Source: a phage
DNA: 64,000 bases
Strand: one strand, 5' to 3'
Sequence record: PQ400055.1
In this document: one piece after another, positions 1 to 64,000 of the stretch
Layout of the letters: the number at the start of each line of letters is the position of its first letter
Position numbering within the stretch: the stretch's first letter is position 1
Notes under the pieces: model-generated
What the model saw: the letters and a program-made list of their open reading frames with translations, nothing else
Told to the model about the DNA's origin: nothing
The model's database searches: none
Position numbers and translations under genes: made by a program

Positions 1-1391
1 AGCTCGTCGAGTTTTTCTCGTTTCTCGGCTTGCTGTGCGCTTTGTGGTTTAACTTGTGCATTCTCCTGATCTGCGATCTGGTTTGGGACTTCATACCAAC
101 GCTGATTGCCTTTTTTCACACCAACGTTAAACCGTGAATAATAGTTCTTATCACCGTAACGAGACTTGATCTGCTTCATGAGTTGGACGCCCATTTTAGC
201 CAGGTCTTCGGTTTCGATAACACCCAACATAAAGTCGGCAGTAGCCGGAAGACCTGCTGATTCAGCGGTATCACTCATGTTAAGGTCGGAAGCATCCCAA
301 CCAGCACGGGTAGTTTGTGCCGCAGTCCAACCAACAACATCCCACTTAACAAAAAATCCGCGAAGTTCTTCCGCAATCGCTTTAACGAGAGTGTAGCTAT
401 TCTCAGAGTATACACGCAAGCGAGACGATGCGCAAATCCCCAGATAGTCAACAATCACAACATCAGGTTTAAACTGTTTCTTGAGTCGCAATTCATTCAT
501 TAACGCCTCAAAGTGATTGGAGTTCGCGCCACCAGTCGGATACTGCTTGATCATCAATTTTCCAACCGGACGATCTCCGATCTTCTTATTCTTAACACGC
601 TTCATACGTGCGGAATATTCCGCAAAAGAAACATTACCATTATCCAATTCATCTAATGTAATGTCAAGCAAGTTTGCGTCGATACGTTTGGCTACGACAT
701 GCTCTGCCATCTCCATTGAGATATACAATACATCATAACCACATTCCATATAATCCGCAGCAAGAGAACATAATCCAAGCGATTTACCAACATTTACACC
801 AGCAAGCAACACATTTAGCGTTTTTCTTTCCGCACCTCCTTTCGTGATTTTATTCAACATCGGCAGCTTAAACGGGATCTTATTCGCCTTAGTCTGATAT
901 AGCAAGAATCGTTTTTCAAAGTCATTAAACCAGTCATGACCTACATCAGAATCAAACGTAATGGATAGTGCTTCCTGCATGATCTCAGGAATAGCACCCT
1001 CACTCGGCAATTTCTTATTCTGTTTCTCTTTTGGTAGTTGTGCGTTCGCCTGAATCTCTAGCGCCCGTGACATTGCATTATACATGGCACGGTCACGAAT
1101 AAATTTTTCGGTTTCCTTCATTAACCAATCAAGGTCTTCCGGTGTATTCTCAAGCGAATCAAGAAGAGTTTTAGCCCCTTCATATGTTGTCTGATTGCCT
1201 CTCTCCTTGTCTAAAGCAATCTGTAATGCAGTTGGCGTAGGAATGTTGGAATATTCGTCTACGTGCTTTTTAATCAGCTTATAAATCAGTTTTTCTTCGT
1301 CTTCGGTGAAGTAGTCCGCTTTAAGGTGAGGCCATACATTCGTAAAGAATGCGCCATTGTAAATCAACTGTGAAAAGATAGTTTTAATCAT
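1..1391 (-). CDS. 41: replicative DNA helicase gp41 (DnaB-like); 3' end runs off the window
   Basis: Minus-strand ORF from ATG near 1391 running past position 1 (absent from ORF track because it has no stop in the window); translation MIKTIFSQLIYNG... with Walker A GVNVGKS closely resembles T4 gp41; synteny 41-40-uvsX. Confidence 0.85.
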   Translation of the reverse strand, partial: MIKTIFSQLIYNGAFFTNVWPHLKADYFTEDEEKLIYKLIKKHVDEYSNIPTPTALQIALDKERGNQTTYEGAKTLLDSLENTPEDLDWLMKETEKFIRDRAMYNAMSRALEIQANAQLPKEKQNKKLPSEGAIPEIMQEALSITFDSDVGHDWFNDFEKRFLLYQTKANKIPFKLPMLNKITKGGAERKTLNVLLAGVNVGKSLGLCSLAADYMECGYDVLYISMEMAEHVVAKRIDANLLDITLDELDNGNVSFAEYSARMKRVKNKKIGDRPVGKLMIKQYPTGGANSNHFEALMNELRLKKQFKPDVVIVDYLGICASSRLRVYSENSYTLVKAIAEELRGFFVKWDVVGWTAAQTTRAGWDASDLNMSDTAESAGLPATADFMLGVIETEDLAKMGVQLMKQIKSRYGDKNYYSRFNVGVKKGNQRWYEVPNQIADQENAQVKPQSAQQAEKREKLDE

Positions 1392-1705
1392 ACATAGCCC
1401 CCAACTACACGCATAACAAAGGTCTTGAGTTTATACCAGAAAGTTTCTTTTTTCAACTTTTCTTCTGCTTCTTTGATCTGCGCGGTTAACGCCTTAATGA
1501 CGTGTGGATATACCACATCACGATCTGACGGCGTGGAGTAGTCGACCACAATACCTTTAGTGTCTGTATCGTATTCAACATTATGAATATAGACAATATG
1601 ATGTTCTCCCTCTTCATCAACAATTATCAGTTCCTGAATAACTGTCTTCATTGCTTCTTGAATCAAGCCGTGTGCTTCTTCTAAACTTGTTGGTTTCTTA
1701 TCCAT
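1388..1705 (-). CDS. small protein at the gene 40 position (function not verified)
   Basis: 105 aa ORF, ATG start, stop overlaps gp41 start; lies between uvsX and 41 as T4 gene 40 does. Confidence 0.5.
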   Translation of the reverse strand: MDKKPTSLEEAHGLIQEAMKTVIQELIIVDEEGEHHIVYIHNVEYDTDTKGIVVDYSTPSDRDVVYPHVIKALTAQIKEAEEKLKKETFWYKLKTFVMRVVGGYV

Positions 1706-1724
1706 AATATAATCCTCTCTAGAT

Positions 1725-1750
1725 ATGAAAAAGGGGCACGTAGCCCCTTT
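1725..1750 (-). terminator. rho-independent terminator downstream of uvsX (possibly bidirectional)
   Basis: GGGGC-acgta-GCCCC hairpin flanked by an A-run and a T-run. Confidence 0.45.
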
Positions 1751-1760
1751 ACTACCATTG

Positions 1761-2831
1761 TTATGCTAACATATCTTCGATTTCTTTGTCAACTGCTTCG
1801 TCGCTGATCACTTGCCCCAGCTTATAATGATCGTTGATTGCTTCGTTAAACTTATCGTTTGTCAGAAGTGGTTTCCAGAACTCAATGCTATTGGTTTCTT
1901 TAGCACGGAACTTGCGTTCTTCGGTTTCCATCTCTCCGGTCTCGGTATTTAGGATTGAACGAGAATACCAGCCGTTTGACGGTTTCACTACCCAGCCTAA
2001 ATCTACAGCCAATTCCAGCAACCCGGAATAAGGATCGATACCACCGCTAAATGTTACGCTAATCGGGAACTTAGATTTTTCTTTAACGGTTCGTGATTTT
2101 TCCGCATTCAGGATAAAATCATAACCAGTAATTTCGGTTCCTTCTTTCTGCTGACGACGACCAATAATGAAAACTTCATTGGCTGAATACATCGCGCCCG
2201 TACCGCCGGACATAACGGTCTTACTAAACATTTCTTGCGTTTCGTAAGTGTGGTTAATAGCGATGCACGGGATATCATTCATAGTCAGATACGGCGTAAC
2301 CATACGGAACAAGCCTTTAAGTGCTTTAGCTCGCGTCATATCCTGCGCTGATTTCTCATTAATCGCGTCTTCAACTTCTTTTTTGCTTGCTAAGTTACCG
2401 ATTGAGTCAATAAAGATGATCACTTTATCTTCACGGGTAATTTGCTCAAGCTGGTTCATGATTTCAAATTTCAGTTCTTCGATGTTCTTGATTGGAACAT
2501 GCACCACGCGATCAGGATCTACACCCATAGATTCAAGATAAGCGGACGTAATACCAAACTCAGAATCAAAGAACAAGCACGCCGCATCAGGATTCTGTTT
2601 CATGTATGCACTAACGCAAGTTAATCCCATGTTTGATTTAAAGTGCTTAGACGGACCAGCAAAGAAAATCAGACCAGATTGAAAGCCTTTTTTAAGATCA
2701 CCTGAAAACGCAATATTCAGCATCGGGATCTTAGTGCGAGTATTTGTTTTTTCGTTAAAGAAGCTGGATTTAGACAGTACCGCAGTAGTTTTCAGGGTAG
2801 AGTTCTTTTTCAGTTTTTCCAGTACAGACAT
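1761..2831 (-). CDS. uvsX: UvsX recombinase (RecA/Rad51-like)
   Basis: 356 aa; FAGPSKHFKS P-loop region; closely resembles T4 UvsX over most of its length (IPCIAINHTYETQEMFSKTVM). Confidence 0.93.
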   Translation of the reverse strand: MSVLEKLKKNSTLKTTAVLSKSSFFNEKTNTRTKIPMLNIAFSGDLKKGFQSGLIFFAGPSKHFKSNMGLTCVSAYMKQNPDAACLFFDSEFGITSAYLESMGVDPDRVVHVPIKNIEELKFEIMNQLEQITREDKVIIFIDSIGNLASKKEVEDAINEKSAQDMTRAKALKGLFRMVTPYLTMNDIPCIAINHTYETQEMFSKTVMSGGTGAMYSANEVFIIGRRQQKEGTEITGYDFILNAEKSRTVKEKSKFPISVTFSGGIDPYSGLLELAVDLGWVVKPSNGWYSRSILNTETGEMETEERKFRAKETNSIEFWKPLLTNDKFNEAINDHYKLGQVISDEAVDKEIEDMLA

Positions 2832-2842
2832 TATTAATACCT

Positions 2843-3070
2843 CTATTCAGTTAATCCGTAATACTTTAATTGCTTCATTGTTATTCGATCTTTGTAGTGC
2901 TCTTGAATTAACTTTTTCATCGCATCAACATCGATCGTCACAAATACTTCGTTGCTGTGATTTCCGTGAACTTTCTTGAAATGCTCTATGCCTTCCTCAC
3001 GTTCACGTTTAATCTTTTCAATGTCTCTCATCGTATATTTCTCACGTTGGCGGGTATCGTCACCCAACAC
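2843..3070 (-). CDS. hypothetical protein
   Basis: 75 aa ORF between uvsX and gene 43, minus strand, tight spacing. Confidence 0.45.
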   Translation of the reverse strand: MLGDDTRQREKYTMRDIEKIKREREEGIEHFKKVHGNHSNEVFVTIDVDAMKKLIQEHYKDRITMKQLKYYGLTE

Positions 3071-3092
3071 CCGCCATTATACACACTTTATC

Positions 3093-5771
3093 TTAAATGT
3101 CAAACAGGTCAGTCAGAGAAGCAACTTTCTCATATTGCAGCTTTGCAGCCGTGGTAATGTTCTCCAGTGGTTTGACGAAAGTCTTATTAAACAACAAAGG
3201 CCAGTCTAACCACTTTAACACCTCTGATTCAATTTCTGGAGGAATACGAGTACCGGACAACCAACCAAAACAGATTTCTCCAAACGGATTTCGATCTTTC
3301 AGCGGTACAATCATAACCTTCTCGCCCTCACGAATTGGATCTAGTCCGAATTTTCGAGCATTACGATTATAACACAATACACTCTTAACCGCATACGGAC
3401 AACCCTTAATCGGATACCCGTTTGAATCGCTGTATTTCTGTAGGTTGTTTGCAGATGATACCGCAGCAACCTCAAGATAATCAAGTTTTCTAAATTCTTG
3501 CTCAAAAATACCGTAGTATTCCTGCAATGACTCTTCACCTTCCTGCAACATACGGCGAATACATTCTTTCAGTGATTTCTGACATGCTTTAGGGGTGGAG
3601 CTACGTTGCGTTTCCAAGCCCATGATTTTTAGCTTAGGTTCAGCAAAGCGCGTTCCTTCCATATCCCAAACATTAAGAGCATAACGCTTTTTGCCAGTCC
3701 AGAATCCACCGATACCCGCAGATTTCAACGGAGGACCAGCAATTGCCTCACGGTCCATAAACATCAAGTGCTCATAGTTGTTCATGTACTCGCATAACTC
3801 GCGATATCCCTTGTCGATAATAGGTTCCATTCGATGTTTACCGAAATTATCAAGGAAGTCAACAAGTTTTTCGGTATCGTCGAAACGGTCTTCCCCGCCA
3901 ACCTTATCAACAACATTGTTAACCAGCACATAAACGGAGTCAGTATCACAATAACGAACATATGCAAAATCGGTTGTTCCGCAAAGCTCGTTTAAGTATT
4001 CGTTAATCTTACGCTCAATCCACTGAATTGCAAGCTGACCAAACAAGGTGATCGCACTAGCGTTACGGAGATCATAAAAACGGAATTTAGGATTCCCCAA
4101 CGCACCATAAAGGGAGTTGATCAAAACTTTTCGAGAAAGCTGGTTTGTATTGCACAAGATCGACTCGTCTTTACATTCTTCCAGCAATTTCTCTAAGGCA
4201 TCTTTACTTAATTCAGAAAGCATCGATTTAAACGCTTCATCAAAGTCGTGACGTACTTCAACGCTATAGCTAATGGTTCCCCCATAAACATGATTTTCAT
4301 CGTGTAGAATCGCTTTACAGAGTTCAGCATTGCGATCACATGCCAACATCATGTTTTTGTACTGCTTACGCTGATCGAATACCTTTTTAATCTCAATCGG
4401 TACGATACCGTGAATATCTTTTCTATACATCCATCCGTTAGGAGAGCAAGAATACTCATCACTCGGACGTGGTGCAGTTTTATTGATATACTCGTGCATC
4501 GGTGCAGCATCAAAAGATCCGGCGATTGTTTCCGGCGAAATGTTAACCTGTCGAATAATAGATGGGTACAGACTTGTTAAGTCAAAGCTCATCATCCAAC
4601 GGTAAGCATTCGGCACAGGTTCTTTTACGAATGCGCCTGGATACGTCTGCTTAGGCTGTATCTTATTTTCCGGTACTACTTTACCCTCAGCTTTCAGAGA
4701 TCCGAAGATAATAGCATCCCATACTTTCATCGGGTTATAAACATGGTTAAATTTAATCTTTGCATAGAAACATAGACTATACACAAGATCGATAAATCCA
4801 CGCTTTTTATCAATCGCCAGCACACGATCAACGTCGCCGATGTTATAATCGATGTAAAGTTGATGGTTGTCATCACGCAATTTCTTTAACGGACCATCAT
4901 AATCAACCTTACCGATTCCTGTCTCATATTCAGCAACATAATCTAACGCATATGTTGGTTGAGTCGTAAAGCTAAATTTCTTGTACAGGTCAATATAATC
5001 AAGGCTTTCGATCCCCATGATCGTAAATGCTTCACGCTCGTTGCCAAAATCATCCTGTGAGATTCGGGATTTAATCTTACCGCACGGGCTTAGACGGTTA
5101 GCGGTTCTACTTCCGAACTTATTACTGATACGTTTAATGATATATGGAATATCGAATGTTTCTGTGTTCCAGCCAGTGAAACCAACGGGTCGGTTTTCCT
5201 CAAAGAATCGGATGTATTCTAACAGCAATTCATCTTCTGTGTCATAGACGTTATAAACAACGCGCTCTACAATATCAGGTCGAAGAATAGACTTGCTTGC
5301 TTCCCAGATTTCACCGTTTTTTCCCTTCAAATCAAATACAAAGAAACGATCATGTACTGAATCATAATGCGTAATTGCATCGATAGGATATTTCGCTTCT
5401 TCTGGTTTAGGAAATTCTGGGGCAGTGACCTCGATATCAACCCATGCTACACGGATTTTATTTCGGTCATATCGAATCTCTCCTTTATACGTATCAGACA
5501 GATAGGAGATGATAAAATCATCCATCCCTAGCGCCTCTTGCCCCATTTCTCCCATCTTTTTACGCCATTTGTTGGCCTCGTTCATAGAGGGGAATTTTTT
5601 AGCAATGCAAGGCTTGCCATAGATATCTTTATAATTCGTAACCATACCAGGCGCGGCATGATGAAATAAAGTTGGCGTATATTCAACGTAACGCTCTTGT
5701 TCTTGTCCAGCATCATCAATATAACGCTCGTAGATCTTATCACCTACTCGCTCACATGACAGAAAATACAT
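3093..5771 (-). CDS. 43: DNA polymerase gp43 (family B)
   Basis: Track ORF 3093..5801 trimmed to in-frame ATG (M11) with GGAG Shine-Dalgarno; exo motif VDIEV, pol motifs KILINSLYG and YCDTDSVYV; T4 gp43-like throughout. Confidence 0.93.
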   Translation of the reverse strand: MYFLSCERVGDKIYERYIDDAGQEQERYVEYTPTLFHHAAPGMVTNYKDIYGKPCIAKKFPSMNEANKWRKKMGEMGQEALGMDDFIISYLSDTYKGEIRYDRNKIRVAWVDIEVTAPEFPKPEEAKYPIDAITHYDSVHDRFFVFDLKGKNGEIWEASKSILRPDIVERVVYNVYDTEDELLLEYIRFFEENRPVGFTGWNTETFDIPYIIKRISNKFGSRTANRLSPCGKIKSRISQDDFGNEREAFTIMGIESLDYIDLYKKFSFTTQPTYALDYVAEYETGIGKVDYDGPLKKLRDDNHQLYIDYNIGDVDRVLAIDKKRGFIDLVYSLCFYAKIKFNHVYNPMKVWDAIIFGSLKAEGKVVPENKIQPKQTYPGAFVKEPVPNAYRWMMSFDLTSLYPSIIRQVNISPETIAGSFDAAPMHEYINKTAPRPSDEYSCSPNGWMYRKDIHGIVPIEIKKVFDQRKQYKNMMLACDRNAELCKAILHDENHVYGGTISYSVEVRHDFDEAFKSMLSELSKDALEKLLEECKDESILCNTNQLSRKVLINSLYGALGNPKFRFYDLRNASAITLFGQLAIQWIERKINEYLNELCGTTDFAYVRYCDTDSVYVLVNNVVDKVGGEDRFDDTEKLVDFLDNFGKHRMEPIIDKGYRELCEYMNNYEHLMFMDREAIAGPPLKSAGIGGFWTGKKRYALNVWDMEGTRFAEPKLKIMGLETQRSSTPKACQKSLKECIRRMLQEGEESLQEYYGIFEQEFRKLDYLEVAAVSSANNLQKYSDSNGYPIKGCPYAVKSVLCYNRNARKFGLDPIREGEKVMIVPLKDRNPFGEICFGWLSGTRIPPEIESEVLKWLDWPLLFNKTFVKPLENITTAAKLQYEKVASLTDLFDI

Positions 5772-5803
5772 AATATAAACTCCTTCACTTACGAAAGACA
5801 CTC

Positions 5804-5832
5804 ATTATAGGGGAATCGACTTAGTTTGTCAA
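5804..5832 (-). promoter_or_regulatory. sigma70-type promoter upstream of gene 43 (TTGACA-17-TATAAT)
   Basis: Reverse complement reads TTGACA, 17 nt spacer, TATAAT; the spacer and leader lie within an AGGGG/CCCCT inverted repeat (T4 gene 43 has a translational operator here). Confidence 0.4.
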
Positions 5833-5853
5833 TACCCCTATCCCATCAGTATC

Positions 5854-6216
5854 TTATCGCCCGATCTGATATTTCTCGATCAGCGTCCACTCTTCTTTCT
5901 GTTTGAAAGACAATACACGGAAATTATTAACTTCGGTAGTTTCAAAATCACTATCAATCAGGGTACACAGATTCCACTGCGCCAGAAGTTTTGCAATGTT
6001 ATTACGGCGTAATTCATCTTCCCACGTCATTTTAACACTACGACCATCTAATTTCAACAACTCCTTGAAATGAACGATGTAATAGCGCCCTTTCTTCTGG
6101 AGAATATGACAAGACTGATACAGTGTCTTGTCTCGATTGTTGGCAATGCCGCAGCGGGTTAAAGTTTCCTTAATTTTAAGGAAGTTTTCAGGACTAATCA
6201 AATTAATTTCAATCAT
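5854..6216 (-). CDS. regA: RegA translational repressor
   Basis: 120 aa; MIEINL...YQSCHILQKKGRYYIVHFKE closely resembles T4 RegA; position between 43 and 62. Confidence 0.9.
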   Translation of the reverse strand: MIEINLISPENFLKIKETLTRCGIANNRDKTLYQSCHILQKKGRYYIVHFKELLKLDGRSVKMTWEDELRRNNIAKLLAQWNLCTLIDSDFETTEVNNFRVLSFKQKEEWTLIEKYQIGR

Positions 6217-6217
6217 T

Positions 6218-6796
6218 TTACCACCTTTCTATAATCTTTTTAAGTCGTTTCCTTTCTGTCTGATTCTTAGTAACACCCGCCAAAAGTTCATCGGTCGCAT
6301 ACGGTTTAATGTGCTTCAATAACTTGTCCATATATCCCTTTTCATTAGCCAAATCGAGATAAAACCGGGCGTCATCCATATTTACACAATATGCTTTCGC
6401 CACTGCCATTAAAACCAATTTTTGGTCCAATTCTTCTGTTAGTTTAGCCCATTTACCGTATCGTTTCCCCTTAGAAATACTCTGTAAGAGATAATCAAAA
6501 TGCATTTGATCTGGGAGGCCATGACCGATTAAATTCATCACATACGCGCTATATAGGCAATCTGCGTGCTGGGAAAGAGCGGTGTTAATCCATCTCTGGT
6601 TATATGCAGAATTGTTTCCCACATTAACGCGCTGTTTATCTAAGGTGATATGATCCATCAGAGCAAATAATGCATTGTCGGTTTTCTCGGTGAATGTGTC
6701 CGCTAATTCAGACACCTTTTCCCAATCACGAGAGCGCCATGCAATTTCATGCTCGTTTAATTGTGTATCATCTTCACCGAAAAATTGACCTAACAT
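6218..6796 (-). CDS. 62: clamp loader small subunit gp62
   Basis: 192 aa ORF between regA and gene 44; size and position match T4 gp62; start overlaps gene 44 stop. Confidence 0.7.
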   Translation of the reverse strand: MLGQFFGEDDTQLNEHEIAWRSRDWEKVSELADTFTEKTDNALFALMDHITLDKQRVNVGNNSAYNQRWINTALSQHADCLYSAYVMNLIGHGLPDQMHFDYLLQSISKGKRYGKWAKLTEELDQKLVLMAVAKAYCVNMDDARFYLDLANEKGYMDKLLKHIKPYATDELLAGVTKNQTERKRLKKIIERW

Positions 6797-7770
6797 TATA
6801 CGAACTCCAATTCAACCATTAATTGCATTAACAAAAAGACAATGTGAATCTCTTTATCAGCCGCGTGCGCAAACATCTGATTATTTTCACCAATAATCTC
6901 GGTCAGACGAATAATAGACGCTGGCTTAACTTGAGTATACAACTCATTATAAAGTTTCTTGACAAATTGAGCGTATGTATTGGTATAGCGTGGCGCGAGT
7001 TTACGCACATTAGCAAACTGTTTAGTTTTAAGTGCTTCCACCACATCGGTTACTTCGGTATTGCTACTTTCGATAACCATGCTCAATACGCCAGCATCAA
7101 TTTTACCATGTTTAGCGTAGCGGTCCAAAAGTTTCATTACGCGTCGGAAGTCTGGGAAGTTCTGCTTAACCAATTCCGCTAATACGCGCATTTCTTCTAC
7201 TGGTACACCTTCTTTATCAAGAATTGCTTTACACCGGACGATCATTTCTTTCATCATGCGAAGCTGATCATCTTTAGTCGGAGATCCAAACGTGATGGGG
7301 TCAAAACGAGATCGTAACGCTGGGATAATACCTTCTAGATCGTTTGCTGTGATAATGAATGTTACATTGTTTGAGTATGCCTCAGAGAAACTACGCAAGT
7401 GTCTTTGAGCATCAGCTAGCCCCGCTCGGTCATACTCATCGATAATAACAACTTTGCCTTTTTCTCGTTTTTCTTCATCGAGTGATACACTCTGCGCAAA
7501 GCGTGTAATCTCATCTCGGATAAAATCAATCTTACAATCTGCGCCGTTAACAAACAGATAATCAACACCCACATCTTCGCAAAGCGCCTTAGCAACGGTT
7601 GTTTTACCAGTACCCGGCGATGGGCTATGCAGAATCATTGAAGGGATTCGGCCTTGCTTAACAATCTGCGCGAAGATCTTTTTATCTGCTTCCGGCAGAA
7701 TACATTCAGAAATTGATTTCGGACGGTATTTCTGTTCCCACTGAAACTCATTTTCATTAACACTCAGCAT
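6796..7770 (-). CDS. 44: clamp loader ATPase gp44 (AAA+)
   Basis: Start trimmed to internal ATG (M6); Walker A SPSPGTGKTT, Walker B VVIIDEYD; resembles T4 gp44. Confidence 0.9.
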   Translation of the reverse strand: MLSVNENEFQWEQKYRPKSISECILPEADKKIFAQIVKQGRIPSMILHSPSPGTGKTTVAKALCEDVGVDYLFVNGADCKIDFIRDEITRFAQSVSLDEEKREKGKVVIIDEYDRAGLADAQRHLRSFSEAYSNNVTFIITANDLEGIIPALRSRFDPITFGSPTKDDQLRMMKEMIVRCKAILDKEGVPVEEMRVLAELVKQNFPDFRRVMKLLDRYAKHGKIDAGVLSMVIESSNTEVTDVVEALKTKQFANVRKLAPRYTNTYAQFVKKLYNELYTQVKPASIIRLTEIIGENNQMFAHAADKEIHIVFLLMQLMVELEFV

Positions 7771-7795
7771 ATAATCACCTCTCACAAATTACATC

Positions 7796-7824
7796 ATTAA
7801 AACGGGGAGTATTTTATACTCCCC
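7796..7824 (-). terminator. hairpin/terminator between genes 45 and 44
   Basis: GGGGAGTA-ttttA-TACTCCCC inverted repeat followed on the minus strand by GTTTTAAT. Confidence 0.4.
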
Positions 7825-7836
7825 ACAAACATTATA

Positions 7837-8523
7837 TTAGTCGGTGTAGCTGGAGTCAAGGTCACACGCGATCATATAAGATACGGTTTCACTTGCCAGC
7901 CATACAGCCTTACGGCGAGTGAAGCTCAGTTTGTAATCGCCGAAGTCAGTAGCAACCAGTTTCATGTTATCTTTACGAATAAAGAAATGGAAGTCTGCGG
8001 TTCCGGTATATTCGCCCATATCAAGACAAAACATCTCATTAGGATTATTTTTGTCAATCTCTTCCCAACCTTTGATCATCAGACGACCATCAATCGGAAG
8101 AAATTCAAGGCGGTCCACTTTAAGCTGATTGCTCATTTTCATAAGCTGTTTCAGATCGTCGTTGCTCAGTTCGTAATCTACATCGCTTGCAGGTGGAGTA
8201 ACTCGGCCTTTCGGTGATACGATAGCAGCAGCACTAGCACCAGGATAATTAATTTTCAGACGATCATTAGACACACGAATGTTTCCGGTGCGGTCATCAA
8301 CCGTAATATCTGCTTCATCGCCTACCAGATTCAGAATACCCAGGAAAGAGTTAAGATCATAGATCCCAATTTCGTGTTCCAGTTCTTGATTCAGAGTCGC
8401 TTCACCATATACAACGTTTGTCATGTTTTTGGTGATTAGGACGTTTCCTTTTTTCAGGATGATACCTGGGTTAATAGCGGAAAAGTTTTTCAGGGTAGCA
8501 ATGGTTTCTTTAGTCAGTTTCAT
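7837..8523 (-). CDS. 45: sliding clamp gp45
   Basis: 228 aa from internal ATG; MKLTKETIATLKNF... resembles T4 gp45; synteny. Confidence 0.9.
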   Translation of the reverse strand: MKLTKETIATLKNFSAINPGIILKKGNVLITKNMTNVVYGEATLNQELEHEIGIYDLNSFLGILNLVGDEADITVDDRTGNIRVSNDRLKINYPGASAAAIVSPKGRVTPPASDVDYELSNDDLKQLMKMSNQLKVDRLEFLPIDGRLMIKGWEEIDKNNPNEMFCLDMGEYTGTADFHFFIRKDNMKLVATDFGDYKLSFTRRKAVWLASETVSYMIACDLDSSYTD

Positions 8524-8553
8524 CAAATCACCTTTATCATGTTAATCAATTAA

Positions 8554-8931
8554 TTACGGGTTTACTTCGTGCTCATTTTGAATCTTTAGCATTCTTTCGA
8601 TAAATTTTTTCTCGGCTTCCTTGTCGGATGAGTGAGTATACTTCAATCCAATGTAAGCTGTCAAGTATTGTTGCAGAGCATAGACAGTAACAGGATTCTT
8701 TGCGGTCTTTTTGCCGTCGAGATATACCAGATCACCACGAACATCAAACGCAAGTTTACGACGAATCACATCATCAACAAATTTATCTAGAACAAAATAC
8801 CACTCAATACACTCTATCCCGTGACGGTAGTTCATTACATCATTATCTTTGATATAGTCAAACGGAATATGACATAATTTACTATTTTGTAGGATGAATA
8901 GCATTTGTTCTTTTAAGCTCATACGTTTCAT
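8554..8931 (-). CDS. hypothetical protein at the rpbA position
   Basis: ORF between 45 and 46; start set to internal ATG (M8) after the upstream stop; identity with RpbA not verified. Confidence 0.45.
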   Translation of the reverse strand: MKRMSLKEQMLFILQNSKLCHIPFDYIKDNDVMNYRHGIECIEWYFVLDKFVDDVIRRKLAFDVRGDLVYLDGKKTAKNPVTVYALQQYLTAYIGLKYTHSSDKEAEKKFIERMLKIQNEHEVNP

Positions 8932-8935
8932 TCTA

Positions 8936-9328
8936 TCACTTCCCATCAGCAATTGCGATCAGACGAGTTACTACTACGCTAGCGGCTTCAATCAGCAGTT
9001 CATCAGTGTCAATCTGATAACCCTTTTCGAGAATATCTTTACCTCGAATAGTTTTAGCGCCTTTAGCAATTGAATCATCGTAATACTTGCGCATTGCCGC
9101 GATCCATTCTTTTTGCACCATATCATCAATATGCGCGTACAGTTCAAAGCGTGCTTGCTGCGGGATAACCTTCATTTTAGCTTTCTCGCTTTCCGGCATT
9201 TGTAGTACCCACGCTTTACGGATCTTGTTCATTGCTCGGTCAAATTCGAGACTGGTTTTCTTGTTCTGAATGTCTGCTACAGTAATTTTAGCCAGGTTTG
9301 CGGAAGTAGTCATAATATTAATCTCCAA
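8936..9328 (-). CDS. hypothetical protein
   Basis: 130 aa minus-strand ORF in the 45-46 interval. Confidence 0.5.
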   Translation of the reverse strand: MEINIMTTSANLAKITVADIQNKKTSLEFDRAMNKIRKAWVLQMPESEKAKMKVIPQQARFELYAHIDDMVQKEWIAAMRKYYDDSIAKGAKTIRGKDILEKGYQIDTDELLIEAASVVVTRLIAIADGK

Positions 9329-9343
9329 AATAAAATCAGTATA

Positions 9344-9574
9344 TCACGTTCTAAAGTTTGTTGCAACCCCAGCATCAGGGTAATCGAGTTTATCAAAGTT
9401 GGGGACCAGCATAAACTCATGATGACGACAAGACAACATTTTTGTTATGTCTGCATCGCTGTATATGCTGTTTTTCATATCCCCCATACTAACTACATAT
9501 TCTTCACCGGAATATAGATTGATTAAGGTATACAATTCTAACTCCGGCTGCGTTACTCTGTCAAATGTTAACAT
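9344..9574 (-). CDS. hypothetical protein
   Basis: 76 aa ORF whose stop overlaps the start of gene 46. Confidence 0.45.
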   Translation of the reverse strand: MLTFDRVTQPELELYTLINLYSGEEYVVSMGDMKNSIYSDADITKMLSCRHHEFMLVPNFDKLDYPDAGVATNFRT

Positions 9575-11243
9575 TCATTTCAGTGAATCGCCCACGTTTA
9601 ACCATCTTGAGATGACGGCTAAAATCATCAGGGTTATGGTCACGATGGCTGATAATATACACGTTATCATCTAACTTGTCAATGATGGAATCAAGTGCTT
9701 TTACGCCTTGAACGTCCGTAGCCCCATCATAAATTTCGTCGAGTACCAACAAAGAAATGTTAGTACCAGATACTTTACCAGCAACATCACGCCATGTAAA
9801 GAGCATCGCAAGGTCAATACGTGCTTTTTCGCCTTGACTGAACGATGTATACGAAAACGATTCACGCCCCCGTGATTTGATTGTTTCGTTAAACTCTTCA
9901 TCTAGCGTAAAGATATAATCCGCTTCCATGATATCAAGATAATACGCAATCCGATCATTGAAATATGGAATATATTTCTTGACGATAGACGCCTTAACAC
10001 CGGAATCCTTCAACATTTCTGTTACAAATCCACGGTGATATTTTTCAAGAACTAGCTTTGATTTTTCATTAGTAATCTCTACCAGTTCGTGTTCCAGTTT
10101 AGCAAGTTCTTCGGAATTGTCAACCCTTTCTTTTTGTAATTCCTGAATTGCTTTCTGGATCTGTTTAGCCCGACCTACAGATGCCGTTAAATTCGCTCTC
10201 TGTGACTCTATAGCGCGTTTAATTTCCAAGACCTTAGTTTGTGCTGTCTGGAAAGAATTGGCTTTCTCTGCGTATTCTACGCGTTTCTCGTCAATAAGAG
10301 ACAGTTTATGTTCGGCTTGTGCTTTTTGTTCGCGTACAGCCTGATCATTACCCTGAATGATCGGTTGTGTGCACGTAGGACAGATCCCGCCTTTCTCGTG
10401 CATATGGATAACACGGTCAAAGTTCTGGATCTGCGCACCAATCTGTGCGATAGCAGTATTAATTTTAGCCAATGCTGCGCTAGGATCTTCCGGCATAACA
10501 ACAGCCAATAGCTCATCGGTCAAGCGCGTTTCTTCGGCTTTAAACGCTTTAGCTGATTCTACTTCTTTCTCGTACATATTCTGCAAACGCTGTAGATTCT
10601 CGGCACTCGCCTTGCTAGCGTCTTCTATGTACTTTTTATGAGTGTTGATTTGTTGCTGAACGTGATTAGCTTTCATTTCCTGCATTTGGATATTCTGGGT
10701 AATCTCTCGCACATACGCTTTATTCAGTTTATCCATTTCGCCTAGCGTAGCAATATCAAGCAAATCCTCGACCAGTTTACGGCGACCCGCTGCCGGAAGA
10801 CTCATAAACGGAACATAACCAGCAGTGCCTAAAACAACGATCTGTTTAAAGCTGGCTAGGTTCATGCCTATGATACCTTCAAAATATTCCTGAAAGTCTT
10901 TGGTGCTTGCGCTCTCGTCGATCTTTTGACCGTCGCGATGCACTTCGAATACTTCCGGTTTTTGACCACGTTTGATATAAAACTCTTTCCCGTCCAGTTC
11001 AAACCAGACTTCGACTAACAGTTTCTTTTTGTTGACGCTGTTAATCAATTGGCCTTTCTTGATACTACGAAACGGTTTACCGAACAACACAAAGCAAAGC
11101 GCCTCGATCATTGTTGATTTACCAGCACCGTTAACACCAGTGATTAGTGTCTTTTTGAATCCGTCTAGCTGAATCTCTACAGGTTCAGCACCCACGCTCA
11201 TTATATTTTGATAGCGCAAGGTTTTAAAATTTAACTTTGCCAT
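9561..11243 (-). CDS. 46: recombination endonuclease subunit gp46 (SbcC/Rad50-like)
   Basis: Start at internal ATG (M6); Walker A GVNGAGKST, coiled-coil middle, signature SQGEKARIDLAMLF and Walker B LLVLDE; T4 gp46-like. Confidence 0.9.
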   Translation of the reverse strand: MAKLNFKTLRYQNIMSVGAEPVEIQLDGFKKTLITGVNGAGKSTMIEALCFVLFGKPFRSIKKGQLINSVNKKKLLVEVWFELDGKEFYIKRGQKPEVFEVHRDGQKIDESASTKDFQEYFEGIIGMNLASFKQIVVLGTAGYVPFMSLPAAGRRKLVEDLLDIATLGEMDKLNKAYVREITQNIQMQEMKANHVQQQINTHKKYIEDASKASAENLQRLQNMYEKEVESAKAFKAEETRLTDELLAVVMPEDPSAALAKINTAIAQIGAQIQNFDRVIHMHEKGGICPTCTQPIIQGNDQAVREQKAQAEHKLSLIDEKRVEYAEKANSFQTAQTKVLEIKRAIESQRANLTASVGRAKQIQKAIQELQKERVDNSEELAKLEHELVEITNEKSKLVLEKYHRGFVTEMLKDSGVKASIVKKYIPYFNDRIAYYLDIMEADYIFTLDEEFNETIKSRGRESFSYTSFSQGEKARIDLAMLFTWRDVAGKVSGTNISLLVLDEIYDGATDVQGVKALDSIIDKLDDNVYIISHRDHNPDDFSRHLKMVKRGRFTEMNVNI

Positions 11244-11487
11244 TAATCCACTCCGCAATCACACATTCCATAATATTAAATGCTAACACATCTTCATCAA
11301 TGTTGTAAACACTTGCCGCCTTCACTTTAACTAATGTGTCTCTGCGATCTGGCAACATGATCACATAATCCAGTGTCGCAGGATCATATGTCATAAAGGG
11401 ATCAACATAAATCCCTTTATTCAATGCCAGATATTCGTGAAGACCTTCTATAACCCTGTGTCTAAGGTAGGTCATCGATAGAATCAT
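11224..11487 (-). CDS. hypothetical protein
   Basis: 87 aa ORF in the 46-47 interval. Confidence 0.45.
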   Translation of the reverse strand: MILSMTYLRHRVIEGLHEYLALNKGIYVDPFMTYDPATLDYVIMLPDRRDTLVKVKAASVYNIDEDVLAFNIMECVIAEWINGKVKF

Positions 11488-12080
11488 TTTAGTTTATGTT
11501 CCTCTAAAAATTCTTCAATTTCACCTTGCAGGTCTTCCGCTTGCTGTTCCAGAATATCGCGAAATTCACCTACAGTCAAGCGGTGATCACATTTCACCAG
11601 TCGATGCGGGAGAATATATCCCTTGTACATTGTCTCTGACGCTTCCAGGAATACACCGCTATGCATGACAGAGATCCAACCTGTTAGCGTCAATGGAGTA
11701 TTCGGAAAATAATACTTGCTGGATTGTATCCACTGGACGAAAGCACCATATACAATCGGATTATATTCACCAACCACACTCTTAATAATTGCTTCTACTT
11801 TGTCTTTTACAAAGTCGCCAATGTCCATAGTTACCATCAAATCCTGTGGATGAATAACTTTAAGGTAACGACGGTAGCCGTCATCATACCACATCTTAAC
11901 CACTGGCTGACCCCACATTTTAGCAATACGCGCTTTCAGATAGCCATAGATTGGATTCTTGTGATATGATTGTTTTATTGTGTATTTGTTCACCAATTCA
12001 ATAAAATGTTCAATTACCAGCGAATCAGAATCAGCCGCGACCATAGTCATATTCATAATATGTTCCTCGTTCAATCTCAT
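11484..12080 (-). CDS. hypothetical protein
   Basis: 198 aa ORF, 46-47 interval. Confidence 0.5.
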   Translation of the reverse strand: MRLNEEHIMNMTMVAADSDSLVIEHFIELVNKYTIKQSYHKNPIYGYLKARIAKMWGQPVVKMWYDDGYRRYLKVIHPQDLMVTMDIGDFVKDKVEAIIKSVVGEYNPIVYGAFVQWIQSSKYYFPNTPLTLTGWISVMHSGVFLEASETMYKGYILPHRLVKCDHRLTVGEFRDILEQQAEDLQGEIEEFLEEHKLK

Positions 12081-12348
12081 ATTGTTTCAGGTCTTCTAAA
12101 AGTTCATCCATTGCTTGTTTCAGCACATGACGCAGCGTAAAGTAATAGCTTTCATCAAATTCTATCTCCTCGCGAGGAATAGAACGAATCTTACACTTAA
12201 CGGTAGTGTCAGTGAGTCGCTTTTCTAGCATCATCCGAACTTCTTCATGCTCTTTGGAATACCATACGTCAACGGAGATCCCCTTACGGCGAGCGAACAT
12301 CGGCAACGCTGCATTAAATTCCATTACTTTTTGTGTAAGTGTTTTCAT
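12031..12348 (-). CDS. hypothetical protein
   Basis: 105 aa ORF; overlaps its neighbour so the true start may be downstream. Confidence 0.45.
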   Translation of the reverse strand: MKTLTQKVMEFNAALPMFARRKGISVDVWYSKEHEEVRMMLEKRLTDTTVKCKIRSIPREEIEFDESYYFTLRHVLKQAMDELLEDLKQYEIERGTYYEYDYGRG

Positions 12349-12596
12349 CGTACAGACTCCATAGATCCACGCGCAATAACATTCTGGGTAATATCAGCAA
12401 TCTTACGGGATACAATGGTTGCTAGTTCCAGTCTAGTGATATTGTCTCGGTCGAAAGGAATTTCGTCATGTGTCCACATCCCGTAGTTAGAACGGAAGGA
12501 TAGCATATGTTGACCATTCCGAACAACCTCAAAAACTCGGATCTTAGTAAACTTCTCTAAACTTGCGTTAAATTCTTTCAGTGCATCAGTAATCAT
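12345..12596 (-). CDS. hypothetical protein
   Basis: Start moved to internal ATG (M5) preceded by GGAGG; the track N-terminus covers the promoter region. Confidence 0.45.
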   Translation of the reverse strand: MITDALKEFNASLEKFTKIRVFEVVRNGQHMLSFRSNYGMWTHDEIPFDRDNITRLELATIVSRKIADITQNVIARGSMESVR

Positions 12597-12621
12597 AATA
12601 ACCTCCAATCAATTTTTAATG

Positions 12622-12650
12622 AGTATAACGGGGATTTCTCCCCGCGTCAA
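12622..12650 (-). promoter_or_regulatory. sigma70-type promoter (TTGACG-17-TATACT) with hairpin in spacer
   Basis: Reverse complement reads TTGACG, then CGGGGA-gaaa-TCCCCG palindrome, then TATACT; sits directly after the gene 47 stop. Confidence 0.4.
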
Positions 12651-13676
12651 CTAACTTTTTGCGCTATTTACTTCTGCTAAAAGTTCATCAGAGATACGCT
12701 TAACTGCCGCAAGTTCTTCCGGTTCTAGGTTTTGTTCTTCCAGATATTCATAGACCATCTGAATAGTGCTTTTAACTTCAATAACACCTGTTTCCTGTGA
12801 TGCGCTACTCTCCAGTTTATGGACCACTTTTAGCTTGTGTACAACGGCCTCTAACGCGCTTTCTAACTTAGTTAACCCATTATCAGCAACCGTTGCAATA
12901 AGACGCACACTAAGCCCCTTAAAGCGTTCTACATCGATTTTATCATCTGACGGGTAAGTGATACGCACATGATAAGTTTTGTCATTCTGGATAAACTCTT
13001 TTTTGTGTGTATCGGTATCGAATACCCAAAACCCACGCGGATCGTTTTCGTCACCCGCCGTTAGTGTGTATGGTGTACCGATATACGTTACATTACCGCC
13101 ATCGCTGATAGTATGAAAATGACCGGAAAACACTTCACGGTATTTCTTGAGGAAGTCCGCGCTATAACCTTCGGATTTTAGCCCTTTATAGAAATAGTAA
13201 CCGGACAATTCCCAATGGCCTACACAATATTCGCTGAATGAGTTTTGAATAAACTCTAAAATCTCTGATTTATTGTCATCACAAAACCACGGGAACAGAT
13301 CAAATGATACACCATCAAAGGTAACTGTTTCCGGTTTATCGATAACCTTAATGCAATCATACTGGCTTAACACTTCACGCGGTGCGTTAGGCTGGATCTT
13401 GTTTCGTTTAAACATATCATGGTTCCCGACCGTGATATAACAAGTAATTCCAGCCTCTTCCAGTAATGGGATGACCTTAGTACGGTTAAATTTCATGGTT
13501 TCATGGGTAATTGCTTTTCGGCAATCAAACCAATCCCCTGTTTGAATCCATGTCTTAATATTATGCTCTTTGGAGTATTCAACCGCCTTCTTGATGGTAT
13601 CAAGAATATACTCATGCACCCACGGATCATCGCCACCGATACCAGTATGCAGATCACCTAAAAGCAAAATTTTCAT
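12651..13676 (-). CDS. 47: recombination endonuclease subunit gp47 (Mre11/SbcD-like phosphoesterase)
   Basis: 341 aa; MKILLLGDLH, GDWFD, GNHD, GHWE, GHFH metallophosphatase motifs; T4 gp47-like. Confidence 0.9.
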   Translation of the reverse strand: MKILLLGDLHTGIGGDDPWVHEYILDTIKKAVEYSKEHNIKTWIQTGDWFDCRKAITHETMKFNRTKVIPLLEEAGITCYITVGNHDMFKRNKIQPNAPREVLSQYDCIKVIDKPETVTFDGVSFDLFPWFCDDNKSEILEFIQNSFSEYCVGHWELSGYYFYKGLKSEGYSADFLKKYREVFSGHFHTISDGGNVTYIGTPYTLTAGDENDPRGFWVFDTDTHKKEFIQNDKTYHVRITYPSDDKIDVERFKGLSVRLIATVADNGLTKLESALEAVVHKLKVVHKLESSASQETGVIEVKSTIQMVYEYLEEQNLEPEELAAVKRISDELLAEVNSAKS

Positions 13677-13766
13677 AGTCTCTTCCTCTCTTCGTTTTCG
13701 ATGCTCTCACTATATCACAGAAAAATAAAAAGGGAAACCCCTTTCAGAGTCTCCCTTATAAAGCCA

Positions 13767-14054
13767 TTACAGCATACTTAATACCGTTTGCCGTGTACTA
13801 ATCCACATAGCAGAAAGCAGTTCTGGCGTGTGTGGCTGTTTGTAGATATCACGTAACTTTCCGATAGCGTAGATATACGCATCACGGTTATCATCGATGA
13901 TAGCTTGTTCAGCCCACCGCTTAAGGCGTGCAATCTCTCGCGAGTTCTTACGCAAGATCTTTTCCGCTTTCTTAGCGGCTTTAGCCTCTAGTTCTGCTTG
14001 TACTTTGTCTACTTCATTCACTGCAATCTGGTCATGCTGTTCATTGCAAGTCAT
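13767..14054 (-). CDS. hypothetical protein
   Basis: 95 aa ORF between 47 and 55 (T4 has alpha-glucosyltransferase here; this ORF is too small to be one). Confidence 0.45.
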   Translation of the reverse strand: MTCNEQHDQIAVNEVDKVQAELEAKAAKKAEKILRKNSREIARLKRWAEQAIIDDNRDAYIYAIGKLRDIYKQPHTPELLSAMWISTRQTVLSML

Positions 14055-14055
14055 A

Positions 14056-14289
14056 TTATTTTACCTCTGGGATATAATCAATTATTAAAGAAAATTCATC
14101 TTCTGATACATTATAGCTATGTGAGATTGTACCCGTAAAGACCTCAAGATCCGGTGATTTGATATTGCACGGATCGATAATCACCGGAACGCCGCAATCT
14201 CTCAAAAATAATTTGGCGAAATACGGCACAAGGTCAGTTTCAAACTCTGCTTCTTCCAGCAAACGGGAAATGTTAATTTTCAATCTCAT
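14056..14289 (-). CDS. hypothetical protein
   Basis: 77 aa ORF overlapping the 3' end of gene 55. Confidence 0.45.
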
Positions 14290-14806
14290 AAAATTGGTCC
14301 AAGCTAGGCAATTCCTCGGTCAATACATCTTCAACCTTTGGCGCTTTCGGTTTATTGACCGATTCCTCGTAGTTGTTGATTTTATCGTAAATGTCCTGTA
14401 TGAATGCCTCATCAGCAATCTGGCACATATCAGCGTCGCGTTCGTCATATACATGATGCACAAAATATTTGTATTTTGCGGCTGTCGCTGTTCTCTCTTT
14501 TTTAATGCGCTGTACAAAAGCATTAAAGCACGCTTGCGTGATGTAAGCATGAGGATTTTTATACTTTGTCTCGTCAAAATTAATCAAACCCTTGACCGCC
14601 GCTTCGATTCCGTCGTCGATCATTTCTTCGCGCCACGTTTGACTATAACCAGAAAAGTTAAAACGACGTGATAGATTTTTAGAGATTTGCATAATTGCTA
14701 GGCCGATTTGATCGCTCATTGGAACTTGCCGACCTTCTGCTGCAATTTGTTGTTTCCAACGGCAAATTTCTTCGTAAAGCTCTTTATTGTTTACATAATC
14801 AGACAC
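14273..14806 (-). CDS. 55: late-transcription sigma factor gp55
   Basis: 177 aa; YVNNKEL...RFNFSGY...[29 protein letters not shown] nearly matches T4 gp55; the start codon appears to be GTG. Confidence 0.85.
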
Positions 14807-14846
14807 TTCGCACCCTCGCTATTATTTAGGAAATAACCCTTTCGGG

Positions 14847-16316
14847 CTATTCCCCATTACCATTATACTTTCTTTGCTTAGTTATCCACACTCTAACCAT
14901 CTCTACAGATTCGCCGTCAGACGGATCAAGAGTTTTTCCTTTTTTCTTCATGCGGTACTTAAATCCGTTAAATCTTGCATTCTCTTGCTCGTTAAAGTCG
15001 AACATCTTTTTAAATGATTTTCGCCCTTTACGTTCACCACATTCTAGCGGAATCATTCGATCTGTTATTACATTGGCATTAGGCAGAAACGTTTTTAGAT
15101 AATCCACCAACGCCCAATCAGGAACATATAGATTAACATTCTCCTTGCTCTCGTTGTCTCTCAGGTTACAACGCAAACATAATTGAAATGCTGGTTCCAG
15201 ATAATCAGACACATGACGCGCTTTCAAAAACTCGTTTGTCGGGAGATCACAACTATTAGCAAGACCTTTTAAAATATCAATCTCCCATCGTTGAGGGTTA
15301 AAGCTGAACATCACAGCAACATTTTTATGATGAATGTAAGAGTTAAGACCATAAGACCCGTAAGGTATCCGCTCACCAATACCATTTGTACACGCTTCAC
15401 GGTCCCGATTCACGGTATAAATGAAGTCATCGCCACATTCATTTTTAACCATATCAACAAGACGTTCAAAGGTATTGTTTGTTTCTGACTGGTGACGCGA
15501 CCATCGTTCAGAGTCCGTCATAAGGATGATATTAACTCTATCTGTATTTTTATACTCTTTGAAATATAGTCTGGATTCTAGCGCACTCGGAACAAAATCG
15601 CAATTTGCATAGTATCGTAGATACTTCCCACTATATGTATCAAAGAGATTTGCACATGCTATCGTAACCTTTTTAAAGTCTCCCCACGTACCGTGTTTGT
15701 TATCGTTCAAGAAAACAATTTTCGACCCATTCTTCCGGTGTCCTTCGTTATGTTTTACCATAACGTTGATTTTCTTCTCTAATAACGCCTCATAAAGCCC
15801 TCTAAGAGAAGAATCGATCATATCAGTACCATCCTTCGCACTTTCTATCTTTTCTTTGATAGCGGCCTTCTCAGAGTCTTTTAGAACTAAGTTCTGTAGG
15901 CATTCCGATTCGTCGGCGATTGGTTCGCAATGCTTCGTGATAAGTTCAAGATTAGACTTAAACGGATACTCATTAAATTCAACCAGTTGAGGAACTTCAT
16001 CAATGTAAAGAGCATAATCACCAAACATTTTTGAACGTTCCATATTAGATAACGCTGTATGTGTAATGAATATCACATCAGCACCATCTTTAACTGATTG
16101 CATTATCGACGCTTGCACTGTCTTAAGGCTTCTTAGTCTTGTGCTATCAATCAAGACAGCACGACCGCCCATTCTTTTAAACTTATTGTAAGATTGTTCA
16201 CTTAAAACACGAGATGGCGAAGCAATAACCGCTTTTTCTTTTGTCTCTAGGACGTGGGAAAGTATAGCATCAGTTTTCCCCGCCGCTGGCAATGCGATTA
16301 ATGTTTCAATCTTCAT
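14847..16316 (-). CDS. uncharacterised P-loop NTPase with helicase-like N-terminal domain
   Basis: 489 aa; motif I ALPAAGKT, Ia-like ASPSRVLSEQ, DExx-like LYIDEVPQ; lysine/arginine-rich C-terminus; no T4 core counterpart recognised. Confidence 0.6.
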   Translation of the reverse strand: MKIETLIALPAAGKTDAILSHVLETKEKAVIASPSRVLSEQSYNKFKRMGGRAVLIDSTRLRSLKTVQASIMQSVKDGADVIFITHTALSNMERSKMFGDYALYIDEVPQLVEFNEYPFKSNLELITKHCEPIADESECLQNLVLKDSEKAAIKEKIESAKDGTDMIDSSLRGLYEALLEKKINVMVKHNEGHRKNGSKIVFLNDNKHGTWGDFKKVTIACANLFDTYSGKYLRYYANCDFVPSALESRLYFKEYKNTDRVNIILMTDSERWSRHQSETNNTFERLVDMVKNECGDDFIYTVNRDREACTNGIGERIPYGSYGLNSYIHHKNVAVMFSFNPQRWEIDILKGLANSCDLPTNEFLKARHVSDYLEPAFQLCLRCNLRDNESKENVNLYVPDWALVDYLKTFLPNANVITDRMIPLECGERKGRKSFKKMFDFNEQENARFNGFKYRMKKKGKTLDPSDGESVEMVRVWITKQRKYNGNGE

Positions 16317-16603
16317 TAGAAACCCTTACGTCGTGCTTTCTGGCATTTCTTGATCATTTTATCAGAAATTTCGCGCTTAGGTGCAATCTCTTTCACACCG
16401 AAAGCACTAATGCCAAATTCAGAGAGAATATATTCAACAAACAATTCACGCACACGCGCTTTACCGATATTCACGCCGTTATTTTTCAGATATGTCTGGC
16501 CTTCGACTTGCATCAGATCTAAATCTGCGTCGGTAATATTGATTTCTTCCATGCGCCCAAATCGAGAATAAACCATGTGTGCGATTGCATTGTGTACTAA
16601 CAT
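16316..16603 (-). CDS. hypothetical protein
   Basis: Start set to internal ATG (M7) with upstream GAGG; basic C-terminus. Confidence 0.45.
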   Translation of the reverse strand: MLVHNAIAHMVYSRFGRMEEINITDADLDLMQVEGQTYLKNNGVNIGKARVRELFVEYILSEFGISAFGVKEIAPKREISDKMIKKCQKARRKGF

Positions 16604-16624
16604 AATATATTCCTCACTCAAGAA

Positions 16625-16783
16625 TTACTTAATGATACTTACTTTACCAGATCCATGACAATGAGCGCAACACCCATCACCACGCAATCCTGTTCCGTTA
16701 CAGTGTTTACACTTCTTCAACGGTAAAGCCATTATAGCAAATAAAGCAATAATGAATACCGAAACTAAATTCTCAATAATCAT
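16625..16783 (-). CDS. small membrane/Cys-rich peptide (52 aa)
   Basis: Below track cutoff; hydrophobic N-terminal segment then CKHCNGTG...GCCAHCHGSG zinc-ribbon-like motif. Confidence 0.3.
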   Translation of the reverse strand: MIIENLVSVFIIALFAIMALPLKKCKHCNGTGLRGDGCCAHCHGSGKVSIIK

Positions 16784-17042
16784 AAATCGCCCTCAGTTCT
16801 TTATAGCCTCCAATGTGCTCGTTGTCAATGAATATCTGGGGGTATACAAACCGGAGGCTCTTTGAGTTTAGCCTCCCCGCCAGTTCTTCAATCATATCAC
16901 GGTCGGGAATAATGTCAACCCCGACCTGCTTGAATACTGGTTTAAGTGTATACGGAATACCCAGATCATCCAGTAGCTTCATTGCACTAATACAACCATA
17001 ACAATGATAAGCCTCTTTCGGTATACCGTATATCTCGATCAT
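16773..17042 (-). CDS. nrdH: glutaredoxin-like protein (NrdH-like)
   Basis: 89 aa; active site CYGC; C-terminal YPQIFIDNEHIGGYKEL glutaredoxin signature; lies near nrdG as in T4. Confidence 0.65.
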   Translation of the reverse strand: MIEIYGIPKEAYHCYGCISAMKLLDDLGIPYTLKPVFKQVGVDIIPDRDMIEELAGRLNSKSLRFVYPQIFIDNEHIGGYKELRAIYDY

Positions 17043-17560
17043 TTCTCAGCCTTTAATCTTTCTAGTTCTTCTTCCAGTTCCTTGATCCGTTGGTCACGTT
17101 CAAAGTCACGCTGTAGCTTAGTGGCAAATACTCGCTTAAACTGATTGTAATCATCGATTTTAAACACTTCTTCTTCGCCATAGCGACGTACAGAAACTTC
17201 GTAGTTGTTGAAAAATTGTTCCAACATTGCATCAGTAGTCAGTTCTGACGACACCACTTTAAAATAACGTTCTTCTGATTGCAAAAACCAGTTGTGCGCG
17301 TATTCCCGTACATCATCAACATCTCGACAGGTGTATGTTTTTCCATCAATTTCAATCGCAGAAACATATTCGATATCTGACGCAATTTTTTCAAAAGCGA
17401 TAACTTTAAATGTACGGTCACCGATAAAGTCTGCTATTGCATCATTTGCAACACTGGTTGCAAATGCTTTCCGCGCTCGCTCGTTTTTCCACTGATAGGT
17501 CATACCAACAACAAACATATTACCATCAACAAACATATTACCAACCTCGCTCTTTACCAA
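17039..17560 (-). CDS. hypothetical protein, member of local paralog family (coiled-coil C-terminus)
   Basis: 173 aa; shares GxTYxWK...IEIDGKTY...F pattern with neighbouring ORFs; C-terminal KELEEELERLKAEK. Confidence 0.5.
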   Translation of the reverse strand: MVKSEVGNMFVDGNMFVVGMTYQWKNERARKAFATSVANDAIADFIGDRTFKVIAFEKIASDIEYVSAIEIDGKTYTCRDVDDVREYAHNWFLQSEERYFKVVSSELTTDAMLEQFFNNYEVSVRRYGEEEVFKIDDYNQFKRVFATKLQRDFERDQRIKELEEELERLKAEK

Positions 17561-18362
17561 TCAAAAATTCAACTTCACGACGTTTAATGTCTTCTTGAAG
17601 GTCTTTAATCTTCTGGCGATCTTGCATGATTTCATCCATCTTGTCAAGTGCCGCAATGAAATCATCGAAACGTTCAAAGGTTTTACCTTCATTTGCTTCG
17701 CCAAATTTAACCATTGTCAGGCCGTAACGACTACTAAACAGACGTTTCAACTGTCCAACGATCTTAGAATCAGTGGTTATAACTTCCAATTCTTCTACTT
17801 CACGAAAGAATTTTCTATCAGAATCAATAAACCAGCTAGTTCCTTTATGGTCTCTATCTTCGGTTGCGCTCATTAGAGTATGGTCTTTACCATCAATTTC
17901 AATTACATCAATTTGCCCACATGGACTAACATTTTTAACAGTAAAAGGTCTATAATTTATTGCTCGTGCAATAACATAATTAAGGTTAGATACGTTTTCA
18001 GCATAATGGCAGAAGTCGGTCATAGCATTCGCATCTTTCCAAGTATAAGTTTTACCAACTTCCCATTTCTGGGGAACTTCTTCAACTTCACGAAAGAATT
18101 TTCTATCGAATGGACTAAAGAAATATGTGGCAGTCCAAATGTCTTTTCCTGTAGCAGTTTTCGCCGTATGATAAACACCGTCTAGCTCTATTGCATCAAT
18201 CCAACCGTTACCATCGATCTCGATGATGGTAAATGGCTTGTCACCAATAGCTGCACTAATATCGCTGTTAAGTGGAGAAAGAACACCTTCTCCGTTAGTA
18301 ATAAACTCAGTTTTAGCGTTTTCATCTTTCCAGGTGTAGGTTTTACCAATTTCCCATTTCAT
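17538..18362 (-). CDS. hypothetical protein with tandemly duplicated ~95 aa domain (paralog family)
   Basis: 274 aa; two copies of MKWE(I/V)GKTYTWKD...IEIDG...DRKFFREVEE followed by a coiled-coil tail. Confidence 0.55.
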   Translation of the reverse strand: MKWEIGKTYTWKDENAKTEFITNGEGVLSPLNSDISAAIGDKPFTIIEIDGNGWIDAIELDGVYHTAKTATGKDIWTATYFFSPFDRKFFREVEEVPQKWEVGKTYTWKDANAMTDFCHYAENVSNLNYVIARAINYRPFTVKNVSPCGQIDVIEIDGKDHTLMSATEDRDHKGTSWFIDSDRKFFREVEELEVITTDSKIVGQLKRLFSSRYGLTMVKFGEANEGKTFERFDDFIAALDKMDEIMQDRQKIKDLQEDIKRREVEFLIGKERGW

Positions 18363-18374
18363 AATATATTCCCC

Positions 18375-18875
18375 TTAACCGATTTTATCAAGTTCGTTTA
18401 ATGCTTTCTCTGCTTCCTGTATAGCTTGCACTCTTTCCGGCATTTTGTCAAGAAAATCTTTCAACTCTTCAAAACTGGAGATATGACGCAAGGCATTAGC
18501 ACCGATAGCCGCATGTGATTTGCATTCAAAGCGAATTTTATAATTATCCATCGCCAATTTGAGAAGGTCTATTAGATCATATTCATGACCAGGCAATAAA
18601 ACTTCTTTGAAGCACGCTCGGTCGCCATCGGAAAACCATATATTATCACCAACATCGATAGAACTAATATAATCCCCTTCGTGATTATAGATTGAACGTA
18701 CATTACCCCAACGGTCTACCGTAGCGACAGTAAATGGTTTATCTAGATATGTAAACACACCATCAATATTAGGTTTTTGTTCGTAACGCCAACAATCACG
18801 CAAAATGCGCTTTTCGTCCTCACCAACCAACTTATATGTCTTCCCTTCTTCCCATTTCATAATATCATCTCTCAT
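18375..18875 (-). CDS. hypothetical protein (paralog family)
   Basis: 166 aa; N-terminus MKWEEGKTYKL..., same domain then helical C-terminus. Confidence 0.55.
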   Translation of the reverse strand: MRDDIMKWEEGKTYKLVGEDEKRILRDCWRYEQKPNIDGVFTYLDKPFTVATVDRWGNVRSIYNHEGDYISSIDVGDNIWFSDGDRACFKEVLLPGHEYDLIDLLKLAMDNYKIRFECKSHAAIGANALRHISSFEELKDFLDKMPERVQAIQEAEKALNELDKIG

Positions 18876-19402
18876 TTTTTGATACGTGATTCTAATTGGA
18901 TCATACGGTCGCGCGTTTGCTTGTATTCGCGGATAGCACCGATCCGGCTAGGCATACCATCAAGCACGCTCTTAATCCCTTCTAGGGTAGTGATTTTAGC
19001 AATGCTATTATGTAACCCCATCTTATCGATCAACTGAATGTCGTAGGCTTCCATAAGCAGACCCAGACGTTCTAAAGTTAGGTCTTCTTCTTTTTCTTCC
19101 GATTCTGGAATCTTAGGTTCAATAATAACTTCGGTAAAGAAACGACGCTCACCCGACCAAAACCACACACCGGAACAGCCAATAGGGGATTCTTTTAACG
19201 TCATAGAGTCGAAATCACTACCGATAATAGTAATTTCTCTAACATCACCATCATCGTCAATGTCTTCTACCCTAAACGGGCGACCAGCCAACAAGTCAAC
19301 AATACATCTGTTAATAGACGACGAAAATTTAGTCAGTTCGGCTTTCGACGCTTCGCATTCAATCTTGTAAGTTTTACCAACTTCCCATTCCATAATAATC
19401 AC
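18872..19402 (-). CDS. hypothetical protein (paralog family)
   Basis: 176 aa; N-terminus MEWEVGKTYKI..., ...GERRFFTEV, helical C-terminus. Confidence 0.55.
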   Translation of the reverse strand: MIIMEWEVGKTYKIECEASKAELTKFSSSINRCIVDLLAGRPFRVEDIDDDGDVREITIIGSDFDSMTLKESPIGCSGVWFWSGERRFFTEVIIEPKIPESEEKEEDLTLERLGLLMEAYDIQLIDKMGLHNSIAKITTLEGIKSVLDGMPSRIGAIREYKQTRDRMIQLESRIKK

Positions 19403-19403
19403 C

Positions 19404-19913
19404 TCAAATAATTTTCACTGGAATACTATTAACAATCTTGTATTGTACTTGATTGTCAGACCCCCGCCACGGCTTCTTCGTTGGCATATCTTTAATATAA
19501 CGCCCATCGATGAACATGTCAACTGATTCTACAATTTTTCTTTGCTCATCATTCAATTGGTCAAGGGTATAACCGGACCATAGCCAAATATCTTTATTTG
19601 GCATCCATGATTTTACTTCATCGATGATCCGCTGTACACCCTTTAAATTGCGTTTATACAGTGGATCGCCACCTAAGAATGTTAGCCCCTGAATAAAATC
19701 AGGTCTAAGCAGGTCCAGAATCAATCCCATTGTATCATCGGTGAATGGTTCCCCGTTCTTAGGATTGAGTAGGCTAGCATTAAAGCAACCATCACATGCG
19801 TGTGAACATCCGGTAACGTAAAGGGAGACTCTCACTCCCTCACCGTTAACCATATCACAATCTTTAATATCGGCATAGCGTAGTTTGCCGTATGTATCAG
19901 AACTCATATTCAA
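19404..19913 (-). CDS. nrdG: anaerobic ribonucleotide reductase activating protein NrdG (radical SAM)
   Basis: 169 aa; CSHACDGC (CxxxCxxC) cluster; adjacent to nrdD region as in T4. Confidence 0.85.
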   Translation of the reverse strand: MNMSSDTYGKLRYADIKDCDMVNGEGVRVSLYVTGCSHACDGCFNASLLNPKNGEPFTDDTMGLILDLLRPDFIQGLTFLGGDPLYKRNLKGVQRIIDEVKSWMPNKDIWLWSGYTLDQLNDEQRKIVESVDMFIDGRYIKDMPTKKPWRGSDNQVQYKIVNSIPVKII

Positions 19914-20049
19914 TTACCCCGAACTCGTTTACAATCTGCGCTTTATAGTAACCACCGCGAGATGCTAATAGATAAGCTGGGCTTAGGTATTCGTATTCAC
20001 GGATTTCTACTTGTGCGTTTTCAGTTTCCCAAATCAGTAAAGTCCACAT
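19897..20049 (-). CDS. small hypothetical protein (50 aa)
   Basis: Track ORF 19897..20124 trimmed to internal ATG (M26) because the promoter lies in the track N-terminus; AGGAG upstream. Confidence 0.35.
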   Translation of the reverse strand: MWTLLIWETENAQVEIREYEYLSPAYLLASRGGYYKAQIVNEFGVIEYEF

Positions 20050-20091
20050 ATTTGATTCTCCTGTAAAGTTGTATCTCGTCTTGATGAATAT

Positions 20092-20120
20092 AGTATAGGG
20101 GATCTCGCGATCCCCGTCAA
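20092..20120 (-). promoter_or_regulatory. sigma70-type promoter (TTGACG-17-TATACT) with GATC-containing palindromic spacer
   Basis: Spacer GGGGATCGCGAGATCCCC carries two Dam sites; followed by leader and AGGAGAATCAAA Shine-Dalgarno. Confidence 0.45.
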
Positions 20121-20124
20121 GCAT

Positions 20125-20673
20125 TTATTTTAAATTTTTTCGAATGTAGTCAGACCATTCCTTCCCTGTCAGTTCGGTCCCATTCTGGAAACTGAAATAT
20201 TCATACGGCATCGAGTCAAGATAAAACAGGATCATACATCGCGCCATATAATACCAATCACGATTAAAGTAAACTACGTTATCGCCAGTACCATCAGCAC
20301 CTTTATCATAACCATCGCGGGTACGGGCGACCCATTGAATAGTATCATTTTTCTCACGGATCGTAACAGGTTCCCAATATCCAGCACATCCAGCATGACC
20401 ACACGAACAAGTAATGAAATATTGTCCTTTTGCTTTGTTGTCATCCCATTCACGATGGATTGGTTCGATCTCGTGAAACAGTGCTAAGCAATCATGATTA
20501 TGCAACACTGGCTTACCATCAATCAATGCATGGAATGTATACAAACGACCCGTAGACAAATAGCTATCCTCACGCTCAACCAGTTCAATAGCAATCTTTT
20601 TAGCTCGTTCTTTGTGTCGTTGTGCTTTACGCTTACGGTTTAATGATTTCATATTCACCTCACACATTATCAA
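20125..20673 (-). CDS. hypothetical protein
   Basis: 182 aa; basic N-terminus, CSCGHAGCAGY cysteine cluster. Confidence 0.5.
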   Translation of the reverse strand: MIMCEVNMKSLNRKRKAQRHKERAKKIAIELVEREDSYLSTGRLYTFHALIDGKPVLHNHDCLALFHEIEPIHREWDDNKAKGQYFITCSCGHAGCAGYWEPVTIREKNDTIQWVARTRDGYDKGADGTGDNVVYFNRDWYYMARCMILFYLDSMPYEYFSFQNGTELTGKEWSDYIRKNLK

Positions 20674-21209
20674 AGGTCGCGATATAGTACATTATGAAAA
20701 TGAGAACTTGCATTACCAATATTGTAGATAATAAATTCTTCATCCGGCGCTTGCGCTACAAATTGAGTATGAGCAACCGCCACAACCTTAAAAATACGAT
20801 CCGTGATCTTGTGTTTAATTTCTGCCCCTACTTCCATAGGAACATATTCATTTGTTTCTGTTTCAGTCGCAAAACAGCCATCTTCTTCATAAGCACGAAC
20901 AAATCGATCGCAATCAGTACGCTTAACAAATTCAAGAGTATACAATTCTCGTGAATTGTCGGTATAGACCAATACAGAATTATTATGATAGCGAATCACA
21001 TACAGGTTATTATCATCGTCAATTACGCAAAAGCTACGGATTCCTTCGCCTTTACTCCAGCAGATATTAACCACCGTTCCTCTAATAAAAAAACTTTCCT
21101 TTAAATTAAAACTAGTCAATGTGCTAGCGTGCATTTTAACAACAACACCATCGCCAATTTCCAGTTTACGAAGTTTAACTTCTTTGTTCAGTACACAAAA
21201 CATCATCAT
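20670..21209 (-). CDS. hypothetical protein
   Basis: 179 aa ORF immediately downstream of a promoter; start overlaps stop of next gene. Confidence 0.5.
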   Translation of the reverse strand: MMMFCVLNKEVKLRKLEIGDGVVVKMHASTLTSFNLKESFFIRGTVVNICWSKGEGIRSFCVIDDDNNLYVIRYHNNSVLVYTDNSRELYTLEFVKRTDCDRFVRAYEEDGCFATETETNEYVPMEVGAEIKHKITDRIFKVVAVAHTQFVAQAPDEEFIIYNIGNASSHFHNVLYRDL

Positions 21210-21238
21210 GTTGTCCTCTCGTTGTTTTCGATGTGAGC

Positions 21239-21266
21239 ATTATACATTAGCTAATCATGTTGTCAA
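21239..21266 (-). promoter_or_regulatory. sigma70-type promoter (TTGACA-16-TATAAT)
   Basis: Exact -35 and -10 hexamers on the minus strand; leader GCTCACATCGAAAACAACGAGAGGA. Confidence 0.5.
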
Positions 21267-21270
21267 CACC

Positions 21271-21305
21271 CCAAAACGAAAAAGCCGACCCTTTCGGATC
21301 GGCTG
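21271..21305 (-). terminator. rho-independent terminator after nrdD
   Basis: AGCCGATCC-gaaa-GGGTCGGCT hairpin followed by TTTTTCGTTTT on the minus strand. Confidence 0.55.
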
Positions 21306-21309
21306 AAAT

Positions 21310-23172
21310 TTACATGTGCTTAACGCGGTTTACCATCTCGGAGTGTTTCCCGTGGTTGAATGGACGCAGATCAACAGATCCAAGATATCCACTAACGCGA
21401 CGGATAACATTCATCTTTTCCAGATTGTCATTACCGCAATCAGGACAAACAAAACCAGACTCGGTCGCTCTCATTTCCTTAGTAGATCCGCATACATGAC
21501 ATACATCAGAAGGAGTATTAACACCGAAGTAGTGCAATTTATCCATTGCATAGTCTACTACAGTTTCAAGACCTTTCAGGTTGTTTTTCATGTCTGGGAA
21601 CTCAACATAAGAGATCATGCCACCGGACGCCAGCCAGTGATAATCTTTCTCAAAGTCAATTTTCTCAAATGGAGTGACTTTCCGGTCTACGTCAAGGTGG
21701 AATGAGTTGGTGTACCAGTCTTTATCGGTAGCACCCTTAACAATACCAAATTGCTCTCGGTCCAGTCGATTAAATCGATAGCAAAGGCTCTCGGCTGGAG
21801 TACCGTAAAGACTAAACCCAAGTCCGGTTTCGTCCTTCCATTTTTCAGTATAATGACGCAAGATCTTAAGAATATGTTTACCGTATCGCTGCGCATCTTC
21901 CGAATCAAACGGATGAACACCAAACAGGACGCTCAATACCTCATGTAAACCAATATATCCAAGAGAGATACTAGCGCGACCATCTTTCAACACTTCCAAA
22001 ATTTCATCGTTTTGATGAATACGGAAAAACGCACCTTCGGTATACAGCACCGGAGCAACATTGGCTTTAGCCCCTTTTAAAGCGTCTACGCGACTCATGA
22101 GCGCATCAAAGCAAATAGGCATACGATTGGCTAGCTCTTGTTCGAATAGCTCAATTCTGCGCATTACAGACGCTTTACCAGCACGACGCGCGGCAATAAG
22201 GGCAATACGCGGAAGATTCAGGGTCACAACACCCAAGTTATTACGTCCGTCTAATACTTCTTCTCCTTTCTCATTATGCCACACACCCAGGAAGCTACGA
22301 CAACCCATCGGGCTAACCGGAACACTAGATCCGGTGATACTACGGTTATTCTTCGCAGAGATATAATCAGGGTAAAGACGCTTACTAGAACATTCCAATG
22401 CAAGTTGCTTAATGTCGTAGTTCGGATCTTCCGGTTTAAGGTTTAATCCTTCTTCTAAGAACATCACCAGCTTAGGAAACACCGGAGTGATACCATCTTT
22501 ACCTAAACCTTTAGTTCGAACGTTCAGGATCGCTTTCTGAATCAGTTTTTCTTCCCAGCTAGTACCCATACCAAAGGTTAAAGTCACAAAAGGCGTTTGA
22601 CCGTTGGTGGAGAACAAAGTGTTGATTTCATATTCCAACGCCTGATATCCGTCTAACGTTTCTTTTTCTGTTTTCTCTTGTGCATAGAGAGTATCAGCTT
22701 TGATTCCGTAGGTTTCGGCATCAGCAAGGTGTTTATAATATGTTTTCTCAACATACGGTGCTAACACCTGATCGATGTTTGCGATTGTGGTCCCGCCATA
22801 TTGATGACTTGCCACCTGTGCGATAATTTGAGCGGTTACAGCACAAGCAACGCCGATTGATTTCGGACTTTCGATTTGTGCGCTACCCAATTTAAAACCA
22901 TTCTCTAACATGTCTTTGAGATTAACAAGACAGCAGTTAGTAAACGGCATAGCGGGTGCATAATCCATATCATGATAATGAATGTCACCGTCTACATGCG
23001 CTTTATAGATGTGCTCAGGTAACACGGTTTTAGCAATCTGTTTAGACACAGCACCAGCAATCAGATCTCGACGTGTCGGGAATGTTCGCGCGTCTTTGTT
23101 CGCGTTCTCTTTGCTTACTTCGTTTTCTTTACCCGTTGCGATCTCTGTAATGTCTTTGATTAGTTTTTCCAT
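21310..23172 (-). CDS. nrdD: anaerobic ribonucleoside-triphosphate reductase NrdD (class III, glycyl radical)
   Basis: 620 aa; C-terminal zinc ribbon CxxC...CxxC and glycyl radical motif RVSGYLG; uninterrupted (no intron evident). Confidence 0.93.
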   Translation of the reverse strand: MEKLIKDITEIATGKENEVSKENANKDARTFPTRRDLIAGAVSKQIAKTVLPEHIYKAHVDGDIHYHDMDYAPAMPFTNCCLVNLKDMLENGFKLGSAQIESPKSIGVACAVTAQIIAQVASHQYGGTTIANIDQVLAPYVEKTYYKHLADAETYGIKADTLYAQEKTEKETLDGYQALEYEINTLFSTNGQTPFVTLTFGMGTSWEEKLIQKAILNVRTKGLGKDGITPVFPKLVMFLEEGLNLKPEDPNYDIKQLALECSSKRLYPDYISAKNNRSITGSSVPVSPMGCRSFLGVWHNEKGEEVLDGRNNLGVVTLNLPRIALIAARRAGKASVMRRIELFEQELANRMPICFDALMSRVDALKGAKANVAPVLYTEGAFFRIHQNDEILEVLKDGRASISLGYIGLHEVLSVLFGVHPFDSEDAQRYGKHILKILRHYTEKWKDETGLGFSLYGTPAESLCYRFNRLDREQFGIVKGATDKDWYTNSFHLDVDRKVTPFEKIDFEKDYHWLASGGMISYVEFPDMKNNLKGLETVVDYAMDKLHYFGVNTPSDVCHVCGSTKEMRATESGFVCPDCGNDNLEKMNVIRRVSGYLGSVDLRPFNHGKHSEMVNRVKHM

Positions 23173-23183
23173 TGTATCACCTA

Positions 23184-23206
23184 TGAAAAAGCGGGATTTC
23201 TCCCGC
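23184..23206 (-). terminator. terminator-like hairpin upstream of nrdD
   Basis: GCGGGA-tttc-TCCCGC followed by TTTTTC on the minus strand. Confidence 0.45.
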
Positions 23207-23216
23207 TCGTTGATAG

Positions 23217-23711
23217 TTATTTTACCAGTTCTGCTAATTCTTTTTCTTTAGCTTCTAGTTCAGCTTTAAGCTGTTTAATCTCTTGTCGCTTCTTATTAGC
23301 GGCTTCCTGCTTACTATTTCGGATAACCTGATCTAGATACAACTCCCAATCCTGAATATTTTTGATAATGTATCCGTCAACATTAATTGGTCGGAGATTC
23401 AGTACAGCTTCCAGTTTAGTCGCAAAAACTTTAATTGCTGGCGTGAAGTATTCATATTCGTTATCTTCAAACCAATAACCTAGACTTGCATTATCAATAC
23501 GAAGACGAAGTTCAAGATCAAGGTCTTTATCTTCGGTGTAAAGATCTTTCACCTGACCCAGCGAACTAACAACAACTTTAAAACGAATTTTATCTACACC
23601 ACCAAACACATCAGTAAGTATACCAGCAATTGAGCTATTAGCGCAAGATTGGTCGCTGAATGCGTCAAGGTTTTCTTTAGTTACAGTATACCAAACATCT
23701 TGTACCCACAT
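23217..23711 (-). CDS. hypothetical protein with coiled-coil C-terminus
   Basis: 164 aa; C-terminal KKRQEIKQLKAELEAKEKELAELVK. Confidence 0.5.
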   Translation of the reverse strand: MWVQDVWYTVTKENLDAFSDQSCANSSIAGILTDVFGGVDKIRFKVVVSSLGQVKDLYTEDKDLDLELRLRIDNASLGYWFEDNEYEYFTPAIKVFATKLEAVLNLRPINVDGYIIKNIQDWELYLDQVIRNSKQEAANKKRQEIKQLKAELEAKEKELAELVK

Positions 23712-23741
23712 AATATAATCCTCTCGTTGTTAAGTGGGAGT

Positions 23742-23769
23742 ATTATAGCATACTCCCTTCGCATGTCAA
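23742..23769 (-). promoter_or_regulatory. sigma70-type promoter (TTGACA-16-TATAAT) with -10 inside GGGAGTA/TACTCCC palindrome
   Basis: Reverse complement TTGACA..GGGAGTAtgcTATAATACTCCC; -35 overlaps the upstream stop codon. Confidence 0.5.
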
Positions 23770-24944
23770 GCACTAACTTTTTTCTTTACTGCTTTCACCT
23801 TCTGGCGAATTGCTCGAATCTCTTCGATCTCTTTTTCAGTCTCTTTAACAATTTCTTTGCGATTCTGAATATCTGTATCTAGATTATCATCAAGTTTAGG
23901 CAGCATGTCAATCAAGAACTTTTTAAAGTCTTTCAGGTTTCGGATAACAGCACCTTCACCCATTACCGCCACGCCTACACCATCCGGCAGATCACCAAAC
24001 AGCTTAACCAGTTCAGACAGATGATCATGATCTTCTAGTGCTTCTTCCGGTTCAGATGGCAGTTCAACAAAGTTATAACGTTCATCATTGCTGATCAAGT
24101 GATACCAGCAAAGACCGAAAGATTTCGGTGTATATTCTACACCATCAATTTCAACCGCGTCAACACTTCCATAATCATCTACTTTAGTTACCTTAAATCC
24201 TTGTCCCAGCTTTTGAACAATTTCAACAACATGACTTGATACAGTTTCAGCGGTAAACCAATATGGCAAATTATGCTGATTTGGTTTGTAGCGTTCACCT
24301 ACTTTAAATCTCTGACCATCCGCTTGCATAGAATGAAATTGTTGTTTCGTGATTTCCGCGAAGTATTCAAATTCGCTACCGTCAAACAAGCAATTCCATT
24401 GATCACAAAAACGGTCCGCCTTGACGGTTTCACCTTTCGCGGTGATCATGGTAGCTGATCCGTGCAATTCTTCTTCAACTAAAAAGCCATATTCGACAAA
24501 ATCAACAAGTTTCATGGCTTCTTTGTGCTCTGGGTCATGCTCTCCCCAGAATCGCTTAAATTCTTGCAAACCTTCTGGGGTAAACGAATAACATTTACCT
24601 TTTTCAAAGTAAGTCGGCATTGCATCCTCTTTCTTGTTCATCGCTTCGTATGCCTCTTTTGAGATACGTTTAAAGTATTTGCGCTCATTGTGCATAATCA
24701 TAGTAGACCAATAATAAACGATATCCTCAGCGGAATAAACTACATCTCCAGCTTCAATAGTAATAACATGACCGTGGTCATCTTTTTCTAATACTTTAAA
24801 GCCCTTTTCTACGATTTCAGCAACCCGAATATGACCACGGCGCGAAGCATCGGTCAGAATAATTGAATAGCGAGAAAAGTCTAGAAACTCATCTTTACCG
24901 CCTTCACGGAATGCATAGTAATGACCTTCAAAGAATTTAGCCAT
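23766..24944 (-). CDS. hypothetical protein (paralog family, two domain copies plus coiled coil)
   Basis: 392 aa; repeated RKYFKRISKEAYE-type elements shared with 25001..25585; C-terminal charged helix. Confidence 0.55.
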   Translation of the reverse strand: MAKFFEGHYYAFREGGKDEFLDFSRYSIILTDASRRGHIRVAEIVEKGFKVLEKDDHGHVITIEAGDVVYSAEDIVYYWSTMIMHNERKYFKRISKEAYEAMNKKEDAMPTYFEKGKCYSFTPEGLQEFKRFWGEHDPEHKEAMKLVDFVEYGFLVEEELHGSATMITAKGETVKADRFCDQWNCLFDGSEFEYFAEITKQQFHSMQADGQRFKVGERYKPNQHNLPYWFTAETVSSHVVEIVQKLGQGFKVTKVDDYGSVDAVEIDGVEYTPKSFGLCWYHLISNDERYNFVELPSEPEEALEDHDHLSELVKLFGDLPDGVGVAVMGEGAVIRNLKDFKKFLIDMLPKLDDNLDTDIQNRKEIVKETEKEIEEIRAIRQKVKAVKKKVSA

Positions 24945-24975
24945 AATATAATCCTCTCGTTGTTTAGATGGGAGT

Positions 24976-25004
24976 ATCTTACTACTCCCGTTTCATCATG
25001 TCAA
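24976..25004 (-). promoter_or_regulatory. sigma70-type promoter (TTGACA-17-TAAGAT) in palindrome
   Basis: GGGAGTAgTAAGATACTCCC with -10 in the loop; 17 nt spacer. Confidence 0.45.
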
Positions 25005-25585
25005 GCGTTAAATGACTTTTGGATCTCTTTCAGTTCTTCCACTTTCTCGGCGCTGAATTTAGCGTAGGTATCATGTCGAATAATTTCACTTTCAAGAAAG
25101 GTTTCCAGTCGAGATCTATTTTCAATAAGGAACTCTTTCAGGTCTTCCGCGTTCTTGATAAAGATTTTATTGTCGGTAATGTCATCTTCAATCGCAAAGG
25201 AGATAGAGCGAACTTTACCAAACAAGTTAATCAGATCTTCCAGAGATTCTTCTTTCTTAACTGGTTTCATTTCTTCAAACTGCTTTTTAGTGATGCGTTT
25301 AAAGTATTTGCGCTCGCTTGCATCAATCATGATTGACGCACCCTCATAATCATGAGTTTCTACCAAATACACTTTACCCATAACATTAACCGTAAGAACT
25401 TTAAAGCCCCTGTGAAGCACACCATACAGGAACTTGTTATGTTGTGGGTAGCGTTTAACAAATTCCTCTGCGGACTCAGCATTACGGAAAGTGTAATAAC
25501 GACCTCGTTCAAAAACAGCATCATTTGAAGACTTAGCCGGATACAATTTATACGTTTTCTGTACCATAATATAATCCTCTATCAT
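25001..25585 (-). CDS. hypothetical protein (paralog family)
   Basis: 194 aa; shares ERKYFKRITKKQFEEM with 23766..24944. Confidence 0.5.
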   Translation of the reverse strand: MIEDYIMVQKTYKLYPAKSSNDAVFERGRYYTFRNAESAEEFVKRYPQHNKFLYGVLHRGFKVLTVNVMGKVYLVETHDYEGASIMIDASERKYFKRITKKQFEEMKPVKKEESLEDLINLFGKVRSISFAIEDDITDNKIFIKNAEDLKEFLIENRSRLETFLESEIIRHDTYAKFSAEKVEELKEIQKSFNA

Positions 25586-25854
25586 TTCACTAATTGAACA
25601 GCACGGAACAGAATGCGCTCACACGGAAGCAGCATAAATTCCCAACGCGGATCAAAGTCTTTAGCGGTGTACGTTTTCCCATCAACCGAGATTTCACTTA
25701 CATAACCAACAGGTGACACTTTAAGAACAGTAAACCCATTCTTGATGACTTCGTAGGTATCTTTCACCCCTTCGTATTCATCATCTAAGAAGTCTTTATG
25801 TGCTTGCTCAGATTTAAAAACATAGGCCACACCGGATTTAAACATCTTACGCAT
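25582..25854 (-). CDS. hypothetical protein (paralog family, single domain)
   Basis: Start at internal ATG (M21); MRKMFKSGVAYVFK...ISVDGKTYTAKDF. Confidence 0.45.
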   Translation of the reverse strand: MRKMFKSGVAYVFKSEQAHKDFLDDEYEGVKDTYEVIKNGFTVLKVSPVGYVSEISVDGKTYTAKDFDPRWEFMLLPCERILFRAVQLVK

Positions 25855-25885
25855 TGTTGATTCTCCTTCTTGATTAGATGGGAGT

Positions 25886-25914
25886 ATTTTACTACTCCCA
25901 TTTCTTATTGTCAA
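25886..25914 (-). promoter_or_regulatory. sigma70-type promoter (TTGACA-17-TAAAAT) in palindrome
   Basis: GGGAGTAgTAAAATACTCCC; immediately downstream of the endonuclease VII stop. Confidence 0.45.
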
Positions 25915-25917
25915 CTA

Positions 25918-26391
25918 CTATCTTAATCTTTGTATGAATTGTTTCTTATACTTCTTCGTGATCTCTTCTCTTGTATCAGCGTCGCAGTAATCGAAACCTT
26001 CTGCGTCCATAATAGCAACCATCTCCGCGCGTGTCAAGCGTGAAAATCGTTTTACTTTATCAACAGCATATTGAGGATGTAAATGATTGTTGGTGTAGTC
26101 TCCTTTGATGTAATTAACATAGTTTGTAGCCCAAACAACGAAATCAGCACCTAAAGCACCAACACCAAACCGTTTAAAGTCTCCGGTCAACGATCCTTCT
26201 AGGCGGTTGCAACACGAATGAAGCAATCCCCTTACGCGGCCTTGCCCTTTACCATCTAGATCGTGGTCGTGGTCAAGATGGTTTTTGCTCATATCCTCAA
26301 AAAGTGGCAATTGACAAAGGGGGCAAATGCCCCCCTGTTTTTCGAATAGTTCTTGTTTGTACTCTTTAGCACTCTTAGCAGTCAGTAACAT
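25918..26391 (-). CDS. 49: recombination endonuclease VII (Holliday junction resolvase gp49)
   Basis: Start at internal ATG (M6); GGICPLCQ...HLDHDHDL...GLLHSCCN zinc/His motifs closely match T4 endo VII. Confidence 0.85.
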   Translation of the reverse strand: MLLTAKSAKEYKQELFEKQGGICPLCQLPLFEDMSKNHLDHDHDLDGKGQGRVRGLLHSCCNRLEGSLTGDFKRFGVGALGADFVVWATNYVNYIKGDYTNNHLHPQYAVDKVKRFSRLTRAEMVAIMDAEGFDYCDADTREEITKKYKKQFIQRLR

Positions 26392-26415
26392 AAATTCACC
26401 CTCCAAAGAAGGTAT

Positions 26416-26697
26416 TTAACCATTAATCTTGTTTTTGACTACAAAGGATCGGAACTCATCAAAACCACCGATATAATCACCATCATAGAAAATCTGCGGC
26501 ATGGTGGCAATAACTTCTACCCCTGCGCGATCCTGAATATCGGCAATGATAGAATCAATCTTTACCGGGCGACCGTTTTCGTCCACACCATCATTAACCG
26601 GAATGTAGATGTAAGGGATCTTACGCGCTTCACAAAGGCGCTTTGCATTCTGGCAATACTTACAGTTGTAACCTTCAAAACCAAAAATTTCTACCAT
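26416..26697 (-). CDS. nrdC: NrdC thioredoxin
   Basis: Start at internal ATG (M5); active site CKYC, NAKRL, MPQIF...GDYIGGFDEF like T4 NrdC. Confidence 0.8.
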   Translation of the reverse strand: MVEIFGFEGYNCKYCQNAKRLCEARKIPYIYIPVNDGVDENGRPVKIDSIIADIQDRAGVEVIATMPQIFYDGDYIGGFDEFRSFVVKNKING

Positions 26698-26705
26698 GTT
26701 ATACC

Positions 26706-27518
26706 TCAATCTACGTTAGTTACATAAACTTCTTGCGTATCAGAAGACTTGCCACCTGAACGATCTAGGCAATAGGTCTTATTCAACAAGACGCAGTTTA
26801 AATCATTCCGCTTGATAAAGTCAAGAAGATGATCATTTGCCTTTCCCTTATGATGCGTGACATTACTTATACCAAACTGAAAACCACGCGCCATAATAGA
26901 TTCTACCCACTGATAGAATTTAATCTCTTCCTCGTCACTCCAGAACTTATTGTATTCCGCAGAAGTGATAAGGTACGGCGGGTCCAAATAAACGAAATCA
27001 CCTGGCAAGATCTCGATCTCGTCATAACGACCAGAAGTAAAACTGATTCGACCGTCTTTGTTTTCTTCCTTAAAATTCAGGACGCGCTCTACCGCGTTTT
27101 CGTTAAAAGTCCGTCGGCCAAAATTAGCATTAAATTCTCCCTTCCTGTTATGGCGGTTAATGTTGCTAAAACTGTGCTGAATCAACACAAACAGAGATAG
27201 AGGGTCTGGATTCTCGTTATACTTCTTACGGAATGTCATGTAAGCGTCTTTATCTTCGCGAGACAAACCATTTTCGGCAATAATACGCTTGATCGTAGAA
27301 ACCGGATCAGGACACTCATCAATGGCCTTGTAAGCGTCAATTAAGCGATGATCATAGTCATTAGCCAGTACATCACCTTCAACATACAGAGACACGCTCA
27401 AGCCACCACAAAAGGCATCAACAAAGCGGTTATAGTGCTTAGGGAAATATTTACTAACACCGGGCAATAACTTTTCCTTATTGCCCGTATAGGGAATTAA
27501 ACCTAATGCTTTCTTCAT
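26706..27518 (-). CDS. dam: Dam DNA N6-adenine methyltransferase
   Basis: 270 aa; PYTGNK, NRFVDAFCGGLSVSL, DPPYLITSAEYNKFWSDEEE almost identical to the T4 Dam motifs. Confidence 0.88.
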   Translation of the reverse strand: MKKALGLIPYTGNKEKLLPGVSKYFPKHYNRFVDAFCGGLSVSLYVEGDVLANDYDHRLIDAYKAIDECPDPVSTIKRIIAENGLSREDKDAYMTFRKKYNENPDPLSLFVLIQHSFSNINRHNRKGEFNANFGRRTFNENAVERVLNFKEENKDGRISFTSGRYDEIEILPGDFVYLDPPYLITSAEYNKFWSDEEEIKFYQWVESIMARGFQFGISNVTHHKGKANDHLLDFIKRNDLNCVLLNKTYCLDRSGGKSSDTQEVYVTNVD

Positions 27519-27949
27519 TATCCCTTCCTCAAATAAGTTCGCTCAATCTCTACCAGTTCGAAAAATTCATCCCAATCACACGGAAAGTTGCAGTTTCCGA
27601 AATGATCCTCTTTGTAAAGTTCTTTACCGGATGGCAGCTTAATATCTGTTACGCTGTAGTATCCACAACAATCGCAATCACCCTCTGTATATTCTGTTTT
27701 AGTCGGAATATCCATCATTGCCAGATACAAAGGTACATCGTCTTGCTCAAAGTTCATGTAACCTTCATGGTCAAACGAGACAAAATTGTCATCACCCAAA
27801 AAAGGGATATAATGGTCATAATCGGTTACAGGTTGACCGTGTAATTCCCATTCTACAATTTTAACATTACCACTAAATTTTATACCCATAATTTCAACAA
27901 GAAAATGAGTATCGTCAATGTAAATCTTACTAGGGGTTGGATAAACCAT
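27518..27949 (-). CDS. hypothetical protein
   Basis: 143 aa minus-strand ORF, stop/start overlap with dam. Confidence 0.5.
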   Translation of the reverse strand: MVYPTPSKIYIDDTHFLVEIMGIKFSGNVKIVEWELHGQPVTDYDHYIPFLGDDNFVSFDHEGYMNFEQDDVPLYLAMMDIPTKTEYTEGDCDCCGYYSVTDIKLPSGKELYKEDHFGNCNFPCDWDEFFELVEIERTYLRKG

Positions 27950-27959
27950 TATATAATCC

Positions 27960-28256
27960 TCATATATCAGAGAATAGAATCTCTGTTAGCTTCACTGACT
28001 GCTCTCTGAATGTTAGCGTATACTCGAAAGGAAAGTCAACACCTAATTTCAGAAGAGAATAGCCTACCGCCTCTTTATGCTTATCGGTTAGGGCGATCCT
28101 AACCAATTCCCGTTGAATCTCTTTAGGCGGTGAATGGATAGTAACACGGGTATCATGCAATGTCCAGTCACCATTTCGAATTAAGATTAACGGTTTATCA
28201 TCATTGAAGATCACCGACCCCTTTCCGGTCGGTGAGTGTTTTATACTAATCATCAA
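27960..28256 (-). CDS. hypothetical protein
   Basis: 98 aa ORF. Confidence 0.45.
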   Translation of the reverse strand: MMISIKHSPTGKGSVIFNDDKPLILIRNGDWTLHDTRVTIHSPPKEIQRELVRIALTDKHKEAVGYSLLKLGVDFPFEYTLTFREQSVKLTEILFSDI

Positions 28257-28467
28257 ATTCTAAGAAATATTCTGGAACGATATAACCGTTAAAGTCATTA
28301 CACTTATAAAAATGTGGTGCATTTAATGCTGGATGAGCATTAGTAAAGAGTTTACCCTCTAGAAACAGAATGTAATTAATAGGTCTAATACCTACAGAAT
28401 CAGGGTCTAAACCTTTTTCTTTCAGTTCAGCCAGCGTTAAAACTCGTCCAGATCGTAACTTAGCCAT
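28246..28467 (-). CDS. hypothetical protein
   Basis: 73 aa ORF. Confidence 0.4.
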   Translation of the reverse strand: MAKLRSGRVLTLAELKEKGLDPDSVGIRPINYILFLEGKLFTNAHPALNAPHFYKCNDFNGYIVPEYFLEFDD

Positions 28468-28753
28468 GATTTACCCCTAATTCATCAAGATTATGTCGCA
28501 GCATTTCAGAGTATTTTTCTACTTCCTTGATCTTAGTGTGGATCTCCACGATCTCATCTTCACTATCAGATAGTTTAATGGCAATAGCGAGCGTGCTTTT
28601 ACCAGCTTTCATAGTCTCTTTCCGTTCAACCAATAGATCCGCGTGTTTCAATAGCAATTCTTCACGTCGAACATAAGCGACGGTCAAAGCCTCATCAGCG
28701 ATTTCTAAAGCATTTTCAGCGACACCAACAACCATTTTACGAGTAGACAGCAT
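28460..28753 (-). CDS. hypothetical protein
   Basis: 97 aa ORF, helical/charged. Confidence 0.45.
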   Translation of the reverse strand: MLSTRKMVVGVAENALEIADEALTVAYVRREELLLKHADLLVERKETMKAGKSTLAIAIKLSDSEDEIVEIHTKIKEVEKYSEMLRHNLDELGVNHG

Positions 28754-28767
28754 AAATTCACCTCACA

Positions 28768-29112
28768 TTATTTCACGTTAACGCCGTTATCAATCCAGCC
28801 GACGCTATTTGGTTTAACAGTTTTACCATAGGATGCATACTTAATCAAGCATGGTTTAACATCATTATCAAATCTTCCTAAACGTACTCCCAAATCAGGA
28901 ATATCCATGTATGCGGCTTTATATCCCCATGTACCGTATTCAGAATCAATCTCAACCGGACGGCCTTTAAAAGCATACACTACACCGTGACGGTCAACGA
29001 TAACATAGCGATAGCCAGCCGGAAGATACACAGTTTCGCCGTAAACTTTAACTGGAGTAGCAGAAGAGATAAACATAATATAATCCTCACATCGTTCATT
29101 TGATGCGGTCAT
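28768..29112 (-). CDS. hypothetical protein
   Basis: 114 aa ORF. Confidence 0.45.
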   Translation of the reverse strand: MTASNERCEDYIMFISSATPVKVYGETVYLPAGYRYVIVDRHGVVYAFKGRPVEIDSEYGTWGYKAAYMDIPDLGVRLGRFDNDVKPCLIKYASYGKTVKPNSVGWIDNGVNVK

Positions 29113-29146
29113 TATATGATAACCGCATTTTCATGTCAACAGTTTT

Positions 29147-29521
29147 TTAAAAATCTTCTTCCGGTTTATATCGACCGTCATCGACTGGTTTTGGACTGAA
29201 TCCTTTATGCGTGCGCGGCTTCGCTTCCGGTTTACCAGCAATCATCAAACCAAAACATTTCAGCCCCTTATAACACATAACAATATCAACCACGGTCCAC
29301 GTTATAGGCCAGACGATTGCAGCAATACAAAATGCTCCTGTATCGACCTCTTTGGTGTCCTTGTCGAATCTGGCATACAAGCAGAATACTAGATACGAGA
29401 TCATTGCACCAGTAATCCAGATATAAAGTACATTAACAATATCTTGTGTTGTCAAATTGTCCTCCTTACATGTCTTGCAGTGCATAAAAGCATTTTTCTT
29501 CGTAGTCATAGAAAATGTCAA
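29147..29521 (-). CDS. predicted membrane protein
   Basis: Track start is a non-ATG codon (true start probably at internal M5 or M13); two hydrophobic segments. Confidence 0.45.
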   Translation of the reverse strand: MTFSMTTKKNAFMHCKTCKEDNLTTQDIVNVLYIWITGAMISYLVFCLYARFDKDTKEVDTGAFCIAAIVWPITWTVVDIVMCYKGLKCFGLMIAGKPEAKPRTHKGFSPKPVDDGRYKPEEDF

Positions 29522-29744
29522 AGTATGCTTTTTCTACATACTCGCCATTGATCCAAGCGGCAGTAACAATCAGAGTGGTCCAGGTAGATCCGCTCTCAAC
29601 GGTAAAGGTTTTAATACCCAGCTTCGCTGCCAAGTCGAACGCAAACCGGACGCAACCACGGCAGGAAGTGATATTGGAAGTTTTGATTTTAAAGCCACCG
29701 CGAGTTTTAGAAATTTCTACTTTAGCGAAAGACAGGTTGCTCAT
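29466..29744 (-). CDS. hypothetical protein
   Basis: Start at internal ATG (M20) directly after the conserved leader and AAGGAG. Confidence 0.45.
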   Translation of the reverse strand: MSNLSFAKVEISKTRGGFKIKTSNITSCRGCVRFAFDLAAKLGIKTFTVESGSTWTTLIVTAAWINGEYVEKAYFDIFYDYEEKCFYALQDM

Positions 29745-29786
29745 TTTGATTCTCCTTAAGAAAGTGTGTTTCGTTTTGATGTGTGT

Positions 29787-29815
29787 AGTATAGGGGATCA
29801 CCGATCCCCTGTCAA
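29787..29815 (-). promoter_or_regulatory. sigma70-type promoter (TTGACA-17-TATACT) with GATC palindrome spacer
   Basis: Spacer GGGGATCGGTGATCCCC (two GATC sites); conserved leader ACATCAAAACGAAACACACTTTCTTAAGGAG. Confidence 0.45.
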
Positions 29816-29831
29816 CAACTTTTTTATGATT

Positions 29832-30152
29832 TTAGTGAATTAACTCTACACCAAAATGAGGCACAGAGAACGCCTTACAAAACACATATTCATCATGTTT
29901 AGGAATCGCCCCTAACCGCTCTATTTCGCTCGCTAACACTATAAACTGTTTATCTGGTGCATATGCCTTGCGTGCTTCAACAACGCACGGAAAACGCGTT
30001 TTAGAGAGTTCTGGATAGTTTTCCGAATCCAACAGGACAATGAATACCCTGTTACATTGATTGTAGAATCCTGTTTTTGATTTCATCAAGTTTTCTTCTC
30101 TGTACAATTCGTGCAATCTTCCTTTCATGATTTCGTTGGTTCTTGTCTTCAC
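29832..30152 (-). CDS. hypothetical protein
   Basis: 106 aa ORF; overlaps next ORF so the start is probably internal. Confidence 0.4.
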   Translation of the reverse strand: MKTRTNEIMKGRLHELYREENLMKSKTGFYNQCNRVFIVLLDSENYPELSKTRFPCVVEARKAYAPDKQFIVLASEIERLGAIPKHDEYVFCKAFSVPHFGVELIH

Positions 30153-30369
30153 AGTTTACCCATTCAACAAGGTCTTTACCTAACTCGAAAGCCCATTCTC
30201 GGTCCTGCTTTACGTTTTGTAGGTATGGACTTTCTGACACTCTACGAAGTGATGTTGTCGTAACAAGAATGATCTCAGGAATGGTCGGATGTTCTTTTCC
30301 ATATACAATAGGACGCGAGTCACTATCAATACCTTGTAAGAAGGTGTATCCTGAATCACTTAGAATCAT
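30052..30369 (-). CDS. hypothetical protein
   Basis: 105 aa ORF. Confidence 0.4.
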   Translation of the reverse strand: MILSDSGYTFLQGIDSDSRPIVYGKEHPTIPEIILVTTTSLRRVSESPYLQNVKQDREWAFELGKDLVEWVNCEDKNQRNHERKIARIVQRRKLDEIKNRILQSM

Positions 30370-30388
30370 ATACTTTTCATTTCACACA

Positions 30389-30646
30389 TCACAGTTTCCT
30401 CAACCAGTTATTCAAGCGAGTAAACCATGATGCTTTTCGTGCTTCTTTTACTTTATGTGCACGTAAACCACTGAAACACCATTCATAATCATCACTGAAA
30501 CATGATTCAACAGGAACACCCGCATTTCGTAGTTCTCTGGTCTTTATCATGAATCCTTGACATAAGGGGCGACCTTCAACAATGATAGGAAGTTTAACTT
30601 TTTCCATGAAAGTATACCCAGCACGGTCAATAATTTCAATTTTCAT
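30389..30646 (-). CDS. hypothetical protein
   Basis: 85 aa ORF. Confidence 0.45.
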   Translation of the reverse strand: MKIEIIDRAGYTFMEKVKLPIIVEGRPLCQGFMIKTRELRNAGVPVESCFSDDYEWCFSGLRAHKVKEARKASWFTRLNNWLRKL

Positions 30647-30890
30647 TTACATTGTCTCCATAGATCTTTCCAGCAATATCAATTTCACCAGCGCGAACAT
30701 CTAGGATAAGATGCGGTAGGTGTATGCAGTTTTCCCACCCCACTCGCTTCATTTCTTCTACGGTAATATAAGCCCACCCGTTCGCTGTAATAAAGTCTAC
30801 TTCAACCTTGAGAGGAAAGCAAGACTTTTCTATGTCTTCGAATCCGATAATGTGTTTTGTCGTTGAATATGGAATATATCCGGTGATCAT
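30636..30890 (-). CDS. hypothetical protein
   Basis: 84 aa ORF. Confidence 0.45.
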   Translation of the reverse strand: MITGYIPYSTTKHIIGFEDIEKSCFPLKVEVDFITANGWAYITVEEMKRVGWENCIHLPHLILDVRAGEIDIAGKIYGDNVNEN

Positions 30891-31348
30891 TTTGTGATCT
30901 CCTTATACTCAACACACCATAAGCGGGTAGCCCATGATAAACACTCATAACGCTGGCAGAAATCGGACCATAGATATTGTGCACCGTTCGGCATAGTTGA
31001 AATATGCGTTTTCTCTCCAACTTTCACGAAAGAAGTATTCGATTTTGTGATCTCGACCGGAGTATATCCGAAAGCGGGTTCCAAGCCAACATCTGAACTA
31101 AATGCCAATTTAACAGAATTTGTTTTTCTGACCGCTGTCCGGTTTCCTTCTGGGTATAGTACAGCAGGTTTAGCGCCTAAGCGGATAAACTCAGTGTTTT
31201 TAATAAACAGAATATCATGATAACCGTCATATTCCGACACTTCCATAGTAACAGGAAAATCGACATGTGCTAAACCTGGTAGATCTCGCATATCATGAAA
31301 GGTCGCCATCAACTTTTTCATTCTATATTCCTCACTCTTCTGTTTCAT
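30887..31348 (-). CDS. hypothetical protein
   Basis: 153 aa ORF. Confidence 0.5.
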   Translation of the reverse strand: MKQKSEEYRMKKLMATFHDMRDLPGLAHVDFPVTMEVSEYDGYHDILFIKNTEFIRLGAKPAVLYPEGNRTAVRKTNSVKLAFSSDVGLEPAFGYTPVEITKSNTSFVKVGEKTHISTMPNGAQYLWSDFCQRYECLSWATRLWCVEYKEITK

Positions 31349-31568
31349 TTCTTTTATATGGTACTATAACAGGATTAATACAGCAAGCACCAATTACGTT
31401 ATGAGCACCACAATTTAAGCATTTATAATCATGGAACTTATTAAGGAATCGCCCGAACTCATAACCGACTAGCGCAGCATGTACTTGAGTCTCGATCTCA
31501 TCCATATCAGCCAATGTTTTAACCTTCATAATATAATCCTCAAATTGTAGTTTTGCGAAGATGGTCAT
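31332..31568 (-). CDS. hypothetical protein (CxxC pair)
   Basis: 78 aa; CLNCGAHNVIGACC. Confidence 0.4.
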   Translation of the reverse strand: MTIFAKLQFEDYIMKVKTLADMDEIETQVHAALVGYEFGRFLNKFHDYKCLNCGAHNVIGACCINPVIVPYKRNETEE

Positions 31569-31830
31569 TACATGCTTTTAATGCATCGGTCGCGGTGTCA
31601 TAGCGAGTATTATCATAGCACCAATAACCATCTGTCAACTGATAAATTAATCCATCCTTTTTAGCTTCGATGAAAGATAACTCTTTGAAAGTTTCTACTT
31701 TCTTTGCTGATAATCCACGGTCACGGCGTTTATAGAGTTTAGCTAAAATGCGTTCAGCTTGTTCCTCTTTATCGCCAGACAGATCCCAGATGATGTTTCT
31801 TATATGCTTGATTAATTGTTCAGTGGTCAT
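31540..31830 (-). CDS. hypothetical protein
   Basis: 96 aa ORF downstream of a promoter. Confidence 0.45.
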   Translation of the reverse strand: MTTEQLIKHIRNIIWDLSGDKEEQAERILAKLYKRRDRGLSAKKVETFKELSFIEAKKDGLIYQLTDGYWCYDNTRYDTATDALKACNDHLRKTTI

Positions 31831-31859
31831 CTTTGATTCTCCTTAGTTGGTATGCGTGC

Positions 31860-31887
31860 ATTATAGCATTGTGATTATCTTTGTCAA
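31860..31887 (-). promoter_or_regulatory. sigma70-type promoter (TTGACA-16-TATAAT)
   Basis: Exact hexamers; conserved leader and AGGAGAATCAAA. Confidence 0.5.
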
Positions 31888-31891
31888 CACC

Positions 31892-31925
31892 CAAAAACAA
31901 AAAAGGCTATCCCGAAGGATAGCCC
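31892..31925 (-). terminator. rho-independent terminator after glycine-rich gene
   Basis: GGCTATCC-ttcg-GGATAGCC hairpin plus T-run on the minus strand. Confidence 0.55.
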
Positions 31926-31931
31926 ATAAAA

Positions 31932-32717
31932 TTACACACGAGCGCCGTAGATCGTGCCTACTTTATCCCAGCGTGGGGCATTACCAGTAACAGCTTTACC
32001 CGCAGCACCACCCGAGTGAACAGTTACACCAGTACCACCTTTAATATATGAAGATTTGCCAGCAGCTCCCAAATCTCCACCATCTCCTCCATAATGAACC
32101 CCAGAAACAGTGCCTTTACCTGGGGCAGAAATTGTACCAGCAGATGCTGCCGCTGCGCCGCCTCCTGCCGCACCCGCAGCACCAAATGGACGGCCTCCAC
32201 CGCCGCCAAATTTCATATCCATTTGAGGGAAAGGATTGTATCTAGCACCAGCACCGCCACCACCGCCACCACCAATAATACCATTATTGTTTATTCTTAA
32301 ACGAGTTCCAATTCCGTTATTTATTGCATTTCCTCCTGCTCCACCAGCAGAGTTACTTCCGCCATTTCCTCCACGACCTAATACATGAACACCAGAGTTA
32401 ATAATGAGTGTTACATATTCGTTTGTCAGTGAGCTAGGGAAATCAAGACAAGGAACGCCAGTAGATTGGGAAACAATATTACCCGTGATAGTAATTACTA
32501 CCGGAGTAGATCCTTGTGCTTTCATCCAGTTAATAAGAGTGTCTTTATTGTAAGAGTTACTAGCACCAATGCTATAATGAATCTCTTTAGAGCGTCCGAC
32601 CATTGCCGACATATACGCCGGACGACCTAAGCGAACAGCTTGCATTGCGGCGCTCATCCACCGTTGACCAGTCTCGGACACAGCAGATGATCCTACCCAT
32701 CCAGAAGATATTGCCAT
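31932..32717 (-). CDS. glycine-rich protein (globular N-terminal domain plus Gly/Ala low-complexity region)
   Basis: 261 aa; ATG with GAGG upstream; GGGGGGGAGA, FGGGGGRPFGAAGAAGGGAAAA tracts; flanked by terminator hairpins on both sides. Confidence 0.55.
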   Translation of the reverse strand: MAISSGWVGSSAVSETGQRWMSAAMQAVRLGRPAYMSAMVGRSKEIHYSIGASNSYNKDTLINWMKAQGSTPVVITITGNIVSQSTGVPCLDFPSSLTNEYVTLIINSGVHVLGRGGNGGSNSAGGAGGNAINNGIGTRLRINNNGIIGGGGGGGAGARYNPFPQMDMKFGGGGGRPFGAAGAAGGGAAAASAGTISAPGKGTVSGVHYGGDGGDLGAAGKSSYIKGGTGVTVHSGGAAGKAVTGNAPRWDKVGTIYGARV

Positions 32718-32728
32718 AAAATTTCCTC

Positions 32729-32753
32729 ACAAGAAAAGCCCCAATTAAGGGGC
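32729..32753 (-). terminator. terminator-like hairpin
   Basis: GCCCC-ttaatt-GGGGC followed by TTTTCTT on the minus strand. Confidence 0.4.
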
Positions 32754-32771
32754 ATTGATTGATAATATTAC

Positions 32772-32993
32772 TTAGATGACCTCTGCTTCACCATTCAGGA
32801 AGAAAGACCATGTTTTGTTAGGATAGCGAAGCGCCCATGATTCAGCGGTTTTAACACCAGCTTCGAACAATTGACGGCTGGTTACTTTAGCCATACCATC
32901 TTCGATGGCAACGTTTTCAATAATCATCGGGTACTTAGCGCCACGCATGAAACCGAAGCCAGCGGAAGATTTGATAATTTTAACCGTTGCCAT
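32772..32993 (-). CDS. hypothetical protein
   Basis: 73 aa ORF downstream of a promoter. Confidence 0.45.
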   Translation of the reverse strand: MATVKIIKSSAGFGFMRGAKYPMIIENVAIEDGMAKVTSRQLFEAGVKTAESWALRYPNKTWSFFLNGEAEVI

Positions 32994-33034
32994 TTTTGAT
33001 TCTCCTAGAAAGTGTATCTCGTTTCGATGTGTGT

Positions 33035-33063
33035 ATTATGCAATAACACCGGATCGCTGTCAA
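33035..33063 (-). promoter_or_regulatory. sigma70-type promoter (TTGACA-17-CATAAT)
   Basis: Conserved leader ACACACATCGAAACGAGATACACTTTCTAGGAGAATCAAA. Confidence 0.45.
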
Positions 33064-33081
33064 CACTTTCTAAGAAAAATT

Positions 33082-33366
33082 TTAAATTAATCTAATATAG
33101 CCCAGAATTTCAGCACTTTTAGCCAGTCCTAAAACTTCCCATTCAAGGTCGCCGTAGTCATAATTTGCAACCATCAACTGACCATTTTTCATGCAGCATT
33201 CATGAGAGAAAATTTGCCCCGCATAAACTACGATAGTAATAAACTTTCCTGATTCTGGCGGTGTGGAAGACAAAGCGACCATATGACCATTCAGCTTAGT
33301 CACCAGTGATGGAACAATAAAATTCGGGCTTACCTGAATACCGTTAAATTCGTTTGTGTCTTTCAT
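33082..33366 (-). CDS. hypothetical protein
   Basis: 94 aa ORF. Confidence 0.45.
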   Translation of the reverse strand: MKDTNEFNGIQVSPNFIVPSLVTKLNGHMVALSSTPPESGKFITIVVYAGQIFSHECCMKNGQLMVANYDYGDLEWEVLGLAKSAEILGYIRLI

Positions 33367-33713
33367 GCCAGACCTCGCAAAACACTAATAGCATAATCAT
33401 GCTGGTTATTCATAATATCGATTGCATTGTGATAACGAGCTAAACCATCAAGGATAAATTCTTGTTTATCCTGTTTCAGTTTGGTATCACGCGCAGCCAT
33501 AAGAGCATCAAGAACAGGTCCAAAGTGATTATCTAATTCATCTTCGGTTGCAATGTTTCCTATTGCCTCGTCGATCCGTGATTCTAATGCTTGCTTTTCG
33601 TTGATCACTTGCTGGGTATATTCCAACACATCAAGAATATCGCGGGTAACGTCGCCATGATAAGGTATTCCCGCATGAAGATGATCAATTAGTCGTTGAA
33701 TGTCAATGTTCAT
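33363..33713 (-). CDS. hypothetical protein
   Basis: 116 aa ORF. Confidence 0.45.
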   Translation of the reverse strand: MNIDIQRLIDHLHAGIPYHGDVTRDILDVLEYTQQVINEKQALESRIDEAIGNIATEDELDNHFGPVLDALMAARDTKLKQDKQEFILDGLARYHNAIDIMNNQHDYAISVLRGLA

Positions 33714-34048
33714 TTGTAACCCTCCTCTGAAAGCACATCCCAGATCGTTGAGTCAAGGTGCATTAAATTCCACATAATAGAGTCATAACTACCGAAGCCA
33801 GAAGTAAAAATTACATCACACTGGCGATAGGTCTTATGAAAATCGGTGGCTGTCTCTGCATCAATAGGCATATCGTCACCGGAAAGCACCAGACATTTAA
33901 GAATCATAACTCTGTTAGCCGTTGGCGCTTGCTTAGTCTTTTCAGCATATTTTTCGATGATCCGTTTTGCCTTTTCTTCTTTGATACGTCCAGACCAAAT
34001 CCGGTTTCGGTATTGATTCATAATAATTTCAATCACATCATTTTGCAT
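33710..34048 (-). CDS. hypothetical protein
   Basis: 112 aa ORF. Confidence 0.45.
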   Translation of the reverse strand: MQNDVIEIIMNQYRNRIWSGRIKEEKAKRIIEKYAEKTKQAPTANRVMILKCLVLSGDDMPIDAETATDFHKTYRQCDVIFTSGFGSYDSIMWNLMHLDSTIWDVLSEEGYK

Positions 34049-34247
34049 TCTTCACGGTCTCCATAATTGTTTTGTAAGCCAGTTTAAGATGATCACCGAA
34101 AAACTTTGCGGTGTTACCCTTCGGATCGCGGAGCATGGTTTCTACGATCTCATCGGCAGTAACAATTTCTCCTTTCTTTGCTGCATGTTCTACCATATAC
34201 TTCAAAGTTTCTTCGGAAGCAAGTGCTGCCGCTACTGGATTAATCAT
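34038..34247 (-). CDS. hypothetical protein
   Basis: 69 aa ORF downstream of a promoter. Confidence 0.45.
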   Translation of the reverse strand: MINPVAAALASEETLKYMVEHAAKKGEIVTADEIVETMLRDPKGNTAKFFGDHLKLAYKTIMETVKNAK

Positions 34248-34277
34248 TTTTGATTCTCCTTTGTTGTCGATGTGTGC

Positions 34278-34306
34278 ATTATGCTATACCCTATTCCGGT
34301 TGTCAA
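34278..34306 (-). promoter_or_regulatory. sigma70-type promoter (TTGACA-17-CATAAT)
   Basis: Same architecture and leader as other copies. Confidence 0.45.
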
Positions 34307-34310
34307 CACC

Positions 34311-34342
34311 TAAAAACGAAAAAGCCACCCTTTCGGATGGCT
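34311..34342 (-). terminator. rho-independent terminator
   Basis: GCCATCC-gaaa-GGGTGGC hairpin plus TTTTTCGTTTTT on the minus strand. Confidence 0.5.
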
Positions 34343-34575
34343 TTTGATTATATTTTATTCACGTCCATTTGTATAGTAGTGTTTGAATCGACCTTTGCTA
34401 AACTAGTTAAACATAGTAACCAATTCACCATCCCTTTCCAATGATAACCCTTCCTCGTCTTAGACGGGTCTTCCGATTCGGCAGTAATTGAACACGCGAA
34501 AGTATGAGGAAGCCAAATAGTTGTGTTAATGCTAGTATTCTTTTACTTCTGGTATGCATCCCACGGTGACTAACA

Positions 34576-34974
34576 TTAAGACAGTCGAGTGAGTTTATAA
34601 ATTGTTTTAAAACATAGAGCTTTGATATCGTCTAAAACGCTCTGTAACGAGCTATCAACATCATTATAAATCTCACTAGCCATTTGCGTTAACTCTTGCA
34701 AATAGGCAATTTCGCTAATCTCCTTGCGGACGACCAACGTTGGCTGATAACGACCAGTGATCCCAATATTGGTTTCAGTGAAATCATCAACCAATTCTTG
34801 CATTTCAAGATAGAACTCTTCTAGAGCCTTATGTTTTGCATAAGATCCAGGACCAGTTACTCCAAAATGCGCAGAATGCATATAAGTAACACTCATCAGA
34901 CATTCACCGATAAAGCGGTCAACTTTATTAGCTTTCCCCTCTTCGGACGTCTTTCGAAAATCACTGAATTTCAT
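34576..34974 (-). CDS. ferritin/Dps-like four-helix-bundle protein (tentative)
   Basis: Start at internal ATG (M34); HSAHFGVTGPGSYAKHKALEEFY pattern resembles the Dps HWNxxGxxFxxxHE motif; assignment by memory only. Confidence 0.4.
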   Translation of the reverse strand: MKFSDFRKTSEEGKANKVDRFIGECLMSVTYMHSAHFGVTGPGSYAKHKALEEFYLEMQELVDDFTETNIGITGRYQPTLVVRKEISEIAYLQELTQMASEIYNDVDSSLQSVLDDIKALCFKTIYKLTRLS

Positions 34975-35263
34975 GTTCTCGATTCTCCATATTATGCAAC
35001 ATAACAAACTGTTGTGCGGCATATTCCCCCATAATAAAACACTGCTTAGAATCCATACATTTACTACGAGCATACATCTTCATAATATGGGCATGAAATT
35101 TCTGGCTGGTTTCAATGGAAGGAGATATTTTGTTTACATATACTATCATTGCACCGTCGAAATAATCAGTAAAATCACCAGTTGGATCATATTGATCAGC
35201 ACTGACACTTCCGACCGCAGTCAAGCATATTGCCGCTGTTAGAGTTTTACGAATAAATGACAT
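34961..35263 (-). CDS. secreted/periplasmic protein with signal peptide
   Basis: 100 aa; N-terminus MSFIRKTLTAAICLTAVGSVSA-DQ is a typical Sec signal peptide. Confidence 0.5.
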   Translation of the reverse strand: MSFIRKTLTAAICLTAVGSVSADQYDPTGDFTDYFDGAMIVYVNKISPSIETSQKFHAHIMKMYARSKCMDSKQCFIMGEYAAQQFVMLHNMENREHEIQ

Positions 35264-35331
35264 AAGTCATTCCCCCAGATTAAAAATATTCAGTTATATT
35301 TATAATCTGGGGCTTTATTTATGATTAACTC

Positions 35332-35928
35332 TTATTTGGTAGTACCGTCAATAAAATGTTTACGGCACACAGAGACATATTTATCCTCTGCACCAACTTC
35401 TATTTGAGCACCATCGCGAATAACATTACCCTCTTTATCTACACGAAGGACCATTGTTGCTTTCTTGCCACAATGACAAATACCCTTCATTTCGACCAGT
35501 TTATCAGCAAATGCCATTAATGCCGCAGATCCTTCAAATAGATTGCCCTGAAAGTCGGTGCGAAGGCCATAGCACAGTACAGGGATATTTGCATCATCGA
35601 CAAGCGCACACAAGCCTAAAACATGCTCTTTAGTCATAAATTGGGCTTCATCTACAAATACAGCATCAGGACGCCATCGATCCGGTCTACGCTTACCTAA
35701 CGATTCACGATAAACCAAATCGAAAAGATCATCCGATTTAGTGAAGGTGATCGCTGGAGCACTTAGACCAATTCGGGAAACAACTTCACTTTCTGAATCT
35801 CGATTATCAATCGCTGGCTTAAGAATTAATACTCGCATATCACGTTCGGTATAGTTATAAGCACTTTGTAACAGAGAAGTTGATTTGCCAGCGTTCATAG
35901 ATGCATAGTAGAAATATAGTTGCGCCAT
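35332..35928 (-). CDS. tk: thymidine kinase
   Basis: 198 aa; P-loop ASMNAGKST, VFVDEAQF, CYGLRTDF, zinc ribbon CHCGKKAT...VCRKH; T4 Tk-like. Confidence 0.9.
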   Translation of the reverse strand: MAQLYFYYASMNAGKSTSLLQSAYNYTERDMRVLILKPAIDNRDSESEVVSRIGLSAPAITFTKSDDLFDLVYRESLGKRRPDRWRPDAVFVDEAQFMTKEHVLGLCALVDDANIPVLCYGLRTDFQGNLFEGSAALMAFADKLVEMKGICHCGKKATMVLRVDKEGNVIRDGAQIEVGAEDKYVSVCRKHFIDGTTK

Positions 35929-36221
35929 TAATTAATCTCCAAAAATCCAGCAAGACCTAAACCGATATAAGTCCAGATACAAAGGAAAAAGAAGCAAACA
36001 CCCATAGCAAAGATAAATCCTCGTAGTGTCTTTGGATAACCTACCCAATATTCCCGACCATCTTCTAACCGGATCAGCTTATTTCCTTGAGAGTCCATAT
36101 CAATTACAACATGTTTATTTCTGGATTGTAACAGATATTGCTTGACAATCTCAATACCCGCCATAATAACAATAACGAAATTGAAAGTCCACATAACAAG
36201 GTTAATGGTAGTCTCAAGCAT
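35928..36221 (-). CDS. predicted membrane protein
   Basis: 97 aa; hydrophobic segments. Confidence 0.45.
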   Translation of the reverse strand: MLETTINLVMWTFNFVIVIMAGIEIVKQYLLQSRNKHVVIDMDSQGNKLIRLEDGREYWVGYPKTLRGFIFAMGVCFFFLCIWTYIGLGLAGFLEIN

Positions 36222-36456
36222 TTTCTATCACCTCCACCCAATCAGGCGTTTCCTGAAATACTCCTTCGCCTTCGTGGTGGATGCATCCTTTATTGCTACA
36301 ATACATCCACCAATCCCACATTCCCCACGGTAAACGCTGCATATCGTCGTTACAGCAAGTGAAGACAATAGGCAAACCACATCTAACACATCGGCAGTTT
36401 TCCTTCATGTGAGCGGTATTAGGCTTCTTCATAGATGACTCCAATATAATCGACAT
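36214..36456 (-). CDS. Cys-rich small protein
   Basis: 80 aa; CRCVRCGLPIVFTCCN ... CSNKGC. Confidence 0.4.
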   Translation of the reverse strand: MSIILESSMKKPNTAHMKENCRCVRCGLPIVFTCCNDDMQRLPWGMWDWWMYCSNKGCIHHEGEGVFQETPDWVEVIENA

Positions 36457-36659
36457 TTACATTTAGGGCAATGCGGTTCTTTAATATAATACCCGTCTGT
36501 CTTTGGAACACTAACAGGAGCGGTTTTTATATTGTATTCCGTGAAACAACGAAAACAAGTTACGTTTTCCACAGACTGACGTTTCACCCAATAACCGGAA
36601 TAGAGGTCATTTTTATTTGTCATATTCCACCACCACAATGTTAATGTCTGGAGTAGCAA
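36429..36659 (-). CDS. zinc-ribbon small protein
   Basis: 76 aa; CFRCF ... CPKCKC. Confidence 0.4.
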   Translation of the reverse strand: MLLQTLTLWWWNMTNKNDLYSGYWVKRQSVENVTCFRCFTEYNIKTAPVSVPKTDGYYIKEPHCPKCKCRLYWSHL

Positions 36660-37068
36660 TATTAATGATTTCTTCTACACATTCCCACTCAAGGCCACCG
36701 ATACCGCAACCGATTTTAGGGATATAGAAAGGCTGTATAGCACCTTCAAAAACATCATTGAGAGTCTCAAATCCTTTCAGGATAGCACCATATTCAGCAT
36801 TTGGACCCGGTCGGAATTGGGTATAGAGATTCACCCCGCACCAGTTATAACCATTAACTTGATGCGTCCAGACACTAAACCCACCCAACTTTTCTACCTT
36901 ACCGCGAGAAGTTTGCTTGTCAATCTCTAACGCTTGCGGGAACTCTTTCGCGATATCCGCAGCAATACCAGCGCCCATAGTATGAAAACAATTACAACCA
37001 TGAATTAAATGACCGTTTCCTTGTTTAAACAGGGCGATGAGATCGCCCTTTACAGTATCAATAATCAT
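36613..37068 (-). CDS. macro domain protein (ADP-ribose binding/processing)
   Basis: 151 aa; HGCNCFHTMGAGIAADIAKEF and IPKIGCGIGGLEW fit the macrodomain glycine-rich loops. Confidence 0.65.
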   Translation of the reverse strand: MIIDTVKGDLIALFKQGNGHLIHGCNCFHTMGAGIAADIAKEFPQALEIDKQTSRGKVEKLGGFSVWTHQVNGYNWCGVNLYTQFRPGPNAEYGAILKGFETLNDVFEGAIQPFYIPKIGCGIGGLEWECVEEIINIATPDINIVVVEYDK

Positions 37069-37083
37069 AATATAAACCTCTCA

Positions 37084-37443
37084 TTAGTCACGGGAAGACA
37101 ACCCAGCCATAAAACGGCTTAACAGTGTGTCGCGATAAGCAAAGCATAATTGCTTATCAGGGGCAGTATCACACAGGTTACGTTTTGTTTTAGCAAAGCT
37201 GGCAATACTCAGATCCCACGCTCGATTTTTTCGTTTTTCGTCTCGACCTTGTTTGTATGCCTCGTCAAGTTCAAGCGCGATAAAATCGCTACACATGTTA
37301 TCATCATCACAGAAGGTTTTAATGATCTTTTTGTTGATCTCAAATCCTTTGTATTCGAACTTTGGATAAGGGCGCTCATTACTAGCAAGCGCACCAGCCG
37401 AGAACATCATAGCAATCATAGCAACTATTGTCAACTTTTTCAT
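37084..37443 (-). CDS. periplasmic protein with signal peptide
   Basis: 119 aa; MKKLTIVAMIAMMFSAGALA-SN signal peptide; several Cys. Confidence 0.5.
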   Translation of the reverse strand: MKKLTIVAMIAMMFSAGALASNERPYPKFEYKGFEINKKIIKTFCDDDNMCSDFIALELDEAYKQGRDEKRKNRAWDLSIASFAKTKRNLCDTAPDKQLCFAYRDTLLSRFMAGLSSRD

Positions 37444-37450
37444 ATATTCC

Positions 37451-45466: not shown

Positions 45467-45685
45467 TTATTTATATCGCTTTCTCTCGCGACGTTTTTGA
45501 TCTTCTTCCTTGATAGAGTCAAATGCATCAAAAAGGCACATGAGACTGATAATGAACATAACCGTATTTTCTACGATATCCCACGTCTTCGCATCAGTAC
45601 AGATCCCCCAAACGGTAAGAAATGCAAATAGTGCAGAAGAGATCACAAGCATGATACTTGCTAAGATATAAAAAGTCATTTTCAT
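45467..45685 (-). CDS. small membrane protein
   Basis: 72 aa, hydrophobic N-terminus, basic C-terminus. Confidence 0.4.
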   Translation of the reverse strand: MKMTFYILASIMLVISSALFAFLTVWGICTDAKTWDIVENTVMFIISLMCLFDAFDSIKEEDQKRRERKRYK

Positions 45686-45876
45686 GGTTTTACCTCAATT
45701 TTTCGATATTCATCACACATCCACGCAGTAAGCAAGAATCCCAGCACATAAGCAACAAAATACGTTAATGCTTCTTCTGGTTTCGTGCTATGTATCATCA
45801 GTAAACCAGCGAGAAAGGTCTTAACAATTACATTTAAAATAATTAGCCACGCAAATAATTTCATCGTTTGCCCCAT
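45682..45876 (-). CDS. small membrane protein
   Basis: 64 aa hydrophobic. Confidence 0.4.
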   Translation of the reverse strand: MGQTMKLFAWLIILNVIVKTFLAGLLMIHSTKPEEALTYFVAYVLGFLLTAWMCDEYRKIEVKP

Positions 45877-46100
45877 TTCGGTCGAGTCTTTTCAAACTTA
45901 TACATTCCGTAACAATCTCGAATCATCCACGTAACAAGAGCACCAGTCAACACAGACAATACACAGAAGAAGTAAAACGGTCCGGTTGCATTATCAACAT
46001 GAGCAAGCCATGTAAAGAAAACACATGCAAGGAACGTGAAGAACATCATAAAGCACAAGAAAGCAAAATATTTTATACTACTCATAGCGCCACCATACAA
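45861..46100 (-). CDS. small membrane protein
   Basis: 79 aa hydrophobic. Confidence 0.4.
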   Translation of the reverse strand: MYGGAMSSIKYFAFLCFMMFFTFLACVFFTWLAHVDNATGPFYFFCVLSVLTGALVTWMIRDCYGMYKFEKTRPKWGKR

Positions 46101-46188
46101 CAGATCACAAGAAACCCCAACGCAATAAGAATTGCATCAAATTTAGTGAACTCCGGTCCACCTATCAACATCATTCGTTCCTGTTCAT

Positions 46189-46386
46189 TCATAGATCACA
46201 GAGCCATCTGAAAGCACCACATAAAGCGAGCAGAATACTAGGTATAAACGAGACTAAAACAAGACTACAAAAATCATCTAAGGTAACGCCGGAATAACTA
46301 CCTACTGTAACAACACCGATTATCAGACACAGAAAGAAAACAAATGCAACCAGAAACAAAGTATTGCTAAACAGTTTAGTGATCAT
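46189..46386 (-). CDS. small membrane protein
   Basis: Track ORF 46189..46431 trimmed to internal ATG (M16). Confidence 0.35.
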   Translation of the reverse strand: MITKLFSNTLFLVAFVFFLCLIIGVVTVGSYSGVTLDDFCSLVLVSFIPSILLALCGAFRWLCDL

Positions 46387-46579
46387 TAGACACCCCACGA
46401 CGATCAATTTCAAAAACTTTTTTACCATCAACGAAGCATGTCACAACTGCCTCGTTGACTTCCGCAAATTGTTGTGTTACCCACTTAAGGTCAGAGCGAA
46501 ACAATGTTCTATTAATAACAAATGTTTTACCGCTCTTATCCTTACCCATAAATTTTGCTTTAACCATATCCAATTCCAT
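46376..46579 (-). CDS. hypothetical protein
   Basis: 67 aa ORF. Confidence 0.4.
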   Translation of the reverse strand: MELDMVKAKFMGKDKSGKTFVINRTLFRSDLKWVTQQFAEVNEAVVTCFVDGKKVFEIDRRGVSNDH

Positions 46580-46588
46580 ATTATCACC

Positions 46589-46747
46589 TTATTTGCCAAT
46601 CGCTAAACCCAATCCGAAGAGAGCACCCGATGCTACAGTATACCCGAAAGTTTCAAATGCAGTAAAGATATCTAAGCCACCAGCTAACAGAGTTGCAGTA
46701 AACAGAGTACCAGCTACGAACATAAAAGTTTTACCGATGAATTTCAT
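46589..46747 (-). CDS. small membrane peptide (52 aa)
   Basis: Below track cutoff; ATG directly after conserved leader and AAGGAGAATCAAA; glycine-zipper-like hydrophobic sequence. Confidence 0.3.
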   Translation of the reverse strand: MKFIGKTFMFVAGTLFTATLLAGGLDIFTAFETFGYTVASGALFGLGLAIGK

Positions 46748-46778
46748 TTTGATTCTCCTTTCGTTTGTTTGTGGGGGT

Positions 46779-46807
46779 ATCTTACTACCCCCGTTTCATG
46801 TTGTCAA
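46779..46807 (-). promoter_or_regulatory. sigma70-type promoter (TTGACA-17-TAAGAT) in GGGGGTA/TACCCCC palindrome
   Basis: Same architecture as the 38918 and 24976 copies. Confidence 0.45.
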
Positions 46808-46813
46808 CTATTT

Positions 46814-47188
46814 TTAAGAATATTTTACTTCGTCTACAATGTCTTTCATGACATTGATTTCCATTCCGGTCAGAACACGTTGGAACATGTGCTGCACATA
46901 CGCTTTCAGGTATTCATTTGATGGCTTACTATCGAAAGTCTTTTTAGTGTAGTAGTCATCACCGAAAGCTACTGTAATTACATTTTCGTCGTCGCTCCAA
47001 GCGATATAAGCAAATTTGCCGTTATCCCAGAAGCGAGCACTAATTGCTACTTTTGTTGAATCGAATCCTACTTCGCTGTGAGATTCAAGAACTACTTGTG
47101 TGCCAGTTTCTTTATGAATGTAGTAGCGGGATACTAAGTCAAAGTTACGGGTGTAGTGACATTCGAATTTATCTTTAAACATCATCAT
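46814..47188 (-). CDS. hypothetical protein
   Basis: Start at internal ATG (M23) preceded by AGGAGAATCAAA; the track N-terminus covers the promoter/leader. Confidence 0.45.
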   Translation of the reverse strand: MMMFKDKFECHYTRNFDLVSRYYIHKETGTQVVLESHSEVGFDSTKVAISARFWDNGKFAYIAWSDDENVITVAFGDDYYTKKTFDSKPSNEYLKAYVQHMFQRVLTGMEINVMKDIVDEVKYS

Positions 47189-47225
47189 TTTGATTCTCCT
47201 AAGTGTGTTTCGTTTCGATATGTGC

Positions 47226-47254
47226 ATTATGCTATAGTCGTTTATGGTTGTCAA
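47226..47254 (-). promoter_or_regulatory. sigma70-type promoter (TTGACA-17-CATAAT)
   Basis: Leader GCACATATCGAAACGAAACACACTTAGGAGAATCAAA. Confidence 0.45.
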
Positions 47255-47258
47255 TACC

Positions 47259-47291
47259 TAAAAACAAAAAACCCCGAAAAATTTTCGGGGT
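47259..47291 (-). terminator. rho-independent terminator
   Basis: CCCCGAAAA-t-TTTTCGGGG hairpin plus TTTTTTGTTTTT on the minus strand. Confidence 0.55.
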
Positions 47292-47297
47292 ATAAAA

Positions 47298-47762
47298 TTA
47301 CAGTTTGGTCGTCCACTCCAAGTCTAGATCTTCGACATACTCATGAGATCGGACAATCTCTAAATCGAACTCTAGGTCAGTGCCAAATTTACGCGCACCA
47401 ACATCATAAGAAAGCGTGATATGCGGTACATATTCAGGATAATCCCACGTCGCGCCTAAAGCAGTTCCGATATCGTGTCTGAATTGCATGTAGTCGCTTT
47501 CAAATGCCAGCACAAGTGCATTAGTACCGGATTGAGTTTCAAACACTTTCAGATGACACAGAGAGCCTAAGAACTTTTCCCCTTCTTCTGGGATAAACGG
47601 AACATATACACGAGAATATAAGATAGTGCTATGCAGTTTATCACGAGGAACGGCATTAGGCAGATCGTAGAACTCCTGCAATTTTTCAATGCGGTCTAGT
47701 GTATCCTCAGTGAATTTAACCGCCGCATATGTACCTTTAACGGATTCTCTAAACGGGGTCAT
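47298..47762 (-). CDS. 2H phosphoesterase (LigT-like), candidate Acb1/57B-type cyclic-nucleotide phosphodiesterase
   Basis: Start at internal ATG (M3); two H-x-T/S motifs (LHSTILYS and PHITLSYD); lies immediately beside the 57A-like gene as T4 57B does. Confidence 0.55.
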   Translation of the reverse strand: MTPFRESVKGTYAAVKFTEDTLDRIEKLQEFYDLPNAVPRDKLHSTILYSRVYVPFIPEEGEKFLGSLCHLKVFETQSGTNALVLAFESDYMQFRHDIGTALGATWDYPEYVPHITLSYDVGARKFGTDLEFDLEIVRSHEYVEDLDLEWTTKL

Positions 47763-47764
47763 AA

Positions 47765-48043
47765 TCAAGCCTCCGTGATCAGTTCTACTTCCTCTTCTGC
47801 TTCTTCTGCGGCTTCTTCTGCGGCTTCGTCTTTAGGGAGAAGTGCTTTCACTTCTTCGACGATAGCATCAAGGGAAACAGTGCCGTTTTCGTCTGGCTGA
47901 ATACCCAGAATGCGTACCAGTTCCATCAATACACGCTCACGATCTTTCAGTTGGCCTTCTAAGAATGCGGCCTTTTCTTGAGTGTCAAACAGACGCACTT
48001 TCAGGACATTAATCATTTGTTCATGCTGATTGGACATATTCAC
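47765..48043 (-). CDS. 57A: tail fibre assembly chaperone gp57A-like
   Basis: 92 aa, coiled-coil N-terminus and acidic C-terminus (EAAEEAEEEVEL); position between the 57B-like gene and gene 1. Confidence 0.55.
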   Translation of the reverse strand: MNMSNQHEQMINVLKVRLFDTQEKAAFLEGQLKDRERVLMELVRILGIQPDENGTVSLDAIVEEVKALLPKDEAAEEAAEEAEEEVELITEA

Positions 48044-48069
48044 ATCTCCTACTTGTTGATAACTTTTTA

Positions 48070-48726
48070 TTAAATGTTCGCGAGAATCTCGCTTTCAAAT
48101 TCTTCTAATGTGCCATTATTTATGATAACTGTTTCACCGTCAATAGGCAAAATTCCTTTTTCGGTGGAGTGAGTCGATACAATACCAGTATCACGCTGAA
48201 TATGCAACACCTTAGCACCCATAGCACGCATAAGAGCAATTTCAATAGGCTGACGCACATCAACCACTACAAAATACCCTTCTTCATTTTTTCGCTTCAT
48301 AAACTCATTCACGAAGAGATTACACCAATAAAGCGGATTGATCAAGTTAACCATTATATCAGTACCGAGAGTGGTTAACATGAGACGAATAGACCAGACG
48401 TTATTATGTTTTTCGCCAATCTCATTAACGACCTTGTAAATCTCAGCCAGACGATCACAAGTAAAGGAACTACCGCCATACTTCGAATCTAGCATAAGCA
48501 GACACTGAATAAACCACTTATGCGCGGTATAGGTATCAATACCTAGATCGGCTTCTCTGTCACGCCCTAACCCGTCAAAGTCAAGATAAGTCAGACCTAA
48601 GTCTGGTTGACATTCGCACAATATTTCTTTGATCGGTGCTGCCAGTTGATAACTATGTCCATCAATGATTAACGCGGCAGTGTCTTTTCCTACTCGCTTT
48701 TTACCACAAAGTGCAATCAATTTCAT
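48070..48726 (-). CDS. 1: deoxynucleoside monophosphate kinase gp1
   Basis: 218 aa; P-loop CGKKRVGKDT; ...GTDIMVNLINPLYW... resembles T4 gp1. Confidence 0.8.
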   Translation of the reverse strand: MKLIALCGKKRVGKDTAALIIDGHSYQLAAPIKEILCECQPDLGLTYLDFDGLGRDREADLGIDTYTAHKWFIQCLLMLDSKYGGSSFTCDRLAEIYKVVNEIGEKHNNVWSIRLMLTTLGTDIMVNLINPLYWCNLFVNEFMKRKNEEGYFVVVDVRQPIEIALMRAMGAKVLHIQRDTGIVSTHSTEKGILPIDGETVIINNGTLEEFESEILANI

Positions 48727-48741
48727 TATATAAGCCTCTTA

Positions 48742-49332
48742 TTACTTTCTAAAAGCAGGGTGCATAGCTTTAATACCTTCCACCCTCTGACGATCCGCCG
48801 CCTGAATTGCTGGGCGAGGAACGATCAGTTGACCATCACGTTCAATGCTCATTGTTTTAAAGGGAAGAATTGCAGTACACACCAGAGATTCATGCATATC
48901 ATCGGTGTATGTTAACTCAAGTTCCCCCAATTGTGAACACCAACAACCATAAAAGTTAAAAGTGCACACAATGTTACGTCGTTCGTTGTCCATCATGTGA
49001 ACTTGAACGGCTTCCGGCATTGAATCCTTCCACGATGTGGAGTTACCGTTATTGTAGTCTACTATAGAAAGCATCCATGTGTAAAGGTTTAGATAGCTTT
49101 CCAAATGCTCATCAACGATAAACCGGACTACCAACGGGTCAAACTCCACATGACTAGACGGATAATCAGCGACCGCCAAACCATATTGACCAGCAACTTG
49201 CTTAGTCGGTGGAATGGTTATAGCCGGAAGTGTAACACCTTGACAGTTTAAAGTAAAGCCTTTTGTTAGTTGACCATCTGGAATGGCAATCTGCCAGTTG
49301 CTAGGGTTAGCATAGTTAAAGAGATTGGACAT
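48742..49332 (-). CDS. 3: tail completion/sheath stabiliser gp3-like
   Basis: 196 aa ORF in the gene 3 position between 1 and 2; assignment by synteny and size. Confidence 0.5.
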   Translation of the reverse strand: MSNLFNYANPSNWQIAIPDGQLTKGFTLNCQGVTLPAITIPPTKQVAGQYGLAVADYPSSHVEFDPLVVRFIVDEHLESYLNLYTWMLSIVDYNNGNSTSWKDSMPEAVQVHMMDNERRNIVCTFNFYGCWCSQLGELELTYTDDMHESLVCTAILPFKTMSIERDGQLIVPRPAIQAADRQRVEGIKAMHPAFRK

Positions 49333-49362
49333 TACGATTCCTTAAATGAAAATATTTATCAA

Positions 49363-49896
49363 CTAAAAATTTAAACTAGCATAATCTCCAAAATGTTCCT
49401 TTGCTGCTTCGTCATAAGCCTTTGCAGCATCAACTTCGTCAAGAAAGACGCCCAAATGGACCTTTCTACGATTGATTGATATCTGAGCACACCATTTGTT
49501 ATTCTGTGTTCTAATCACTCCTTTATACTTACTCTTACAACCATCAAGTTTTCCGCGATTGAACGCATTTTCCTGAGAAGTGGATTCTCTCAAGTTATCC
49601 GGTGCATTATTTTCTCGGTTTCTATCTACATGGTCGATCATTTTAACTTGCGTACCATGTTCAAGATACCAAACAACCCTATGAACTTTAATGACCAAAG
49701 AATAGCCATCACTGCGCCAAAACTTAAAACATAGATAACCTCGACTATTTTTATAAACTTTAACCGGGTCTCCTGCCTTATACCATCGACCATTCTTTCC
49801 ACTATCTTTCAAATGATACAATATACCATTAACGTGTTTATACTTATCTCTAATTTCTTTTTGTGTAAAATCATCCCACATCTTAAAACCAGACAT
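49363..49896 (-). CDS. HNH homing endonuclease with AP2 DNA-binding domain
   Basis: 177 aa; HNH core IDHVDRNRENNAPDNLRESTSQENAFN; C-terminal AP2-like KYKGVIRTQNNKWCAQISINRRKVHLGVFLDEVDAAKAYDEAA. Confidence 0.75.
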   Translation of the reverse strand: MSGFKMWDDFTQKEIRDKYKHVNGILYHLKDSGKNGRWYKAGDPVKVYKNSRGYLCFKFWRSDGYSLVIKVHRVVWYLEHGTQVKMIDHVDRNRENNAPDNLRESTSQENAFNRGKLDGCKSKYKGVIRTQNNKWCAQISINRRKVHLGVFLDEVDAAKAYDEAAKEHFGDYASLNF

Positions 49897-49929
49897 ACAT
49901 TTTCTCCTGATATTATTAATAACAACATC

Positions 49930-49958
49930 AATCTAACACATCCAGTATATAATGTCAA
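49930..49958 (-). promoter_or_regulatory. possible sigma70 promoter for the HNH gene (TTGACA-17-TAGATT)
   Basis: Good -35, weak -10; adjacent short hairpins GTCGC-aaa-GCGAC and GTGCC-tac-GGCAC. Confidence 0.25.
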
Positions 49959-50113
49959 TTGTCGCTTTGCGACGTGCCGTAGGCACTGACTACTTTTTAA
50001 CCGAAACAAATTTTTATTATTCTAAAGATCTTTCTTCGTTTTGGTTATGTTTTAACCAATAACTATATTTTTATACAGTAATAAATAAAACTGGTACTAT
50101 ACGAGGACTTCTT

Positions 50114-50368
50114 ATGACAGAAGACATTTTGTTAAAACTCTATGATCGTCTGGATAACGAATTAGCAACATTGCGGGGTGAAGTTCTCTATTTGTCTAAA
50201 TGCAATACAGATCTGCTTAAGCAGATTGCAGAAAGGGATGATCAAATAAAATCCCTTTCAGGTGCATTACGTGATCGCGACAAGGCATTAGAGATTTTAC
50301 AGCGTGTTACCAATAAGGAAGAATTAAAAGACTTCTTACATGGTTATGCTCATGCCATCGATCTATAA
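50114..50368 (+). CDS. hypothetical coiled-coil protein
   Basis: 84 aa plus-strand ORF with ATG and GAGGA upstream, followed by a bidirectional terminator. Confidence 0.45.
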   Translation: MTEDILLKLYDRLDNELATLRGEVLYLSKCNTDLLKQIAERDDQIKSLSGALRDRDKALEILQRVTNKEELKDFLHGYAHAIDL

Positions 50369-50369
50369 T

Positions 50370-50398
50370 AAAAAAGCCCGTCAATGACGGGCTTAATT
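50370..50398. terminator. bidirectional rho-independent terminator
   Basis: GCCCGTC-aat-GACGGGC hairpin flanked by an A-run and a T-run between convergent ORFs. Confidence 0.6.
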
Positions 50399-51430
50399 TT
50401 AATATGTATCAGCTAATTTAATTATGTTATCAAGTTCCGTGATTGTTAAAGTTTCTGTGTATCCATCTTTCAACATGGATTTATCAACAACGCCACAATG
50501 ATAAGTTCTCTTTATTTCCTTTTCAAGTTCCCACGGAATCCAGCCATCAACACTTTGTTTGACGTAAACAAGTTTGTGAACAAACTTAGATTTCTGCATA
50601 TGTTGTTTCATTCTGGTTTCCGGTAATTCATTGGTTACACCAAACTTTATAAATTTATCATCTAACGTCTGGATATAAAAATATCCCATCTCAGATGGAC
50701 GATAGCCAGAAGAACTACATTTCGGACACCCTTTAGATCTATGGCCATCAAAAGTACAAAATCTAACAGAAAACTCCTGATTGTGTTTATTGCACTTCAT
50801 TTTCAACCATGATTTATCAGATCCTATCCATCCACCATCAAATTCAATAAAACTATAATTTAATTGGTCGCATCTTTCAATTATTCGTTTAATAGCCACA
50901 CTTTCTGGTAACAAGTGTGTTGTCTTTTTACTTTCGTTTACACATTTCTTACAACCACATGTTCCACACTTCGTGAAGTTAAAGAATTGTGTGTTCTTCC
51001 AAATATGGTTATGTTTCTTACATTTTAATATCATTTTAGTAGTGACGTGCTTCCACGCACCAACAAAACCTAAAAATTCATAGTTTAATTCCTCACATCT
51101 TTCTTTTGCTATTTTAATAGCGTCTTCTTCTAGTAAAGACCCGTTACACTGCGGACAGCCTACTATAACCTTTTTACCATAGAAACTATTGCTAGAAACA
51201 TCATAGACAGACCCATGCTTATTGCATTGGATAACAGATCTAGTCAATTTTCCTTTCCATTCTCCAGAAAATCCTAAGAATGTATGGTCGACAAGTTTAC
51301 ACCTTTCAATAACTTTATCCGCAAATTCTCTAGGAGATTTTGTTACTTTGTTTACTCTATATTCTATTTCTTCCGGTTGACGAAGATCATAAACGTGGGG
51401 ATTGCTCCCCACGGAATTAATATTACGCAT
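50399..51430 (-). CDS. putative GIY-YIG/T5orf172-like endonuclease with three tandem zinc-finger-like repeats
   Basis: Start at internal ATG (M35); three repeats of IERC..LNY.F.GF.G.W.G...KC.KH with CxxC pairs; C-terminal GYFYIQTLDDKFIKFGVTNELPETR..H resembles the GIY-YIG superfamily. Confidence 0.5.
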   Translation of the reverse strand: MRNINSVGSNPHVYDLRQPEEIEYRVNKVTKSPREFADKVIERCKLVDHTFLGFSGEWKGKLTRSVIQCNKHGSVYDVSSNSFYGKKVIVGCPQCNGSLLEEDAIKIAKERCEELNYEFLGFVGAWKHVTTKMILKCKKHNHIWKNTQFFNFTKCGTCGCKKCVNESKKTTHLLPESVAIKRIIERCDQLNYSFIEFDGGWIGSDKSWLKMKCNKHNQEFSVRFCTFDGHRSKGCPKCSSSGYRPSEMGYFYIQTLDDKFIKFGVTNELPETRMKQHMQKSKFVHKLVYVKQSVDGWIPWELEKEIKRTYHCGVVDKSMLKDGYTETLTITELDNIIKLADTY

Positions 51431-52244
51431 CTTTCCACACCTTCCTTGCATCGTAATTTTTGCCCTTTGACAAGAAACGGAACGTTGGCATGAATATGAC
51501 ATTCCCCCAGTCTTTCGGGCTAATCTCAACAAGTTTTGTTTTAATGTGTCCCGGTAGATATGCTTTGATCATGTGATCACTTCCACGCATACCTTTTACA
51601 TCGCTCCATTTGATTTTTAAGCGTGTTTTATTGCTCAAGGTAGGAGTAGATGCATATTGCTTTAAAAGTGCCTCTAAAAACTGCTGACGGGCTTTAGGAG
51701 TTACATAGTGTAAGTTAAGACCCAACATTACAGTATTACCCGCCTTTGTCTTAGAATCACCCAGACAAATGATCAGCGGGAAAACATCCCAATATGGCAA
51801 AGTGTCTTTATACTTCGCATCATACATAAAGGTATAGATTCGACCTACTTGCGGTTTTACAATCTGGTGTCCCTTTATTCCCGCTTTTATTGTTTTAGTA
51901 AACCACTCCTGTGATTTTTCTTTAGGACGACTCTTTGATACAGCACGCATAGACGCACGAAAATCATTAATCATCATCATTGCGCGTTGCTGCTTATTGA
52001 GACCCTTTGCGCCTTTCCCTTTTAGTTTTTCAACTTCTATTGCTGTTTTAATTTCGCTGGCATAACGAGACATACTTTTAGTGAAAGTCGCATAGGCTAT
52101 TCCCTTAGAATCTGCAAATGCTTTAGCTGTCATTCCTTTGGCTTTTGCTTTCGCAAATTCTACACCCAATTCGACCCACTGTTTAGACTTTCGTTTTTGG
52201 GGAGACGGCTTTTCGTCTTCTGTGATTATTTCAAATACGCTCAT
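51423..52244 (-). CDS. 2: DNA end-protector protein gp2-like
   Basis: 273 aa ORF at the gene 2 position with matching size; basic. Confidence 0.6.
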   Translation of the reverse strand: MSVFEIITEDEKPSPQKRKSKQWVELGVEFAKAKAKGMTAKAFADSKGIAYATFTKSMSRYASEIKTAIEVEKLKGKGAKGLNKQQRAMMMINDFRASMRAVSKSRPKEKSQEWFTKTIKAGIKGHQIVKPQVGRIYTFMYDAKYKDTLPYWDVFPLIICLGDSKTKAGNTVMLGLNLHYVTPKARQQFLEALLKQYASTPTLSNKTRLKIKWSDVKGMRGSDHMIKAYLPGHIKTKLVEISPKDWGNVIFMPTFRFLSKGKNYDARKVWKDA

Positions 52245-52255
52245 AATATTATCCT

Positions 52256-52729
52256 CTATTTGTTAAGCCCTTTAAAGCCAAACACTTTCTTTAATGCATG
52301 TTCGGTGATGATCTTAAACTCCATGTTATGCTTTTGGCATAATTTCACGGCAGCTAACCATTTTTCAGTATTTTTTGTGTACGTCCACACTTCATGCATA
52401 TATCGTTGCTTTGTCTTTGCGGTCATTCTTTTTGGCTTTTCCGGTGGCCTTGTCTCTTTAGCTGGTTTAACTTCCCATAAATGCTCCTTGCCATCATCAA
52501 ACTTAACGTAAAAATCCATAAAGTATCTGTGTCTTTTCCCGTCTGTTGATGACTCATAAGGAATTACTACGGTCTCAGATCCCCATTTTGCAACTCTAGG
52601 ATTGCGGTCTAGCCACTGCATGATCCATCTTTCCCAGCTTGAACGGTATGTGATCTTACGTATATCCCCTTTATACTTTTCCTTATTCTCAGGAACATAC
52701 TTGCCCTTATAAGTGTTAGATCCTCCCAT
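52256..52729 (-). CDS. 4: head completion protein gp4-like
   Basis: 157 aa ORF divergent from gene 53; synteny and size. Confidence 0.6.
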   Translation of the reverse strand: MGGSNTYKGKYVPENKEKYKGDIRKITYRSSWERWIMQWLDRNPRVAKWGSETVVIPYESSTDGKRHRYFMDFYVKFDDGKEHLWEVKPAKETRPPEKPKRMTAKTKQRYMHEVWTYTKNTEKWLAAVKLCQKHNMEFKIITEHALKKVFGFKGLNK

Positions 52730-52744
52730 TTTAGCACCCTTTAT

Positions 52745-52752
52745 TATAAATA
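52745..52752 (+). promoter_or_regulatory. T4-type late promoter TATAAATA upstream of gene 53
   Basis: Exact TATAAATA about 33 nt upstream of the gene 53 ATG, inside a GCACCCT...AGGGTGC inverted repeat. Confidence 0.5.
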
Positions 52753-52784
52753 CATAATACTATTTATCAATTGAGGGTGCTAAA

Positions 52785-53339
52785 ATGCTCTTTTCTTTCT
52801 TCCCTGCCATTGAATACAACGGCAAGATGATTACTGACATTGTGCGCAATTACCGCGCATATTTCAACGCAATAATTTCTGATTATAACATACAAACATA
52901 TTACATTCAAGGTAGTCCACGACCGGAACAAGTTGCATATGAAGTATACGGAAACCAACAACTTTATTGGATCTTGCTGATGCTTAATGACGTATACGAC
53001 CCGTTCCATGACTGGATCACCGATCAAGAGACAGCATATGAATCAGCCGAACAACGATATGCAAACGTAGGAGGAAATCAAGTATTATACCACGTTGATA
53101 TTGACGGAAACAAGTATTGGAATCTTACCGAATATCCGAAAGGATCAAGCAATTGGTATGATAAAGGGGATATTCATCACCGTCATTTGCAGTTTCAGGG
53201 TGCATTATCGGCAGTAGACACACTGGAAGATGCGATCCTCCGTAATGAGGAACGACGCAAGATCAAGATCATAGATCCTACACAAATTAAACAATTTATT
53301 AACGCATTCATTCGAGAAATGGAAAAGGCTGATGTGTAA
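52785..53339 (+). CDS. 53: baseplate wedge subunit gp53
   Basis: 184 aa; MLFSFF...YYIQGSPRPE...YWILLMLNDVYDP...KIKIIDP closely resembles T4 gp53. Confidence 0.9.
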   Translation: MLFSFFPAIEYNGKMITDIVRNYRAYFNAIISDYNIQTYYIQGSPRPEQVAYEVYGNQQLYWILLMLNDVYDPFHDWITDQETAYESAEQRYANVGGNQVLYHVDIDGNKYWNLTEYPKGSSNWYDKGDIHHRHLQFQGALSAVDTLEDAILRNEERRKIKIIDPTQIKQFINAFIREMEKADV

Positions 53340-53350
53340 GGTGATTAATT

Positions 53351-55150
53351 ATGCTAATGTTTAATAACTCCGTTAAATGGTTTACCGGAATTGTAGAAAA
53401 CAGGGAAGACCCATTAATGCTGGGGCGTGTTCAGGTTAGGATTCATGGTATACATCCCTCGCTATCCGCACACGGTGACATTCAAGGTCTTCCAACCGAA
53501 GATCTATTATGGATTACGCCAGTACAAGATATTACAAGCGCGGCGATCTCCGGTATAGGTCAAAGCCCTACTGGTATTGTTGAAGGTTCAATGGTATTTG
53601 GTTTGGCTTTAGATGAACGTTATTTAAACTGCGTTATTCTGGGTACTATTGCCGGACAATATACAGAGAAACCACTCACTACAGAGGGTTTTTGTGACCC
53701 TTCTGGTGCATATCCTCGTTATATTGGTAATGATGTTAATATTCTTGCTCGTGGCGGTATTAACCCAGAAACCGGACAAACAACAAAACCTGATAGTGTC
53801 TATATTAGAGATGAAAACACTGGAGTTGCAGTAAATCCAGACGACGAGCCATTAGACCAAATTCCGGTTGATGATAATCCTGATTTTACAATAGAAAAAA
53901 TGCTGCGGGGCGATGAGGGATATCGCGAGAAATGGTATCTTGATTCAGAAGGATATCCGACAATAGGCATCGGGCATTTGATCATTTATAAGAAAACCAG
54001 TGATCTTGGTATTATCAATAATGAACTTTCTAAGCTGGTAGGGCGTGAAGTTACAAACGGAAGACTTACCGCCGAAGAAGTTAGTAAAGTATTTGCCGAC
54101 GATATAGAAAAGACTCGTCGTGATATGCGCAAACATCCACGAATTGCACCTGTCTATAATAAATGTAATGCCTCACGTCGTATGGCATTAGAAAATATGG
54201 CGTTTCAAATGGGTGTTGGAGGATTGGGTAAATTTAAGAATAGTCTTGCTGCGATGTTAGCGGAAGAATGGAAACAAGCCTATGATGGATTACGTCAATC
54301 GGTATGGGCTAACCAAACTCCAGGACGCTCCAGCCGTGTTTCTAAAATTATTTTAACTGGTAACTTAGAATCATATGGCGTAATTGCTCCAAAGAAAGAG
54401 GAATCAATTTCGGATGATCCGCGAGCACGTTTGAGAAATGCCCGTATTGCTGCCTATAAGACGCAGAGAGCAGAAGAAGACCCAGAAGCACCGTTTACCC
54501 CACAAGACACACGAATCATGTTTAAAGAGCCTAAGAGTTCGTATTCTGCAAGGTATCCATATAACCATGTGTACGAGTCAGAGAGCGGTCATATTATCGA
54601 GATTGATGATACTCCTTCTCATGAGCGATATCATCGTAAACATCCTTCTGGTACATTTGAAGAAACCAGACCGGACGGAACGAGGGTAGAAAAGATTGAA
54701 GGTGATGATTATCTGATCGTTAAACAAGGCCGGAAAGTAAACGTCAAGGGTAATTTGCAAGTTGTTGTTGAAGGTGACGCGCAAGTTTATTATATGGGTA
54801 ATGTGATGCAAACCGTTGATGGTAACGTCACTGAATTTATTCGTGGCAATGTTAATCAGACCGTTGAAGGTGCTGCTAACATGCATGTTGTTGGTGATGT
54901 TATCGCACAGCTTGACGCTAATTTGACGGCTAACGTCAAGGGTAATGCTGAATTAATGATCGATGGTAACACTACCGAAACAATTAAAGGTAACTATGAT
55001 TTAACCGTTGAGGGTAATTTTAATATGACAGTCAATGGCACTAAATCAGATCAGGTTAATGGTGACTGGTCCCGTAATTGTGGTGCAAGCGTTAAAGATA
55101 TTGCATCTGGTACAGTTAAAATTGATGGTAGCCGTATTGATCTTGGGTGA
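53351..55150 (+). CDS. 5: baseplate hub subunit and tail lysozyme gp5
   Basis: 599 aa; N-terminal OB domain, lysozyme domain (DSEGYPTIGIGHLI), C-terminal beta-helix repeats (VKGN..VVVEGD). Confidence 0.93.
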   Translation: MLMFNNSVKWFTGIVENREDPLMLGRVQVRIHGIHPSLSAHGDIQGLPTEDLLWITPVQDITSAAISGIGQSPTGIVEGSMVFGLALDERYLNCVILGTIAGQYTEKPLTTEGFCDPSGAYPRYIGNDVNILARGGINPETGQTTKPDSVYIRDENTGVAVNPDDEPLDQIPVDDNPDFTIEKMLRGDEGYREKWYLDSEGYPTIGIGHLIIYKKTSDLGIINNELSKLVGREVTNGRLTAEEVSKVFADDIEKTRRDMRKHPRIAPVYNKCNASRRMALENMAFQMGVGGLGKFKNSLAAMLAEEWKQAYDGLRQSVWANQTPGRSSRVSKIILTGNLESYGVIAPKKEESISDDPRARLRNARIAAYKTQRAEEDPEAPFTPQDTRIMFKEPKSSYSARYPYNHVYESESGHIIEIDDTPSHERYHRKHPSGTFEETRPDGTRVEKIEGDDYLIVKQGRKVNVKGNLQVVVEGDAQVYYMGNVMQTVDGNVTEFIRGNVNQTVEGAANMHVVGDVIAQLDANLTANVKGNAELMIDGNTTETIKGNYDLTVEGNFNMTVNGTKSDQVNGDWSRNCGASVKDIASGTVKIDGSRIDLG

Positions 55151-55158
55151 GGTAACTA

Positions 55159-55725
55159 ATGGTTGAAATTCTTCCGATGAGTTCAAAATTGGAGGATATC
55201 AGCGAGCGAGAAATCTTTGAGGTGGTGTTCTCTTATAAAGCAACGCCACCGGATGCAAATACCACATACACGATTAAAGAGTTTAAGATCAGCGAGTATC
55301 GCCCTAATAAGGGCGTTACCGTTGAAGAAACTAAAATATCTGGTGAGTATCGGGATAGTTTTTCGCTTGGCGCGGATTCTCTTAAATATATAACGAAAGA
55401 TAGAATTAAAAAATCTGCCGGAAGTTTTGATGATTTACCAGATCCAACTACCGCAGATCTATATTATTTTAACGCTCCTACACGTCTACAGGAGGTTTAT
55501 ACTTATAAAGTAACCCTAACCTATATCCAATCTGTTTCAGAGTCTTCTGGCGGTTCTGGTGAAGGAAATAGTGGTGGTTCCAATAGCCGAGAGGGTGCTG
55601 GTGAAACTAATCCGCCTCCGGTAGTAACAGAACACACAATAGAGAAAGTTTATACTCAAACCGTTTTTGGAAATTGGGATGTGTGGAGTAAACAGTTAAG
55701 AGATTATGTACATAGGGGTGTTTAA
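55159..55725 (+). CDS. gp5.1-like baseplate-associated protein
   Basis: 188 aa ORF between 5 and the PAAR gene; Gly/Ser-rich linker. Confidence 0.5.
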
Positions 55726-56018
55726 TGGCTGGATTATCCTACGATAAAGCTAAAACTACAGGGCACGGAAACTACCCACCTACGGTAATTAATGCAACTC
55801 AATCTAAGGTATTTGTTGAGGGTATCCCTGTATTAGTCGAAGGAGACCCAATTACACCACATACAAAAACAACAAAGCCTTATGATACACACGGGGGAAC
55901 TACGGTCGCCAGTACCCCGAAAGTATTTGTTACCGGAAAGAAAGCAATTCAAATGGCAGATCGTATTAGCTGTGGCGATACCGTCGCTATGGCATCACCG
56001 AAGGTATTCATAAAATGA
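55725..56018 (+). CDS. 5.4: PAAR-repeat spike tip protein gp5.4
   Basis: 97 aa; size and sequence pattern (GHGNYPPT...EGDPITPH...CGD) fit the T4 gp5.4 PAAR protein. Confidence 0.8.
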
Positions 56019-57919
56019 CAAAGCAAAAGATTACACAAATTCCTGATATTTTTAATGCTGCTACGTTTGATGAAATTAAAAGCGCATTAACAGACTGGAT
56101 GAGAAACCAGGAAGAATTTAAAGATTTTGATTTTAATGGTGCTGGTATTAACGTATTGATGGACTTGCTCGCATATAATACCCTTTATATTCAGCAATTC
56201 GCTAACGCCGCGCTATATGAATCTTTTATCAGAACGGCAATTAAGCGTAGTTCAGTTGTTCAAGCCGCGCAAGATTTAGGATATTTGCCAGCAAGTAAAA
56301 CTAGTGCATCGACTACAATTATGTTGCACGTAACACATCCGCGAAATCCGGCAAGTATTCGAATCCCACGAGGAACTAAATTTATTGCAAGTGTGGATCG
56401 CCAGACGTCTTATCCGTTTGTGACTACAGAAGACGTTGTGAGTGTTTTAGGTTCAAATGGTTTATATACGCCTATGCTTAAAGTCGCACAAGGTCGTATT
56501 GTTCGTACAGAAATGTTATTTGATCCGAAGAAACAAATTCTGATCCGCGATCCTGATATTGACCGCGCTCAGGTTAAGTTGTGGGTAGATGGTGCTGAAT
56601 GGAAAGACTGGACGCGAGAAAGTATTGTTAATGCAACTGGCGCTAGTAATATTTTCTATATGCGTGAAACCGTAGACGGACATACTGAAATTTTCTTTGG
56701 TGAGGGTGAATCAACTTTATCTGCCGCTGGCGGTGCACTGGAAGCAAATTATATTGGTGGACTTAAGCCGTCAACTGGTGCTAATATTGTTATCGAATAT
56801 ATCAGCACTAAAGGCGCGGAAGCAAACGGTTCAGTTAATTTCACATACGCGGATACATTGGCATCAATTTCTATTGTTAAAATTATTGAGAATCCGACAA
56901 ATGATCGTGATTATGTCGGTGCAGATGGTGGTGGTGATCCTGAATCAATCGAACGTATCCGTGAACTTGCTCCGGTAATGCGTGAATCTCAGCGTCGTTG
57001 TGTGACTGCTTCCGACTATGAGGCTTTTGTGTCTAGCCGTTTTGGTAGTATTGTTCAGGCGGTACAATGTTTCACCGACCGAGAAAAACCGGGTTATGCT
57101 TTTGTTGCTGTTAAGCCTAAATCTGGCTTGCGCTTGACAACCGTTCAAAAAGAAGATATGCGGGATTATCTGGCAAAATATAACCTTGCCCCTATCACGC
57201 CGAGCATCATTGACCCTAACTATCTGTATATTAAACAGAATATTAAAGTTTCCTATTCAATCAACGACTTGTCAGAATCAGAGCAGTGGTTGCGCGGTGC
57301 GGTTATTGATCAGATTGATGCATATTATACCGACGAAGTGGAAATTTTTAACCAGACATTTAGTAAGTCTAAAATGCTTGCTCGTATTGACAAAGCTGAT
57401 GTATCTGTGATAGGTTCTAGTGCAGAAATCGAGATGGTGCGAGAGATCGACAACTTCTATAAAGCACCGATGGCGGGAATCAAGTTTTTAAACCAGTATA
57501 AGAGCGGAATCAAGTCTAGTTCATTCAACTTCGAAAAGGACGACAAGCAATATCCGATCCATTATGTAAGTACAGAAATGAACAAAGAATCCGGTTTAGC
57601 TAAATTGCTGGTTGGACCTTTCCCTGTTGATTCTACAATCGCTTTACCGCACTATTCCGGCACTGATTTTGATAAAGAGGTTATTGACGGTGCGGACCTA
57701 TACTTTGAGGTTGGAGAGGTTCAGCATTATGACGACCTTATTTCATGGGATCTGGGTAAACTGAATATCAATAGCGATCGCTTTACTGGTTCATATATTG
57801 AGTTGACAGCTAAACCGATTGCTGATAACATCTTTACTAAAGACGGTTCTTTGATCGTGTTTGAAAACGATCTCCGTCCTCAGTACACAACTATTAGTCT
57901 GGAGGCAATTGCTCAATGA
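56015..57919 (+). CDS. 6: baseplate wedge subunit gp6
   Basis: 634 aa ORF, synteny and size. Confidence 0.85.
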
Positions 57920-60900
57920 TTAAAGCGCCTAGTGTAACTAGCTTGACAATAGAAAAATTGTCTGCTAATCAGGCGTATATCACATGGGATGACGTAGGCG
58001 AAAACTTCTTTTATTTTGTGGAGTTAGCCGAAACCAGAACACGAGACGGGGAGATCATCCCCGTCGATGAGTTAAGCTGGGTAAACCTGGGATATACTGC
58101 CGAACAAAACTGGTTTGAGGATAAAAACCTTTTTCCAGAATATTATTACAAGTTTCGTGTAGCAGTAGCCGCAGAAGGATTTGAACAAAGTAAATGGGTT
58201 GAGACAGAAGAGTTTCAGACATTTAAAACAAACGCATATAATTTTTCTATGATGCGAGAGTTCAACCTTGCAAACGAGTTTATAAAGGAAAAATTTACAT
58301 ACGATAATCGAGAGTATGTCAAGTTTAATACCGACCTTATTCAAGCATCATTGATGAAGGAAGATTTTGTCTTTAGTCCTGAATATGCAAACATGACAAA
58401 TATCTCAAACTACATTGTAGTTGATGAGAACTTTCATGAAATACAGGACCACATAGAAAAAGTTTGTACTGATATAAACCGCACTATGTTAGCGGAAATG
58501 AACGGTGTTTTGTACCTTTTCGAACGGTTCCAGCCGATCGTGAAAGTGTCAAATGATAAAGGTCAATCATGGAAAGCATACAAGGCTTTTAATGACCGTG
58601 TAGGTAATCCGGTTTCCCGTACATGCGTTTATCAGTCTAAAACCACTACTTACGTTTTAGGATATGACCGAATCTTTTACGGACGACAAGCGAGCGATAC
58701 TCGATGGAGCGCGGACGATGTTCGATTTAGTGATGATACGATCACTTTTGCAAAGGTCGGTGACGAAAACGATTTAGGCTTTGACGTTGAGGTCTTTGGT
58801 GTATTTTCCAGATTAACAGGTGATACCACAAAATACGCCGAAGCTATGGCGTGTAGTGATGACTATTTGTGGGTTGGTGCTAAAGATGTTATTCGCCGGA
58901 TTCGTCTTAAGAATACTCCTGTTGATACCGTACAGGGTTCGCCTACGTTTGGAGAAAAAATATTCGATCCTGATGTTATCCGAGTAACAGGAAATGATAA
59001 AGCTGTCATTCAGAAAATGGATGTGATCGACGGTAAATTGCTTGTATTTGTTACGGGTGAAGTTAAACAGCGTTATCAAGATCCAACTAAACCAGAAAAC
59101 GTTGTTCCGTCAGATGATGCGGGTGTATACTTAATAGGGAGTGATGGTCTGTCTTTTCAGAGAGTATTTGGCAACACTCCGCAGGAAAGGGAATATATTC
59201 AGCATGGGTTCAGTAATATGTCAACCAATGGTGATGAGGTGTTCATAAGCCATTATAATCATCACTTCGAAAGCATTTTACCTGATCCAGAAACTGCCGA
59301 GAAATATGAATTGGGCGAAGCTGTAAAATATTCTCAGGAGCCAACTTATCTAACTGATAAGAAAATACATCAAACTACTTTCAGAGCAAGTTATGATGAT
59401 TTGCGTATTTGGGAGTTAGGACCGCAAGCGTATTATAACGAGGCTGATTATACATGGATGCGTCGAAACGGTGTCCGTGTGTGGATCACAAATGATAATC
59501 GCCCGTTGGTTGTTTATCCAGAGGTTATCTATACTCAAGAAGTTGATACGTCTGGCATTCTTGACCAAAATAGGGTCAACCGAGAAGTTTATGATAAAGG
59601 GACCGTGACCTGTTATCTTAACAATGTTAAATTTGAAGGATTCAAACAATATGCATCCGGTGTAATGTTCCATAAAAACACAGGAGAGATCATAGGATTC
59701 TATCAATTTAATTATCGTGTTCGTGATCAGGTTGGTGTATATTGGAAACCTACAAATGTAGCATTTGTTGCTGAATTGCAAAATCAGGTTCGAGAGGTTC
59801 CCTGGGTTCCGGTTCACTACGATCGAGAGCAAGATCCAGATTTGCGGCCTTTACTGAATAAGATGACCCCTGATAGCTTTTTACTTGAGAACGAAAATTT
59901 CAGAAAATTCTCTGAATATTATCTGCAATTCTTAAGCGATGGTTCAGGAACATATTATAATAAACTAAAAAATCTGATTAAAAACAAATATCCACGCGAG
60001 AAAGATGCATATGAGTATCTTTGGTCAGAGATGAACAAACGAAACATCTATGCAGATAAAAACAAGCGAGATGCGGTAGTAAGATTCTTTGAATCCCGCA
60101 AATCAGATTTTTATTCCACTAAGGGCGTGGAGGCTTCTTATAAGTTCTTGTTTAAGTTACTTTATAATGAAGATGTGGAAATTGAGGTTGAATCACAAGC
60201 CGGACTAGAGTATGATATTGTTGTTAGTTCAACGAACATTGACGAGGATATCGTAGGTCGCACGATTTATACTCCAACCGGACGGGCTAACGTGACGTAT
60301 CTTGAAAGGGAATATGAAGGTGGTCGCCTACGCTGGCGAGTAACCATTCATAACCTGATCGGGCGGTTCGAAGAAGGTCAAGTGATCAAATCAGAGAAAA
60401 CAGCGTTTGAAGGGATGATCCTTGTTGGTGTACGTGGTAAAGAGTTGTTGAGTAGTTCAATCGACTATATCAACCGCTCACGAAGCCAATACACCATGAA
60501 GATTAAAAGTGCATTGCCAGTTTCGCGCTATGCAAATGATGTAATGCGATTCGTTCATCCTGTCGGCTTTGGGTTTATCGGTGTTACCCTGCTTACAATG
60601 TTCATTAACAGCGGGTTAAGCATGAAGCACACCGAGACTATAATTCAATCTCTGAAAAATTATAAGTTTGACAGCGGATTGCCTAGCGTGTATCCTGATC
60701 GGGTGGCAGACCTTGACGTTGACGGAAACATTAAGAAAGACCCGCTTACCGGAAAAGCATTATATTTGACTTCACCTTTAATTGGTGAAGAATTTCCGGT
60801 TCCTCCTGAATATGATCAGGAGAACAGCGAATTGTTCCACGGACTTAAAGCAAGCGAACGAAGATTTGCAATGAGTCCACTGTTTGACCAGTCGGCGGTA

Positions 60901-61002
60901 ACATTCTCTATGTTCCGTGAACTTGTAGATAAACGGTTGAAGGATAATATAGGGAATCCACGCGATCCGAAGAATCCGACACAGAGGAAAATTAATGGCT
61001 AA
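57916..61002 (+). CDS. 7: baseplate wedge initiator gp7
   Basis: 1028 aa ORF, synteny and size. Confidence 0.85.
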   Translation: MIKAPSVTSLTIEKLSANQAYITWDDVGENFFYFVELAETRTRDGEIIPVDELSWVNLGYTAEQNWFEDKNLFPEYYYKFRVAVAAEGFEQSKWVETEEFQTFKTNAYNFSMMREFNLANEFIKEKFTYDNREYVKFNTDLIQASLMKEDFVFSPEYANMTNISNYIVVDENFHEIQDHIEKVCTDINRTMLAEMNGVLYLFERFQPIVKVSNDKGQSWKAYKAFNDRVGNPVSRTCVYQSKTTTYVLGYDRIFYGRQASDTRWSADDVRFSDDTITFAKVGDENDLGFDVEVFGVFSRLTGDTTKYAEAMACSDDYLWVGAKDVIRRIRLKNTPVDTVQGSPTFGEKIFDPDVIRVTGNDKAVIQKMDVIDGKLLVFVTGEVKQRYQDPTKPENVVPSDDAGVYLIGSDGLSFQRVFGNTPQEREYIQHGFSNMSTNGDEVFISHYNHHFESILPDPETAEKYELGEAVKYSQEPTYLTDKKIHQTTFRASYDDLRIWELGPQAYYNEADYTWMRRNGVRVWITNDNRPLVVYPEVIYTQEVDTSGILDQNRVNREVYDKGTVTCYLNNVKFEGFKQYASGVMFHKNTGEIIGFYQFNYRVRDQVGVYWKPTNVAFVAELQNQVREVPWVPVHYDREQDPDLRPLLNKMTPDSFLLENENFRKFSEYYLQFLSDGSGTYYNKLKNLIKNKYPREKDAYEYLWSEMNKRNIYADKNKRDAVVRFFESRKSDFYSTKGVEASYKFLFKLLYNEDVEIEVESQAGLEYDIVVSSTNIDEDIVGRTIYTPTGRANVTYLEREYEGGRLRWRVTIHNLIGRFEEGQVIKSEKTAFEGMILVGVRGKELLSSSIDYINRSRSQYTMKIKSALPVSRYANDVMRFVHPVGFGFIGVTLLTMFINSGLSMKHTETIIQSLKNYKFDSGLPSVYPDRVADLDVDGNIKKDPLTGKALYLTSPLIGEEFPVPPEYDQENSELFHGLKASERRFAMSPLFDQSAVTFSMFRELVDKRLKDNIGNPRDPKNPTQRKING

Positions 61003-61990
61003 TGAAAATAGTGTGATCTATCGCTCAATCATTACTAGCAAATTCAGAACAGAAAAACTTCTGAACTTCTATAATTCTGTAGGCGATGGAGCAAATCAAA
61101 TTACAATTTATGGAACGTTTGGACGTTCGGAGCCGTGGTCAGAAAACGAAAAAGAGGTGGGCTTTGCCCCACCTTATCCGACCGATTCAACGGCTGGTGT
61201 TGTTGACATGTGGACCCATATGATGGGGGCGGTTAAGATTAACAAATCACTTCTTGATGCGGTTATCCCTCGTAAAGATTGGGGTGATACCGGACAGGAT
61301 AACCCGCGCACGTTCTTTATCAATGACATTGTTGTCGTAAACTCAGCACCATATAACCGTACAGATGTTGGTAGCGGCTGGATGGTTTACCGTGTAACCG
61401 ATGTTCCTGATCGCGGTTACTGCTCTATTTCAAGCATTGACGCTAAAGTAGAGTGTTTGAAGCTGGGCGGAAAGTGGACACCTACCCATGAATCAATTGC
61501 GCCACCTGTAGGAAAGGGCGATTCTATTGATATGGGTGATGGATATCGTTGGGAATATCTGTACACAATTCCACCTGATGCGGCGATCAACCGTTGCACC
61601 AATGAACATATTGTTGTACCGTTCCCCGATGAACTGCGACAAGATCCGGCGCGTTGGGGCTATGACAATGTGATCACCTGGTATAATGACTATAATCTGC
61701 TTTATCGGCTGAAAGTAGTAACTTTGCGTTTTCAGGCTTATATGGACTCTGCGCAATTCCCAACTACCGCGTTAGTGGGTAATACTGGTTTCCGTCAGTT
61801 AAGCATTATCCTTAACCCATTGGAAAAGAAAGCACGCCCTAGCGATCCAGACGTTAAAGCGGTTGAAGATAAGTACCGACCGCAAGACTTAGAGCCACAC
61901 TCAGGCGAAATGATCTACATGGAAAACCGACAACCTATCGTTCGGTCATTAGATCAAACAGAACTTGTTTCTGTATTGTTTGAGTTCTAA
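60995..61990 (+). CDS. 8: baseplate wedge subunit gp8
   Basis: 331 aa ORF, synteny and size. Confidence 0.8.
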   Translation: MANENSVIYRSIITSKFRTEKLLNFYNSVGDGANQITIYGTFGRSEPWSENEKEVGFAPPYPTDSTAGVVDMWTHMMGAVKINKSLLDAVIPRKDWGDTGQDNPRTFFINDIVVVNSAPYNRTDVGSGWMVYRVTDVPDRGYCSISSIDAKVECLKLGGKWTPTHESIAPPVGKGDSIDMGDGYRWEYLYTIPPDAAINRCTNEHIVVPFPDELRQDPARWGYDNVITWYNDYNLLYRLKVVTLRFQAYMDSAQFPTTALVGNTGFRQLSIILNPLEKKARPSDPDVKAVEDKYRPQDLEPHSGEMIYMENRQPIVRSLDQTELVSVLFEF

Positions 61991-62004
61991 GTGTATGATT
62001 TAAA

Positions 62005-62038
62005 AGCCAATTCGAGAGAGTTGGCTTTTTCTGTTTTT
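62005..62038 (+). terminator. rho-independent terminator after gene 8
   Basis: AGCCAA-ttcgagagag-TTGGCT hairpin then TTTTTCTGTTTTT. Confidence 0.6.
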
Positions 62039-62042
62039 GGTG

Positions 62043-62070
62043 TTGACAATCTTGTCTGGTAAGGTATAAT
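62043..62070 (+). promoter_or_regulatory. sigma70-type promoter (TTGACA-16-TATAAT) on the plus strand
   Basis: Exact hexamers; leader GCTCACATCTAAACAACGGAGGA resembles the minus-strand early leaders. Confidence 0.55.
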
Positions 62071-62099
62071 GCTCACATCTAAACAACGGAGGATAAATT

Positions 62100-62357
62100 A
62101 TGGCACGTCGTAAATTTACAGATAATTGTGAAGCAATTCAGGTATCCCCTTGCGGTTGGGATGTGATCGCGAACGGTGAAAAGATCGGAGAGATCATCGA
62201 TCATACTCATTCATCACTAGCCGATTACACCGATGAACTATGGGAGGGTATCAACTTCATGAATGACACTAAACGATTCAAGACTATCGACGAAGCTATC
62301 TATTTTGTGTATAATCCAACTTTCGGTATGTGGGGAACTAGAAAATGGCACGCGTAA
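62100..62357 (+). CDS. hypothetical protein (cassette gene 1)
   Basis: 85 aa; ATG with GGAGGA Shine-Dalgarno; first ORF after the promoter. Confidence 0.5.
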   Translation: MARRKFTDNCEAIQVSPCGWDVIANGEKIGEIIDHTHSSLADYTDELWEGINFMNDTKRFKTIDEAIYFVYNPTFGMWGTRKWHA

Positions 62358-62677
62358 ACATTAAACTACACTACACAATGGGTAAAGCTAAGTTCCCAAT
62401 GCAAAAGCATTACTATGGTCTACGTGCACAAGATCCAAAACTCTATGGTACTCATTGGTTTTGTAAACATGATAACCAATGGCACACATACGAAGAAATG
62501 CACGAGATGATGAAACAGGGTATTGAATTGAGTTATTCTAATTATGACCATCGTATAACTTGCATTCGAAAATTGAAACGATGGATTCGTAAGAATCCGC
62601 AATTTAAAAACTTTGTGTTCTTTATGTCTCATGTTTATTTGGGACATAGCGTTACCGTCACAGCAAAGGTTAAATAA
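62345..62677 (+). CDS. hypothetical His/Cys-rich protein (cassette gene 2)
   Basis: 110 aa; overlaps gene 1 by 13 nt; HWFCKHDNQWH...H..M. Confidence 0.5.
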   Translation: MARVNIKLHYTMGKAKFPMQKHYYGLRAQDPKLYGTHWFCKHDNQWHTYEEMHEMMKQGIELSYSNYDHRITCIRKLKRWIRKNPQFKNFVFFMSHVYLGHSVTVTAKVK

Positions 62678-63516
62678 TGGCACGACTTTCTAAACAAGAA
62701 CAAAAATTACACGATCGGGTGATGGAGTTGATTAATTCAGATCGCCCATTGACATATGAAGAAAAAGAATTTTGCTATAATAACTATCATGGCGATGGTC
62801 TAGGCGGTTCAGGTGCATTCTTTACCCCAGAAGGGCTTGCATGGGATTTTACCATCGATGCACATTGCACAGGAAAAGTATTAGATCTTTGTGCTGGGAT
62901 CGGTCTCTTATCTTTTTGTATGTTACATCGTTGTAAGCCAGAAAAGATCGTATGCGTCGAACTCAATCCAGAATTTGCGCGGATTGGCAAGCGACTATTA
63001 CCGGAGGCAGAATGGATCACCAGCGATGTATTCGAATTTGAGTCAAACGAAAAATTCGATGTGGTGATCAGCAATCCACCTTTCGGGAAAATCAATACAA
63101 CCAACACAAAGGATGTATTTGAGTACACTGGCGGCGAATTTGAATTTAAGGTTATGACATTAGGCCAGAAGTTTGCCGATGTTGGCTATTTTATTGTTCC
63201 TGTGGGTTCCGCTGGTTTTGCTTATTCCGGCAGACCTTATTATGACGGGACCATGAAGTCTAATAAATATCTAAAATGGAGCAAACAAACTGGTTTGGTG
63301 ACTTATGCCGGATGTGGGATCGATACATCAATCTATCGCGATGAATGGCACAGTACCAACGTTTTAACAGAAGTGGTTGAGGTTCGGTATTACGAGAAAG
63401 AAGCCGTAGAAGCGCCTAAATCACGCCCTAACGAACAAATAGAAGAAAGTAAGGAGATTACCTTACCGAAACAGGAAAGCGAGTCTGGGACGCTCTCAGA
63501 TTTGTTTGACATTTAA
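62677..63516 (+). CDS. N6-adenine DNA methyltransferase, gamma-class (HsdM/M.TaqI-like), orphan
   Basis: 279 aa; FFTPEGLAWDF, motif I VLDLCAGIGLLS, motif IV DVVISNPPFG; start overlaps the gene 2 stop (TAATG). Confidence 0.7.
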   Translation: MARLSKQEQKLHDRVMELINSDRPLTYEEKEFCYNNYHGDGLGGSGAFFTPEGLAWDFTIDAHCTGKVLDLCAGIGLLSFCMLHRCKPEKIVCVELNPEFARIGKRLLPEAEWITSDVFEFESNEKFDVVISNPPFGKINTTNTKDVFEYTGGEFEFKVMTLGQKFADVGYFIVPVGSAGFAYSGRPYYDGTMKSNKYLKWSKQTGLVTYAGCGIDTSIYRDEWHSTNVLTEVVEVRYYEKEAVEAPKSRPNEQIEESKEITLPKQESESGTLSDLFDI

Positions 63517-63520
63517 TTAT

Positions 63521-63547
63521 AAGCCGTCCTCGTGGGCGGCTTTTTTG
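63521..63547 (+). terminator. rho-independent terminator after the methyltransferase
   Basis: GCCGTCC-tcgt-GGGCGGC hairpin followed by TTTTTTGT. Confidence 0.6.
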
Positions 63548-63556
63548 TATGTATTT

Positions 63557-63564
63557 TATAAATA
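63557..63564 (+). promoter_or_regulatory. T4-type late promoter TATAAATA upstream of gene 9
   Basis: Exact TATAAATA about 28 nt upstream of the gene 9 ATG. Confidence 0.5.
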
Positions 63565-63591
63565 ATACATCATAACATGAGGAATTAAACA

Positions 63592-64000
63592 ATGGCACAA
63601 GTTCCAAAGAAAAGAATAGACACAGGTACTGTCGGCAATCCATCGACTGGCGATATCTTATATGATGGCGGTAATAAAATTAACGATAACTTTGATTCAA
63701 TATATGACGCATTTGCTGATCAGCGGTTTAAAGACGTAGACCACGGCGTGGGAAGAATGGTTATTCATGCAACCGGATACTATCAGAAGCATCCACGTCA
63801 AAGCTACGCTGGTTCTGCTGTTGAGATTGGGAGTCTACACGATATCGATACAACTCAAGGCGCACTTATTGCTATTCTACCTAAAGCAAAGGTCGGTGAG
63901 GGTGTTGTATTCATAAATAGTAACGGTAGCCTTTCAACGACGACACCGCTCAATATTCGAACTCAAGCAGGTGATTCTATTAGCGGTTATTCCGGTGATG
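63592..64000 (+). CDS. 9: baseplate wedge tail fibre connector gp9 (5' part; continues beyond window)
   Basis: Open frame from ATG near 63592 to the window end; MAQVPKKRIDTGTVGNPSTGDILYDGGNKIN... closely matches the T4 gp9 N-terminus. Confidence 0.85.
   Translation, partial: MAQVPKKRIDTGTVGNPSTGDILYDGGNKINDNFDSIYDAFADQRFKDVDHGVGRMVIHATGYYQKHPRQSYAGSAVEIGSLHDIDTTQGALIAILPKAKVGEGVVFINSNGSLSTTTPLNIRTQAGDSISGYSGD

Follow-up and report, generated by a model that had tools for sequence, protein, structure and literature searches.

Immediately upstream of the late sigma factor gene 55, phage RB49 and its relatives carry a gene that is annotated as a "hypothetical protein", and whose product resembles a helicase. 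What kind of enzyme does this gene encode, and what would it do for the phage? We followed these questions in a stretch of phage DNA of 64,000 nucleotides (sequence record PQ400055.1), referred to here as the window, in which an original prediction made from the letters alone had singled out the ORF.

The helicase-like ORF and its immediate locus

The window region was 99-100% identical to the Krischvirus phages kaaroe, JSE, Phi1 and RB49. In the RB49 annotation, the helicase ORF corresponds to RB49p044 ("hypothetical protein") and the small ORF next to it to RB49p045 ("gp55.2 conserved hypothetical protein"). The locus comprises the following genes:

14847..16316 (stop codon included), minus strand: helicase-like ORF, 489 aa, ATG start; RB49p044 orthologue, phrog_2467
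16316..16603, minus strand: gp55.2 homologue, 95 aa, DUF7570; stop codon shared in part with the helicase start codon (TAATG at 16314-16318)
14273..14806, minus strand: gene 55, late sigma factor; the next gene downstream, co-oriented; phrog_234 match, E 4e-63

The position directly upstream of gene 55, as originally predicted, was confirmed, with a spacer of 40 nt between the two genes. So was the small, basic, co-oriented protein at 16316..16603 (95 aa, pI 9.4). The TAA stop codon of the 55.2 ORF and the ATG of the helicase ORF have one base in common (TAATG), a layout typical of translational coupling. A promoter search around the gene found no strong sigma-70-like promoter directly before the helicase ORF; the best candidates lie within nrdH or ahead of it, and ahead of 55.2. 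Because of this, the helicase gene is probably a member of a leftward early/middle polycistronic unit. Neither iterons nor an AT-rich origin-like region adjoining the helicase gene were found in a search around the gene in the window. Judged by its conservation, the ORF is not a chance ORF: 57 phage records have the protein at 99-100% identity, and it has full-length homologues at 31-74% and invariant catalytic residues across 74 relatives.

The small ORF matched DUF7570 with 97.4 bits (cut-off 27), and T4 ORF 55.2 with 40.6% identity over 92% of the length. In T4, gp55.2 is a DNA-binding inhibitor of the host topoisomerase I, non-essential but improving fitness (PMC4396842). Homologues of 55.2 were found in 1092 phage records, ~850 of them without the helicase, which was found in 244. 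Therefore, 55.2 is independent of the helicase, and the pair is not obligate. The idea that the two genes form a module was upheld only in part. In its favor, 55.2 and the helicase gene overlap in five of six lineages; against it stand the ~850 records that have 55.2 without the helicase, and the function that T4 gp55.2 has of its own, the inhibition of topoisomerase I (PMC4396842). Where a phage carries both genes, the module would come down to their conserved translational coupling.

Motifs, domains and conserved residues

The features of the helicase-like protein are, from the N-terminus to the C-terminus:

16272..16295, minus strand: motif I / Walker A, ALPAAGKT (aa 8-15); in 74 relatives, K14 is invariant and G13 almost so
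15987..16010, minus strand: motif II / Walker B, LYIDEVPQ (aa 103-110); D106 and E107 invariant
15672..15986, minus strand: insertion of ~105 aa (approx. aa 111-215), from motif II to the motif III-like TIACAN (aa 218); taken from DSSP of the model, with approximate boundaries
15057..15581, minus strand: RecA2-like domain (approx. aa 246-420), with equivalents of motifs IV-VI
14850..15056, minus strand: basic helical C-terminal tail (aa 421-489), pI 9.8

The three motifs named in the original prediction, ALPAAGKT (aa 8), ASPSRVLSEQ (aa 32) and LYIDEVPQ (aa 103), were all present and in the claimed order. The Walker A sequence AAGKT at aa 11-15 and the motif II sequence DEVP at aa 106-109 are those of an SF2 RecA1 domain, and the second RecA-like domain carries the motif VI arginines of SF2 proteins. 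In this second domain, we recognized FIYTVN (motif IV-like), YGLN (motif V-like), FQLCLRCNLR (motif VI-like) and YVPD. The C-terminal half had been described as divergent, which did not hold, because it contains a RecA2 domain with conserved equivalents of motifs IV, V and VI. The Lys/Arg-rich tail, on the other hand, was there as described: the last 69 residues have a pI of 9.8, with 17 K+R versus 10 D+E, and residues 1-420 are slightly acidic (pI 6.25).

Conservation was assessed at two depths. In an alignment of 41 close homologues, which share 31-74% identity with the window protein, every expected helicase position had a conserved block, and N223 in the motif III-like TIACAN was nearly invariant. 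Among 74 diverse relatives (17-43% identity to the window protein), the only residues invariant in all of them were K14, D106, E107, G323, N325, Q378, R382 and R386. G323 and N325 fall within "HGLN", at the position of motif V, while Q378, R382 and R386 are the Q...R...R of motif VI. Near-invariant in the same set were G13, L38, N303, V398 and D400. With its invariant Walker A/B and motif V/VI residues, the pattern is that expected of an active NTPase under purifying selection.

The window protein matched Pfam DEAD with 27.3 bits (cut-off 26), over aa 11-130 only. Of its 74 relatives, 54 matched DEAD and 32 matched ResIII. These matches, together with two RecA-like domains whose top structural matches were helicases (see below), bear out the prediction of an SF2-helicase-like P-loop ATPase. 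NCBIfam gave no family assignment for the window protein, and PADLOC only a match at chance level.

Predicted fold

Structure prediction had been proposed as a check on the helicase reading, and it returned two RecA-like domains with helicases as the top structural matches. The AlphaFold2 model, computed with the 41-sequence alignment, had a pLDDT of 88.3 and a pTM of 0.76. It starts with an N-terminal RecA-like domain, which is interrupted by the insertion (~aa 111-215) and resumed at the TIACAN strand. The second RecA-like domain (~aa 246-420) follows, and then two long C-terminal helices. The closest structural neighbors of the model were members of the XPD/Rad3/DinG family, given here with the two values of each structural match:

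Finegoldia DinG (Finegoldia magna, 9kqh): 18.3; 365
XPD 3crv: 18.1; 336
Type IV-A CasDinG: 17.7; 320
XPD 2vl7: 17.4; 315
Yeast Rad3: 17.4; 335
E. coli DinG: 14.5; 369

Further structural matches were Hna and DdmD. The alignments to the XPD-family matches were ~100 residues longer than those to other SF2 classes. The Arch domain of XPD lies between motifs II and III, and the ~105-aa insertion is roughly half of an XPD Arch domain. Both the place of the insertion in the model and the ~100 residues by which the alignments are longer would be compatible with a putative Arch-like domain.

Between motifs Ia and II, XPD-type helicases can carry a 4Fe-4S domain with four conserved cysteines; no such domain was found in the window protein, whose first cysteine is C130, so that this interval has none. 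C130 and C380 were the only cysteines invariant among the 41 close homologues, and the 74 relatives share no invariant cysteine. Some DinG and CasDinG proteins likewise have no Fe-S cluster. The Pfam families DEAD_2 and Helicase_C_2 had no match to the window protein at E<=1, nor were they among the 25 commonest families of the 74 relatives. Sequence searches of PDB chains, by the single protein and by the 41-sequence profile, gave nothing meaningful. Because DEAD_2/Helicase_C_2, PDB sequence matches and the Fe-S domain were all missing, sequence and Fe-S criteria do not place the window protein in the XPD/DinG family. We nevertheless assign an XPD/DinG-type fold and an SF2 ATPase site to it with high confidence, and, going by the model, it folds and would work like an XPD/DinG-type helicase.

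Distribution and synteny in T4-like phages

The 489-aa protein was found by tblastn in 244 phage records, 59 of them with at least 95% identity and 185 with less than 60%. The latter came from phages of Erwinia, Proteus, Serratia, Morganella, Cronobacter, Citrobacter, Enterobacter and Klebsiella, from RB43/RB16, and from many Aeromonas phages, including 25, 31, 44RR, 65 and Aeh1. T-evens were encountered neither among the organism names nor among 60 evenly sampled rows of this 244-record result. The family phrog_2467 ("unknown function") matched the window protein from end to end (E 3e-175), and a profile search of a representative library recovered 1330 related clusters at E<=1e-3, or 768 at E<=1e-10. 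With 244 phage records, a full-length PHROG match and 1330 related clusters, the protein is not the orphan that it had been taken for.

The locus was examined in six lineages: Krischvirus, Pseudotevenvirus, Tulanevirus, Cinqassovirus, Ishigurovirus and Bragavirus. The order nrdH - (0-2 ORFs) - 55.2 - helicase - 55 - a-gt.4 - 47 - 46 was kept in four genera, represented by RB49 (Krischvirus), Aeh1 (Cinqassovirus), phage 65 (Ishigurovirus) and Pm5461 (Bragavirus), and in all four phages 55.2 overlaps or abuts the helicase gene. RB16 retained the overlap, and its downstream gene is 34, not 55. In Aeromonas phage 25, two extra genes separate 55.2 from the helicase gene; a DprA-like gene (phrog_768, E 6e-66) has its stop overlapping the helicase gene's start. 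In the T-even phage RB14, the same interval is occupied by 55.1 and one more small ORF. The simplest reading would be that the gene was inherited vertically at a fixed site and was lost or replaced in the T-even lineage. We read the helicase gene as a putative accessory gene that is ancient in T4-like phages other than the T-evens and that nearly always lies between 55.2 and 55.

This arrangement could also speak for a helicase of late transcription, similar to TFIIH-XPD or DinG, which would work with gp55 and gp55.2 in opening late promoters, clearing R-loops or handling transcription-replication conflicts. The helicase gene adjoins gene 55 in all lineages examined, except in the rearranged RB16, and its start overlaps the 55.2 stop in five of the six. 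Inhibition of Topo I, as by gp55.2 in T4, would favor negative supercoiling and R-loops, which in E. coli are removed by DinG; Rad3, a subunit of TFIIH, belongs to the fold class of the model. However, T-evens perform gp55-dependent late transcription without the helicase gene, in RB16 the gene adjoins 34 rather than 55, and the distant relatives go with primases and recombinases, not with transcription genes. In T4-like genomes, the gene order here is inherited and is no evidence of function. A role in late transcription depends mainly on the adjacency to gene 55, and we consider it very unlikely.

Tails, primase fusions and genomic islands in the wider family

Recognizable HTH domains (HTH_23, 28, 29, 7) were present in the C-terminal tail of ~10 of the 74 relatives, and the tails of other relatives have the basic motif "GRP...(T/S)xAE(K/R)Q..YR.R". 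Given these variable HTH or basic tails, the helicase motor in this family appears to be commonly coupled to a DNA-targeting module. The 489-aa T4-like form has no recognizable HTH or primase domain; an AEP primase-polymerase domain in particular was looked for in the window protein and not found, as its 489 aa end after the 69-aa tail. Homology of the T4-like basic tail to the "GRP...AE(K/R)Q..YR.R" tails of the relatives was considered and rejected as unsupported (hhalign probability 0.7%).

Many relatives are larger, with ~750-890 aa. Their ~350 extra residues have the motifs LDxDxG, NSxS...RxRVxIP and GxDxxK...FYLPC, and match a PHROG "DNA primase" family (E 8e-6); in the ~800-aa relatives, this is a C-terminal AEP primase-polymerase domain. 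One relative (P0131, 877 aa) has an N-terminal AEP instead, with DFDED and GSGHVY motifs and a match to PHROG "DNA primase" (E 8e-4), followed by the helicase core and then a C-terminal HTH. It matched the T4-like helicase profile with an E of 2e-27. With primases fused to it in both orientations, the family has strong guilt-by-association with DNA replication or repair synthesis.

The combination of AEP and SF2 domains is also known from IEE, an IS-excision enhancer of E. coli mobile elements, which acts in end-joining and does not unwind DNA. The window protein might similarly bind or remodel DNA as a DNA-dependent ATPase with no unwinding activity, like IEE or Swi2/Snf2-type SF2 proteins, and serve repair or end-joining instead of replication. 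The SF2 domain of IEE is a different one, however, aligning with RadD and not with XPD/DinG-type helicases, and IEE has its two domains in the reverse of the order seen in the ~800-aa relatives. The best structural matches of the model, and the sole ones that cover the insertion, are the 5'-3' helicases XPD, DinG and CasDinG. All this makes a non-unwinding remodeler an unlikely reading.

Outside phages, a site-specific recombinase was located at most ~3 kb from the helicase gene in nine of ten informative contexts. It was a DUF6538-type tyrosine integrase in four Pseudomonas loci (L008, L011-L013) and a metagenomic contig (L023), and a serine resolvase or recombinase in four further loci (L010, L014, L015, L016). 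The cargo of these islands varies and includes Pycsar, AIPR, TIR and type I R-M systems. Because the recombinase-helicase pair stays constant while the cargo changes, its context marks the helicase as a putative core maintenance gene of small mobile islands, not as cargo. Palindromes occur just downstream of the helicase gene in the islands, possibly as terminators or operators. The two phage-type contexts among the distant relatives, with small ORFs and HNH endonucleases, were not informative. A viral-contig search for loci related to three relatives (P0077, P0107, P0127) yielded almost nothing.

The defense-island context of the relatives, and CasDinG, Hna and DdmD among the structural matches, bring up a protein of conflict: one serving counter-defense, the exclusion of other phages or the hijacking of another element's DNA, and not the phage's own replication. 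Yet the helicase stays beside the recombinase while the island cargo changes, as a core gene does, and PADLOC had no meaningful match. The gene was apparently inherited vertically at a fixed core locus in at least six phage genera, and the primase fusions point to DNA synthesis. We regard a conflict function as unlikely.

Proposed role and mechanism

As a whole, the best explanation is that the window protein is an SF2 DNA helicase or translocase of the XPD/Rad3/DinG structural class with intact ATPase motifs, a reading to which we give a probability of roughly 0.55. For the part of this reading that concerns function, an accessory replication/recombination helicase acting on DNA, the chances seem even or slightly better, because the family is fused to primases and HTH domains and is found beside recombinases.

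The helicase would be expressed with the early/middle leftward transcripts, probably in translational coupling to gp55.2. The predicted protein would consist of RecA1 with motifs I, Ia, Ib and II, a short Arch-like domain, RecA2 with the equivalents of motifs IV-VI, and the basic tail. It would bind DNA, partly through the basic tail as an anchor, and would translocate on ssDNA driven by ATP, presumably with the 5'-3' polarity of its fold class, from which alone this polarity is taken. In doing so, it may open or remodel DNA for the replication/recombination machinery of the phage, with initiation or priming sites, R-loops and D-loops as candidate sites of action. Inhibition of Topo I leads to more negative supercoiling, which favors strand opening and R-loops. 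Speculatively, coupling to a Topo I inhibitor could thus yield more R-loops or strand opening, which would be substrates for DinG-type helicases.

Speaking against such a role, T4-like phages already encode gp41, Dda and UvsW. T-evens, which initiate replication by R-loops and by recombination, are without the helicase gene; therefore, it is dispensable for the T4-type replication scheme. Also weighing against the role are the T4-like form, which has neither primase nor recognizable HTH domain, the search for origin-like repeats next to the gene, which found none, and IEE, the one characterized fusion of an AEP with another SF2 helicase, which does not unwind DNA.

A more specific version of the replication/recombination role can be imagined, in which the protein is a DNA-targeted initiator helicase that opens origins or priming sites in the non-T-even T4-like phages. 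It would be the helicase-only remnant of an ancestral mobile-element helicase-primase, would act with gp55.2, and would have been lost in T-evens. We put this forward very tentatively, and hold it to be improbable. The helicase gene was also considered as a substitute for MotA-dependent R-loop origins, and this was rejected: there was no clean correlation, as phage 44RR carries the helicase gene and also has MotA (PMC1524935).

Significance

T4 is the reference system for the biochemistry of replisomes and recombination. A large branch of its relatives, with RB49 and RB43 as well as phages of Aeromonas, Proteus and Serratia, would have a fourth helicase, at a fixed core locus, that is absent from T4. 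What was a "hypothetical protein" becomes an enzyme open to testing once it is assigned to the XPD/DinG fold class without Fe-S and linked to a family of 1330 clusters, which has AEP primase fusions and is at the core of integrase-bearing defense islands. The family also points to what is probably the replication module of small genomic islands by which defense systems spread. If the protein were indeed an origin-opening or loop-processing helicase, replication initiation would differ within the T4 superfamily. By its sequence and its model, the window protein is a distinct variant: a predicted SF2 helicase without Fe-S, with an XPD/DinG-like fold, belonging to a mobile-element helicase(-primase) family.

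Comparison with known systems

Experimental work on the helicase gene or its family was not found in the literature searched. Kazlauskas et al. 2018 (PMC5862659) described remote-SF2 domains fused to All3500-type AEP primases, with the closest homologues in "some T4-like phages". Their helicase family is very probably the same as that of the window protein; P0131 has the architecture they described and matches the T4-like profile. RB49p044 is a candidate member of pVOG1685, although RB49 identifiers were not found in their supplements. Their treatment takes up one paragraph and assigns no fold. The architecture with an N-terminal helicase and a C-terminal AEP, and the context of integrase islands, are absent from that paper.

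Compared with the XPD/Rad3/DinG proteins of known structure (9kqh, 3crv, 2vl7, 8s35, 8e2w), the window protein has a sequence identity of only 9-16%. It differs from them by its unique basic helical tail, and by having no four-cysteine Fe-S insertion. IEE combines an AEP primase-polymerase with an SF2 ATPase; the window protein is without an AEP domain.

The herpesvirus UL9 origin-binding protein is alike in its general plan, with an SF2 motor and, C-terminal to it, a module that targets DNA. PF02399 (UL9-like) matched two of the 74 relatives weakly (best E 1.4e-3) and did not match the window protein. Within T4 itself, the counterparts are gp41, Dda and UvsW, which are also phage-encoded DNA helicases of replication and recombination; of these, UvsW is likewise an SF2 protein.

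Genes and intergenic sites around the helicase gene

On the upstream side of its predicted SF2 helicase gene, the phage DNA window carries a single small ORF and a run of four ORFs:

16625..16783 (-), 52-aa ORF between nrdH and 55.2, the small ORF that overlaps the helicase start
17039..19402 (-), run of four ORFs (173, 274, 166 and 176 aa) flanked by nrdH and nrdG

The four ORFs between nrdH and nrdG are a tandem paralogue array. All of them have an N-terminal 'W-E/K-x-GKTY' domain in common, of which the 274-aa ORF has two copies. A PHROG scan of the 173-aa and 274-aa ORFs matched both to phrog_5347, with an additional weak match of the 274-aa ORF to 'goF mRNA metabolism modulator' PHROGs. 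Their RB49 counterparts, RB49p048-051, are annotated as hypothetical. The 52-aa ORF matched phrog_3931, and its matches of the DnaJ_CXXCXGXG type were weak. As judged from its sequence, a hydrophobic helix at the N-terminus followed by two CxxCxG motifs (CKHCNG and CAHCHG), its product is predicted to be a zinc-ribbon-like mini-protein.

Two sites lie on the other side of the helicase gene, the second defined by its RB49 equivalent:

14807..14846, 40-nt spacer separating the helicase stop codon from gene 55 (late sigma factor; GTG start codon)
RB49 locus (L001) 3123..3677, gene RB49p040 for an HNH/AP2 endonuclease, flanked by gene 47 and a-gt.4

The spacer contains a small CCC-GAAA-GGG hairpin and then TTATTT, which together could form an RNA-stability or attenuation element. 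At the position of RB49p040, the window has nothing more than a gap of ~90 nt (13676..13767) that includes a terminator-like hairpin. The homing endonuclease at the gene 47/a-gt.4 site is a presence/absence polymorphism among Krischviruses.

Genomic settings of the helicase relatives

The helicase gene of Aeromonas phage 25 has a different neighbor, absent from the Krischvirus window:

Aeromonas phage 25 locus (L002) 2929..3504, DprA-like gene directly upstream of the helicase gene (phrog_768, E 6e-66)

The two genes overlap by 4 nt, and 44RR has a homologue of the DprA-like gene, according to the annotation of the phage 25 record.

Further relatives were found in small islands of four Pseudomonas genomes (L008, L011, L012 and L013) and a metagenomic contig (L023). 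All of these islands share one core, in which a DUF6538-type tyrosine integrase accompanies a helicase of ~480 aa that ends in an HTH, and the defence cargo varied (Pycsar and AIPR among others). In three of the Pseudomonas loci (L008, L012 and L013), long palindromes rich in AT or tandem 11-mers, which are candidate operator or origin sites, were located just 3' of the helicase gene.

In the ~800-aa relatives (loci L010 and L016, alignments A5/A6), whose genes adjoin resolvases, an N-terminal SF2 (XPD/DinG-like) helicase is fused to a C-terminal AEP primase-polymerase, in most cases through a GRP/basic linker. Besides the AEP, they have a terminal helical domain, with PriCT-like matches at noise level. 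This helicase-N/AEP-C order was not found in a survey of AEPs (PMC5862659), which describes the reverse order.

Follow-up and report, generated by a model that had tools for sequence, protein, structure and literature searches.

Clustered paralogues of the GoF/Frd.2 family carry variable N-terminal domains on conserved tails in Krischvirus genomes

GoF (ComC-α) is an abundant early protein of phage T4 (141 aa, ~20,000 copies per cell) whose genetics goes back to the rho/nusD work: the D25Y and G84R mutants rescue the phage on rho(nusD) hosts through post-transcriptional stabilization of gene 41 mRNA. [quoted passage not shown] 2025, PMC12152347); Hfq/LSm proteins are the functional analogy proposed for GoF. 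The T4 homologues of the genes described here are non-essential in the laboratory, and CRISPRi-ART scored frd.2 as a fitness gene, its knock-down lowering T4 fitness. A second relevant system is the modular shuffling of early promoter-stem-loop (PeSL) elements in RB49 and phi1, defined by Arbiol et al. 2010 (PMC2839356) in a text that does not mention these genes.

The window analysed here, a stretch of 64,000 nucleotides, belongs to a Krischvirus (RB49-like coliphage) and carries on its minus strand an array of eight genes with 11 copies of one domain, split into two blocks (A-D and E-H) around nrdG-nrdD (Table 1). The earlier note had described an array of four adjacent ORFs sharing an N-terminal domain of ~90 aa. 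Genes A-D (17039-19402) are indeed such an array, each with an N-terminal domain of ~92 aa (hereafter the head), but the description was incomplete: a profile of the five A-D head copies recovered E-H beyond nrdD, within the window. The match is weakest for gene E (E 0.0011 with the five-copy profile, 1e-11 when a broader profile of the family is used). For gene A, the ATG start is preferred to the mechanical ORF start, a GTG at 19402; gene C contains an intragenic duplication of the head, and the stop codon of gene D overlaps the nrdH start (ATGA). The proposal of a local paralogous amplification holds, and the region flanking nrdG and nrdD is plastic: in T4, 55.8 alone separates nrdH from nrdG, and no gene lies between nrdD and 49. 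Profile and PHROG searches placed the two ORFs located between nrdG and nrdD (20125-21209) outside the family, and weak profile matches at 42980-43312 and 46817-47257 were rejected as they have unrelated PHROGs of their own.

Table 1. Genes of the array and associated sequence features in the window.
Feature	Position	Strand	Size	Description
Gene D	17039-17536	-	165 aa (ATG 17536) or 159 aa (ATG 17518)	Head ~17237-17521, tail 17039-17236
18-bp tandem duplication	17503-17538	-		GGTAATATGTTTGTTG[A/T]T, two copies, over the C stop/D start junction
Gene C	17538-18362	-	274 aa	Head 1 18072-18362, head 2 17778-18071, tail 17538-17777
Boundary repeat, second copy	17790-17819	-	30 nt	End of head 2; 29/30 identical to 18078-18107
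Boundary repeat	18078-18107	-	30 nt	GATAGAAAATTCTTTCGTGAAGT[T/A]GAAGAA, encodes DRKFFREVEE; end of head 1
Gene B	18375-18860	-	161 aa	Head 18585-18860, tail 18375-18584
Gene A	18872-19393	-	173 aa	Head 19109-19393, tail 18872-19108; ATG start, SD GAGGTG
Sigma70 promoter	21239-21266	-		Perfect consensus; downstream of nrdD terminator (21283-21304)
Terminator-like hairpin and T-run	23184-23206	-		Between E and nrdD; GCGGGAGAAATCCCGC TTTTTCA; found by eye, not in terminator scan
Gene E	23217-23711	-	164 aa	Head and K/E-rich helical tail; divergent member; RB49p057; phrog_3710 (2e-4)
PeSL-type early promoter and stem-loop	23733-23769	-		Upstream of E; TTGACA-N16-TATAAT, stem GGGAGTA/TACTCCC over -10
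Gene F	23766-24944	-	392 aa	Three heads and tail; phrog_8944 (3e-214)
PeSL	24966-25004	-		Upstream of F
Gene G	25001-25567	-	188 aa	One basic head (pI 9.6) and tail; orthologue RB49p059, labelled goF
Gene H	25582-25854	-	90 aa	Head only; RB49p060
PeSL	25876-25914	-		Upstream of H; drives H-G

Pairwise BLASTP of the heads (~95 N-terminal aa) gave 25-35% identity over ~90 residues (E 1e-8 to 3e-12), and the two copies within gene C, both closed by DRKFFREVEE as the earlier note had read them, are 52% identical (E 3e-29). In the alignment of all 11 copies, Y9, F40 and F86 are invariant while G6, V42 and G49 are nearly so. The tails are also homologous between paralogues (A and B align over 163 aa, E 4.5e-15; B and C over 159 aa), and models predict a long helix at the end of each. 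The similarity covers the whole domain, not a short low-complexity string. The probability that the resemblance is due to chance or low complexity, with no real domain family behind it, is negligible in view of these full-length alignments, of independent profile matches to T4 GoF and of the same fold predicted for three modelled heads. No point in support of a chance resemblance was found.

The earlier note did not recognise the domain, yet profile and PHROG matches identify it as the N-terminal domain of GoF/Frd.2, and by sequence homology A-D are paralogous members of the GoF (ComC-α)/Frd.2 family of T4-type early accessory proteins. A profile built from the 11 heads of the window alone matched T4 GoF over residues 4-91 with 40.1 bits (26 bits with the five-copy profile), Dc2 with 24.7 bits and Frd.2 with 21.8 bits; MotB.1 reached 8.6 bits, which is not significant. 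T4 GoF belongs to phrog_622 (4.6e-38), which is matched by seven of the eight window proteins, all except E (1e-5 to 9e-20), and it also matches, over residues 4-137, the A-D family phrog_5347, to which gene A aligns with 7e-67. phrog_8944 'goF' includes genes F and G, whose RB49 orthologues already carry goF/frd.2 names in RefSeq (RB49p058, orthologue of F, is a 'frd.2 / goF mRNA metabolism modulator'), while RB49p051, the gene A orthologue, is labelled hypothetical. Frd.2 also matches gene F directly (BLASTP E 2e-5). Neither the eight window proteins nor GoF matched the Frd.2 profile PF03197 (FRD2), to which T4 Frd.2 itself scores 133 bits; no window protein exceeded the gathering threshold of the FeoA profile PF04023, and Pfam, NCBIfam and PDB sequence searches returned nothing meaningful for A-D. 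A related-locus search with the four-copy alignment found two loci only, both from Krischvirus, a word-indexed homologue search with the domain profile yielded only 21 matches, and BFVD contains four family matches in Pectobacterium phage PM2, indicating that the family is multi-copy elsewhere. Fifteen matches of at least 466 aa from an exhaustive search of representatives were discarded as spurious, short parts of the profile hitting repeatedly in proteins that resemble bacterial repeat or surface proteins. These matches allow the A-D 'hypothetical proteins' of ~59 coliphage genomes of the therapeutic type to be assigned to the GoF family.

AlphaFold models, including one of gene A, predict a small FeoA/SH3-like β-barrel head (β1, two helices, β2-β3-β4, a short helix, β5) followed by a helical tail. 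The barrel is predicted to be five-stranded and antiparallel, and beyond the linker lies a separate C-terminal domain composed of a helix, a β-hairpin and a long amphipathic helix. T4 GoF shares this head-linker-tail plan, homology along the whole N-terminal domain, the predicted fold and the PDB neighbours, FeoA first; FeoA and the C-terminal SH3-like domains of DtxR/IdeR are among the nearest known counterparts. In contrast to GoF, the tails of the window proteins are longer, with a terminal helix of 20-40 residues, and two or three heads may be present. In T4, goF is also single-copy and adjacent to gene 39, whereas RB49 has none there but possesses eight to nine clustered paralogues, the ninth being Dc2, directly upstream of gene 41; likewise, Frd.2 and MotB.1 are encoded by dispersed single-copy genes in T4. 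With Hfq and Sm/LSm proteins the heads share a small, five-stranded bent β-sheet, but they lack the combination that marks true members of the Sm/LSm/Hfq superfamily, in which an N-terminal helix precedes five bent strands carrying the Sm1/Sm2 motifs and the protein assembles into a ring. We consider it improbable that they are true LSm/Hfq-like RNA chaperones forming rings and binding RNA directly, as proposed for GoF.

The presence of sharply different head alleles on near-identical tails in all four genes A-D appears to be new; no such polymorphism has been described for GoF. Across six genomes, identity in A-D ranges from 0.37 to 0.77 for heads versus 0.89 to 1.00 for tails. Searching the 59 GenBank Krischvirus records by tblastn with heads and tails located both parts of A-D in all of them, bar head loss or disruption in a few. 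The B head is at least 90% identical in 29 genomes and ~42% identical in the other 30, with no intermediates, on a tail at least 95% identical in 59/59; the D head is at least 95% identical in 9/59 records and 60-80% identical in 50/59, on a tail at least 90% identical in 58/59. For A, B and C head 2, runs of low DNA identity match the head coordinates within ~30 nt against a background of 96-97%, placing the swap breakpoints at the domain edges. Among gene C orthologues, head 1 (P0034) and head 2 (P0039) have been replaced independently, and three have a single head (P0059, ELT4 and AV108), so that copy number varies beyond the window as well, between one and two heads; gene D is split in ELT4. 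Head alleles assort independently, as illustrated by B2+D1 in phiS, B2+D2 in RB49 and A2+B1 in KMB43. These natural head swaps on invariant tails divide the protein into two modules, one constant and the other variable and probably specific for a ligand.

Whole-gene dN/dS ratios were 0.04-0.41 in informative comparisons (all <0.45), showing that the genes are kept under purifying selection; the value of 0.80 for gene A against G5211 rests on a dS of 0.009. Positive selection by point substitution was not revealed by whole-gene dN/dS, which argues that the genes diversify by cassette exchange instead. In B, D and G, divergence is elevated but dS is high too, which means that alleles were replaced and did not evolve rapidly where they stood. 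The diversifying selection invoked by the earlier note finds no support in the form of positive selection by point substitution; a different kind of diversification, whole-head replacement on constant tails with B in a balanced 29:30 dimorphism, is strongly supported. The host-range or anti-defence roles suggested in the note are speculative.

Several features indicate how the array grew. The initiation regions are common to the array paralogues and, because the translation-initiation region and the tail were copied along with the head, whole-gene tandem duplication accounts for the array, supplemented by intragenic duplication of heads. The 30-nt boundary repeat in gene C is a likely substrate for unequal recombination, and in P0059 head 1 is joined to the linker that follows head 2. 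The 18-bp tandem duplication is absent from G5211 and RB49, and D of phiS is, at 165 aa, as long as the longer form in the window. The array is kept polymorphic through homologous recombination in the conserved edges of the heads, heads being exchanged, gained or lost as cassettes while the tail of each gene stays near-invariant. Cassette exchange in plastic regions of the same phage group recalls PeSL shuffling; A-D differ in exchanging a protein domain inside a gene, with breakpoints in conserved coding edges (KWExGKTY... / ...(D/E)RxFFxEV) rather than in PeSLs between genes.

Strong sigma70-like promoters with a stem-loop, intergenic and repeated as in PeSLs, precede E, F and H. No promoter or terminator consensus was found at the junctions within A-D, where neighbouring genes overlap or are separated by at most 13 nt. 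The sigma70 promoter downstream of the nrdD terminator is the probable start of a transcription unit comprising p055-p054-p053-nrdG-A-B-C-D-nrdH, from which A-D would be co-transcribed early with nrdG and nrdH.

A hyperplastic, PeSL-rich region whose members can be lost or disrupted (ELT4), and whose T4 homologues are non-essential, might be taken to harbour functionless, selfish ORFan cargo duplicated and shuffled by very active phage recombination and PeSL cassettes. We regard this as very unlikely: none of the eight genes is disrupted in the window, in G5211, in RB49 or in the IMG/VR locus L010, the heads and tails of A-D persist in the 59 Krischvirus records with few exceptions, dN/dS is well below 1 with tails at least 90-95% conserved, and both the abundance of GoF and the cost of frd.2 knock-down speak for function.

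As a whole, the evidence is best explained by a GoF/Frd.2 array with cassette-swapped heads that would act on mRNA fate early in infection, an interpretation that we hold to be probable. The tail would anchor or dimerise the protein and the heads would be specificity modules for variable ligands. By analogy with GoF(D25Y), the process most likely concerned is the fate of mRNA during pre-replicative development, and since the heads are acidic, action on RNA-handling host proteins seems likelier than action on RNA directly. Acidic SH3-like heads, better suited to binding protein than RNA, would fit counter-defence or host-takeover binders, whose heads bind polymorphic host proteins, for instance components of defence systems, or are sensed by host immunity and whose alleles are kept by frequency-dependent selection, RNA not being the ligand. 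The sharp, balanced dimorphism on an invariant tail, the independent assortment of alleles, the dispensability of the genes (as seen in ELT4), their early and plastic location and the multi-copy family in PM2 all point the same way. However, these proteins have no homology to known anti-defence proteins, the only functional evidence on any family member concerns mRNA stability, and mosaicism alone can arise by recombination with divergent relatives without selection; we thus see such binders as a real but clearly less probable alternative to a role in mRNA fate.

More speculatively, and with somewhat less confidence still, the array could be a multi-specificity arms-race toolkit in which the tail plugs into a conserved partner or dimerises while the heads recognise, inhibit or evade polymorphic host factors, for example a sensor of a defence system or a protein of RNA decay or termination. 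The alleles would then be under balancing or frequency-dependent selection and move between co-infecting Krischviruses via the ~30-40-nt head edges; if so, head-swap pairs would be natural isogenic probes of GoF-family function. Krischviruses have three times as many members as T4, clustered and some with two or three heads, and B, A, C head 2 and D supply ready-made allele pairs for interaction and host-range tests. Residues equivalent to the GoF gain-of-function changes (an aromatic residue at D25, K/R at G84) occur naturally in several heads of the window.

The earlier note had described four adjacent genes (A to D) sharing an N-terminal domain, with two copies in C. Pairwise alignment of the N-terminal ~95 residues (heads) of A, B, D and the two heads of C (C1 and C2) gave 25-35% identity over ~90 residues (E = 1e-8 to 3e-12), with 52% identity between C1 and C2 (E = 3e-29), thereby confirming both the paralogous array and the duplication inside C. 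The tails are also homologous from paralog to paralog, indicating that whole genes were duplicated. The four genes thus stand, but the array is larger than reported: an HMM built from the five copies found further copies in four genes (E to H) across nrdD from A-D. In an alignment of 11 copies, Y9, F40 and F86 are invariant and G6, V42 and G49 nearly so.

Features of the array and its surroundings (PeSL, promoter plus stem-loop cassette)
Feature	Coordinates	Strand	Remarks
489-aa ORF	14847-16316	minus	RB49p044 orthologue, phrog_2467
52-aa ORF	16625-16783	minus	RB49p046 orthologue, phrog_3931
nrdH	16773-17042		flanks A-D
Gene D	17039-17536	minus	
Low-identity run, D head	17440-17231		3' two-thirds of head
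18-bp tandem duplication	17503-17538		C/D junction
Gene C	17538-18362	minus	two heads
Low-identity run, C2	18040-17831		
Gene B	18375-18860	minus	
Low-identity run, B head	18850-18581		
Gene A	18872-19393	minus	
Low-identity run, A head	19390-19091		
nrdG	19404-19913		flanks A-D
Two ~180-aa ORFs	20125-21209	minus	phrog_8242, phrog_14838; RB49p054/p055
Sigma70 consensus	21266-21239	minus	TTGACA-16-TATAAT
Gene E	23217-23711		five-copy HMM
PeSL upstream of E	23733-23769	minus	
Gene F	23766-24944		three heads; five-copy HMM
PeSL upstream of F	24966-25004	minus	
Gene G	25001-25567		five-copy HMM
Gene H	25582-25854		five-copy HMM
PeSL upstream of H	25876-25914	minus	

The domain, which the earlier note did not recognise, is that of the GoF/Frd.2 early-protein family of T4-type phages; A, B, C and D are new members of this known, functionally enigmatic family. 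A-D correspond to phrog_5347 (function unknown), with secondary matches to 'goF mRNA metabolism modulator' families in PHROGs. T4 GoF also hits phrog_5347, through its residues 4-137, and its own family, phrog_622, is matched by seven of the eight window proteins, E being the exception. A profile of window sequences only scored T4 GoF at 40.1 bits over residues 4-91, RB49 Dc2 (see below) at 24.7 bits and Frd.2 at 21.8 bits, and gave no significant score for MotB.1. In RB49 RefSeq, the orthologue of F already carries the label 'frd.2 / goF' and that of G the label 'goF'; those of A-D (RB49p051-048) are still 'hypothetical' there, as are A, B, C and D in the ~59 Krischvirus (RB49-like Straboviridae) genomes to which the 2.36-kb A-D interval is 93-98% identical. 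The nearest PDB neighbours of GoF are FeoA-type SH3-like domains, GoF(D25Y) acts post-transcriptionally to stabilise gene 41 mRNA, and the mutants are viable, the wild-type function being unknown (Kim et al., PMC12152347); that paper mentions neither RB49 nor arrays or duplications. In a CRISPRi-ART screen, frd.2 was the sole T4 fitness gene of unknown function.

The proteins have a modular head/tail architecture. AF2 models of A (35-sequence MSA) and C (34 sequences) are of moderate confidence (pLDDT ~72-91 in heads, 50-73 in tails). The three modelled heads share one order (b1, two helices, b2-b3-b4, short helix, b5), and both tails consist of a helix, a beta-hairpin and a long helix. A BFVD search returned 63 matches at E≤1e-3, the best 50 being uncharacterised proteins plus Dc2 (rank 16). 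They come, several per genome, from T4-like phages that infect a wide range of hosts, from rV5-like phages and from one jumbo phage.

Polymorphism in the array is of a cassette type. Heads diverge from their window counterparts while tails hardly do: in A, head identity is 0.44-0.45 in KMB43 and the IMG/VR contig L010 (tail 0.89); in B, 0.41-0.42 in RB49, phiS and ELT4 (tail 0.97); in head 2 of C, 0.37 in L010 (tail 0.97); and in D, 0.65-0.77 in RB49 and L010 (tail 0.94). Among 59 GenBank Krischvirus records, the B head is at least 90% identical in 29 and ~42% in 30, with no intermediates, and the B tail at least 95% identical in all 59; the D head is at least 95% identical in nine and 60-80% in 50, its tail at least 90% in 58. 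The A head is at least 90% identical in 52 records and below 80% in nine (two of them non-Krischvirus phages), and C2 at least 90% in 54 and below 60% in five. Nucleotide identity profiles likewise place the low-identity runs on heads, against a background of 96-97%. Across 14 C orthologues, 53% of columns are invariant in head 1, 29% in head 2 and 82% in the tail; either head can be replaced alone (head 1/head 2 identity 69%/97% in P0034, 99%/41% in P0039), and head alleles assort independently between genes in the six genomes compared. Between the window and G5211, the identity of G drops to 71% (dS 0.95; flanking genes 92-100%), showing that the E-H block carries divergent alleles as well. 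We found no report of this head-swap polymorphism, a concrete lead that renders the function of the family more testable.

The number of heads varies too, C being one- or two-headed. One-head C occurs in ELT4, AV108 and metagenomic proteins such as P0059. In P0059, head 1 runs straight into the linker found after head 2 in the window, an arrangement that recombination between the two 30-nt DRKFFREVEE repeats (29/30 identical) would produce. Within C, identical residues have identical codons at 17 of 21 positions at head edges versus 11 of 28 mid-head (Fisher p=0.004), consistent with head edges being homogenised or used as crossover sites. In ELT4, D is broken into two ORFs, showing that it is dispensable.

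The diversifying selection that the earlier note had suggested is not supported in the form of positive selection. Whole-gene dN/dS against RB49 and G5211 was 0.04-0.41 for family genes, compared with 0-0.09 for nrdD, nrdG, nrdH, gene 49, nrdC and dam, and the lone higher value (0.80, A versus G5211) rests on a dS of 0.009; the family genes are under relaxed purifying selection. Some show local rises in dN and dS together, explained by the different divergence of heads and tails.

The A-D junctions overlap or span at most 13 nt, and A, B and C have a common translation-initiation region, GAGG..ATTATTATG, after which comes M(K/E)WE. Because no promoter or terminator consensus was found between A, B, C and D, and the nearest strong sigma70 consensus lies directly past the nrdD terminator, motifs suggest that p055-p054-p053-nrdG-A-B-C-D-nrdH may form one early transcription unit. 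That perfect-consensus promoter is related to the repeated cassettes before E, F and H (TTGACA ... GGGAGTA-loop-TACTCCC over the -10, then GAGAGGATTATATTATG), which match the PeSL elements of RB49/phi1 (PMC2839356), but lacks the hairpin. An 18-bp perfect-register duplication (TAATATGTTTGTTG..), absent in G5211 and RB49, spans the C stop codon and D start and gives D two in-frame ATG starts; phiS may share it, since its D has the same longer length (165 aa).

We favour a reading in which A-D, co-expressed early, would be accessory proteins modulating mRNA fate, with heads as specificity modules binding variable partners and the tail as a constant part, possibly anchoring or dimerising (GoF and MotB.1 reportedly run partly as dimers). 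The main rival is an arms-race role, the array serving counter-defence. In the favoured reading, the head partners of A-D would more likely be proteins than RNA. The GoF(D25Y)/G84R genetics speak for RNA, as do a basic residue (K or R) aligned with G84 (6/11 window heads, 28/89 family-wide) and an aromatic residue at the D25 position (F or Y in 4/11; 13/89). Against RNA, 10 of 11 window heads are acidic or neutral and wild-type GoF is barely active in reporter assays; moreover, the conserved residues are aromatic, Gly and Val in or beside predicted strands, so that no common surface site is evident.

When 1.84 billion representatives were searched exhaustively with the profile, 95 proteins matched at E≤1e-3, ~74 of them genuine (62 one-head, 10 two-head, 2 three-head); long proteins were rejected as spurious repeat proteins. 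An unannotated 146-codon ORF in a GenBank annotation gap of Serratia phage vB_SmaM-ChuuTotoro (Vequintavirinae; locus L011, 5998-6435) is a clear member (E = 2e-15, window profile), extending the family beyond Straboviridae and the 'Tevenvirinae' framing of the literature. No member occurs in the scanned 38-56 kb region of T4, which holds nrdH-nrdG-nrdD-49. A whole-genome scan of RB49 found the eight array genes and, directly upstream of gene 41, Dc2, with none at the T4 goF, motB.1 or frd.2 positions. This ninth member (NC_005066, 11993-12628; 211 aa) combines the same head with a K/E-rich helical tail; where it lies deserves attention, since in T4 the mRNA of gene 41, the helicase gene, is the one on which GoF(D25Y) acts.

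Among neighbouring ORFs, the two between nrdG and nrdD are not family members and stand where T4 has the homing endonuclease gene mobC. In the 52-aa ORF, a hydrophobic segment at the N-terminus is accompanied by two CxxCxGxG motifs (CKHCNGTG, CAHCHGSG), the DnaJ-type zinc-finger signature. The 489-aa ORF starts with a Walker-A-like PAAGKT and lies between gene 55 and the nrdH block, at the place of the small 55.x genes of T4.

Follow-up and report, generated by a model that had tools for sequence, protein, structure and literature searches.

PeSLs (promoter-early stem-loops) of the T4-like phages RB49 and phi1 combine a sigma-70 consensus promoter with an AT-rich tract on its upstream side and a polyG/polyC stem-loop, and about 51-52 of them are found per genome, chiefly upstream of ORFans in hyperplastic regions (PMC2839356). 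The stem-loop lies most commonly in the interval separating -35 from -10 or over the -10; positions in the upstream AT-rich region, over the -35 and downstream of the -10 have also been described (PMC2839356). According to the reporter assays of that study, a lacZ fusion of wild-type phi1 PeSL206/205 gives ~13,000 Miller units, and the stem-loop of phi1 PeSL211/210 cuts lacZ expression as strongly as rrnB T1. The stem-loop reporter described there covers one hairpin, situated in the spacer, and in it termination is not separable from RNA processing or instability (PMC2839356). The role published for PeSLs includes modular gene shuffling (Arbiol et al. 2010, Genome Biol Evol 2:140, PMC2839356; Comeau et al. 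2014, PMC4122927), and their authors speculate that the GGGG...CCCC sequence is bound by a recombination protein. In RB49, the early-promoter consensus, with T or C at -12 and C-rich positions -3 to -1, is reported to fit the 5'-end mapping of early transcripts (PMC1524935). Moron-type or integron-like phage cassettes (Hendrix et al. 2000, as discussed in PMC2839356) resemble PeSLs in that each small accessory gene brings along a promoter and a terminator of its own; PeSLs differ from those cassettes in that recombination acts on the conserved regulatory sequence itself, and an integrase is not known for them.

The DNA analysed here (the window, 64,000 nucleotides of a phage genome, record PQ400055.1) shares 92-98.6% identity with Krischvirus genomes, among them RB49, Phi1, JSE and GEC-3S, which places the phage in this genus as an RB49-like T4-type coliphage. 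Judged by their sequence, the promoter repeats that it carries correspond to the published PeSL cassettes of RB49/phi1-type T4-like phages (Krischvirus), a reading to which we assign a probability of about 0.9. PeSL repeats are already known (Arbiol et al. 2010; Comeau et al. 2014), and because the repeats equal these cassettes the finding is an ordinary one for RB49-like coliphages. Genus, promoter with AT-rich tract, positions of the GGGG...CCCC stem-loop, 3' Shine-Dalgarno (SD) and ATG, and location in a hyperplastic region, ahead of small ORFans, are all the same as in RB49 and phi1, with no essential difference between the two sets. In RB49 and Phi1 the counterpart of the region is nrdD...regB...dmd...57B, and phi1 PeSL211/210 reads TTGACAGGGGATCGGTGATCCCCTTATAAT, its hairpin being identical to that of the window PeSL at 29815. 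No Rfam family matched anywhere in the window at gathering thresholds.

The pattern TTGACA-N15-19-TANNNT occurs 34 times, 29 of them on the minus strand, against 5.06 expected, and 0 of 100 shuffles reach 34. A stricter scan of 20092-47254, which required an SD and an ATG downstream of the promoter pattern, yielded exactly 16 intergenic sites, all on the minus strand, with the first base of the -35 at 20120, 21266, 23769, 25004, 25914, 29139, 29815, 31887, 33063, 34306, 38946, 44303, 44996, 45265, 46807 and 47254. Each is a near-consensus sigma-70 promoter directed towards the downstream gene. The -35 is TTGACA in 15 sites and TTGACG in one, the spacer measures 17 nt in 13 sites and 16 nt in three, and the -10 reads TATAAT, TATACT, TAAGAT, TAAAAT, TAATAT, TACAAT or CATAAT. 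The initial annotation had counted at least 16 minus-strand sites with TTGACA, a 16-17 nt spacer and a TATAAT-like -10, and all 16 were recovered, the one with TTGACG included; its description of them as early promoters agrees with the RB49 early-promoter consensus and with the lacZ-tested PeSL of RB49-type phages. The inferred +1 is A at every site. A 5' AT-rich tract holding the upstream stop codon and a 3' SD with start codon are seen, for example in taaaaaagttgTTGACA...AGGAGAATCAAAATG. Every site has an intergenic orthologue in RB49 and/or Phi1.

The sites were grouped by the position of the hairpin: in class A the -10 lies in the hairpin loop, in class B the hairpin lies in the spacer, and in class C a canonical terminator stands upstream of the -35. 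All cassettes that follow are on the minus strand unless stated. Class A holds seven sites. In the cassette at 23711-23815 (-35 at 23769) the loop closed by the stem GGGAGTAT/ATACTCCC holds most of the -10 (TGcTATAAT); the SD is GAGAGGATTATATT and the ATG is at 23711. At 24944-25050 (-35 at 25004) the stem GGGAGTA/TACTCCC encloses the loop GTAAGA (-10 TAAGAT) ahead of the ATG at 24944 of a frd.2/goF-like gene. The stem at 25854-25960 (-35 at 25914; SD GGAGAAUCAAC; ATG at 25854) is (T)GGGAGTA/TACTCCC(A), with the -10 TAAAAT in the loop, and its orthologues in GEC-3S, Phi1 and Whisky carry a sense-strand G:T variant. The cassette at 29076-29185 (-35 at 29139; ATG at 29076) places the -10 TATAAT in the loop of TGCGGTTAT/ATGACCGCA, a 10-bp stem with one G:T (U:G) pair. 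Two cassettes share the stem GGGGGTA/TACCCCC: 38889-38995 (-35 at 38946), which has the -10 TAATAT in the loop, the SD GGAGUAUUAAA and an ATG at 38889 and heads the regB-containing operon, and 46747-46855 (-35 at 46807), with the -10 TAAGAT in the loop, the SD GGAGAAUCAAA and an ATG at 46747. The seventh, at 44232-44350 (-35 at 44303), has the stem GGGTGTAT/ATACACCC with the -10 CATAAT in the loop, a long leader, the SD GGAGUAUCAAA and an ATG at 44232.

Class B comprises three sites. The cassette at 20049-20165 has the -35 TTGACG (20120-20115), the spacer hairpin GGGGATC-GCGA-GATCCCC, the -10 TATACT, a leader beginning AUCAAGACGAG, the SD GGAGAAUCAAA and an ATG at 20049. At 29744-29860 (-35 at 29815) the spacer hairpin GGGGATC-GGT-GATCCCC precedes a long leader beginning AUCAAAACGAAACACAC, the SD GGAGAAUCAAA and the ATG at 29744, and at 44938-45040 (-35 at 44996) the hairpin (A)GGGGAG-GATAA-CTCCCC(T) is followed by the -10 TACAAT, the SD GGAGGACCAAA and an ATG at 44938.

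In the five class C cassettes the terminator lies just 5' of the -35 instead. At 21209-21310 (-35 at 21266; -10 TATAAT; SD GAGAGGAC; ATG at 21209) it reads AGCCGATCC-GAAA-GGGTCGGCT plus a T-run and is terminator-like on the minus strand at 21304-21283. The cassette at 31830-31930, downstream of gp38, carries GGGCTATCC-TTCG-GGATAGCC(T) and a T-run ahead of the -35 at 31887 (TGcTATAAT; SD GGAGAAUCAAA; ATG at 31830), and the one at 34247-34350 carries AAAAGCCATCC-GAAA-GGGTGGCTTTT, likewise with a T-run, ahead of the -35 at 34306 (CATAAT; SD GGAGAAUCAAA; ATG at 34247). At 45190-45315 the terminator CCACTC-TTCG-GAGTGG is followed by a T-run and an AT-rich tract (-35 at 45265; CATAAT; long leader; SD GGAGAAUCAAA; ATG at 45190); of a class A stem, the 3' arm alone (ACACCC) remains here. 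At 47188-47300 the terminator ACCCCGAAA-ATT-TTTCGGGGT, with a T-run, precedes the -35 (A)TTGACA at 47254 and the -10 CATAAT; the leader is long, the SD is GGAGAAUCAAA and the ATG is at 47188. The sole site with a degenerate stem (GTGTTAT/ATAATAC) is 32993-33110, which has its -35 at 33063, the -10 CATAAT, a long leader, the SD GGAGAAUCAAA and an ATG at 32993. PeSL-type members were also found beyond 20092-47254, at 12650(-), 5832(-), 3103(-) and 62043(+). The first of these (12596-12695, minus strand) is of class B, with TTGACG, the spacer hairpin CGGGGA-GAAA-TCCCCG and the -10 TATACT; the last (61998-62102, plus strand) is of class C, with a terminator and T-run, TTGACA-16-TATAAT and the leader GCTCACATCTAAACAACGGAGGATAAATT-ATG.

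Perfect stems of 6 bp or longer, situated in the interval from the -35 to +2, are present at nine of the 16 sites, compared with 0.29 expected from shuffles and with 4% of random genomic windows; the stem with the G:T pair at 29139 makes a tenth hairpin site. The -10 in the loop (seven sites) or a hairpin spacer (three), which the initial annotation had noticed in many copies, thus occurs in 10 of 16 and matches published PeSL subclasses. Counting the five upstream terminators, 15 of the 16 sites carry one strong stem-loop each. No cassette contains both a promoter hairpin and an upstream canonical terminator (hypergeometric p ~0.0014), suggesting that the two positions are interchangeable. 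Orthologues of all 16 sites have intact stems in up to eight related phages, with varying loops and flanking spacer bases, so that the inverted repeats are kept in relatives. A single consensus structure for all class A copies failed, the 5' arm standing in two registers, and covariation was therefore analysed in two alignments, one per register. In the first register 100% of the cells are paired, three of eight pairs have changed in both partners, and none of 500 shuffles attains the covariation score; the second adds one further compensatory pair. IMG/VR viral contigs searched with two PeSL-proximal proteins returned one or two near-identical Krischvirus contigs and no added divergence.

A GC-rich hairpin followed directly by a U-tract on the transcribed strand was found in the five class C elements, and where class C stems contain a G:T pair the sense fold is ~5 kcal/mol more stable. 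On the sense strand no U-tract follows the class A and B stems; the sequence there is ATCGAAAC, ACAAAC or TATACTAC. By the classical rule these hairpins would therefore be weak intrinsic terminators, and by analogy with the published assay they are best described as attenuator-like rather than as canonical intrinsic terminators. Class A hairpins, with the -10 in the loop, would be expected to terminate like the spacer class that was assayed.

The initial annotation had offered an operator, a cruciform or a plus-strand terminator for the inverted repeats. Acting as DNA, they could serve as operator for a dimeric regulator of phage or host origin, as the target of a recombination protein such as the PeSL authors envisage, or as a cruciform that masks the -10 under supercoiling and thereby tunes promoter firing. 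The stems are perfect palindromes over core promoter elements, and two class B spacers contain two GATC Dam sites each, dam being encoded in the window. Between orthologues, a loop may be replaced by its exact reverse complement (GGT/ACC at 29815, GCGA/TCGC at 20120), a change at the DNA level. However, paralogous cassettes of one genome hold both loop versions, so that conversion between PeSLs explains the swaps without a cruciform; being equally good, it led us to discard loop inversion as cruciform evidence. The stem sequence varies by copy (GGGAGTA, GGGGGTA, GGGTGTA, GCGGTTAT, GGGGATC, GGGGAG) and pairing alone is kept, which argues for a structure rather than a protein-recognition sequence. 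The stems also tolerate G:T wobble pairs, and they shift relative to the -35 and -10, even to an upstream position as an ordinary terminator, which is impossible for a promoter operator. Arms of 6-8 bp are, moreover, short for cruciform extrusion. A DNA-level element is accordingly improbable in our view.

As plus-strand or bidirectional intrinsic terminators, the hairpins would stop antisense (for example late) transcription into the early region. A simple scan finds terminator-like sequences on the plus strand at 38909-38934(+) and 25876-25903(+). Past the stem this strand is moderately T-rich (GTTTCATGTT), and folding of the antisense strand is favoured by 2-5 kcal/mol at 25004, 25914, 29815 and 44303. 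At the first three the gain arises because flanking bases add G:U pairs, which allow a slightly longer antisense stem there and at 38946; these extra pairs fall in the conserved +1 region and the spacer and are common to close paralogues, and they represent at most one or two events. Against this, non-Watson-Crick pairs inside the core stems amount to seven G:T and no A:C on the sense strand, a bias of 7 to 0 towards pairs that become A:C mismatches in the antisense RNA, and in five cassettes the hairpin is replaced by clear sense-strand terminators with the T-run on the minus strand. The late promoter TATAAATA is absent from the plus strand between 1 and 52 kb, the two plus-strand copies at 52745 and 63557 face away from the region, and strong sigma-70-like sites are concentrated on the minus strand as given above. 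We consider antisense termination highly improbable as the main function of the hairpins. The published reporter result, that the stem-loop lowers downstream expression, also favours a sense-strand terminator or attenuator over all three initial proposals (PMC2839356). The sense-strand wobble bias and the exclusivity of hairpin positions, both counted here, do not appear in the PeSL papers, which make no mention of RegB, GGAG sites or antisense transcription (PMC2839356, PMC4122927).

The leaders were initially described as conserved, with a common motif before the ATG and a GGAG cleavable by RegB. These claims held in part. The leader opens with AUC at +1 in 14 of 16 sites, but the long form ATCGAAACGAAACACAC (at most three mismatches) is limited to five copies (0.27 expected). 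The pre-ATG motif AGGAGAATCAAA, allowing one mismatch, is present at 10 of 16 sites and missing from the other six, and GGAG lies in the SD of 12, the remaining four carrying GAGAGGATTATATT or GAGAGGACAAC. The regB endoribonuclease gene is indeed encoded in the window, at 38127-38549 on the minus strand (Pfam PF10715, E = 2.2e-48). A small ORF upstream of regB, annotated as RegB-like in one related record, had no Pfam hit and no RegB similarity.

The RegB/S1 consensus reported for T4 early mRNAs is GGAGRAYARAA (Durand et al. 2006, PMC1702504; review PMC3014915). The SD GGAGAAUCAAA agrees with it at 10 of 11 positions; its mismatch is a C at position 8, which is among the most conserved A positions of the consensus. 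PeSL-proximal SDs match at 9-10 of 11 positions in 12 of 16 cases, compared with 4 of 47 internal genes at the same threshold (at least 9/11), and 17 occurrences with at most one mismatch are found in total (9.5 expected). The predicted leaders are weakly structured (MFE -0.7 to -8.6 kcal/mol), with a mean unpaired probability over the site of 0.31-0.72. As here, T4 RegB sites have GGAG in the SD of early promoter-proximal genes, followed by an A-rich tract; at position 8, T4 sites strongly prefer A, whereas the window leaders have C. The SD of regB itself (GGAUAAUAAAA) contains GGAU, the same as reported for RB49. In the accounts of RegB cited above, about a third of intergenic GGAG sites in T4 are cut efficiently, the RB49 enzyme is one of three divergent RegB sequences, and the regB SD is the only RB49 site cited as tested for cleavage (PMC1702504; PMC3014915); an alignment of cleavage-site sequences from RB49 forms Fig. 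3A of PMC1702504. Cleavage of the GGAGAAUCAAA leaders by RegB is a plausible prediction.

We propose that each cassette consists of an AT-rich tract that includes the upstream gene's stop codon, a near-consensus promoter for host sigma-70 that would fire immediately after infection, one GC-rich stem-loop (upstream of the -35, filling the spacer or enclosing the -10), a short leader, rich in A and with little structure, whose first base is an A seven nucleotides past the -10, and a strong SD with ATG. Because the cassette's own transcript starts just downstream of the stem, the hairpin would form only in read-through RNA from upstream, where it may act as terminator or attenuator and insulate each small early transcription unit. 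At ~100 bp and ~50 copies per genome, the cassettes would also provide homology for recombination, by which flanking small genes may be inserted, deleted or swapped. Two indels or replacements relative to related phages have their breakpoint 23-87 nt upstream of a PeSL -35 (20143; 34354/34393). Two of about 10 distinct indel sites in the region abut a PeSL (20143; 34354-34569); the remaining sites are homing-endonuclease or intragenic, and most indels that distinguish the window from related phages are homing-endonuclease insertions away from PeSLs.

A more tentative reading, to which we give somewhat less than even odds, is that the cassette is a self-limiting module with three functions, namely promoter, insulator hairpin and, in most copies, a built-in RegB/S1 site (GGAGAAUCAAA) in the SD. 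The initiation region of a minority of cassettes is of a second conserved type, GAGGAUUAUAUUAUG, which on this reading would be spared by RegB and could be under the control of a different regulator. Less strongly, bidirectional termination could be added for the hairpins that hold the -10 in their loop. If the three-function reading is true, expression of a gene shuffled behind a PeSL would begin at once and be shut down at the post-transcriptional level by the RegB that the phage itself encodes.

A described element was rediscovered here, which confirms that PeSLs are recognisable from sequence alone, and the phage enlarges the set of Krischvirus genomes by one whose 16 cassettes in this hyperplastic region are all conserved. 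Of modest interest are the means by which a promoter-overlapping hairpin without a U-tract lowers read-through, and a possible link, through the conserved GGAGAAUCAAA leader, between the cassettes and the RegB-mediated shut-off of early genes. The two points would refine the picture of how T4-type phages wire newly acquired genes into the early programme.

The flagged region, searched with one 4-kb and one 25-kb piece, matched about 100 phage records, and the near-full-length matches were all Krischvirus (RB49-like coliphages of the T4 type) at 92-98.6% identity, RB49, Phi1, JSE and GEC-3S among them. Its counterpart in RB49 and Phi1 is the nrdD - gene 49 - dam - gp38 - rI - tk - vs - regB - dmd - 57B stretch, and the genes of the region, the majority small hypothetical ORFs, lie nearly all on the minus strand. 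The pattern TTGACA-N15-19-TANNNT was found 34 times (29 on the minus strand) against 5.06 expected, a count reached by 0 of 100 shuffles. A stricter scan, requiring in addition a downstream SD and ATG, returned exactly 16 intergenic minus-strand sites between 20092, the -10 of the first, and 47254, the -35 of the last. Their -35 elements start at 20120, 21266, 23769, 25004, 25914, 29139, 29815, 31887, 33063, 34306, 38946, 44303, 44996, 45265, 46807 and 47254. The spacer is 17 nt long in 13 sites and 16 nt in three, the base 7 nt past the -10 is A in all 16, and AUC opens the leader in 14.

The element is the already published promoter-early stem-loop, PeSL (here named by the coordinate of the first base of its -35), so that the early promoter family proposed in the initial annotation is borne out by the recovered sites, by their enrichment and by the literature. 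PeSLs of RB49 and phi1 combine a sigma-70 consensus promoter, preceded by an AT-rich tract, with a polyG/polyC stem-loop, and end 3' in an SD and start codon; five subclasses differ in stem-loop position, most commonly between -35 and -10 or overlapping -10, and of the ~51-52 copies per genome most precede ORFans in hyperplastic regions (Arbiol et al. 2010, PMC2839356). In the same work, PeSL206/205 gave promoter activity of ~13,000 Miller units, most clones in the promoter test acquired down-mutations in -35 or -10, and the PeSL211/210 stem-loop was as strong as rrnB T1 in lowering expression of lacZ placed downstream (PMC2839356). An RB49 early-promoter consensus, with T/C at -12 and C-rich from -3 to -1, had been derived earlier (Nolan et al. 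2006, PMC1524935).

Hairpins at the -10 or in the spacer were confirmed. Perfect stems of 6 bp or more were present between -35 and +2 in 9 of 16 sites, compared with 0.29 expected from shuffles and 4% of random genomic windows, and site 29139 adds a tenth hairpin, whose 10-bp stem has one G:T pair. In class A (23769, 25004, 25914, 29139, 38946, 44303 and 46807, minus strand) the loop holds most of the -10; in class B (20120, 29815 and 44996, with 12650 outside the 20092-47254 range, all minus strand) the hairpin fills the spacer. Class C (21266, 31887, 34306, 45265 and 47254, minus strand; outside the range, 62043 on the plus strand) has no promoter hairpin and carries an ordinary terminator, a stem with a T-run, directly upstream of the -35. 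Site 33063 has a degenerate stem only. No cassette among the 16 combines a promoter hairpin with an upstream terminator (hypergeometric p ~0.0014), indicating one stem-loop per cassette whose position floats.

The phi1 PeSL211/210 sequence, read directly (...GTTGTTGACAGGGGATCGGTGATCCCCTTATAATACACACATCAAAACGAAACACACTTTCTTAAACGGAGAATCAAAAATG), has a hairpin identical to that of PeSL 29815 and a nearly identical leader; the published terminator test thus directly covers the class B hairpin of the window. By analogy, class A hairpins may terminate likewise. Two GATC Dam sites fall between -35 and -10 in each of two class B spacer hairpins, GGGGATCGCGAGATCCCC and GGGGATCGGTGATCCCC (at 20097-20114 and 29793-29809 on the minus strand). 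The phage encodes dam at 26706-27518(-), and GATC occurs about once per 178 bp in these genomes, with no depletion.

Two further cassette settings were observed. A plus-strand PeSL-type cassette at 61998-62102 (terminator with T-run, TTGACA-16-TATAAT, A/C-rich leader) precedes an 85-aa ORF, whose orthologue in relatives (RB49p130, phi1p130) is a lone small gene on the plus strand amid minus-strand genes. Promoter cassettes at 5771-5832 and 3076-3103 (minus strand) flank an ORF of 892 aa that starts at 5771 and presumably encodes the DNA polymerase of gene 43. This arrangement agrees with PeSLs having been noted at the borders of g43 in RB49 and phi1 (PMC2839356).

The initial annotation had read the inverted repeats as possible operators, cruciforms or plus-strand terminators of antisense late transcription. 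Orthologues of all 16 sites exist in up to eight relatives (RB49, Phi1, JSE, JK32, SFHK24, GEC-3S, E26 and Whisky), and among them the stems are kept while loops and neighbouring spacer bases vary. Class A retains pairing but not sequence, with stems GGGAGTA/TACTCCC, GGGGGTA/TACCCCC, GGGTGTAT/ATACACCC and GCGGTTAT/ATGACCGC. Every cell is paired in one register, where 3 of 8 pairs are altered on both sides and the covariation score is reached by 0 of 500 shuffles; the other register adds one compensatory pair. Because pairing is conserved while sequence changes, these data speak for selection on a structure, not on a sequence recognised by a protein, and neither the operator nor the cruciform is supported. 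Every non-Watson-Crick pair in the core stems is a G:T on the minus (sense) strand; class C contributes four such cases and class A three, all independent, and A:C pairs are absent. The antisense stem can be extended by flanking G:U pairs in four copies (25004, 25914, 38946 and 29815), two of which a simple scan scored as terminator-like on the plus strand; however, these extra pairs fall within the conserved +1 region and the spacer in copies that are close paralogues, and the plus strand of 1-52 kb contains no late promoter TATAAATA. Together with the sense-only wobble, this leaves an antisense-terminator role unsupported.

Between orthologues, the spacer-hairpin loops of two PeSLs are swapped for their exact reverse complement: at PeSL 29815 (29787-29815, minus strand) GGT in the window and RB49 is ACC in JK32, and at PeSL 20120 (20092-20120, minus strand) GCGA in the window is TCGC in E26. 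Both versions occur in paralogous phi1 cassettes (comparison sequence L013, about 5040-5100 and 6580-6650), and either an in-place loop flip or conversion between PeSLs could be the cause.

The leaders are ~50% A and weakly structured. The conserved leader and pre-ATG motif of the initial annotation were both over-generalised: AGGAGAATCAAA occurs at no more than one mismatch in 10 of 16 copies, and the long leader ATCGAAACGAAACACAC is present in only 5. The SD contains GGAG in 12 copies and is GAGAGGATTATATT or GAGAGGACAAC in the other four. A second repeated initiation motif, GAGGATTATATTATG, has 11 matches at no more than one mismatch against 0 expected (1703, 16601, 23709, 24942, 25565, 27947, 29074, 31527, 37066, 43295 and 52242, minus strand), behind PeSL promoters and also at internal genes. 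This motif is not of the RegB type, and we take it to resemble the AU-rich RegA-type initiation regions of T4.

RegB is encoded in the window, as had been claimed, at 38127-38549(-) (PF10715, E = 2.2e-48), and its SD, GGAUAAUAAAA, agrees with the GGAU SD at which RB49 regB is reported to be cut in vivo. The T4 RegB/S1 target is an 11-nt single-stranded site, GGAGRAYARAA (PMC1702504). The PeSL motif GGAGAAUCAAA matches it at 10 of 11 positions and has C at position 8, where the A of the T4 consensus is among the most conserved bases. Matches of at least 9/11 were found in 12 of 16 PeSL-proximal SDs versus 4 of 47 internal genes, a comparison confounded by cassette paralogy. RB49 RegB is divergent, and the PeSL papers (PMC2839356, PMC4122927) make no mention of RegB. 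Cleavage of PeSL leaders by RegB is plausible, as a sensible extrapolation from the T4 RegB/S1 sites. A 111-aa ORF at 38557-38889 (minus strand), between PeSL 38946 and regB, is annotated as RegB endoribonuclease in JK32; this looks wrong, as the ORF has no Pfam match and BLASTP showed no similarity between it and the neighbouring RegB.

As a repeated ~100-bp unit, the cassette could offer homology for recombination. PeSL x PeSL recombination yields mini-circles, and PeSL-mediated modular shuffling has been proposed (PMC2839356) and extended to other T4-like phages (Comeau et al. 2014, PMC4122927). Two differences between the window and related phages lie next to PeSLs: in SFHK24 a gene is replaced, with a breakpoint 23 nt upstream of the PeSL 20120 -35, and JK32 and SFHK24 carry an extra ~2.1-kb ORF just upstream of the PeSL 34306 terminator. 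Immediately upstream of that terminator the window has an ORF-poor gap (34310-34575), where Phi1 has a small extra ORF. Most remaining indels are homing-endonuclease insertions elsewhere. Relatives (comparison sequences L004, L001 and L005) carry extra genes at window positions ~22293, 26708-26802, 40116-40143 and 41305-41329, all absent from the window and none adjoining a PeSL; among them are genes annotated as homing endonucleases in JSE, GEC-3S and JK32, one of which splits nrdD in JSE, and, at 41305, a 576-bp ORF of other or unassigned function.

The cassette most likely works as a read-through attenuator and insulator. Host RNA polymerase would fire from the PeSL promoter and, since the transcript would begin just 3' of the stem, the cassette's own mRNA would lack the hairpin. 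Class A and B stems have no U-tract on the sense strand and so are not intrinsic terminators in the classical sense; the attenuation observed could come from termination or pausing, or else from processing and instability. The hairpin would form only in RNA coming from upstream, where read-through would be attenuated, and each small early unit would thereby be insulated.

Follow-up and report, generated by a model that had tools for sequence, protein, structure and literature searches.

A Krischvirus gene block in which GoF/Frd.2/MotB.1 paralogs are combined with promoter-early stem-loops

Positions 23217-25854 of the window (the whole stretch of DNA analysed, 64,000 nucleotides) hold four genes of the GoF/Frd.2/MotB.1 family, three of them located behind promoter-early stem-loop (PeSL) cassettes. 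The block is a local expansion of two things already described, the promoters in 2010 and the protein family in 2025, and does not constitute a new category. The source phage is a Krischvirus, i.e., an RB49-type, T4-like coliphage that does not belong to the subfamily Tevenvirinae; positions 23000-26100 were 99.6% identical to kaaroe and 97.4% identical to RB49. The region 23185-25917 very probably represents an early-gene cluster inside a hyperplastic region of the Krischvirus genome, with 'early' predicted from the promoters; this confidence refers to the identity of the parts and excludes biochemical function. Together with a first block of paralogs (17039-19393), the genes flank nrdD/nrdG. 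All four open reading frames (ORFs) of block 2 are real, lie on the minus strand and correspond to RB49p057-p060:

25855..25917, minus strand: PeSL cassette 1, between the stop codon of gene 49 (endoVII) and the ATG at 25854; -35 TTGACA 25914-25909, -10 TAAAAT 25891-25886, SD GGAG; hairpin core 25899-25880 (GGGAGTA GTAAAA TACTCCC), RNA fold -13.8 kcal/mol, z -3.1
25582..25854, minus strand: RB49p060-like gene, 90 aa, a lone GoF-type N-domain without C-terminal tail
25001..25567, minus strand: RB49p059-like gene, 188 aa, N-domain and helical C-terminal region
24945..25004, minus strand: PeSL cassette 2; -35 TTGACA 25004-24999, -10 TAAGAT 24981-24976, SD GAGAGG; hairpin 24989-24970, -13.6 kcal/mol, z -3.9
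23766..24944, minus strand: RB49p058-like gene ('frd.2'), 392 aa, three tandem N-domains (24621-24944, 24321-24620, 24045-24320) and a C-terminal helical/coiled region (23766-24044)
23712..23769, minus strand: PeSL cassette 3; -35 TTGACA 23769-23764, TG-extended -10 TATAAT 23747-23742, SD GAGAGG; hairpin 23757-23736, -14.5 kcal/mol, z -3.2; promoter score 12/12
23217..23711, minus strand: RB49p057-like gene, 164 aa, the most divergent member
23185..23208, minus strand: intrinsic-terminator-like hairpin, GAGCGGGA GAAA UCCCGCUU followed by UUUC, -17.2 kcal/mol, z -4.6, marking the end of block 2 just ahead of nrdD
17039..19393, minus strand: block 1, four paralogs (17039-17518; 17538-18362, which carries two N-domains; 18375-18860; 18872-19393), tightly packed and with no PeSL between them

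A profile hidden Markov model (HMM) built from block 1 only matched the four block-2 ORFs with E-values of 2e-12, 1e-10, 2.6e-5 and 1.1e-3, the last belonging to 23217-23711, and matched no other of the 639 six-frame ORFs in the window. The reciprocal HMM search, leave-one-gene-out tests and PHROG cross-hits, which included three 'goF' PHROGs, all agreed with paralogy of the two blocks, and hhalign aligned block 1 to block 2 with 98.2% probability (E 3e-14). The first-pass annotation had assigned the second block to the same or a related paralog family, counting eight related genes within 9 kb on either side of nrdD, and had named profile comparison as the test that could refute this; the comparison came out positive, the two blocks form one family, and the count of eight is correct (17039-19393 and 23217-25854). 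The common unit is an N-terminal domain of about 95 aa, present in 11 copies in the eight genes. A search for further members in the window yielded only marginal partial matches (42980-43312, 46817-47257 and 29469-29831). Homology of the C-terminal regions between the blocks was dropped as not significant (hhalign probability 7.5%, HMM E 0.054).

Several details of the earlier description were modified. The motif ERKYFKRI(S/T)K, thought to be common to the four ORFs, occurs in repeat 1 of 23766-24944 and in 25001-25567 but not elsewhere. The second proposed motif, VxEIDG(K/V)xYT, was recovered as an xEIDGxxYT-like stretch in repeat 3 of 23766-24944 and as the variant SVDGKTYT in 25582-25854; contrary to the annotation, 23217-23711 contains neither ERKYFKRI(S/T)K nor an xEIDGxxYT-like motif. 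The suspected internal duplication of 23766-24944 is in fact a triplication, with leave-one-out E-values of 2.5e-10, 2.6e-5 and 4.8e-9 for the three domains. Helical C-termini are present in three of the four block-2 proteins but not in the tail-less 25582-25854, and their homology across the blocks is not demonstrable. The start of the third gene is more likely at 25567 (MVQKTY) than at 25585, because GAGGATTATATT precedes it, a ribosome-binding-site context shared with the genes at 23711 and 24944; 25567 is also the start annotated in RB49. This gene begins 14 nt past the stop codon of 25582-25854 and has no promoter or hairpin of its own, and the two genes are predicted to be co-transcribed.

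The 11-copy domain is the N-terminal domain of the GoF/Frd.2/MotB.1 family, a group of T4-like phage proteins with an 'LSm-like fold' (Kim et al., 2025, Comput Struct Biotechnol J, PMC12152347); RB49 is not mentioned in that study. A profile made from the 11 window domains only matched T4 GoF with 36.2 bits (E 1e-10, database size set to 639), Frd.2 with 16.1 bits (1.4e-4) and MotB.1 with 9.9 bits (0.02), all three matches spanning the full domain. Window proteins matched the PHROG 'goF' families 8944, 13003 and 2980, and the GenBank entries for RB49, JSE and Phi1 (AY343333, EU863408, EF437941) give RB49p058 the label 'frd.2'. Leave-one-out E-values were 4.8e-16 for 25582-25854 and 7.9e-12 for 25001-25567, the latter also matching phrog_8944 ('goF') at 6e-102. 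By structure prediction, the domain folds into an SH3/LSm-like beta-barrel into which two helices are inserted: the AF2 model of 25582-25854 (pLDDT 92.7) displays the order beta-alpha-alpha-beta-beta-beta-(alpha)-beta and a bent, antiparallel five-stranded SH3/LSm-like sheet. Its BFVD matches were T4-like phage proteins (TMq 0.7-0.87; 0.75 for an annotated GoF), and the nearest solved folds were of the FeoA, IdeR-SH3, Mib and Tudor types. All four block-1 proteins have a layout of N-domain, linker and variable C-terminal region, as do the block-2 proteins except 25582-25854, which consists of the N-domain alone.

By sequence, 23217-23711 is the weakest member, with a leave-one-out E of 5e-4 compared to 8e-3 for the best non-family ORF and a phrog_3710 match at 2.4e-4. 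Its model (pLDDT 77.7) has an N-domain with a helix in the expected place of beta-4 and an only partial barrel, followed by a short helix, a beta-hairpin and a 45-residue helix; its best BFVD matches were family members, one of them a GoF. Pfam and NCBIfam, and Rfam over 16000-27000, gave nothing significant, and searching the phage collection by tblastn with the 392-aa protein returned Krischvirus relatives only, as did word-indexed protein searches. An exhaustive profile search among 1.8 billion proteins yielded only 78 clusters at E<=1e-3, and the names among the cluster members were Krischvirus only. This phage has a further family member outside the window, Dc2, and none at the positions of T4 goF and frd.2.

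With regard to function, we tentatively propose, by analogy with T4 GoF, that the proteins may modulate the fate of mRNA early in infection, i.e., its stability or Rho-linked read-through, by binding RNA or an RNA-metabolism factor. Effects on mRNA level or stability or on rho (nusD) restriction have been found only for the T4 GoF mutants D25Y and G84R; wild-type GoF had no RNA effect (PMC12152347). The block-2 proteins are small and mostly acidic, and nine of the 11 domains are acidic (pI 4.4-5.9), which is not in favour of direct RNA binding. The same two observations, acidity of most copies and the lack of an RNA effect of wild-type GoF, would fit proteins that act as host-takeover or anti-defence adaptors without a direct role in RNA metabolism, the SH3-like barrel contacting a host factor or defence protein and the expansion following variable targets. 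Also in line with such adaptors, most of the nearest folds are modules that bind proteins or ligands, block 1 varies between isolates in a mosaic fashion, and some copies are only 68.6-77.8% identical to RB49 where neighbouring genes reach 98-100%. GoF pull-downs, which yielded GoF alone, are neutral in this respect. However, the family's sole functional data tie a GoF mutant to mRNA stability and rho alleles, and 59 isolates taken from many hosts show good conservation of block 2, unlike what a fast arms race would produce. We regard a role as adaptors as somewhat unlikely.

A more speculative scenario concerns the two positions at which T4 GoF gains function (D25Y and G84R). Several window copies natively carry an aromatic residue and Lys/Arg at the positions equivalent to GoF-25 and GoF-84, namely:

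17538-18362, repeat 2: Y, K
18872-19393: F, R
23766-24944, repeat 1: F, K

The Krischvirus array might consist of natively 'activated' GoF-type factors. The two- and three-domain proteins, joined via long C-terminal helices, could form ring-like multi-barrel assemblies comparable to LSm/Hfq oligomers, which would shield the early and middle mRNAs of the phage against Rho or RNases, and recombination between paralogs would tune the copy number. We consider this extended scenario unlikely.

Block 2 was intact in all 59 Krischvirus records at 90-99.6% DNA identity, the 392-aa protein being 90.8-100% identical, and no PeSL-bounded indels of the block occurred among the 59 genomes. This conservation speaks against the genes being dispensable cargo of mobile PeSL cassettes, maintained by recombination-driven spread without benefit to the phage. 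Such a scenario could draw on the ORFan shuffling and mini-circle formation mediated by PeSLs (PMC2839356), on T4 homologues being non-essential in the laboratory, and on a natural in-frame deletion that removes about 1.5 kb of block 1 and fuses two of its paralogs. On the other hand, block 1 has no PeSLs at all, a CRISPRi-ART screen (PMC11879866) scored T4 frd.2, alone among genes of unknown function, as 'Fit', and GoF is abundant at about 20,000 copies per cell, rendering the cargo scenario very unlikely. The family may have grown through unequal homologous recombination, with domains duplicated in frame to give the two- and three-domain proteins; the deletion that fuses two block-1 paralogs and the mosaic state of block 1 support recombination.

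The 'palindromic promoters' of block 2 are PeSLs, elements described in RB49 and phi1 (Arbiol et al., 2010, PMC2839356; Comeau et al., 2014, PMC4122927). As PeSL promoters we took near-consensus sigma-70 -35/-10 boxes with a 16-18 nt spacer in the intergenic gap that runs from the stop codon of one gene to the SD and ATG of the next, and all three cassettes have this arrangement. The upstream stop codon lies inside the -35 hexamer (TGA) in cassettes 2 and 3 and 3 nt upstream of it in cassette 1. The cassettes also occupy the location typical for PeSLs, in a hyperplastic region of an RB49-like genome and before ORFans; nrdD is one of the few functionally characterised genes that have been linked to PeSLs (PMC2839356). 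Exact GGGAGTA...TACTCCC repeats occur four times in the window with none expected, three of them at 23736-23757, 24970-24989 and 25880-25899. The stems of these three hairpins comprise 7-9 bp (-13.6 to -14.5 kcal/mol, z -3.1 to -3.9) and overlap the promoters, and the predicted coincidence of sigma-70-type promoters with hairpins was borne out (TTGACA promoter scores 12/12, 10/12 and 11/12). The -10 hexamer, thought to sit in the loop, covers the loop but also the first 1-2 nt of the 3' arm. Of the four genes, each expected to have its own TTGACA hairpin-promoter, three do and 25001-25567 does not. The palindromic promoter is not specific to the paralog family, as the element is a generic RB49-like PeSL cassette: the GGGNGTA/TACNCCC hairpin subclass has 12 copies in RB49, also ahead of unrelated ORFans, and its stem position 4 covaries across these copies (A-U, G-C, U-A).

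It is highly improbable that the palindromes instead are double-stranded operators for a dimeric, family-specific regulator, possibly an autoregulating paralog; three successive promoters do show dyad symmetry over the -10 box, where operators classically lie, but this was rejected because the cassette precedes unrelated genes genome-wide and the stem keeps its complementarity, which is expected of a strand that folds and not of a fixed sequence recognised by a protein. In addition, such a site is missing from block 1 and from the gene at 25001, and the PeSL of Arbiol et al. formed a stem-loop with terminator activity (PMC2839356).

For the PeSL cassettes, we infer that host RNA polymerase would start at each PeSL directly upon infection. 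Because of the position of the -10 box in the loop and 3' arm, the cassette's own transcript would lack the hairpin, which would form solely in upstream read-through RNA and may there attenuate or terminate upstream transcripts or mark their 3' ends; the canonical terminator would end the block ahead of nrdD. The three block-2 PeSL hairpins have no U-tract, and terminator activity here is therefore extrapolated from a single other PeSL that Arbiol et al. assayed. The PeSLs for which promoter and terminator activity and mini-circle recombination were shown are 206/205, 211/210 and 193/192, not the three described here (PMC2839356).

With this assignment, eight genes annotated as 'hypothetical', nine with Dc2, receive a name and a fold in a widely used genus of therapeutic phages. 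It also indicates that the GoF family can expand to tandem arrays and multi-domain fusions outside the Tevenvirinae. The natural variants at the two GoF gain-of-function positions could inform on the role of the wild-type family via the published reporter assay.

In comparison with known systems, the cassettes agree with the PeSLs of RB49 and phi1 in the succession of upstream stop, AT-rich stretch, consensus sigma-70 -35/-10, stem-loop over the -10 box, SD and ATG. The phage lineage is identical and there is no essential difference, although the published emphasis is on poly-G/poly-C stems and the block-2 copies use GGGAGTA/TACTCCC. FeoA and the IdeR-SloR C-terminal SH3-like domains (CATH 2.30.30.90), as well as Hfq/LSm, share a fold resemblance only and not membership, with sequence identity of 5-16% and two helices inserted between beta-1 and beta-2 of the N-domain; GoF lacks the metal-ligand histidine pattern (Kim et al., PMC12152347). 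FeoA and IdeR SH3-like domains are structural neighbours here as they are for the family in PMC12152347. As in T4 GoF and Frd.2, the N-terminal region of about 90 aa is a homologous five-stranded barrel domain, and the T4 GoF family likewise has N-domain, acidic linker and variable C-terminal region, acidic proteins and early-type promoters. In contrast to the three dispersed single-domain genes of T4, however, the Krischvirus genome harbours eight genes in two tandem arrays around nrdD/nrdG, with covalent two- and three-domain fusions and long C-terminal helices.

The first-pass annotation had proposed that the small genes between gene 49 and nrdD (block 2) and those between nrdG and nrdH (block 1) belong to the same or a related paralog family, and had named profile comparison as the analysis that could refute this. 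All claimed block-2 ORFs are present in the window; the gene for the 188-aa protein most likely starts at 25567 rather than 25585, because the ATG there is preceded by GAGGATTATATT, a context shared with the 23711 and 24944 starts, and the RB49 annotation agrees.

17039-19393, minus strand: block 1 (17039-17518, 17538-18362, 18375-18860, 18872-19393), between nrdG and nrdH; RB49p048-p051
23217-25854, minus strand: block 2 (23217-23711; 23766-24944, 392 aa; 25001-25567, 188 aa; 25582-25854, 90 aa), between gene 49 (endonuclease VII) and nrdD; RB49p057-p060

An HMM built from the five N-terminal domains (N-domains) of block 1 alone was searched against the 639 six-frame window ORFs of at least 40 aa. 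It recovered all four block-2 ORFs (E 2e-12, 1e-10, 2.6e-5 and 1.1e-3), and no other ORF scored below E 0.03. The reciprocal search with a block-2 profile recovered every block-1 gene (E 1.5e-15 to 1.4e-5), and hhalign aligned the domain profiles of the two blocks over 84 columns (98.2% probability, E 3e-14). Every gene was likewise recovered by leave-one-gene-out profiles, 23217-23711 being the weakest (E 5e-4 vs 8e-3 for the best non-family ORF), and PHROG scans gave a matching web of cross-hits (phrog_5347, 622, 3710, 16115 and three goF-labelled families). The family relationship of the two blocks is real.

The N-domain spans about 95 aa, in which Y, F and F are invariant and G, V and G almost so, and occurs in 11 copies in the 8 genes, two of them in 17538-18362 and three in 23766-24944. 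The latter gene had been read as internally duplicated; the repetition stands, but since three N-domains score in the leave-out test (E 2.5e-10, 2.6e-5 and 4.8e-9), it is triplicated. The motifs said to be shared by all block-2 ORFs are more restricted: ERKYFKRI(S/T)K is confined to the 188-aa protein and the first repeat of the 392-aa protein, and the EIDGxxYT type lies in the third repeat of the latter and, as a variant, in the 90-aa protein, and also in block-1 genes. The helical C-terminal regions are alike in layout (short helix, beta-hairpin, long helix); no significant similarity was detected between those of block 1 and block 2. A marginal, partial N-domain match at 42980-43312 (RB49p109; E 0.004-0.03; some 30 residues at the FxV...G strand pair) was excluded from the members.

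Pfam, NCBIfam and Rfam gave no significant match for the block proteins or region. RefSeq names both RB49p058, whose gene name is 'frd.2', and RB49p059 'goF mRNA metabolism modulator', and a profile from the 11 window domains alone matched T4 GoF (36.2 bits), Frd.2 (16.1) and MotB.1 (9.9), each domain-wide. This is the same trio that has been described as one family, early T4 proteins whose N-terminal part is a five-stranded 'LSm-like' barrel, the nearest solved structures being FeoA/IdeR-type SH3 domains (Kim et al., 2025, PMC12152347). The AF2 model of the 90-aa protein was confident (pLDDT 92.7, pTM 0.82), predicting a strand, two helices, three strands, a short helix and a strand; in a set of predicted viral structures it matched many T4-like phage proteins (TMq 0.7-0.87), of which one is an annotated GoF and several have two domains. 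The model of 23217-23711 was weaker (pLDDT 77.7), with a helix in place of the expected beta-4, and its best structural matches were family members, a GoF among them.

Scanning all 1572 six-frame ORFs of the full RB49 genome found the eight genes and a ninth member, Dc2 (RB49p021, 211 aa, E 2e-6; NC_005066 11993-12628, just beyond the window start), and no member at the T4 goF or frd.2 positions. Dc2, whose ECD7 orthologue gave a BFVD TMq of 0.76, lies directly upstream of helicase gene 41, a position that is suggestive because the gene 41 leader is a target of T4 GoF(D25Y). An exhaustive profile search returned only 78 clusters at E<=1e-3 among 1.8 billion proteins, and the family is therefore narrow. 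Several large proteins of 700-1700 aa (P0076, P0080, P0085, P0096, P0100, P0107 and others) gave 4-9 short matches at profile positions ~34-72 and probably represent unrelated beta-hairpin repeats.

By analogy with T4 GoF, the leading single role, tentatively assigned, would be to modulate the fate of mRNA in early infection; a protein-binding role in host takeover is nearly as likely. The following observations bear on the role. Wild-type GoF is abundant and has little effect in an RNA-stability reporter; its D25Y mutant stabilises RNA, and both D25Y and G84R permit T4 growth on restrictive rho alleles (PMC12152347). In a CRISPRi-ART screen, no T4 gene of unknown function other than frd.2 scored as 'Fit' (PMC11879866). 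The window proteins are, with two exceptions, acidic (pI 4.4-5.2), and several copies natively carry Y/F and K/R at the residues aligned with GoF D25 and G84:

17538-18362, repeat 2: Y, K
18872-19393: F, R
23766-24944, repeat 1: F, K
25001-25567: R, K

Megablast with 23000-26100 matched 59 phage records. All belong to Krischvirus, the RB49-like T4-type coliphages, with phage kaaroe at 99.6% and RB49 at 97.4% identity, and each of the 59 carries an intact block 2. Among isolates, block 1 (17000-19450) is mosaic: phage G5211 comes closest (98.4%), and kaaroe, which matches block 2 best, shows only 93% identity at 89% coverage. Identity to RB49 is 77.8% for the 17039 gene and 68.6% for the 18375 gene, compared with 98-100% for neighbouring genes. 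In one metagenomic contig of a related phage (Logan SRR11185258, L004:5001-5465), an in-frame deletion of ~1.47 kb, equivalent to window 17773-19240, removes the 18375 gene and fuses the 18872-19393 N-domain (that gene's first ~50 codons) with the end of 17538-18362. The resulting 154-aa chimera (P0064) is direct evidence that paralogous domains recombine unequally.

The palindromic promoters of block 2, where all genes lie on the minus strand, are promoter-early stem-loop cassettes (PeSLs). An own cassette had been claimed for each gene; this holds for three, and none was found before 25001-25567 or throughout block 1.

23712-23769, 24945-25004 and 25855-25917, minus strand: PeSL cassettes
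38912-38931, 44269-44290 and 46773-46792: same PeSL subclass before unrelated small ORFs
23185-23208: canonical terminator-like hairpin closing block 2
7805-7823, minus strand: fourth exact GGGAGTA/TACTCCC repeat
19494-19522, minus strand: near-consensus TTGACA-17-TATATT within nrdG, ~100 nt upstream of block 1
26009-26037: near-consensus TTGACA-17-TATTAT within the gene 49 coding sequence
21239-21304, minus strand: strong terminator-like hairpin (9 bp and T-run) directly after nrdD, then a 12/12 TTGACA-16-TATAAT promoter serving the 20670-21209 gene

The cassette promoters are TTGACA-16-TATAAT (12/12, TG-extended), TTGACA-17-TAAGAT and TTGACA-17-TAAAAT, with stems of 7-9 bp (-13.6 to -14.5 kcal/mol) and the stop codon of the preceding gene inside or adjoining the -35; a U-tract is missing from all three hairpins. 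Because loop and 3' arm hold the -10, a transcript initiated at its own PeSL would have no 5' arm, and the hairpin would form only in read-through RNA. The GGGNGTA-loop-TACNCCC subclass occurs in 12 copies on the transcribed strand of RB49, ahead of unrelated small ORFs, and stem position 4 is A-U, G-C, U-A or, once, G.U, so that pairing is kept as sequence varies. Such covariation favours a folded strand and, together with the copies before unrelated ORFs, argues against a family-specific operator. The 7805-7823 repeat is a different arrangement and looks terminator-like, as its hairpin GGGGAGTATAAAATACTCCCC precedes GTTTTAAT downstream of a TTGACT...TATAAT promoter. The site within nrdG could drive the PeSL-less block 1.

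What the first-pass annotation observed was largely right. The three cassettes fit the PeSLs of RB49 and phi1 (~50 per genome), in which an upstream stop codon, an AT-rich stretch, a consensus sigma-70 promoter with stem-loop, an SD and an ATG follow one another, the stem-loop in most cases overlapping the -10 or lying between it and the -35 (Arbiol et al., 2010, PMC2839356). PeSLs mainly precede ORFans in hyperplastic regions, nrdD being among the named associated genes; selected ones showed promoter and terminator activity, and inter-PeSL recombination gives mini-circles (PMC2839356). At 21239-21304, in contrast, terminator and promoter lie apart rather than overlapping. Both components, PeSL promoters and GoF/Frd.2/MotB.1 proteins, are already described; the array, the two- and threefold fusions, Dc2, the natural chimera and the residues at go-mutation positions add new detail.

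Follow-up and report, generated by a model that had tools for sequence, protein, structure and literature searches.

A stand-alone macrodomain protein of a Krischvirus coliphage, orthologous to T4 Tk.4 (AdfM), as a probable anti-DarT2 factor

A stand-alone macrodomain protein, Tk.4, is encoded in the 64,000-nt stretch of phage DNA analyzed here (the window), and it is probably an anti-DarT2 enzyme that hydrolyzes thymidine-linked ADP-ribose in DNA. This assignment is by analogy to phage T4, whose ortholog has a published knock-out phenotype; that phenotype supports the counter-defense role against DarT-like toxins that had been proposed in the original prediction. As the anti-DarT role is already published for the T4 ortholog, it is not new. 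More likely to be new is a reading of the active site, in which T4-type AdfM (as the T4 protein is now called) would use the glutamine-dependent mechanism of the bacterial enzyme SCO6735 and would have been recruited independently of the lysine-type AdfM of phage PhiKZ; it has a better claim to novelty than the reading, discussed below, of tk.4 and the neighboring gene Zn1 as a mobile cassette.

The window is DNA of a Krischvirus (RB49-like) coliphage, and the 3.4 kb around tk.4 are 97–99.6% identical to 58 Krischvirus genomes, those of RB49 and W115 included. In the list of open reading frames (ORFs) for the window, tk.4 runs on the minus strand from ATG to stop and encodes 151 residues, at the position (36613–37068) where the original prediction had put it. 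Plus-strand ORFs within tk.4 were of 36–37 residues only and lacked support. There was no sign of an opposite-strand feature, and neither Rfam nor tRNA scanning of the window gave a match. The gene has carried the name tk.4 in RB49 since the GenBank annotation of that phage, and its product is a “macro domain protein” in W115 and a “phosphatase” in several other records; Krischvirus tk.4 is thus already annotated as a macrodomain gene in near-identical genomes. A search of phage genome records found homologs of tk.4 in 2735 of 50,697. The coordinates of W115 coincide with those of the window at ~34.5–39 kb but are offset by ~261 bp near 27 kb, which implies one or more indels between the two phages in about 27000..35000.

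Table 1. Features in and around tk.4 (coordinates of the window)
Feature	Coordinates	Strand	Evidence and remarks
Candidate sigma-70-type promoter TTGACT-17-TATTAT	38076..38104	-	regB/vs.1 gap; consensus scan
vs.1, SLT-type lytic transglycosylase domain protein	37451..38041	-	Pfam SLT E=6.6e-6; RB49/W115 annotation; first gene after regB gap
vs, valyl-tRNA synthetase modifier	37084..37443	-	PHROG 1256; RB49/W115 annotation; 15-nt gap to tk.4
Putative Shine-Dalgarno-like GAGAGG	37077..37082	-	8 nt 5' of tk.4 ATG; read from the sequence
tk.4/adfM ortholog, stand-alone macrodomain protein, ALC1-like (TARG1/DarG/SCO6735) class	36613..37068	-	151 aa
First ADP-ribose-binding loop, H23-A36 (HGCNCFHTMGAGIA)	36961..37002	-	N26 = SCO6735 Asn27; H23 = His24
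N80-G88 (NLYTQFRPG), with Gln84 at 36817..36819	36805..36831	-	HMMER alignments to 5m3i, 4j5r, 5e3b, 2fg1; MAFFT
Phosphate-binding loop I119-G125 (IGCGIGG)	36694..36714	-	G122 = SCO6735 Gly128; G124 at TARG1 catalytic Asp125
Zn1, 64-aa CxxC...CxxC zinc-ribbon ORF	36429..36623	-	Pfam PF23903 E=1.7e-23; PHROG 4864
Zn2, 72-aa Cys/His-rich ORF	36214..36432	-	Pfam PF23895 E=6e-33
Predicted membrane protein, 97 aa	35928..36221	-	PHROG 16027; W115 “putative membrane protein”
tk, thymidine kinase, downstream end of string	35332..35928	-	Pfam TK E=9.6e-52

The macrodomain signal in Tk.4 is far above chance. The Pfam family PF01661 (Macro) matched over all of its profile (positions 1–118 of 118; score 28.1 bits, E=2.1e-6; gathering cut-off, 22), PHROG 335 matched with E=2.5e-62 and the PADLOC DarG model with E=1.5e-14, and sequence matches in the PDB were to DarG, TARG1 and BT1257, all of which bears out the identification of a macrodomain in the original prediction. 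An AlphaFold2 model based on 67 homologs (pLDDT 96.2, pTM 0.90) had the three-layer alpha/beta/alpha arrangement of the macro fold with Gly-rich ADP-ribose-binding loops, and Foldseek placed TARG1 first among PDB structures (PDB 4J5S; E=2e-9, TM 0.78, 28% identity), followed by Thermus and Mycobacterium DarG, Poa1p, BT1257 and SCO6735. The ranking of PDB sequences scored with the Tk.4 family profile agreed with that of Foldseek. AlphaFold2, Foldseek and Pfam concur, and the prospect that structure prediction might reveal no macrodomain fold, on which the original prediction could have fallen, therefore drops away. Both by structure and by sequence, Tk.4 was nearer to the ALC1-like proteins TARG1, DarG and SCO6735 than to the MacroD, coronavirus or PARG types, and we regard its membership of the TARG1/DarG/SCO6735 class as virtually certain.

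Krischvirus tk.4 and T4 tk.4 are syntenic orthologs. Homology between the two proteins was full-length, with 44% identity (66 of 150 aligned residues; E=3e-40, residues 1–150, tblastn), and the Tk.4 family profile gave T4 Tk.4 165 bits. The genes also occupy the same genomic position, as the order regB, vs.1, vs, tk.4, three small ORFs and tk is common to the window, RB49 and T4. T4 Tk.4 is the protein described as AdfM (anti-DarT factor Macrodomain; bioRxiv preprint of 2025, 10.1101/2025.11.20.689424), with 155 residues as against 151 here; the motifs NLYTQF.PGPN.EY and HGCNCFHTMG are found in both proteins, as is a Gln where relatives have their catalytic Lys. The two phages nevertheless belong to different genera (Krischvirus and Tequatrovirus), identity is only 44%, and the small ORFs 3' of tk.4 are unrelated, being tk.1–tk.3 in T4 but Zn1, Zn2 and a membrane protein ORF here.

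The two glycine-rich loops that had been picked out from the sequence as ADP-ribose-binding sites hold up, HGCNCFHTMGAGIA as residues 23–36 of Tk.4 and IGCGIGG as residues 119–125. Glycines in the loops are essentially invariant in the family, in which N26 and G24 are each kept in 123 of 123 members, H23 in 119 of 123 and G122 in 121 of 121. Three independent alignments, made by phmmer (with 5m3i), with the family profile (to 4j5r) and by MAFFT, placed Gln84 on the catalytic lysine of TARG1 (Lys84) and DarG (Lys80), and this Gln is kept in 120 of the 123 family members, T4 Tk.4 included; Asp125 of TARG1 aligned to Gly124. A Gln at the catalytic position together with a conserved Asn characterizes the SCO6735/Bt_1257 subgroup, and both are found in Tk.4 (Q84 = Gln85, N26 = Asn27). 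We verified the SCO6735 numbering on the 5e3b chain, where an offset of 20 gives the published His24, Asn27, Lys34, Gln85 and Lys89. The Q85A mutant of SCO6735 is inactive and N27S almost inactive, and an effect of G128E has also been described; a longer mobile loop is said to be characteristic of the SCO6735/Bt_1257 subclass (PMC9411070). That feature is not shared, as 5e3b and 2fg1 need a 5–6 residue insertion relative to the phage profile in HMMER alignments. The phage Tk.4 family is best described as a subgroup of its own, with Gln-type chemistry on a TARG1-length scaffold.

The evidence for the biological role comes from T4. When a T4 transposon library was grown on a DarTG2 host (HIDEN-SEQ), tk.4 was the single significant hit, and a clean tk.4 knock-out was specifically sensitive to DarTG2, the gene being renamed adfM; this evidence is genetic, and the enzymatic removal of ADP-ribose from DNA by T4 AdfM is the inference of its authors (10.1101/2025.11.20.689424). 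Earlier work had ascribed the resistance of T-even phages to DarTG2 to an unexplained route independent of AdfA and AdfN. Within the macrodomain class, SCO6735 outpaces both DarG and TARG1 in removing the thymidine-ADP-ribose that DarT makes (Hloušek-Kasun et al., PMC9411070), and it rescues cells from DarT and does not act on guanine-ADP-ribose (PMC9411070). For the 44%-identical Krischvirus protein, we infer that it shares its substrate and its role with T4 Tk.4. As a small correlative check, all 1068 six-frame stretches of T5, the DarTG2-sensitive control, were scored with the family profile; the best gave 10.5 bits (E=0.028) and no Tk.4-type macrodomain was found, while the positive controls T4, Murica and Serratia phage 92A1 gave 152–197 bits.

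In the mechanism that we propose, the host DarT2 would ADP-ribosylate thymidines in single-stranded phage DNA and thereby block replication. Tk.4 would bind the ADP-ribose in the cleft between its HGCNC...MGAGIA and IGCGIGG loops and hydrolyze the thymine–ribose bond, restoring unmodified DNA. Catalysis would probably resemble that of SCO6735, with Asn26 holding Gln84, which in turn would position the distal ribose and a water molecule; catalysis of the DarG or TARG1 kind is improbable because the catalytic Lys (and, for TARG1, Asp125) is absent. Tk.4 may be viewed as an “orphan antitoxin”, a DarG-like macrodomain that stands alone, without the toxin-binding domain; in this it would be analogous to the NADAR protein AdfN, which acts against DarTG1.

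Other substrates have to be weighed against thymidine in DNA. Tk.4 might instead be a small-molecule hydrolase, either an ADP-ribose-1''-phosphate phosphatase (Poa1p-like) or an O-acetyl-ADP-ribose deacetylase, which would dispose of by-products from RNA repair or sirtuin reactions; we find this very improbable. In its favor are the name “phosphatase” in PHROG 335 and many GenBank records and the annotation of T4 Tk.4 as “contains A1pp phosphatase motif”, but the label derives from homology rather than from assays and is probably misleading for the family. TARG1/OARD1 is also an O-acetyl-ADP-ribose deacetylase according to its PDB molecule names, and both Poa1p and OARD1 are close to Tk.4, but enzymes of this class often show such side activities in vitro, and these do not necessarily reflect the biological function. 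Many phage macrodomains may favor soluble ADP-ribose derivatives, as argued by Iyer et al. (PMC9503650); however, no KptA/Tpt1 or sirtuin gene adjoins tk.4 in the window, and DarTG2 sensitivity is the only phenotype known for a Tk.4 ortholog.

The physiological substrates of Tk.4 may nonetheless exceed thymidine in DNA, because enzymes of the TARG1/DarG/SCO6735 class also cleave Glu/Asp-linked ADP-ribose on proteins and uracil-ADP-ribose in RNA (PMC9411070; PMC13036486). Tk.4 could then be a broader eraser of nucleic-acid ADP-ribosylation, for which DarT2 would be one of several sources and ADP-ribosylated RNA (e.g., uracil-ADP-ribose) from other host defenses a further target. Uracil-linked ADP-ribose is removed from RNA by TARG1, DarG and especially SCO6735 (PMC13036486), and the very wide distribution of the family, with 2735 phage records and many hosts, would suit such a role. 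On the other hand, CmdTAC, an mRNA ADP-ribosyltransferase system, strongly blocks T4 despite tk.4 (PMC11618068), and the literature searched describes no bacterial defense by uracil-ADP-ribose on RNA. We give this broader role little credence, and it would extend the anti-DarT2 explanation rather than replace it.

A very unlikely alternative is that Tk.4 erases ADP-ribosylation from proteins, reversing either the marks that ModB/Alt-type phage enzymes place in host takeover or those of host toxins on phage or host proteins. A ModB ADP-ribosyltransferase is indeed encoded by RB49, in a part of its genome beyond the window, but modB lies ~40 kb from tk.4 in that phage and the two have no genetic link. 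The T4-type Alt and Mod transferases modify arginine, and cleavage of arginine-linked ADP-ribose is not known for macrodomains of the TARG1/DarG class. A role in regulating the ADP-ribosylation of the phage itself, the other function that had been suggested from the sequence, gained no positive evidence. SCO6735 and TARG1 can hydrolyze Glu/Asp-linked protein ADP-ribose, but in competition between the two kinds of substrate SCO6735 strongly prefers DNA to protein (PMC9411070).

Finally, that Tk.4 is a non-catalytic binder, which sequesters ADP-ribosylated DNA or directly binds and inhibits DarT2, is exceedingly improbable: the change of Lys84/Lys80 to Gln and of TARG1 Asp125 to Gly, and the inhibition of DarT in vitro by catalytically dead SCO6735, DarG and TARG1, would allow it, but Gln is compatible with high activity, as SCO6735 has Gln85 and its Q85A mutant is dead (PMC9411070), the 123 homologs hardly vary at Asn26, at His23 or in the two Gly-rich loops, a conservation pattern typical of an active enzyme, and Tk.4 is without the C-terminal DarT-binding domain of DarG.

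The tk.4 gene lies in a compact string of minus-strand genes (Table 1). Neighboring genes are separated by 7 nt (vs.1 to vs) and 15 nt (vs to tk.4) or overlap, by 11 nt (tk.4/Zn1), 4 nt (Zn1/Zn2, ATGA), 8 nt (Zn2/membrane protein ORF) and 1 nt (membrane protein ORF/tk), and the only sizeable gaps follow regB (85 nt) and tk (68 nt). Because the genes are so tightly packed and overlapping, it is plausible that vs.1, vs, tk.4, Zn1, Zn2, the membrane protein ORF and tk form one transcript with translational coupling, which the candidate promoter in the regB/vs.1 gap could drive. A scan of 35000..39500, however, found 18 promoter-like sites against 14.2 +/- 3.1 in shuffled sequence, which is not above background, and no convincing terminator between vs.1 and tk, so it is gene packing that argues for the transcription unit. 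The longest ORF of regB (38127..38591, minus strand) has a TTG start and 154 residues, whereas RB49 and W115 annotate 140 residues from 38549; the Pfam REGB_T4 match starts at residue 19 of the 154-residue form.

Two small Cys-rich ORFs (36214..36659) had been described as lying upstream of tk.4 and as possibly co-transcribed with it. They do exist, as Zn1 and Zn2, matching the Pfam families PF23903 and PF23895 (both “Phage zinc binding domain”), and their overlapping stop and start codons make co-transcription plausible; however, because all genes of the region are on the minus strand, they are downstream of tk.4. Their starts are likely to be the internal ATGs at 36623 and 36432 (64 and 72 residues, as in RB49 and W115) rather than those of the longest ORFs, which reach 36659 and 36456.

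The distribution of Zn1 was determined by tblastn of phage genomes and from IMG/VR. Homologs of Zn1 were found in 234 phage records (tblastn of phage genomes) and of Zn2 in 785, including the tk–tk.4 interval of T2 and RB14; a query of a 5.8-billion-protein collection with Zn1 returned a single, apparently frameshifted match. Vequintavirus Murica has the macrodomain and Zn1 in the same order, at 69% protein (67% DNA) and 78% protein (74% DNA) identity to Krischvirus, respectively, and these are the only matching genes of the block; both values are far above the 44% identity to T4 Tk.4. This suggests that the two genes were exchanged together, horizontally, between Krischvirus and the unrelated Vequintavirus. 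We compared the surroundings of Zn1 across lineages (L005:2515-3210, L006:2432-3123, L004:2501-3406, the last being Vequintavirus Murica, and L012–L020). The macrodomain gene and Zn1 of Vequintavirus are separated by one or two small ORFs, which vary. In GAP32-like jumbo phages, Zn1 is behind an Acb1-like anti-CBASS 2H phosphodiesterase (PF23474, E=5.7e-16), among NAMPT, Sir2 and Nudix genes; in Mydovirus it is behind an HD phosphohydrolase, and in two further lineages it is preceded by small ORFs only. Zn1 and Zn2 as general partners of macrodomains were rejected, as T4 has the unrelated tk.1–tk.3 and elsewhere Zn1 follows other enzymes or small ORFs. That tk.4 and Zn1 form a mobile two-gene counter-defense cassette, with Zn1 an accessory or second anti-defense factor behind varied defense-neutralizing hydrolases, is unlikely; Zn1 may be an accessory factor or a mere resident of anti-defense islands, and we treat the context pattern in six lineages as a possible lead, not a finding.

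Two further genes were noted. Beside the Dam methyltransferase gene is a 143-residue Cys-rich ORF (27518..27949, minus strand) that shares 37% identity with Murica gp189 (PHROG 8157). In Murica, the gp189 gene and the start of the macrodomain gene overlap; in the window this homolog is ~9 kb from tk.4. Going by the W115 annotation, the same early region as that of tk.4 should also include a homolog of Dmd, the antitoxin-like inhibitor of the RnlA and LsoA toxins (46394..46597, minus strand; W115-derived coordinates), which would be another counter-defense gene of the orphan-antitoxin type.

If the assignment of Tk.4 holds, tk.4 would be one layer of the anti-DarTG armor of T4-like phages and would help to explain their resistance to DarTG2, which would be useful for the prediction of phage host range and the choice of therapeutic phages. 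The principle of a macrodomain defense against DarTG2 is already in the literature, for both T4 and PhiKZ.

Among the known systems, human TARG1/OARD1 (PDB 4J5S) is the nearest structure by Foldseek, but its catalytic Lys84 and Asp125 correspond to Gln84 and Gly124 in Tk.4; TARG1 removes both thymine- and uracil-linked ADP-ribose (PMC13036486). DarG of DarTG2 (PDB 5M3I, 5M3E, 7OMU) has Lys80 where Tk.4 has Gln84, and a C-terminal DarT-binding domain (models of ~330–340 positions) for which the 151-residue Tk.4 has no counterpart. The PADLOC DarG match spanned model positions 3–141 of 329, and NCBIfam NF048014 (DarG) gave 49.8 bits at positions 2–141 of 338, far from its equivalog cut-off of 250. 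No darT is beside tk.4, its neighbors being vs, vs.1, the zinc-ribbon ORFs and tk. We rejected Tk.4 as a DarG proper, given that it lacks Lys80, the C-terminal domain and a darT neighbor.

PhiKZ gp104, the “AdfM” of chimalliviruses, is also a stand-alone phage macrodomain against DarTG2 and has been shown biochemically to remove DarT2-made ADP-ribose from DNA (Cell Rep 2026, PMC13309987). It differs in being imported into the phage nucleus, and it was found with a different query. Translation of the construct sequence printed in PMC13309987 revealed that gp104 keeps the DarG-type lysine (“FPTK”) where the Tk.4 family has “YTQ”. By these motifs, T4 Tk.4 and PhiKZ gp104 belong to different macrodomain subgroups, and PhiKZ AdfM would be an independent recruitment under a shared name. 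Neither AdfM paper (10.1101/2025.11.20.689424; PMC13309987) mentions the Gln at the catalytic position or SCO6735.

The Gln-type ALC1-like enzymes SCO6735 of Streptomyces coelicolor and Bt_1257 (PDB 5E3B, 2FG1; PMC9411070) are ~21–24% identical to Tk.4. SCO6735 is a chromosomal bacterial gene product and not a phage counter-defense factor. Its proposed DNA contacts Lys34 and Lys89 are Ala33 and Gly88 in Tk.4, and the phage family does not have the mobile loop of SCO6735/Bt_1257, which is longer by five residues, so the mode of DNA binding is not simply transferable. With Gln rather than Lys at the catalytic position of the T4-type family, across its 2735 phage records, SCO6735 and not DarG should be the mechanistic model for these phage proteins.
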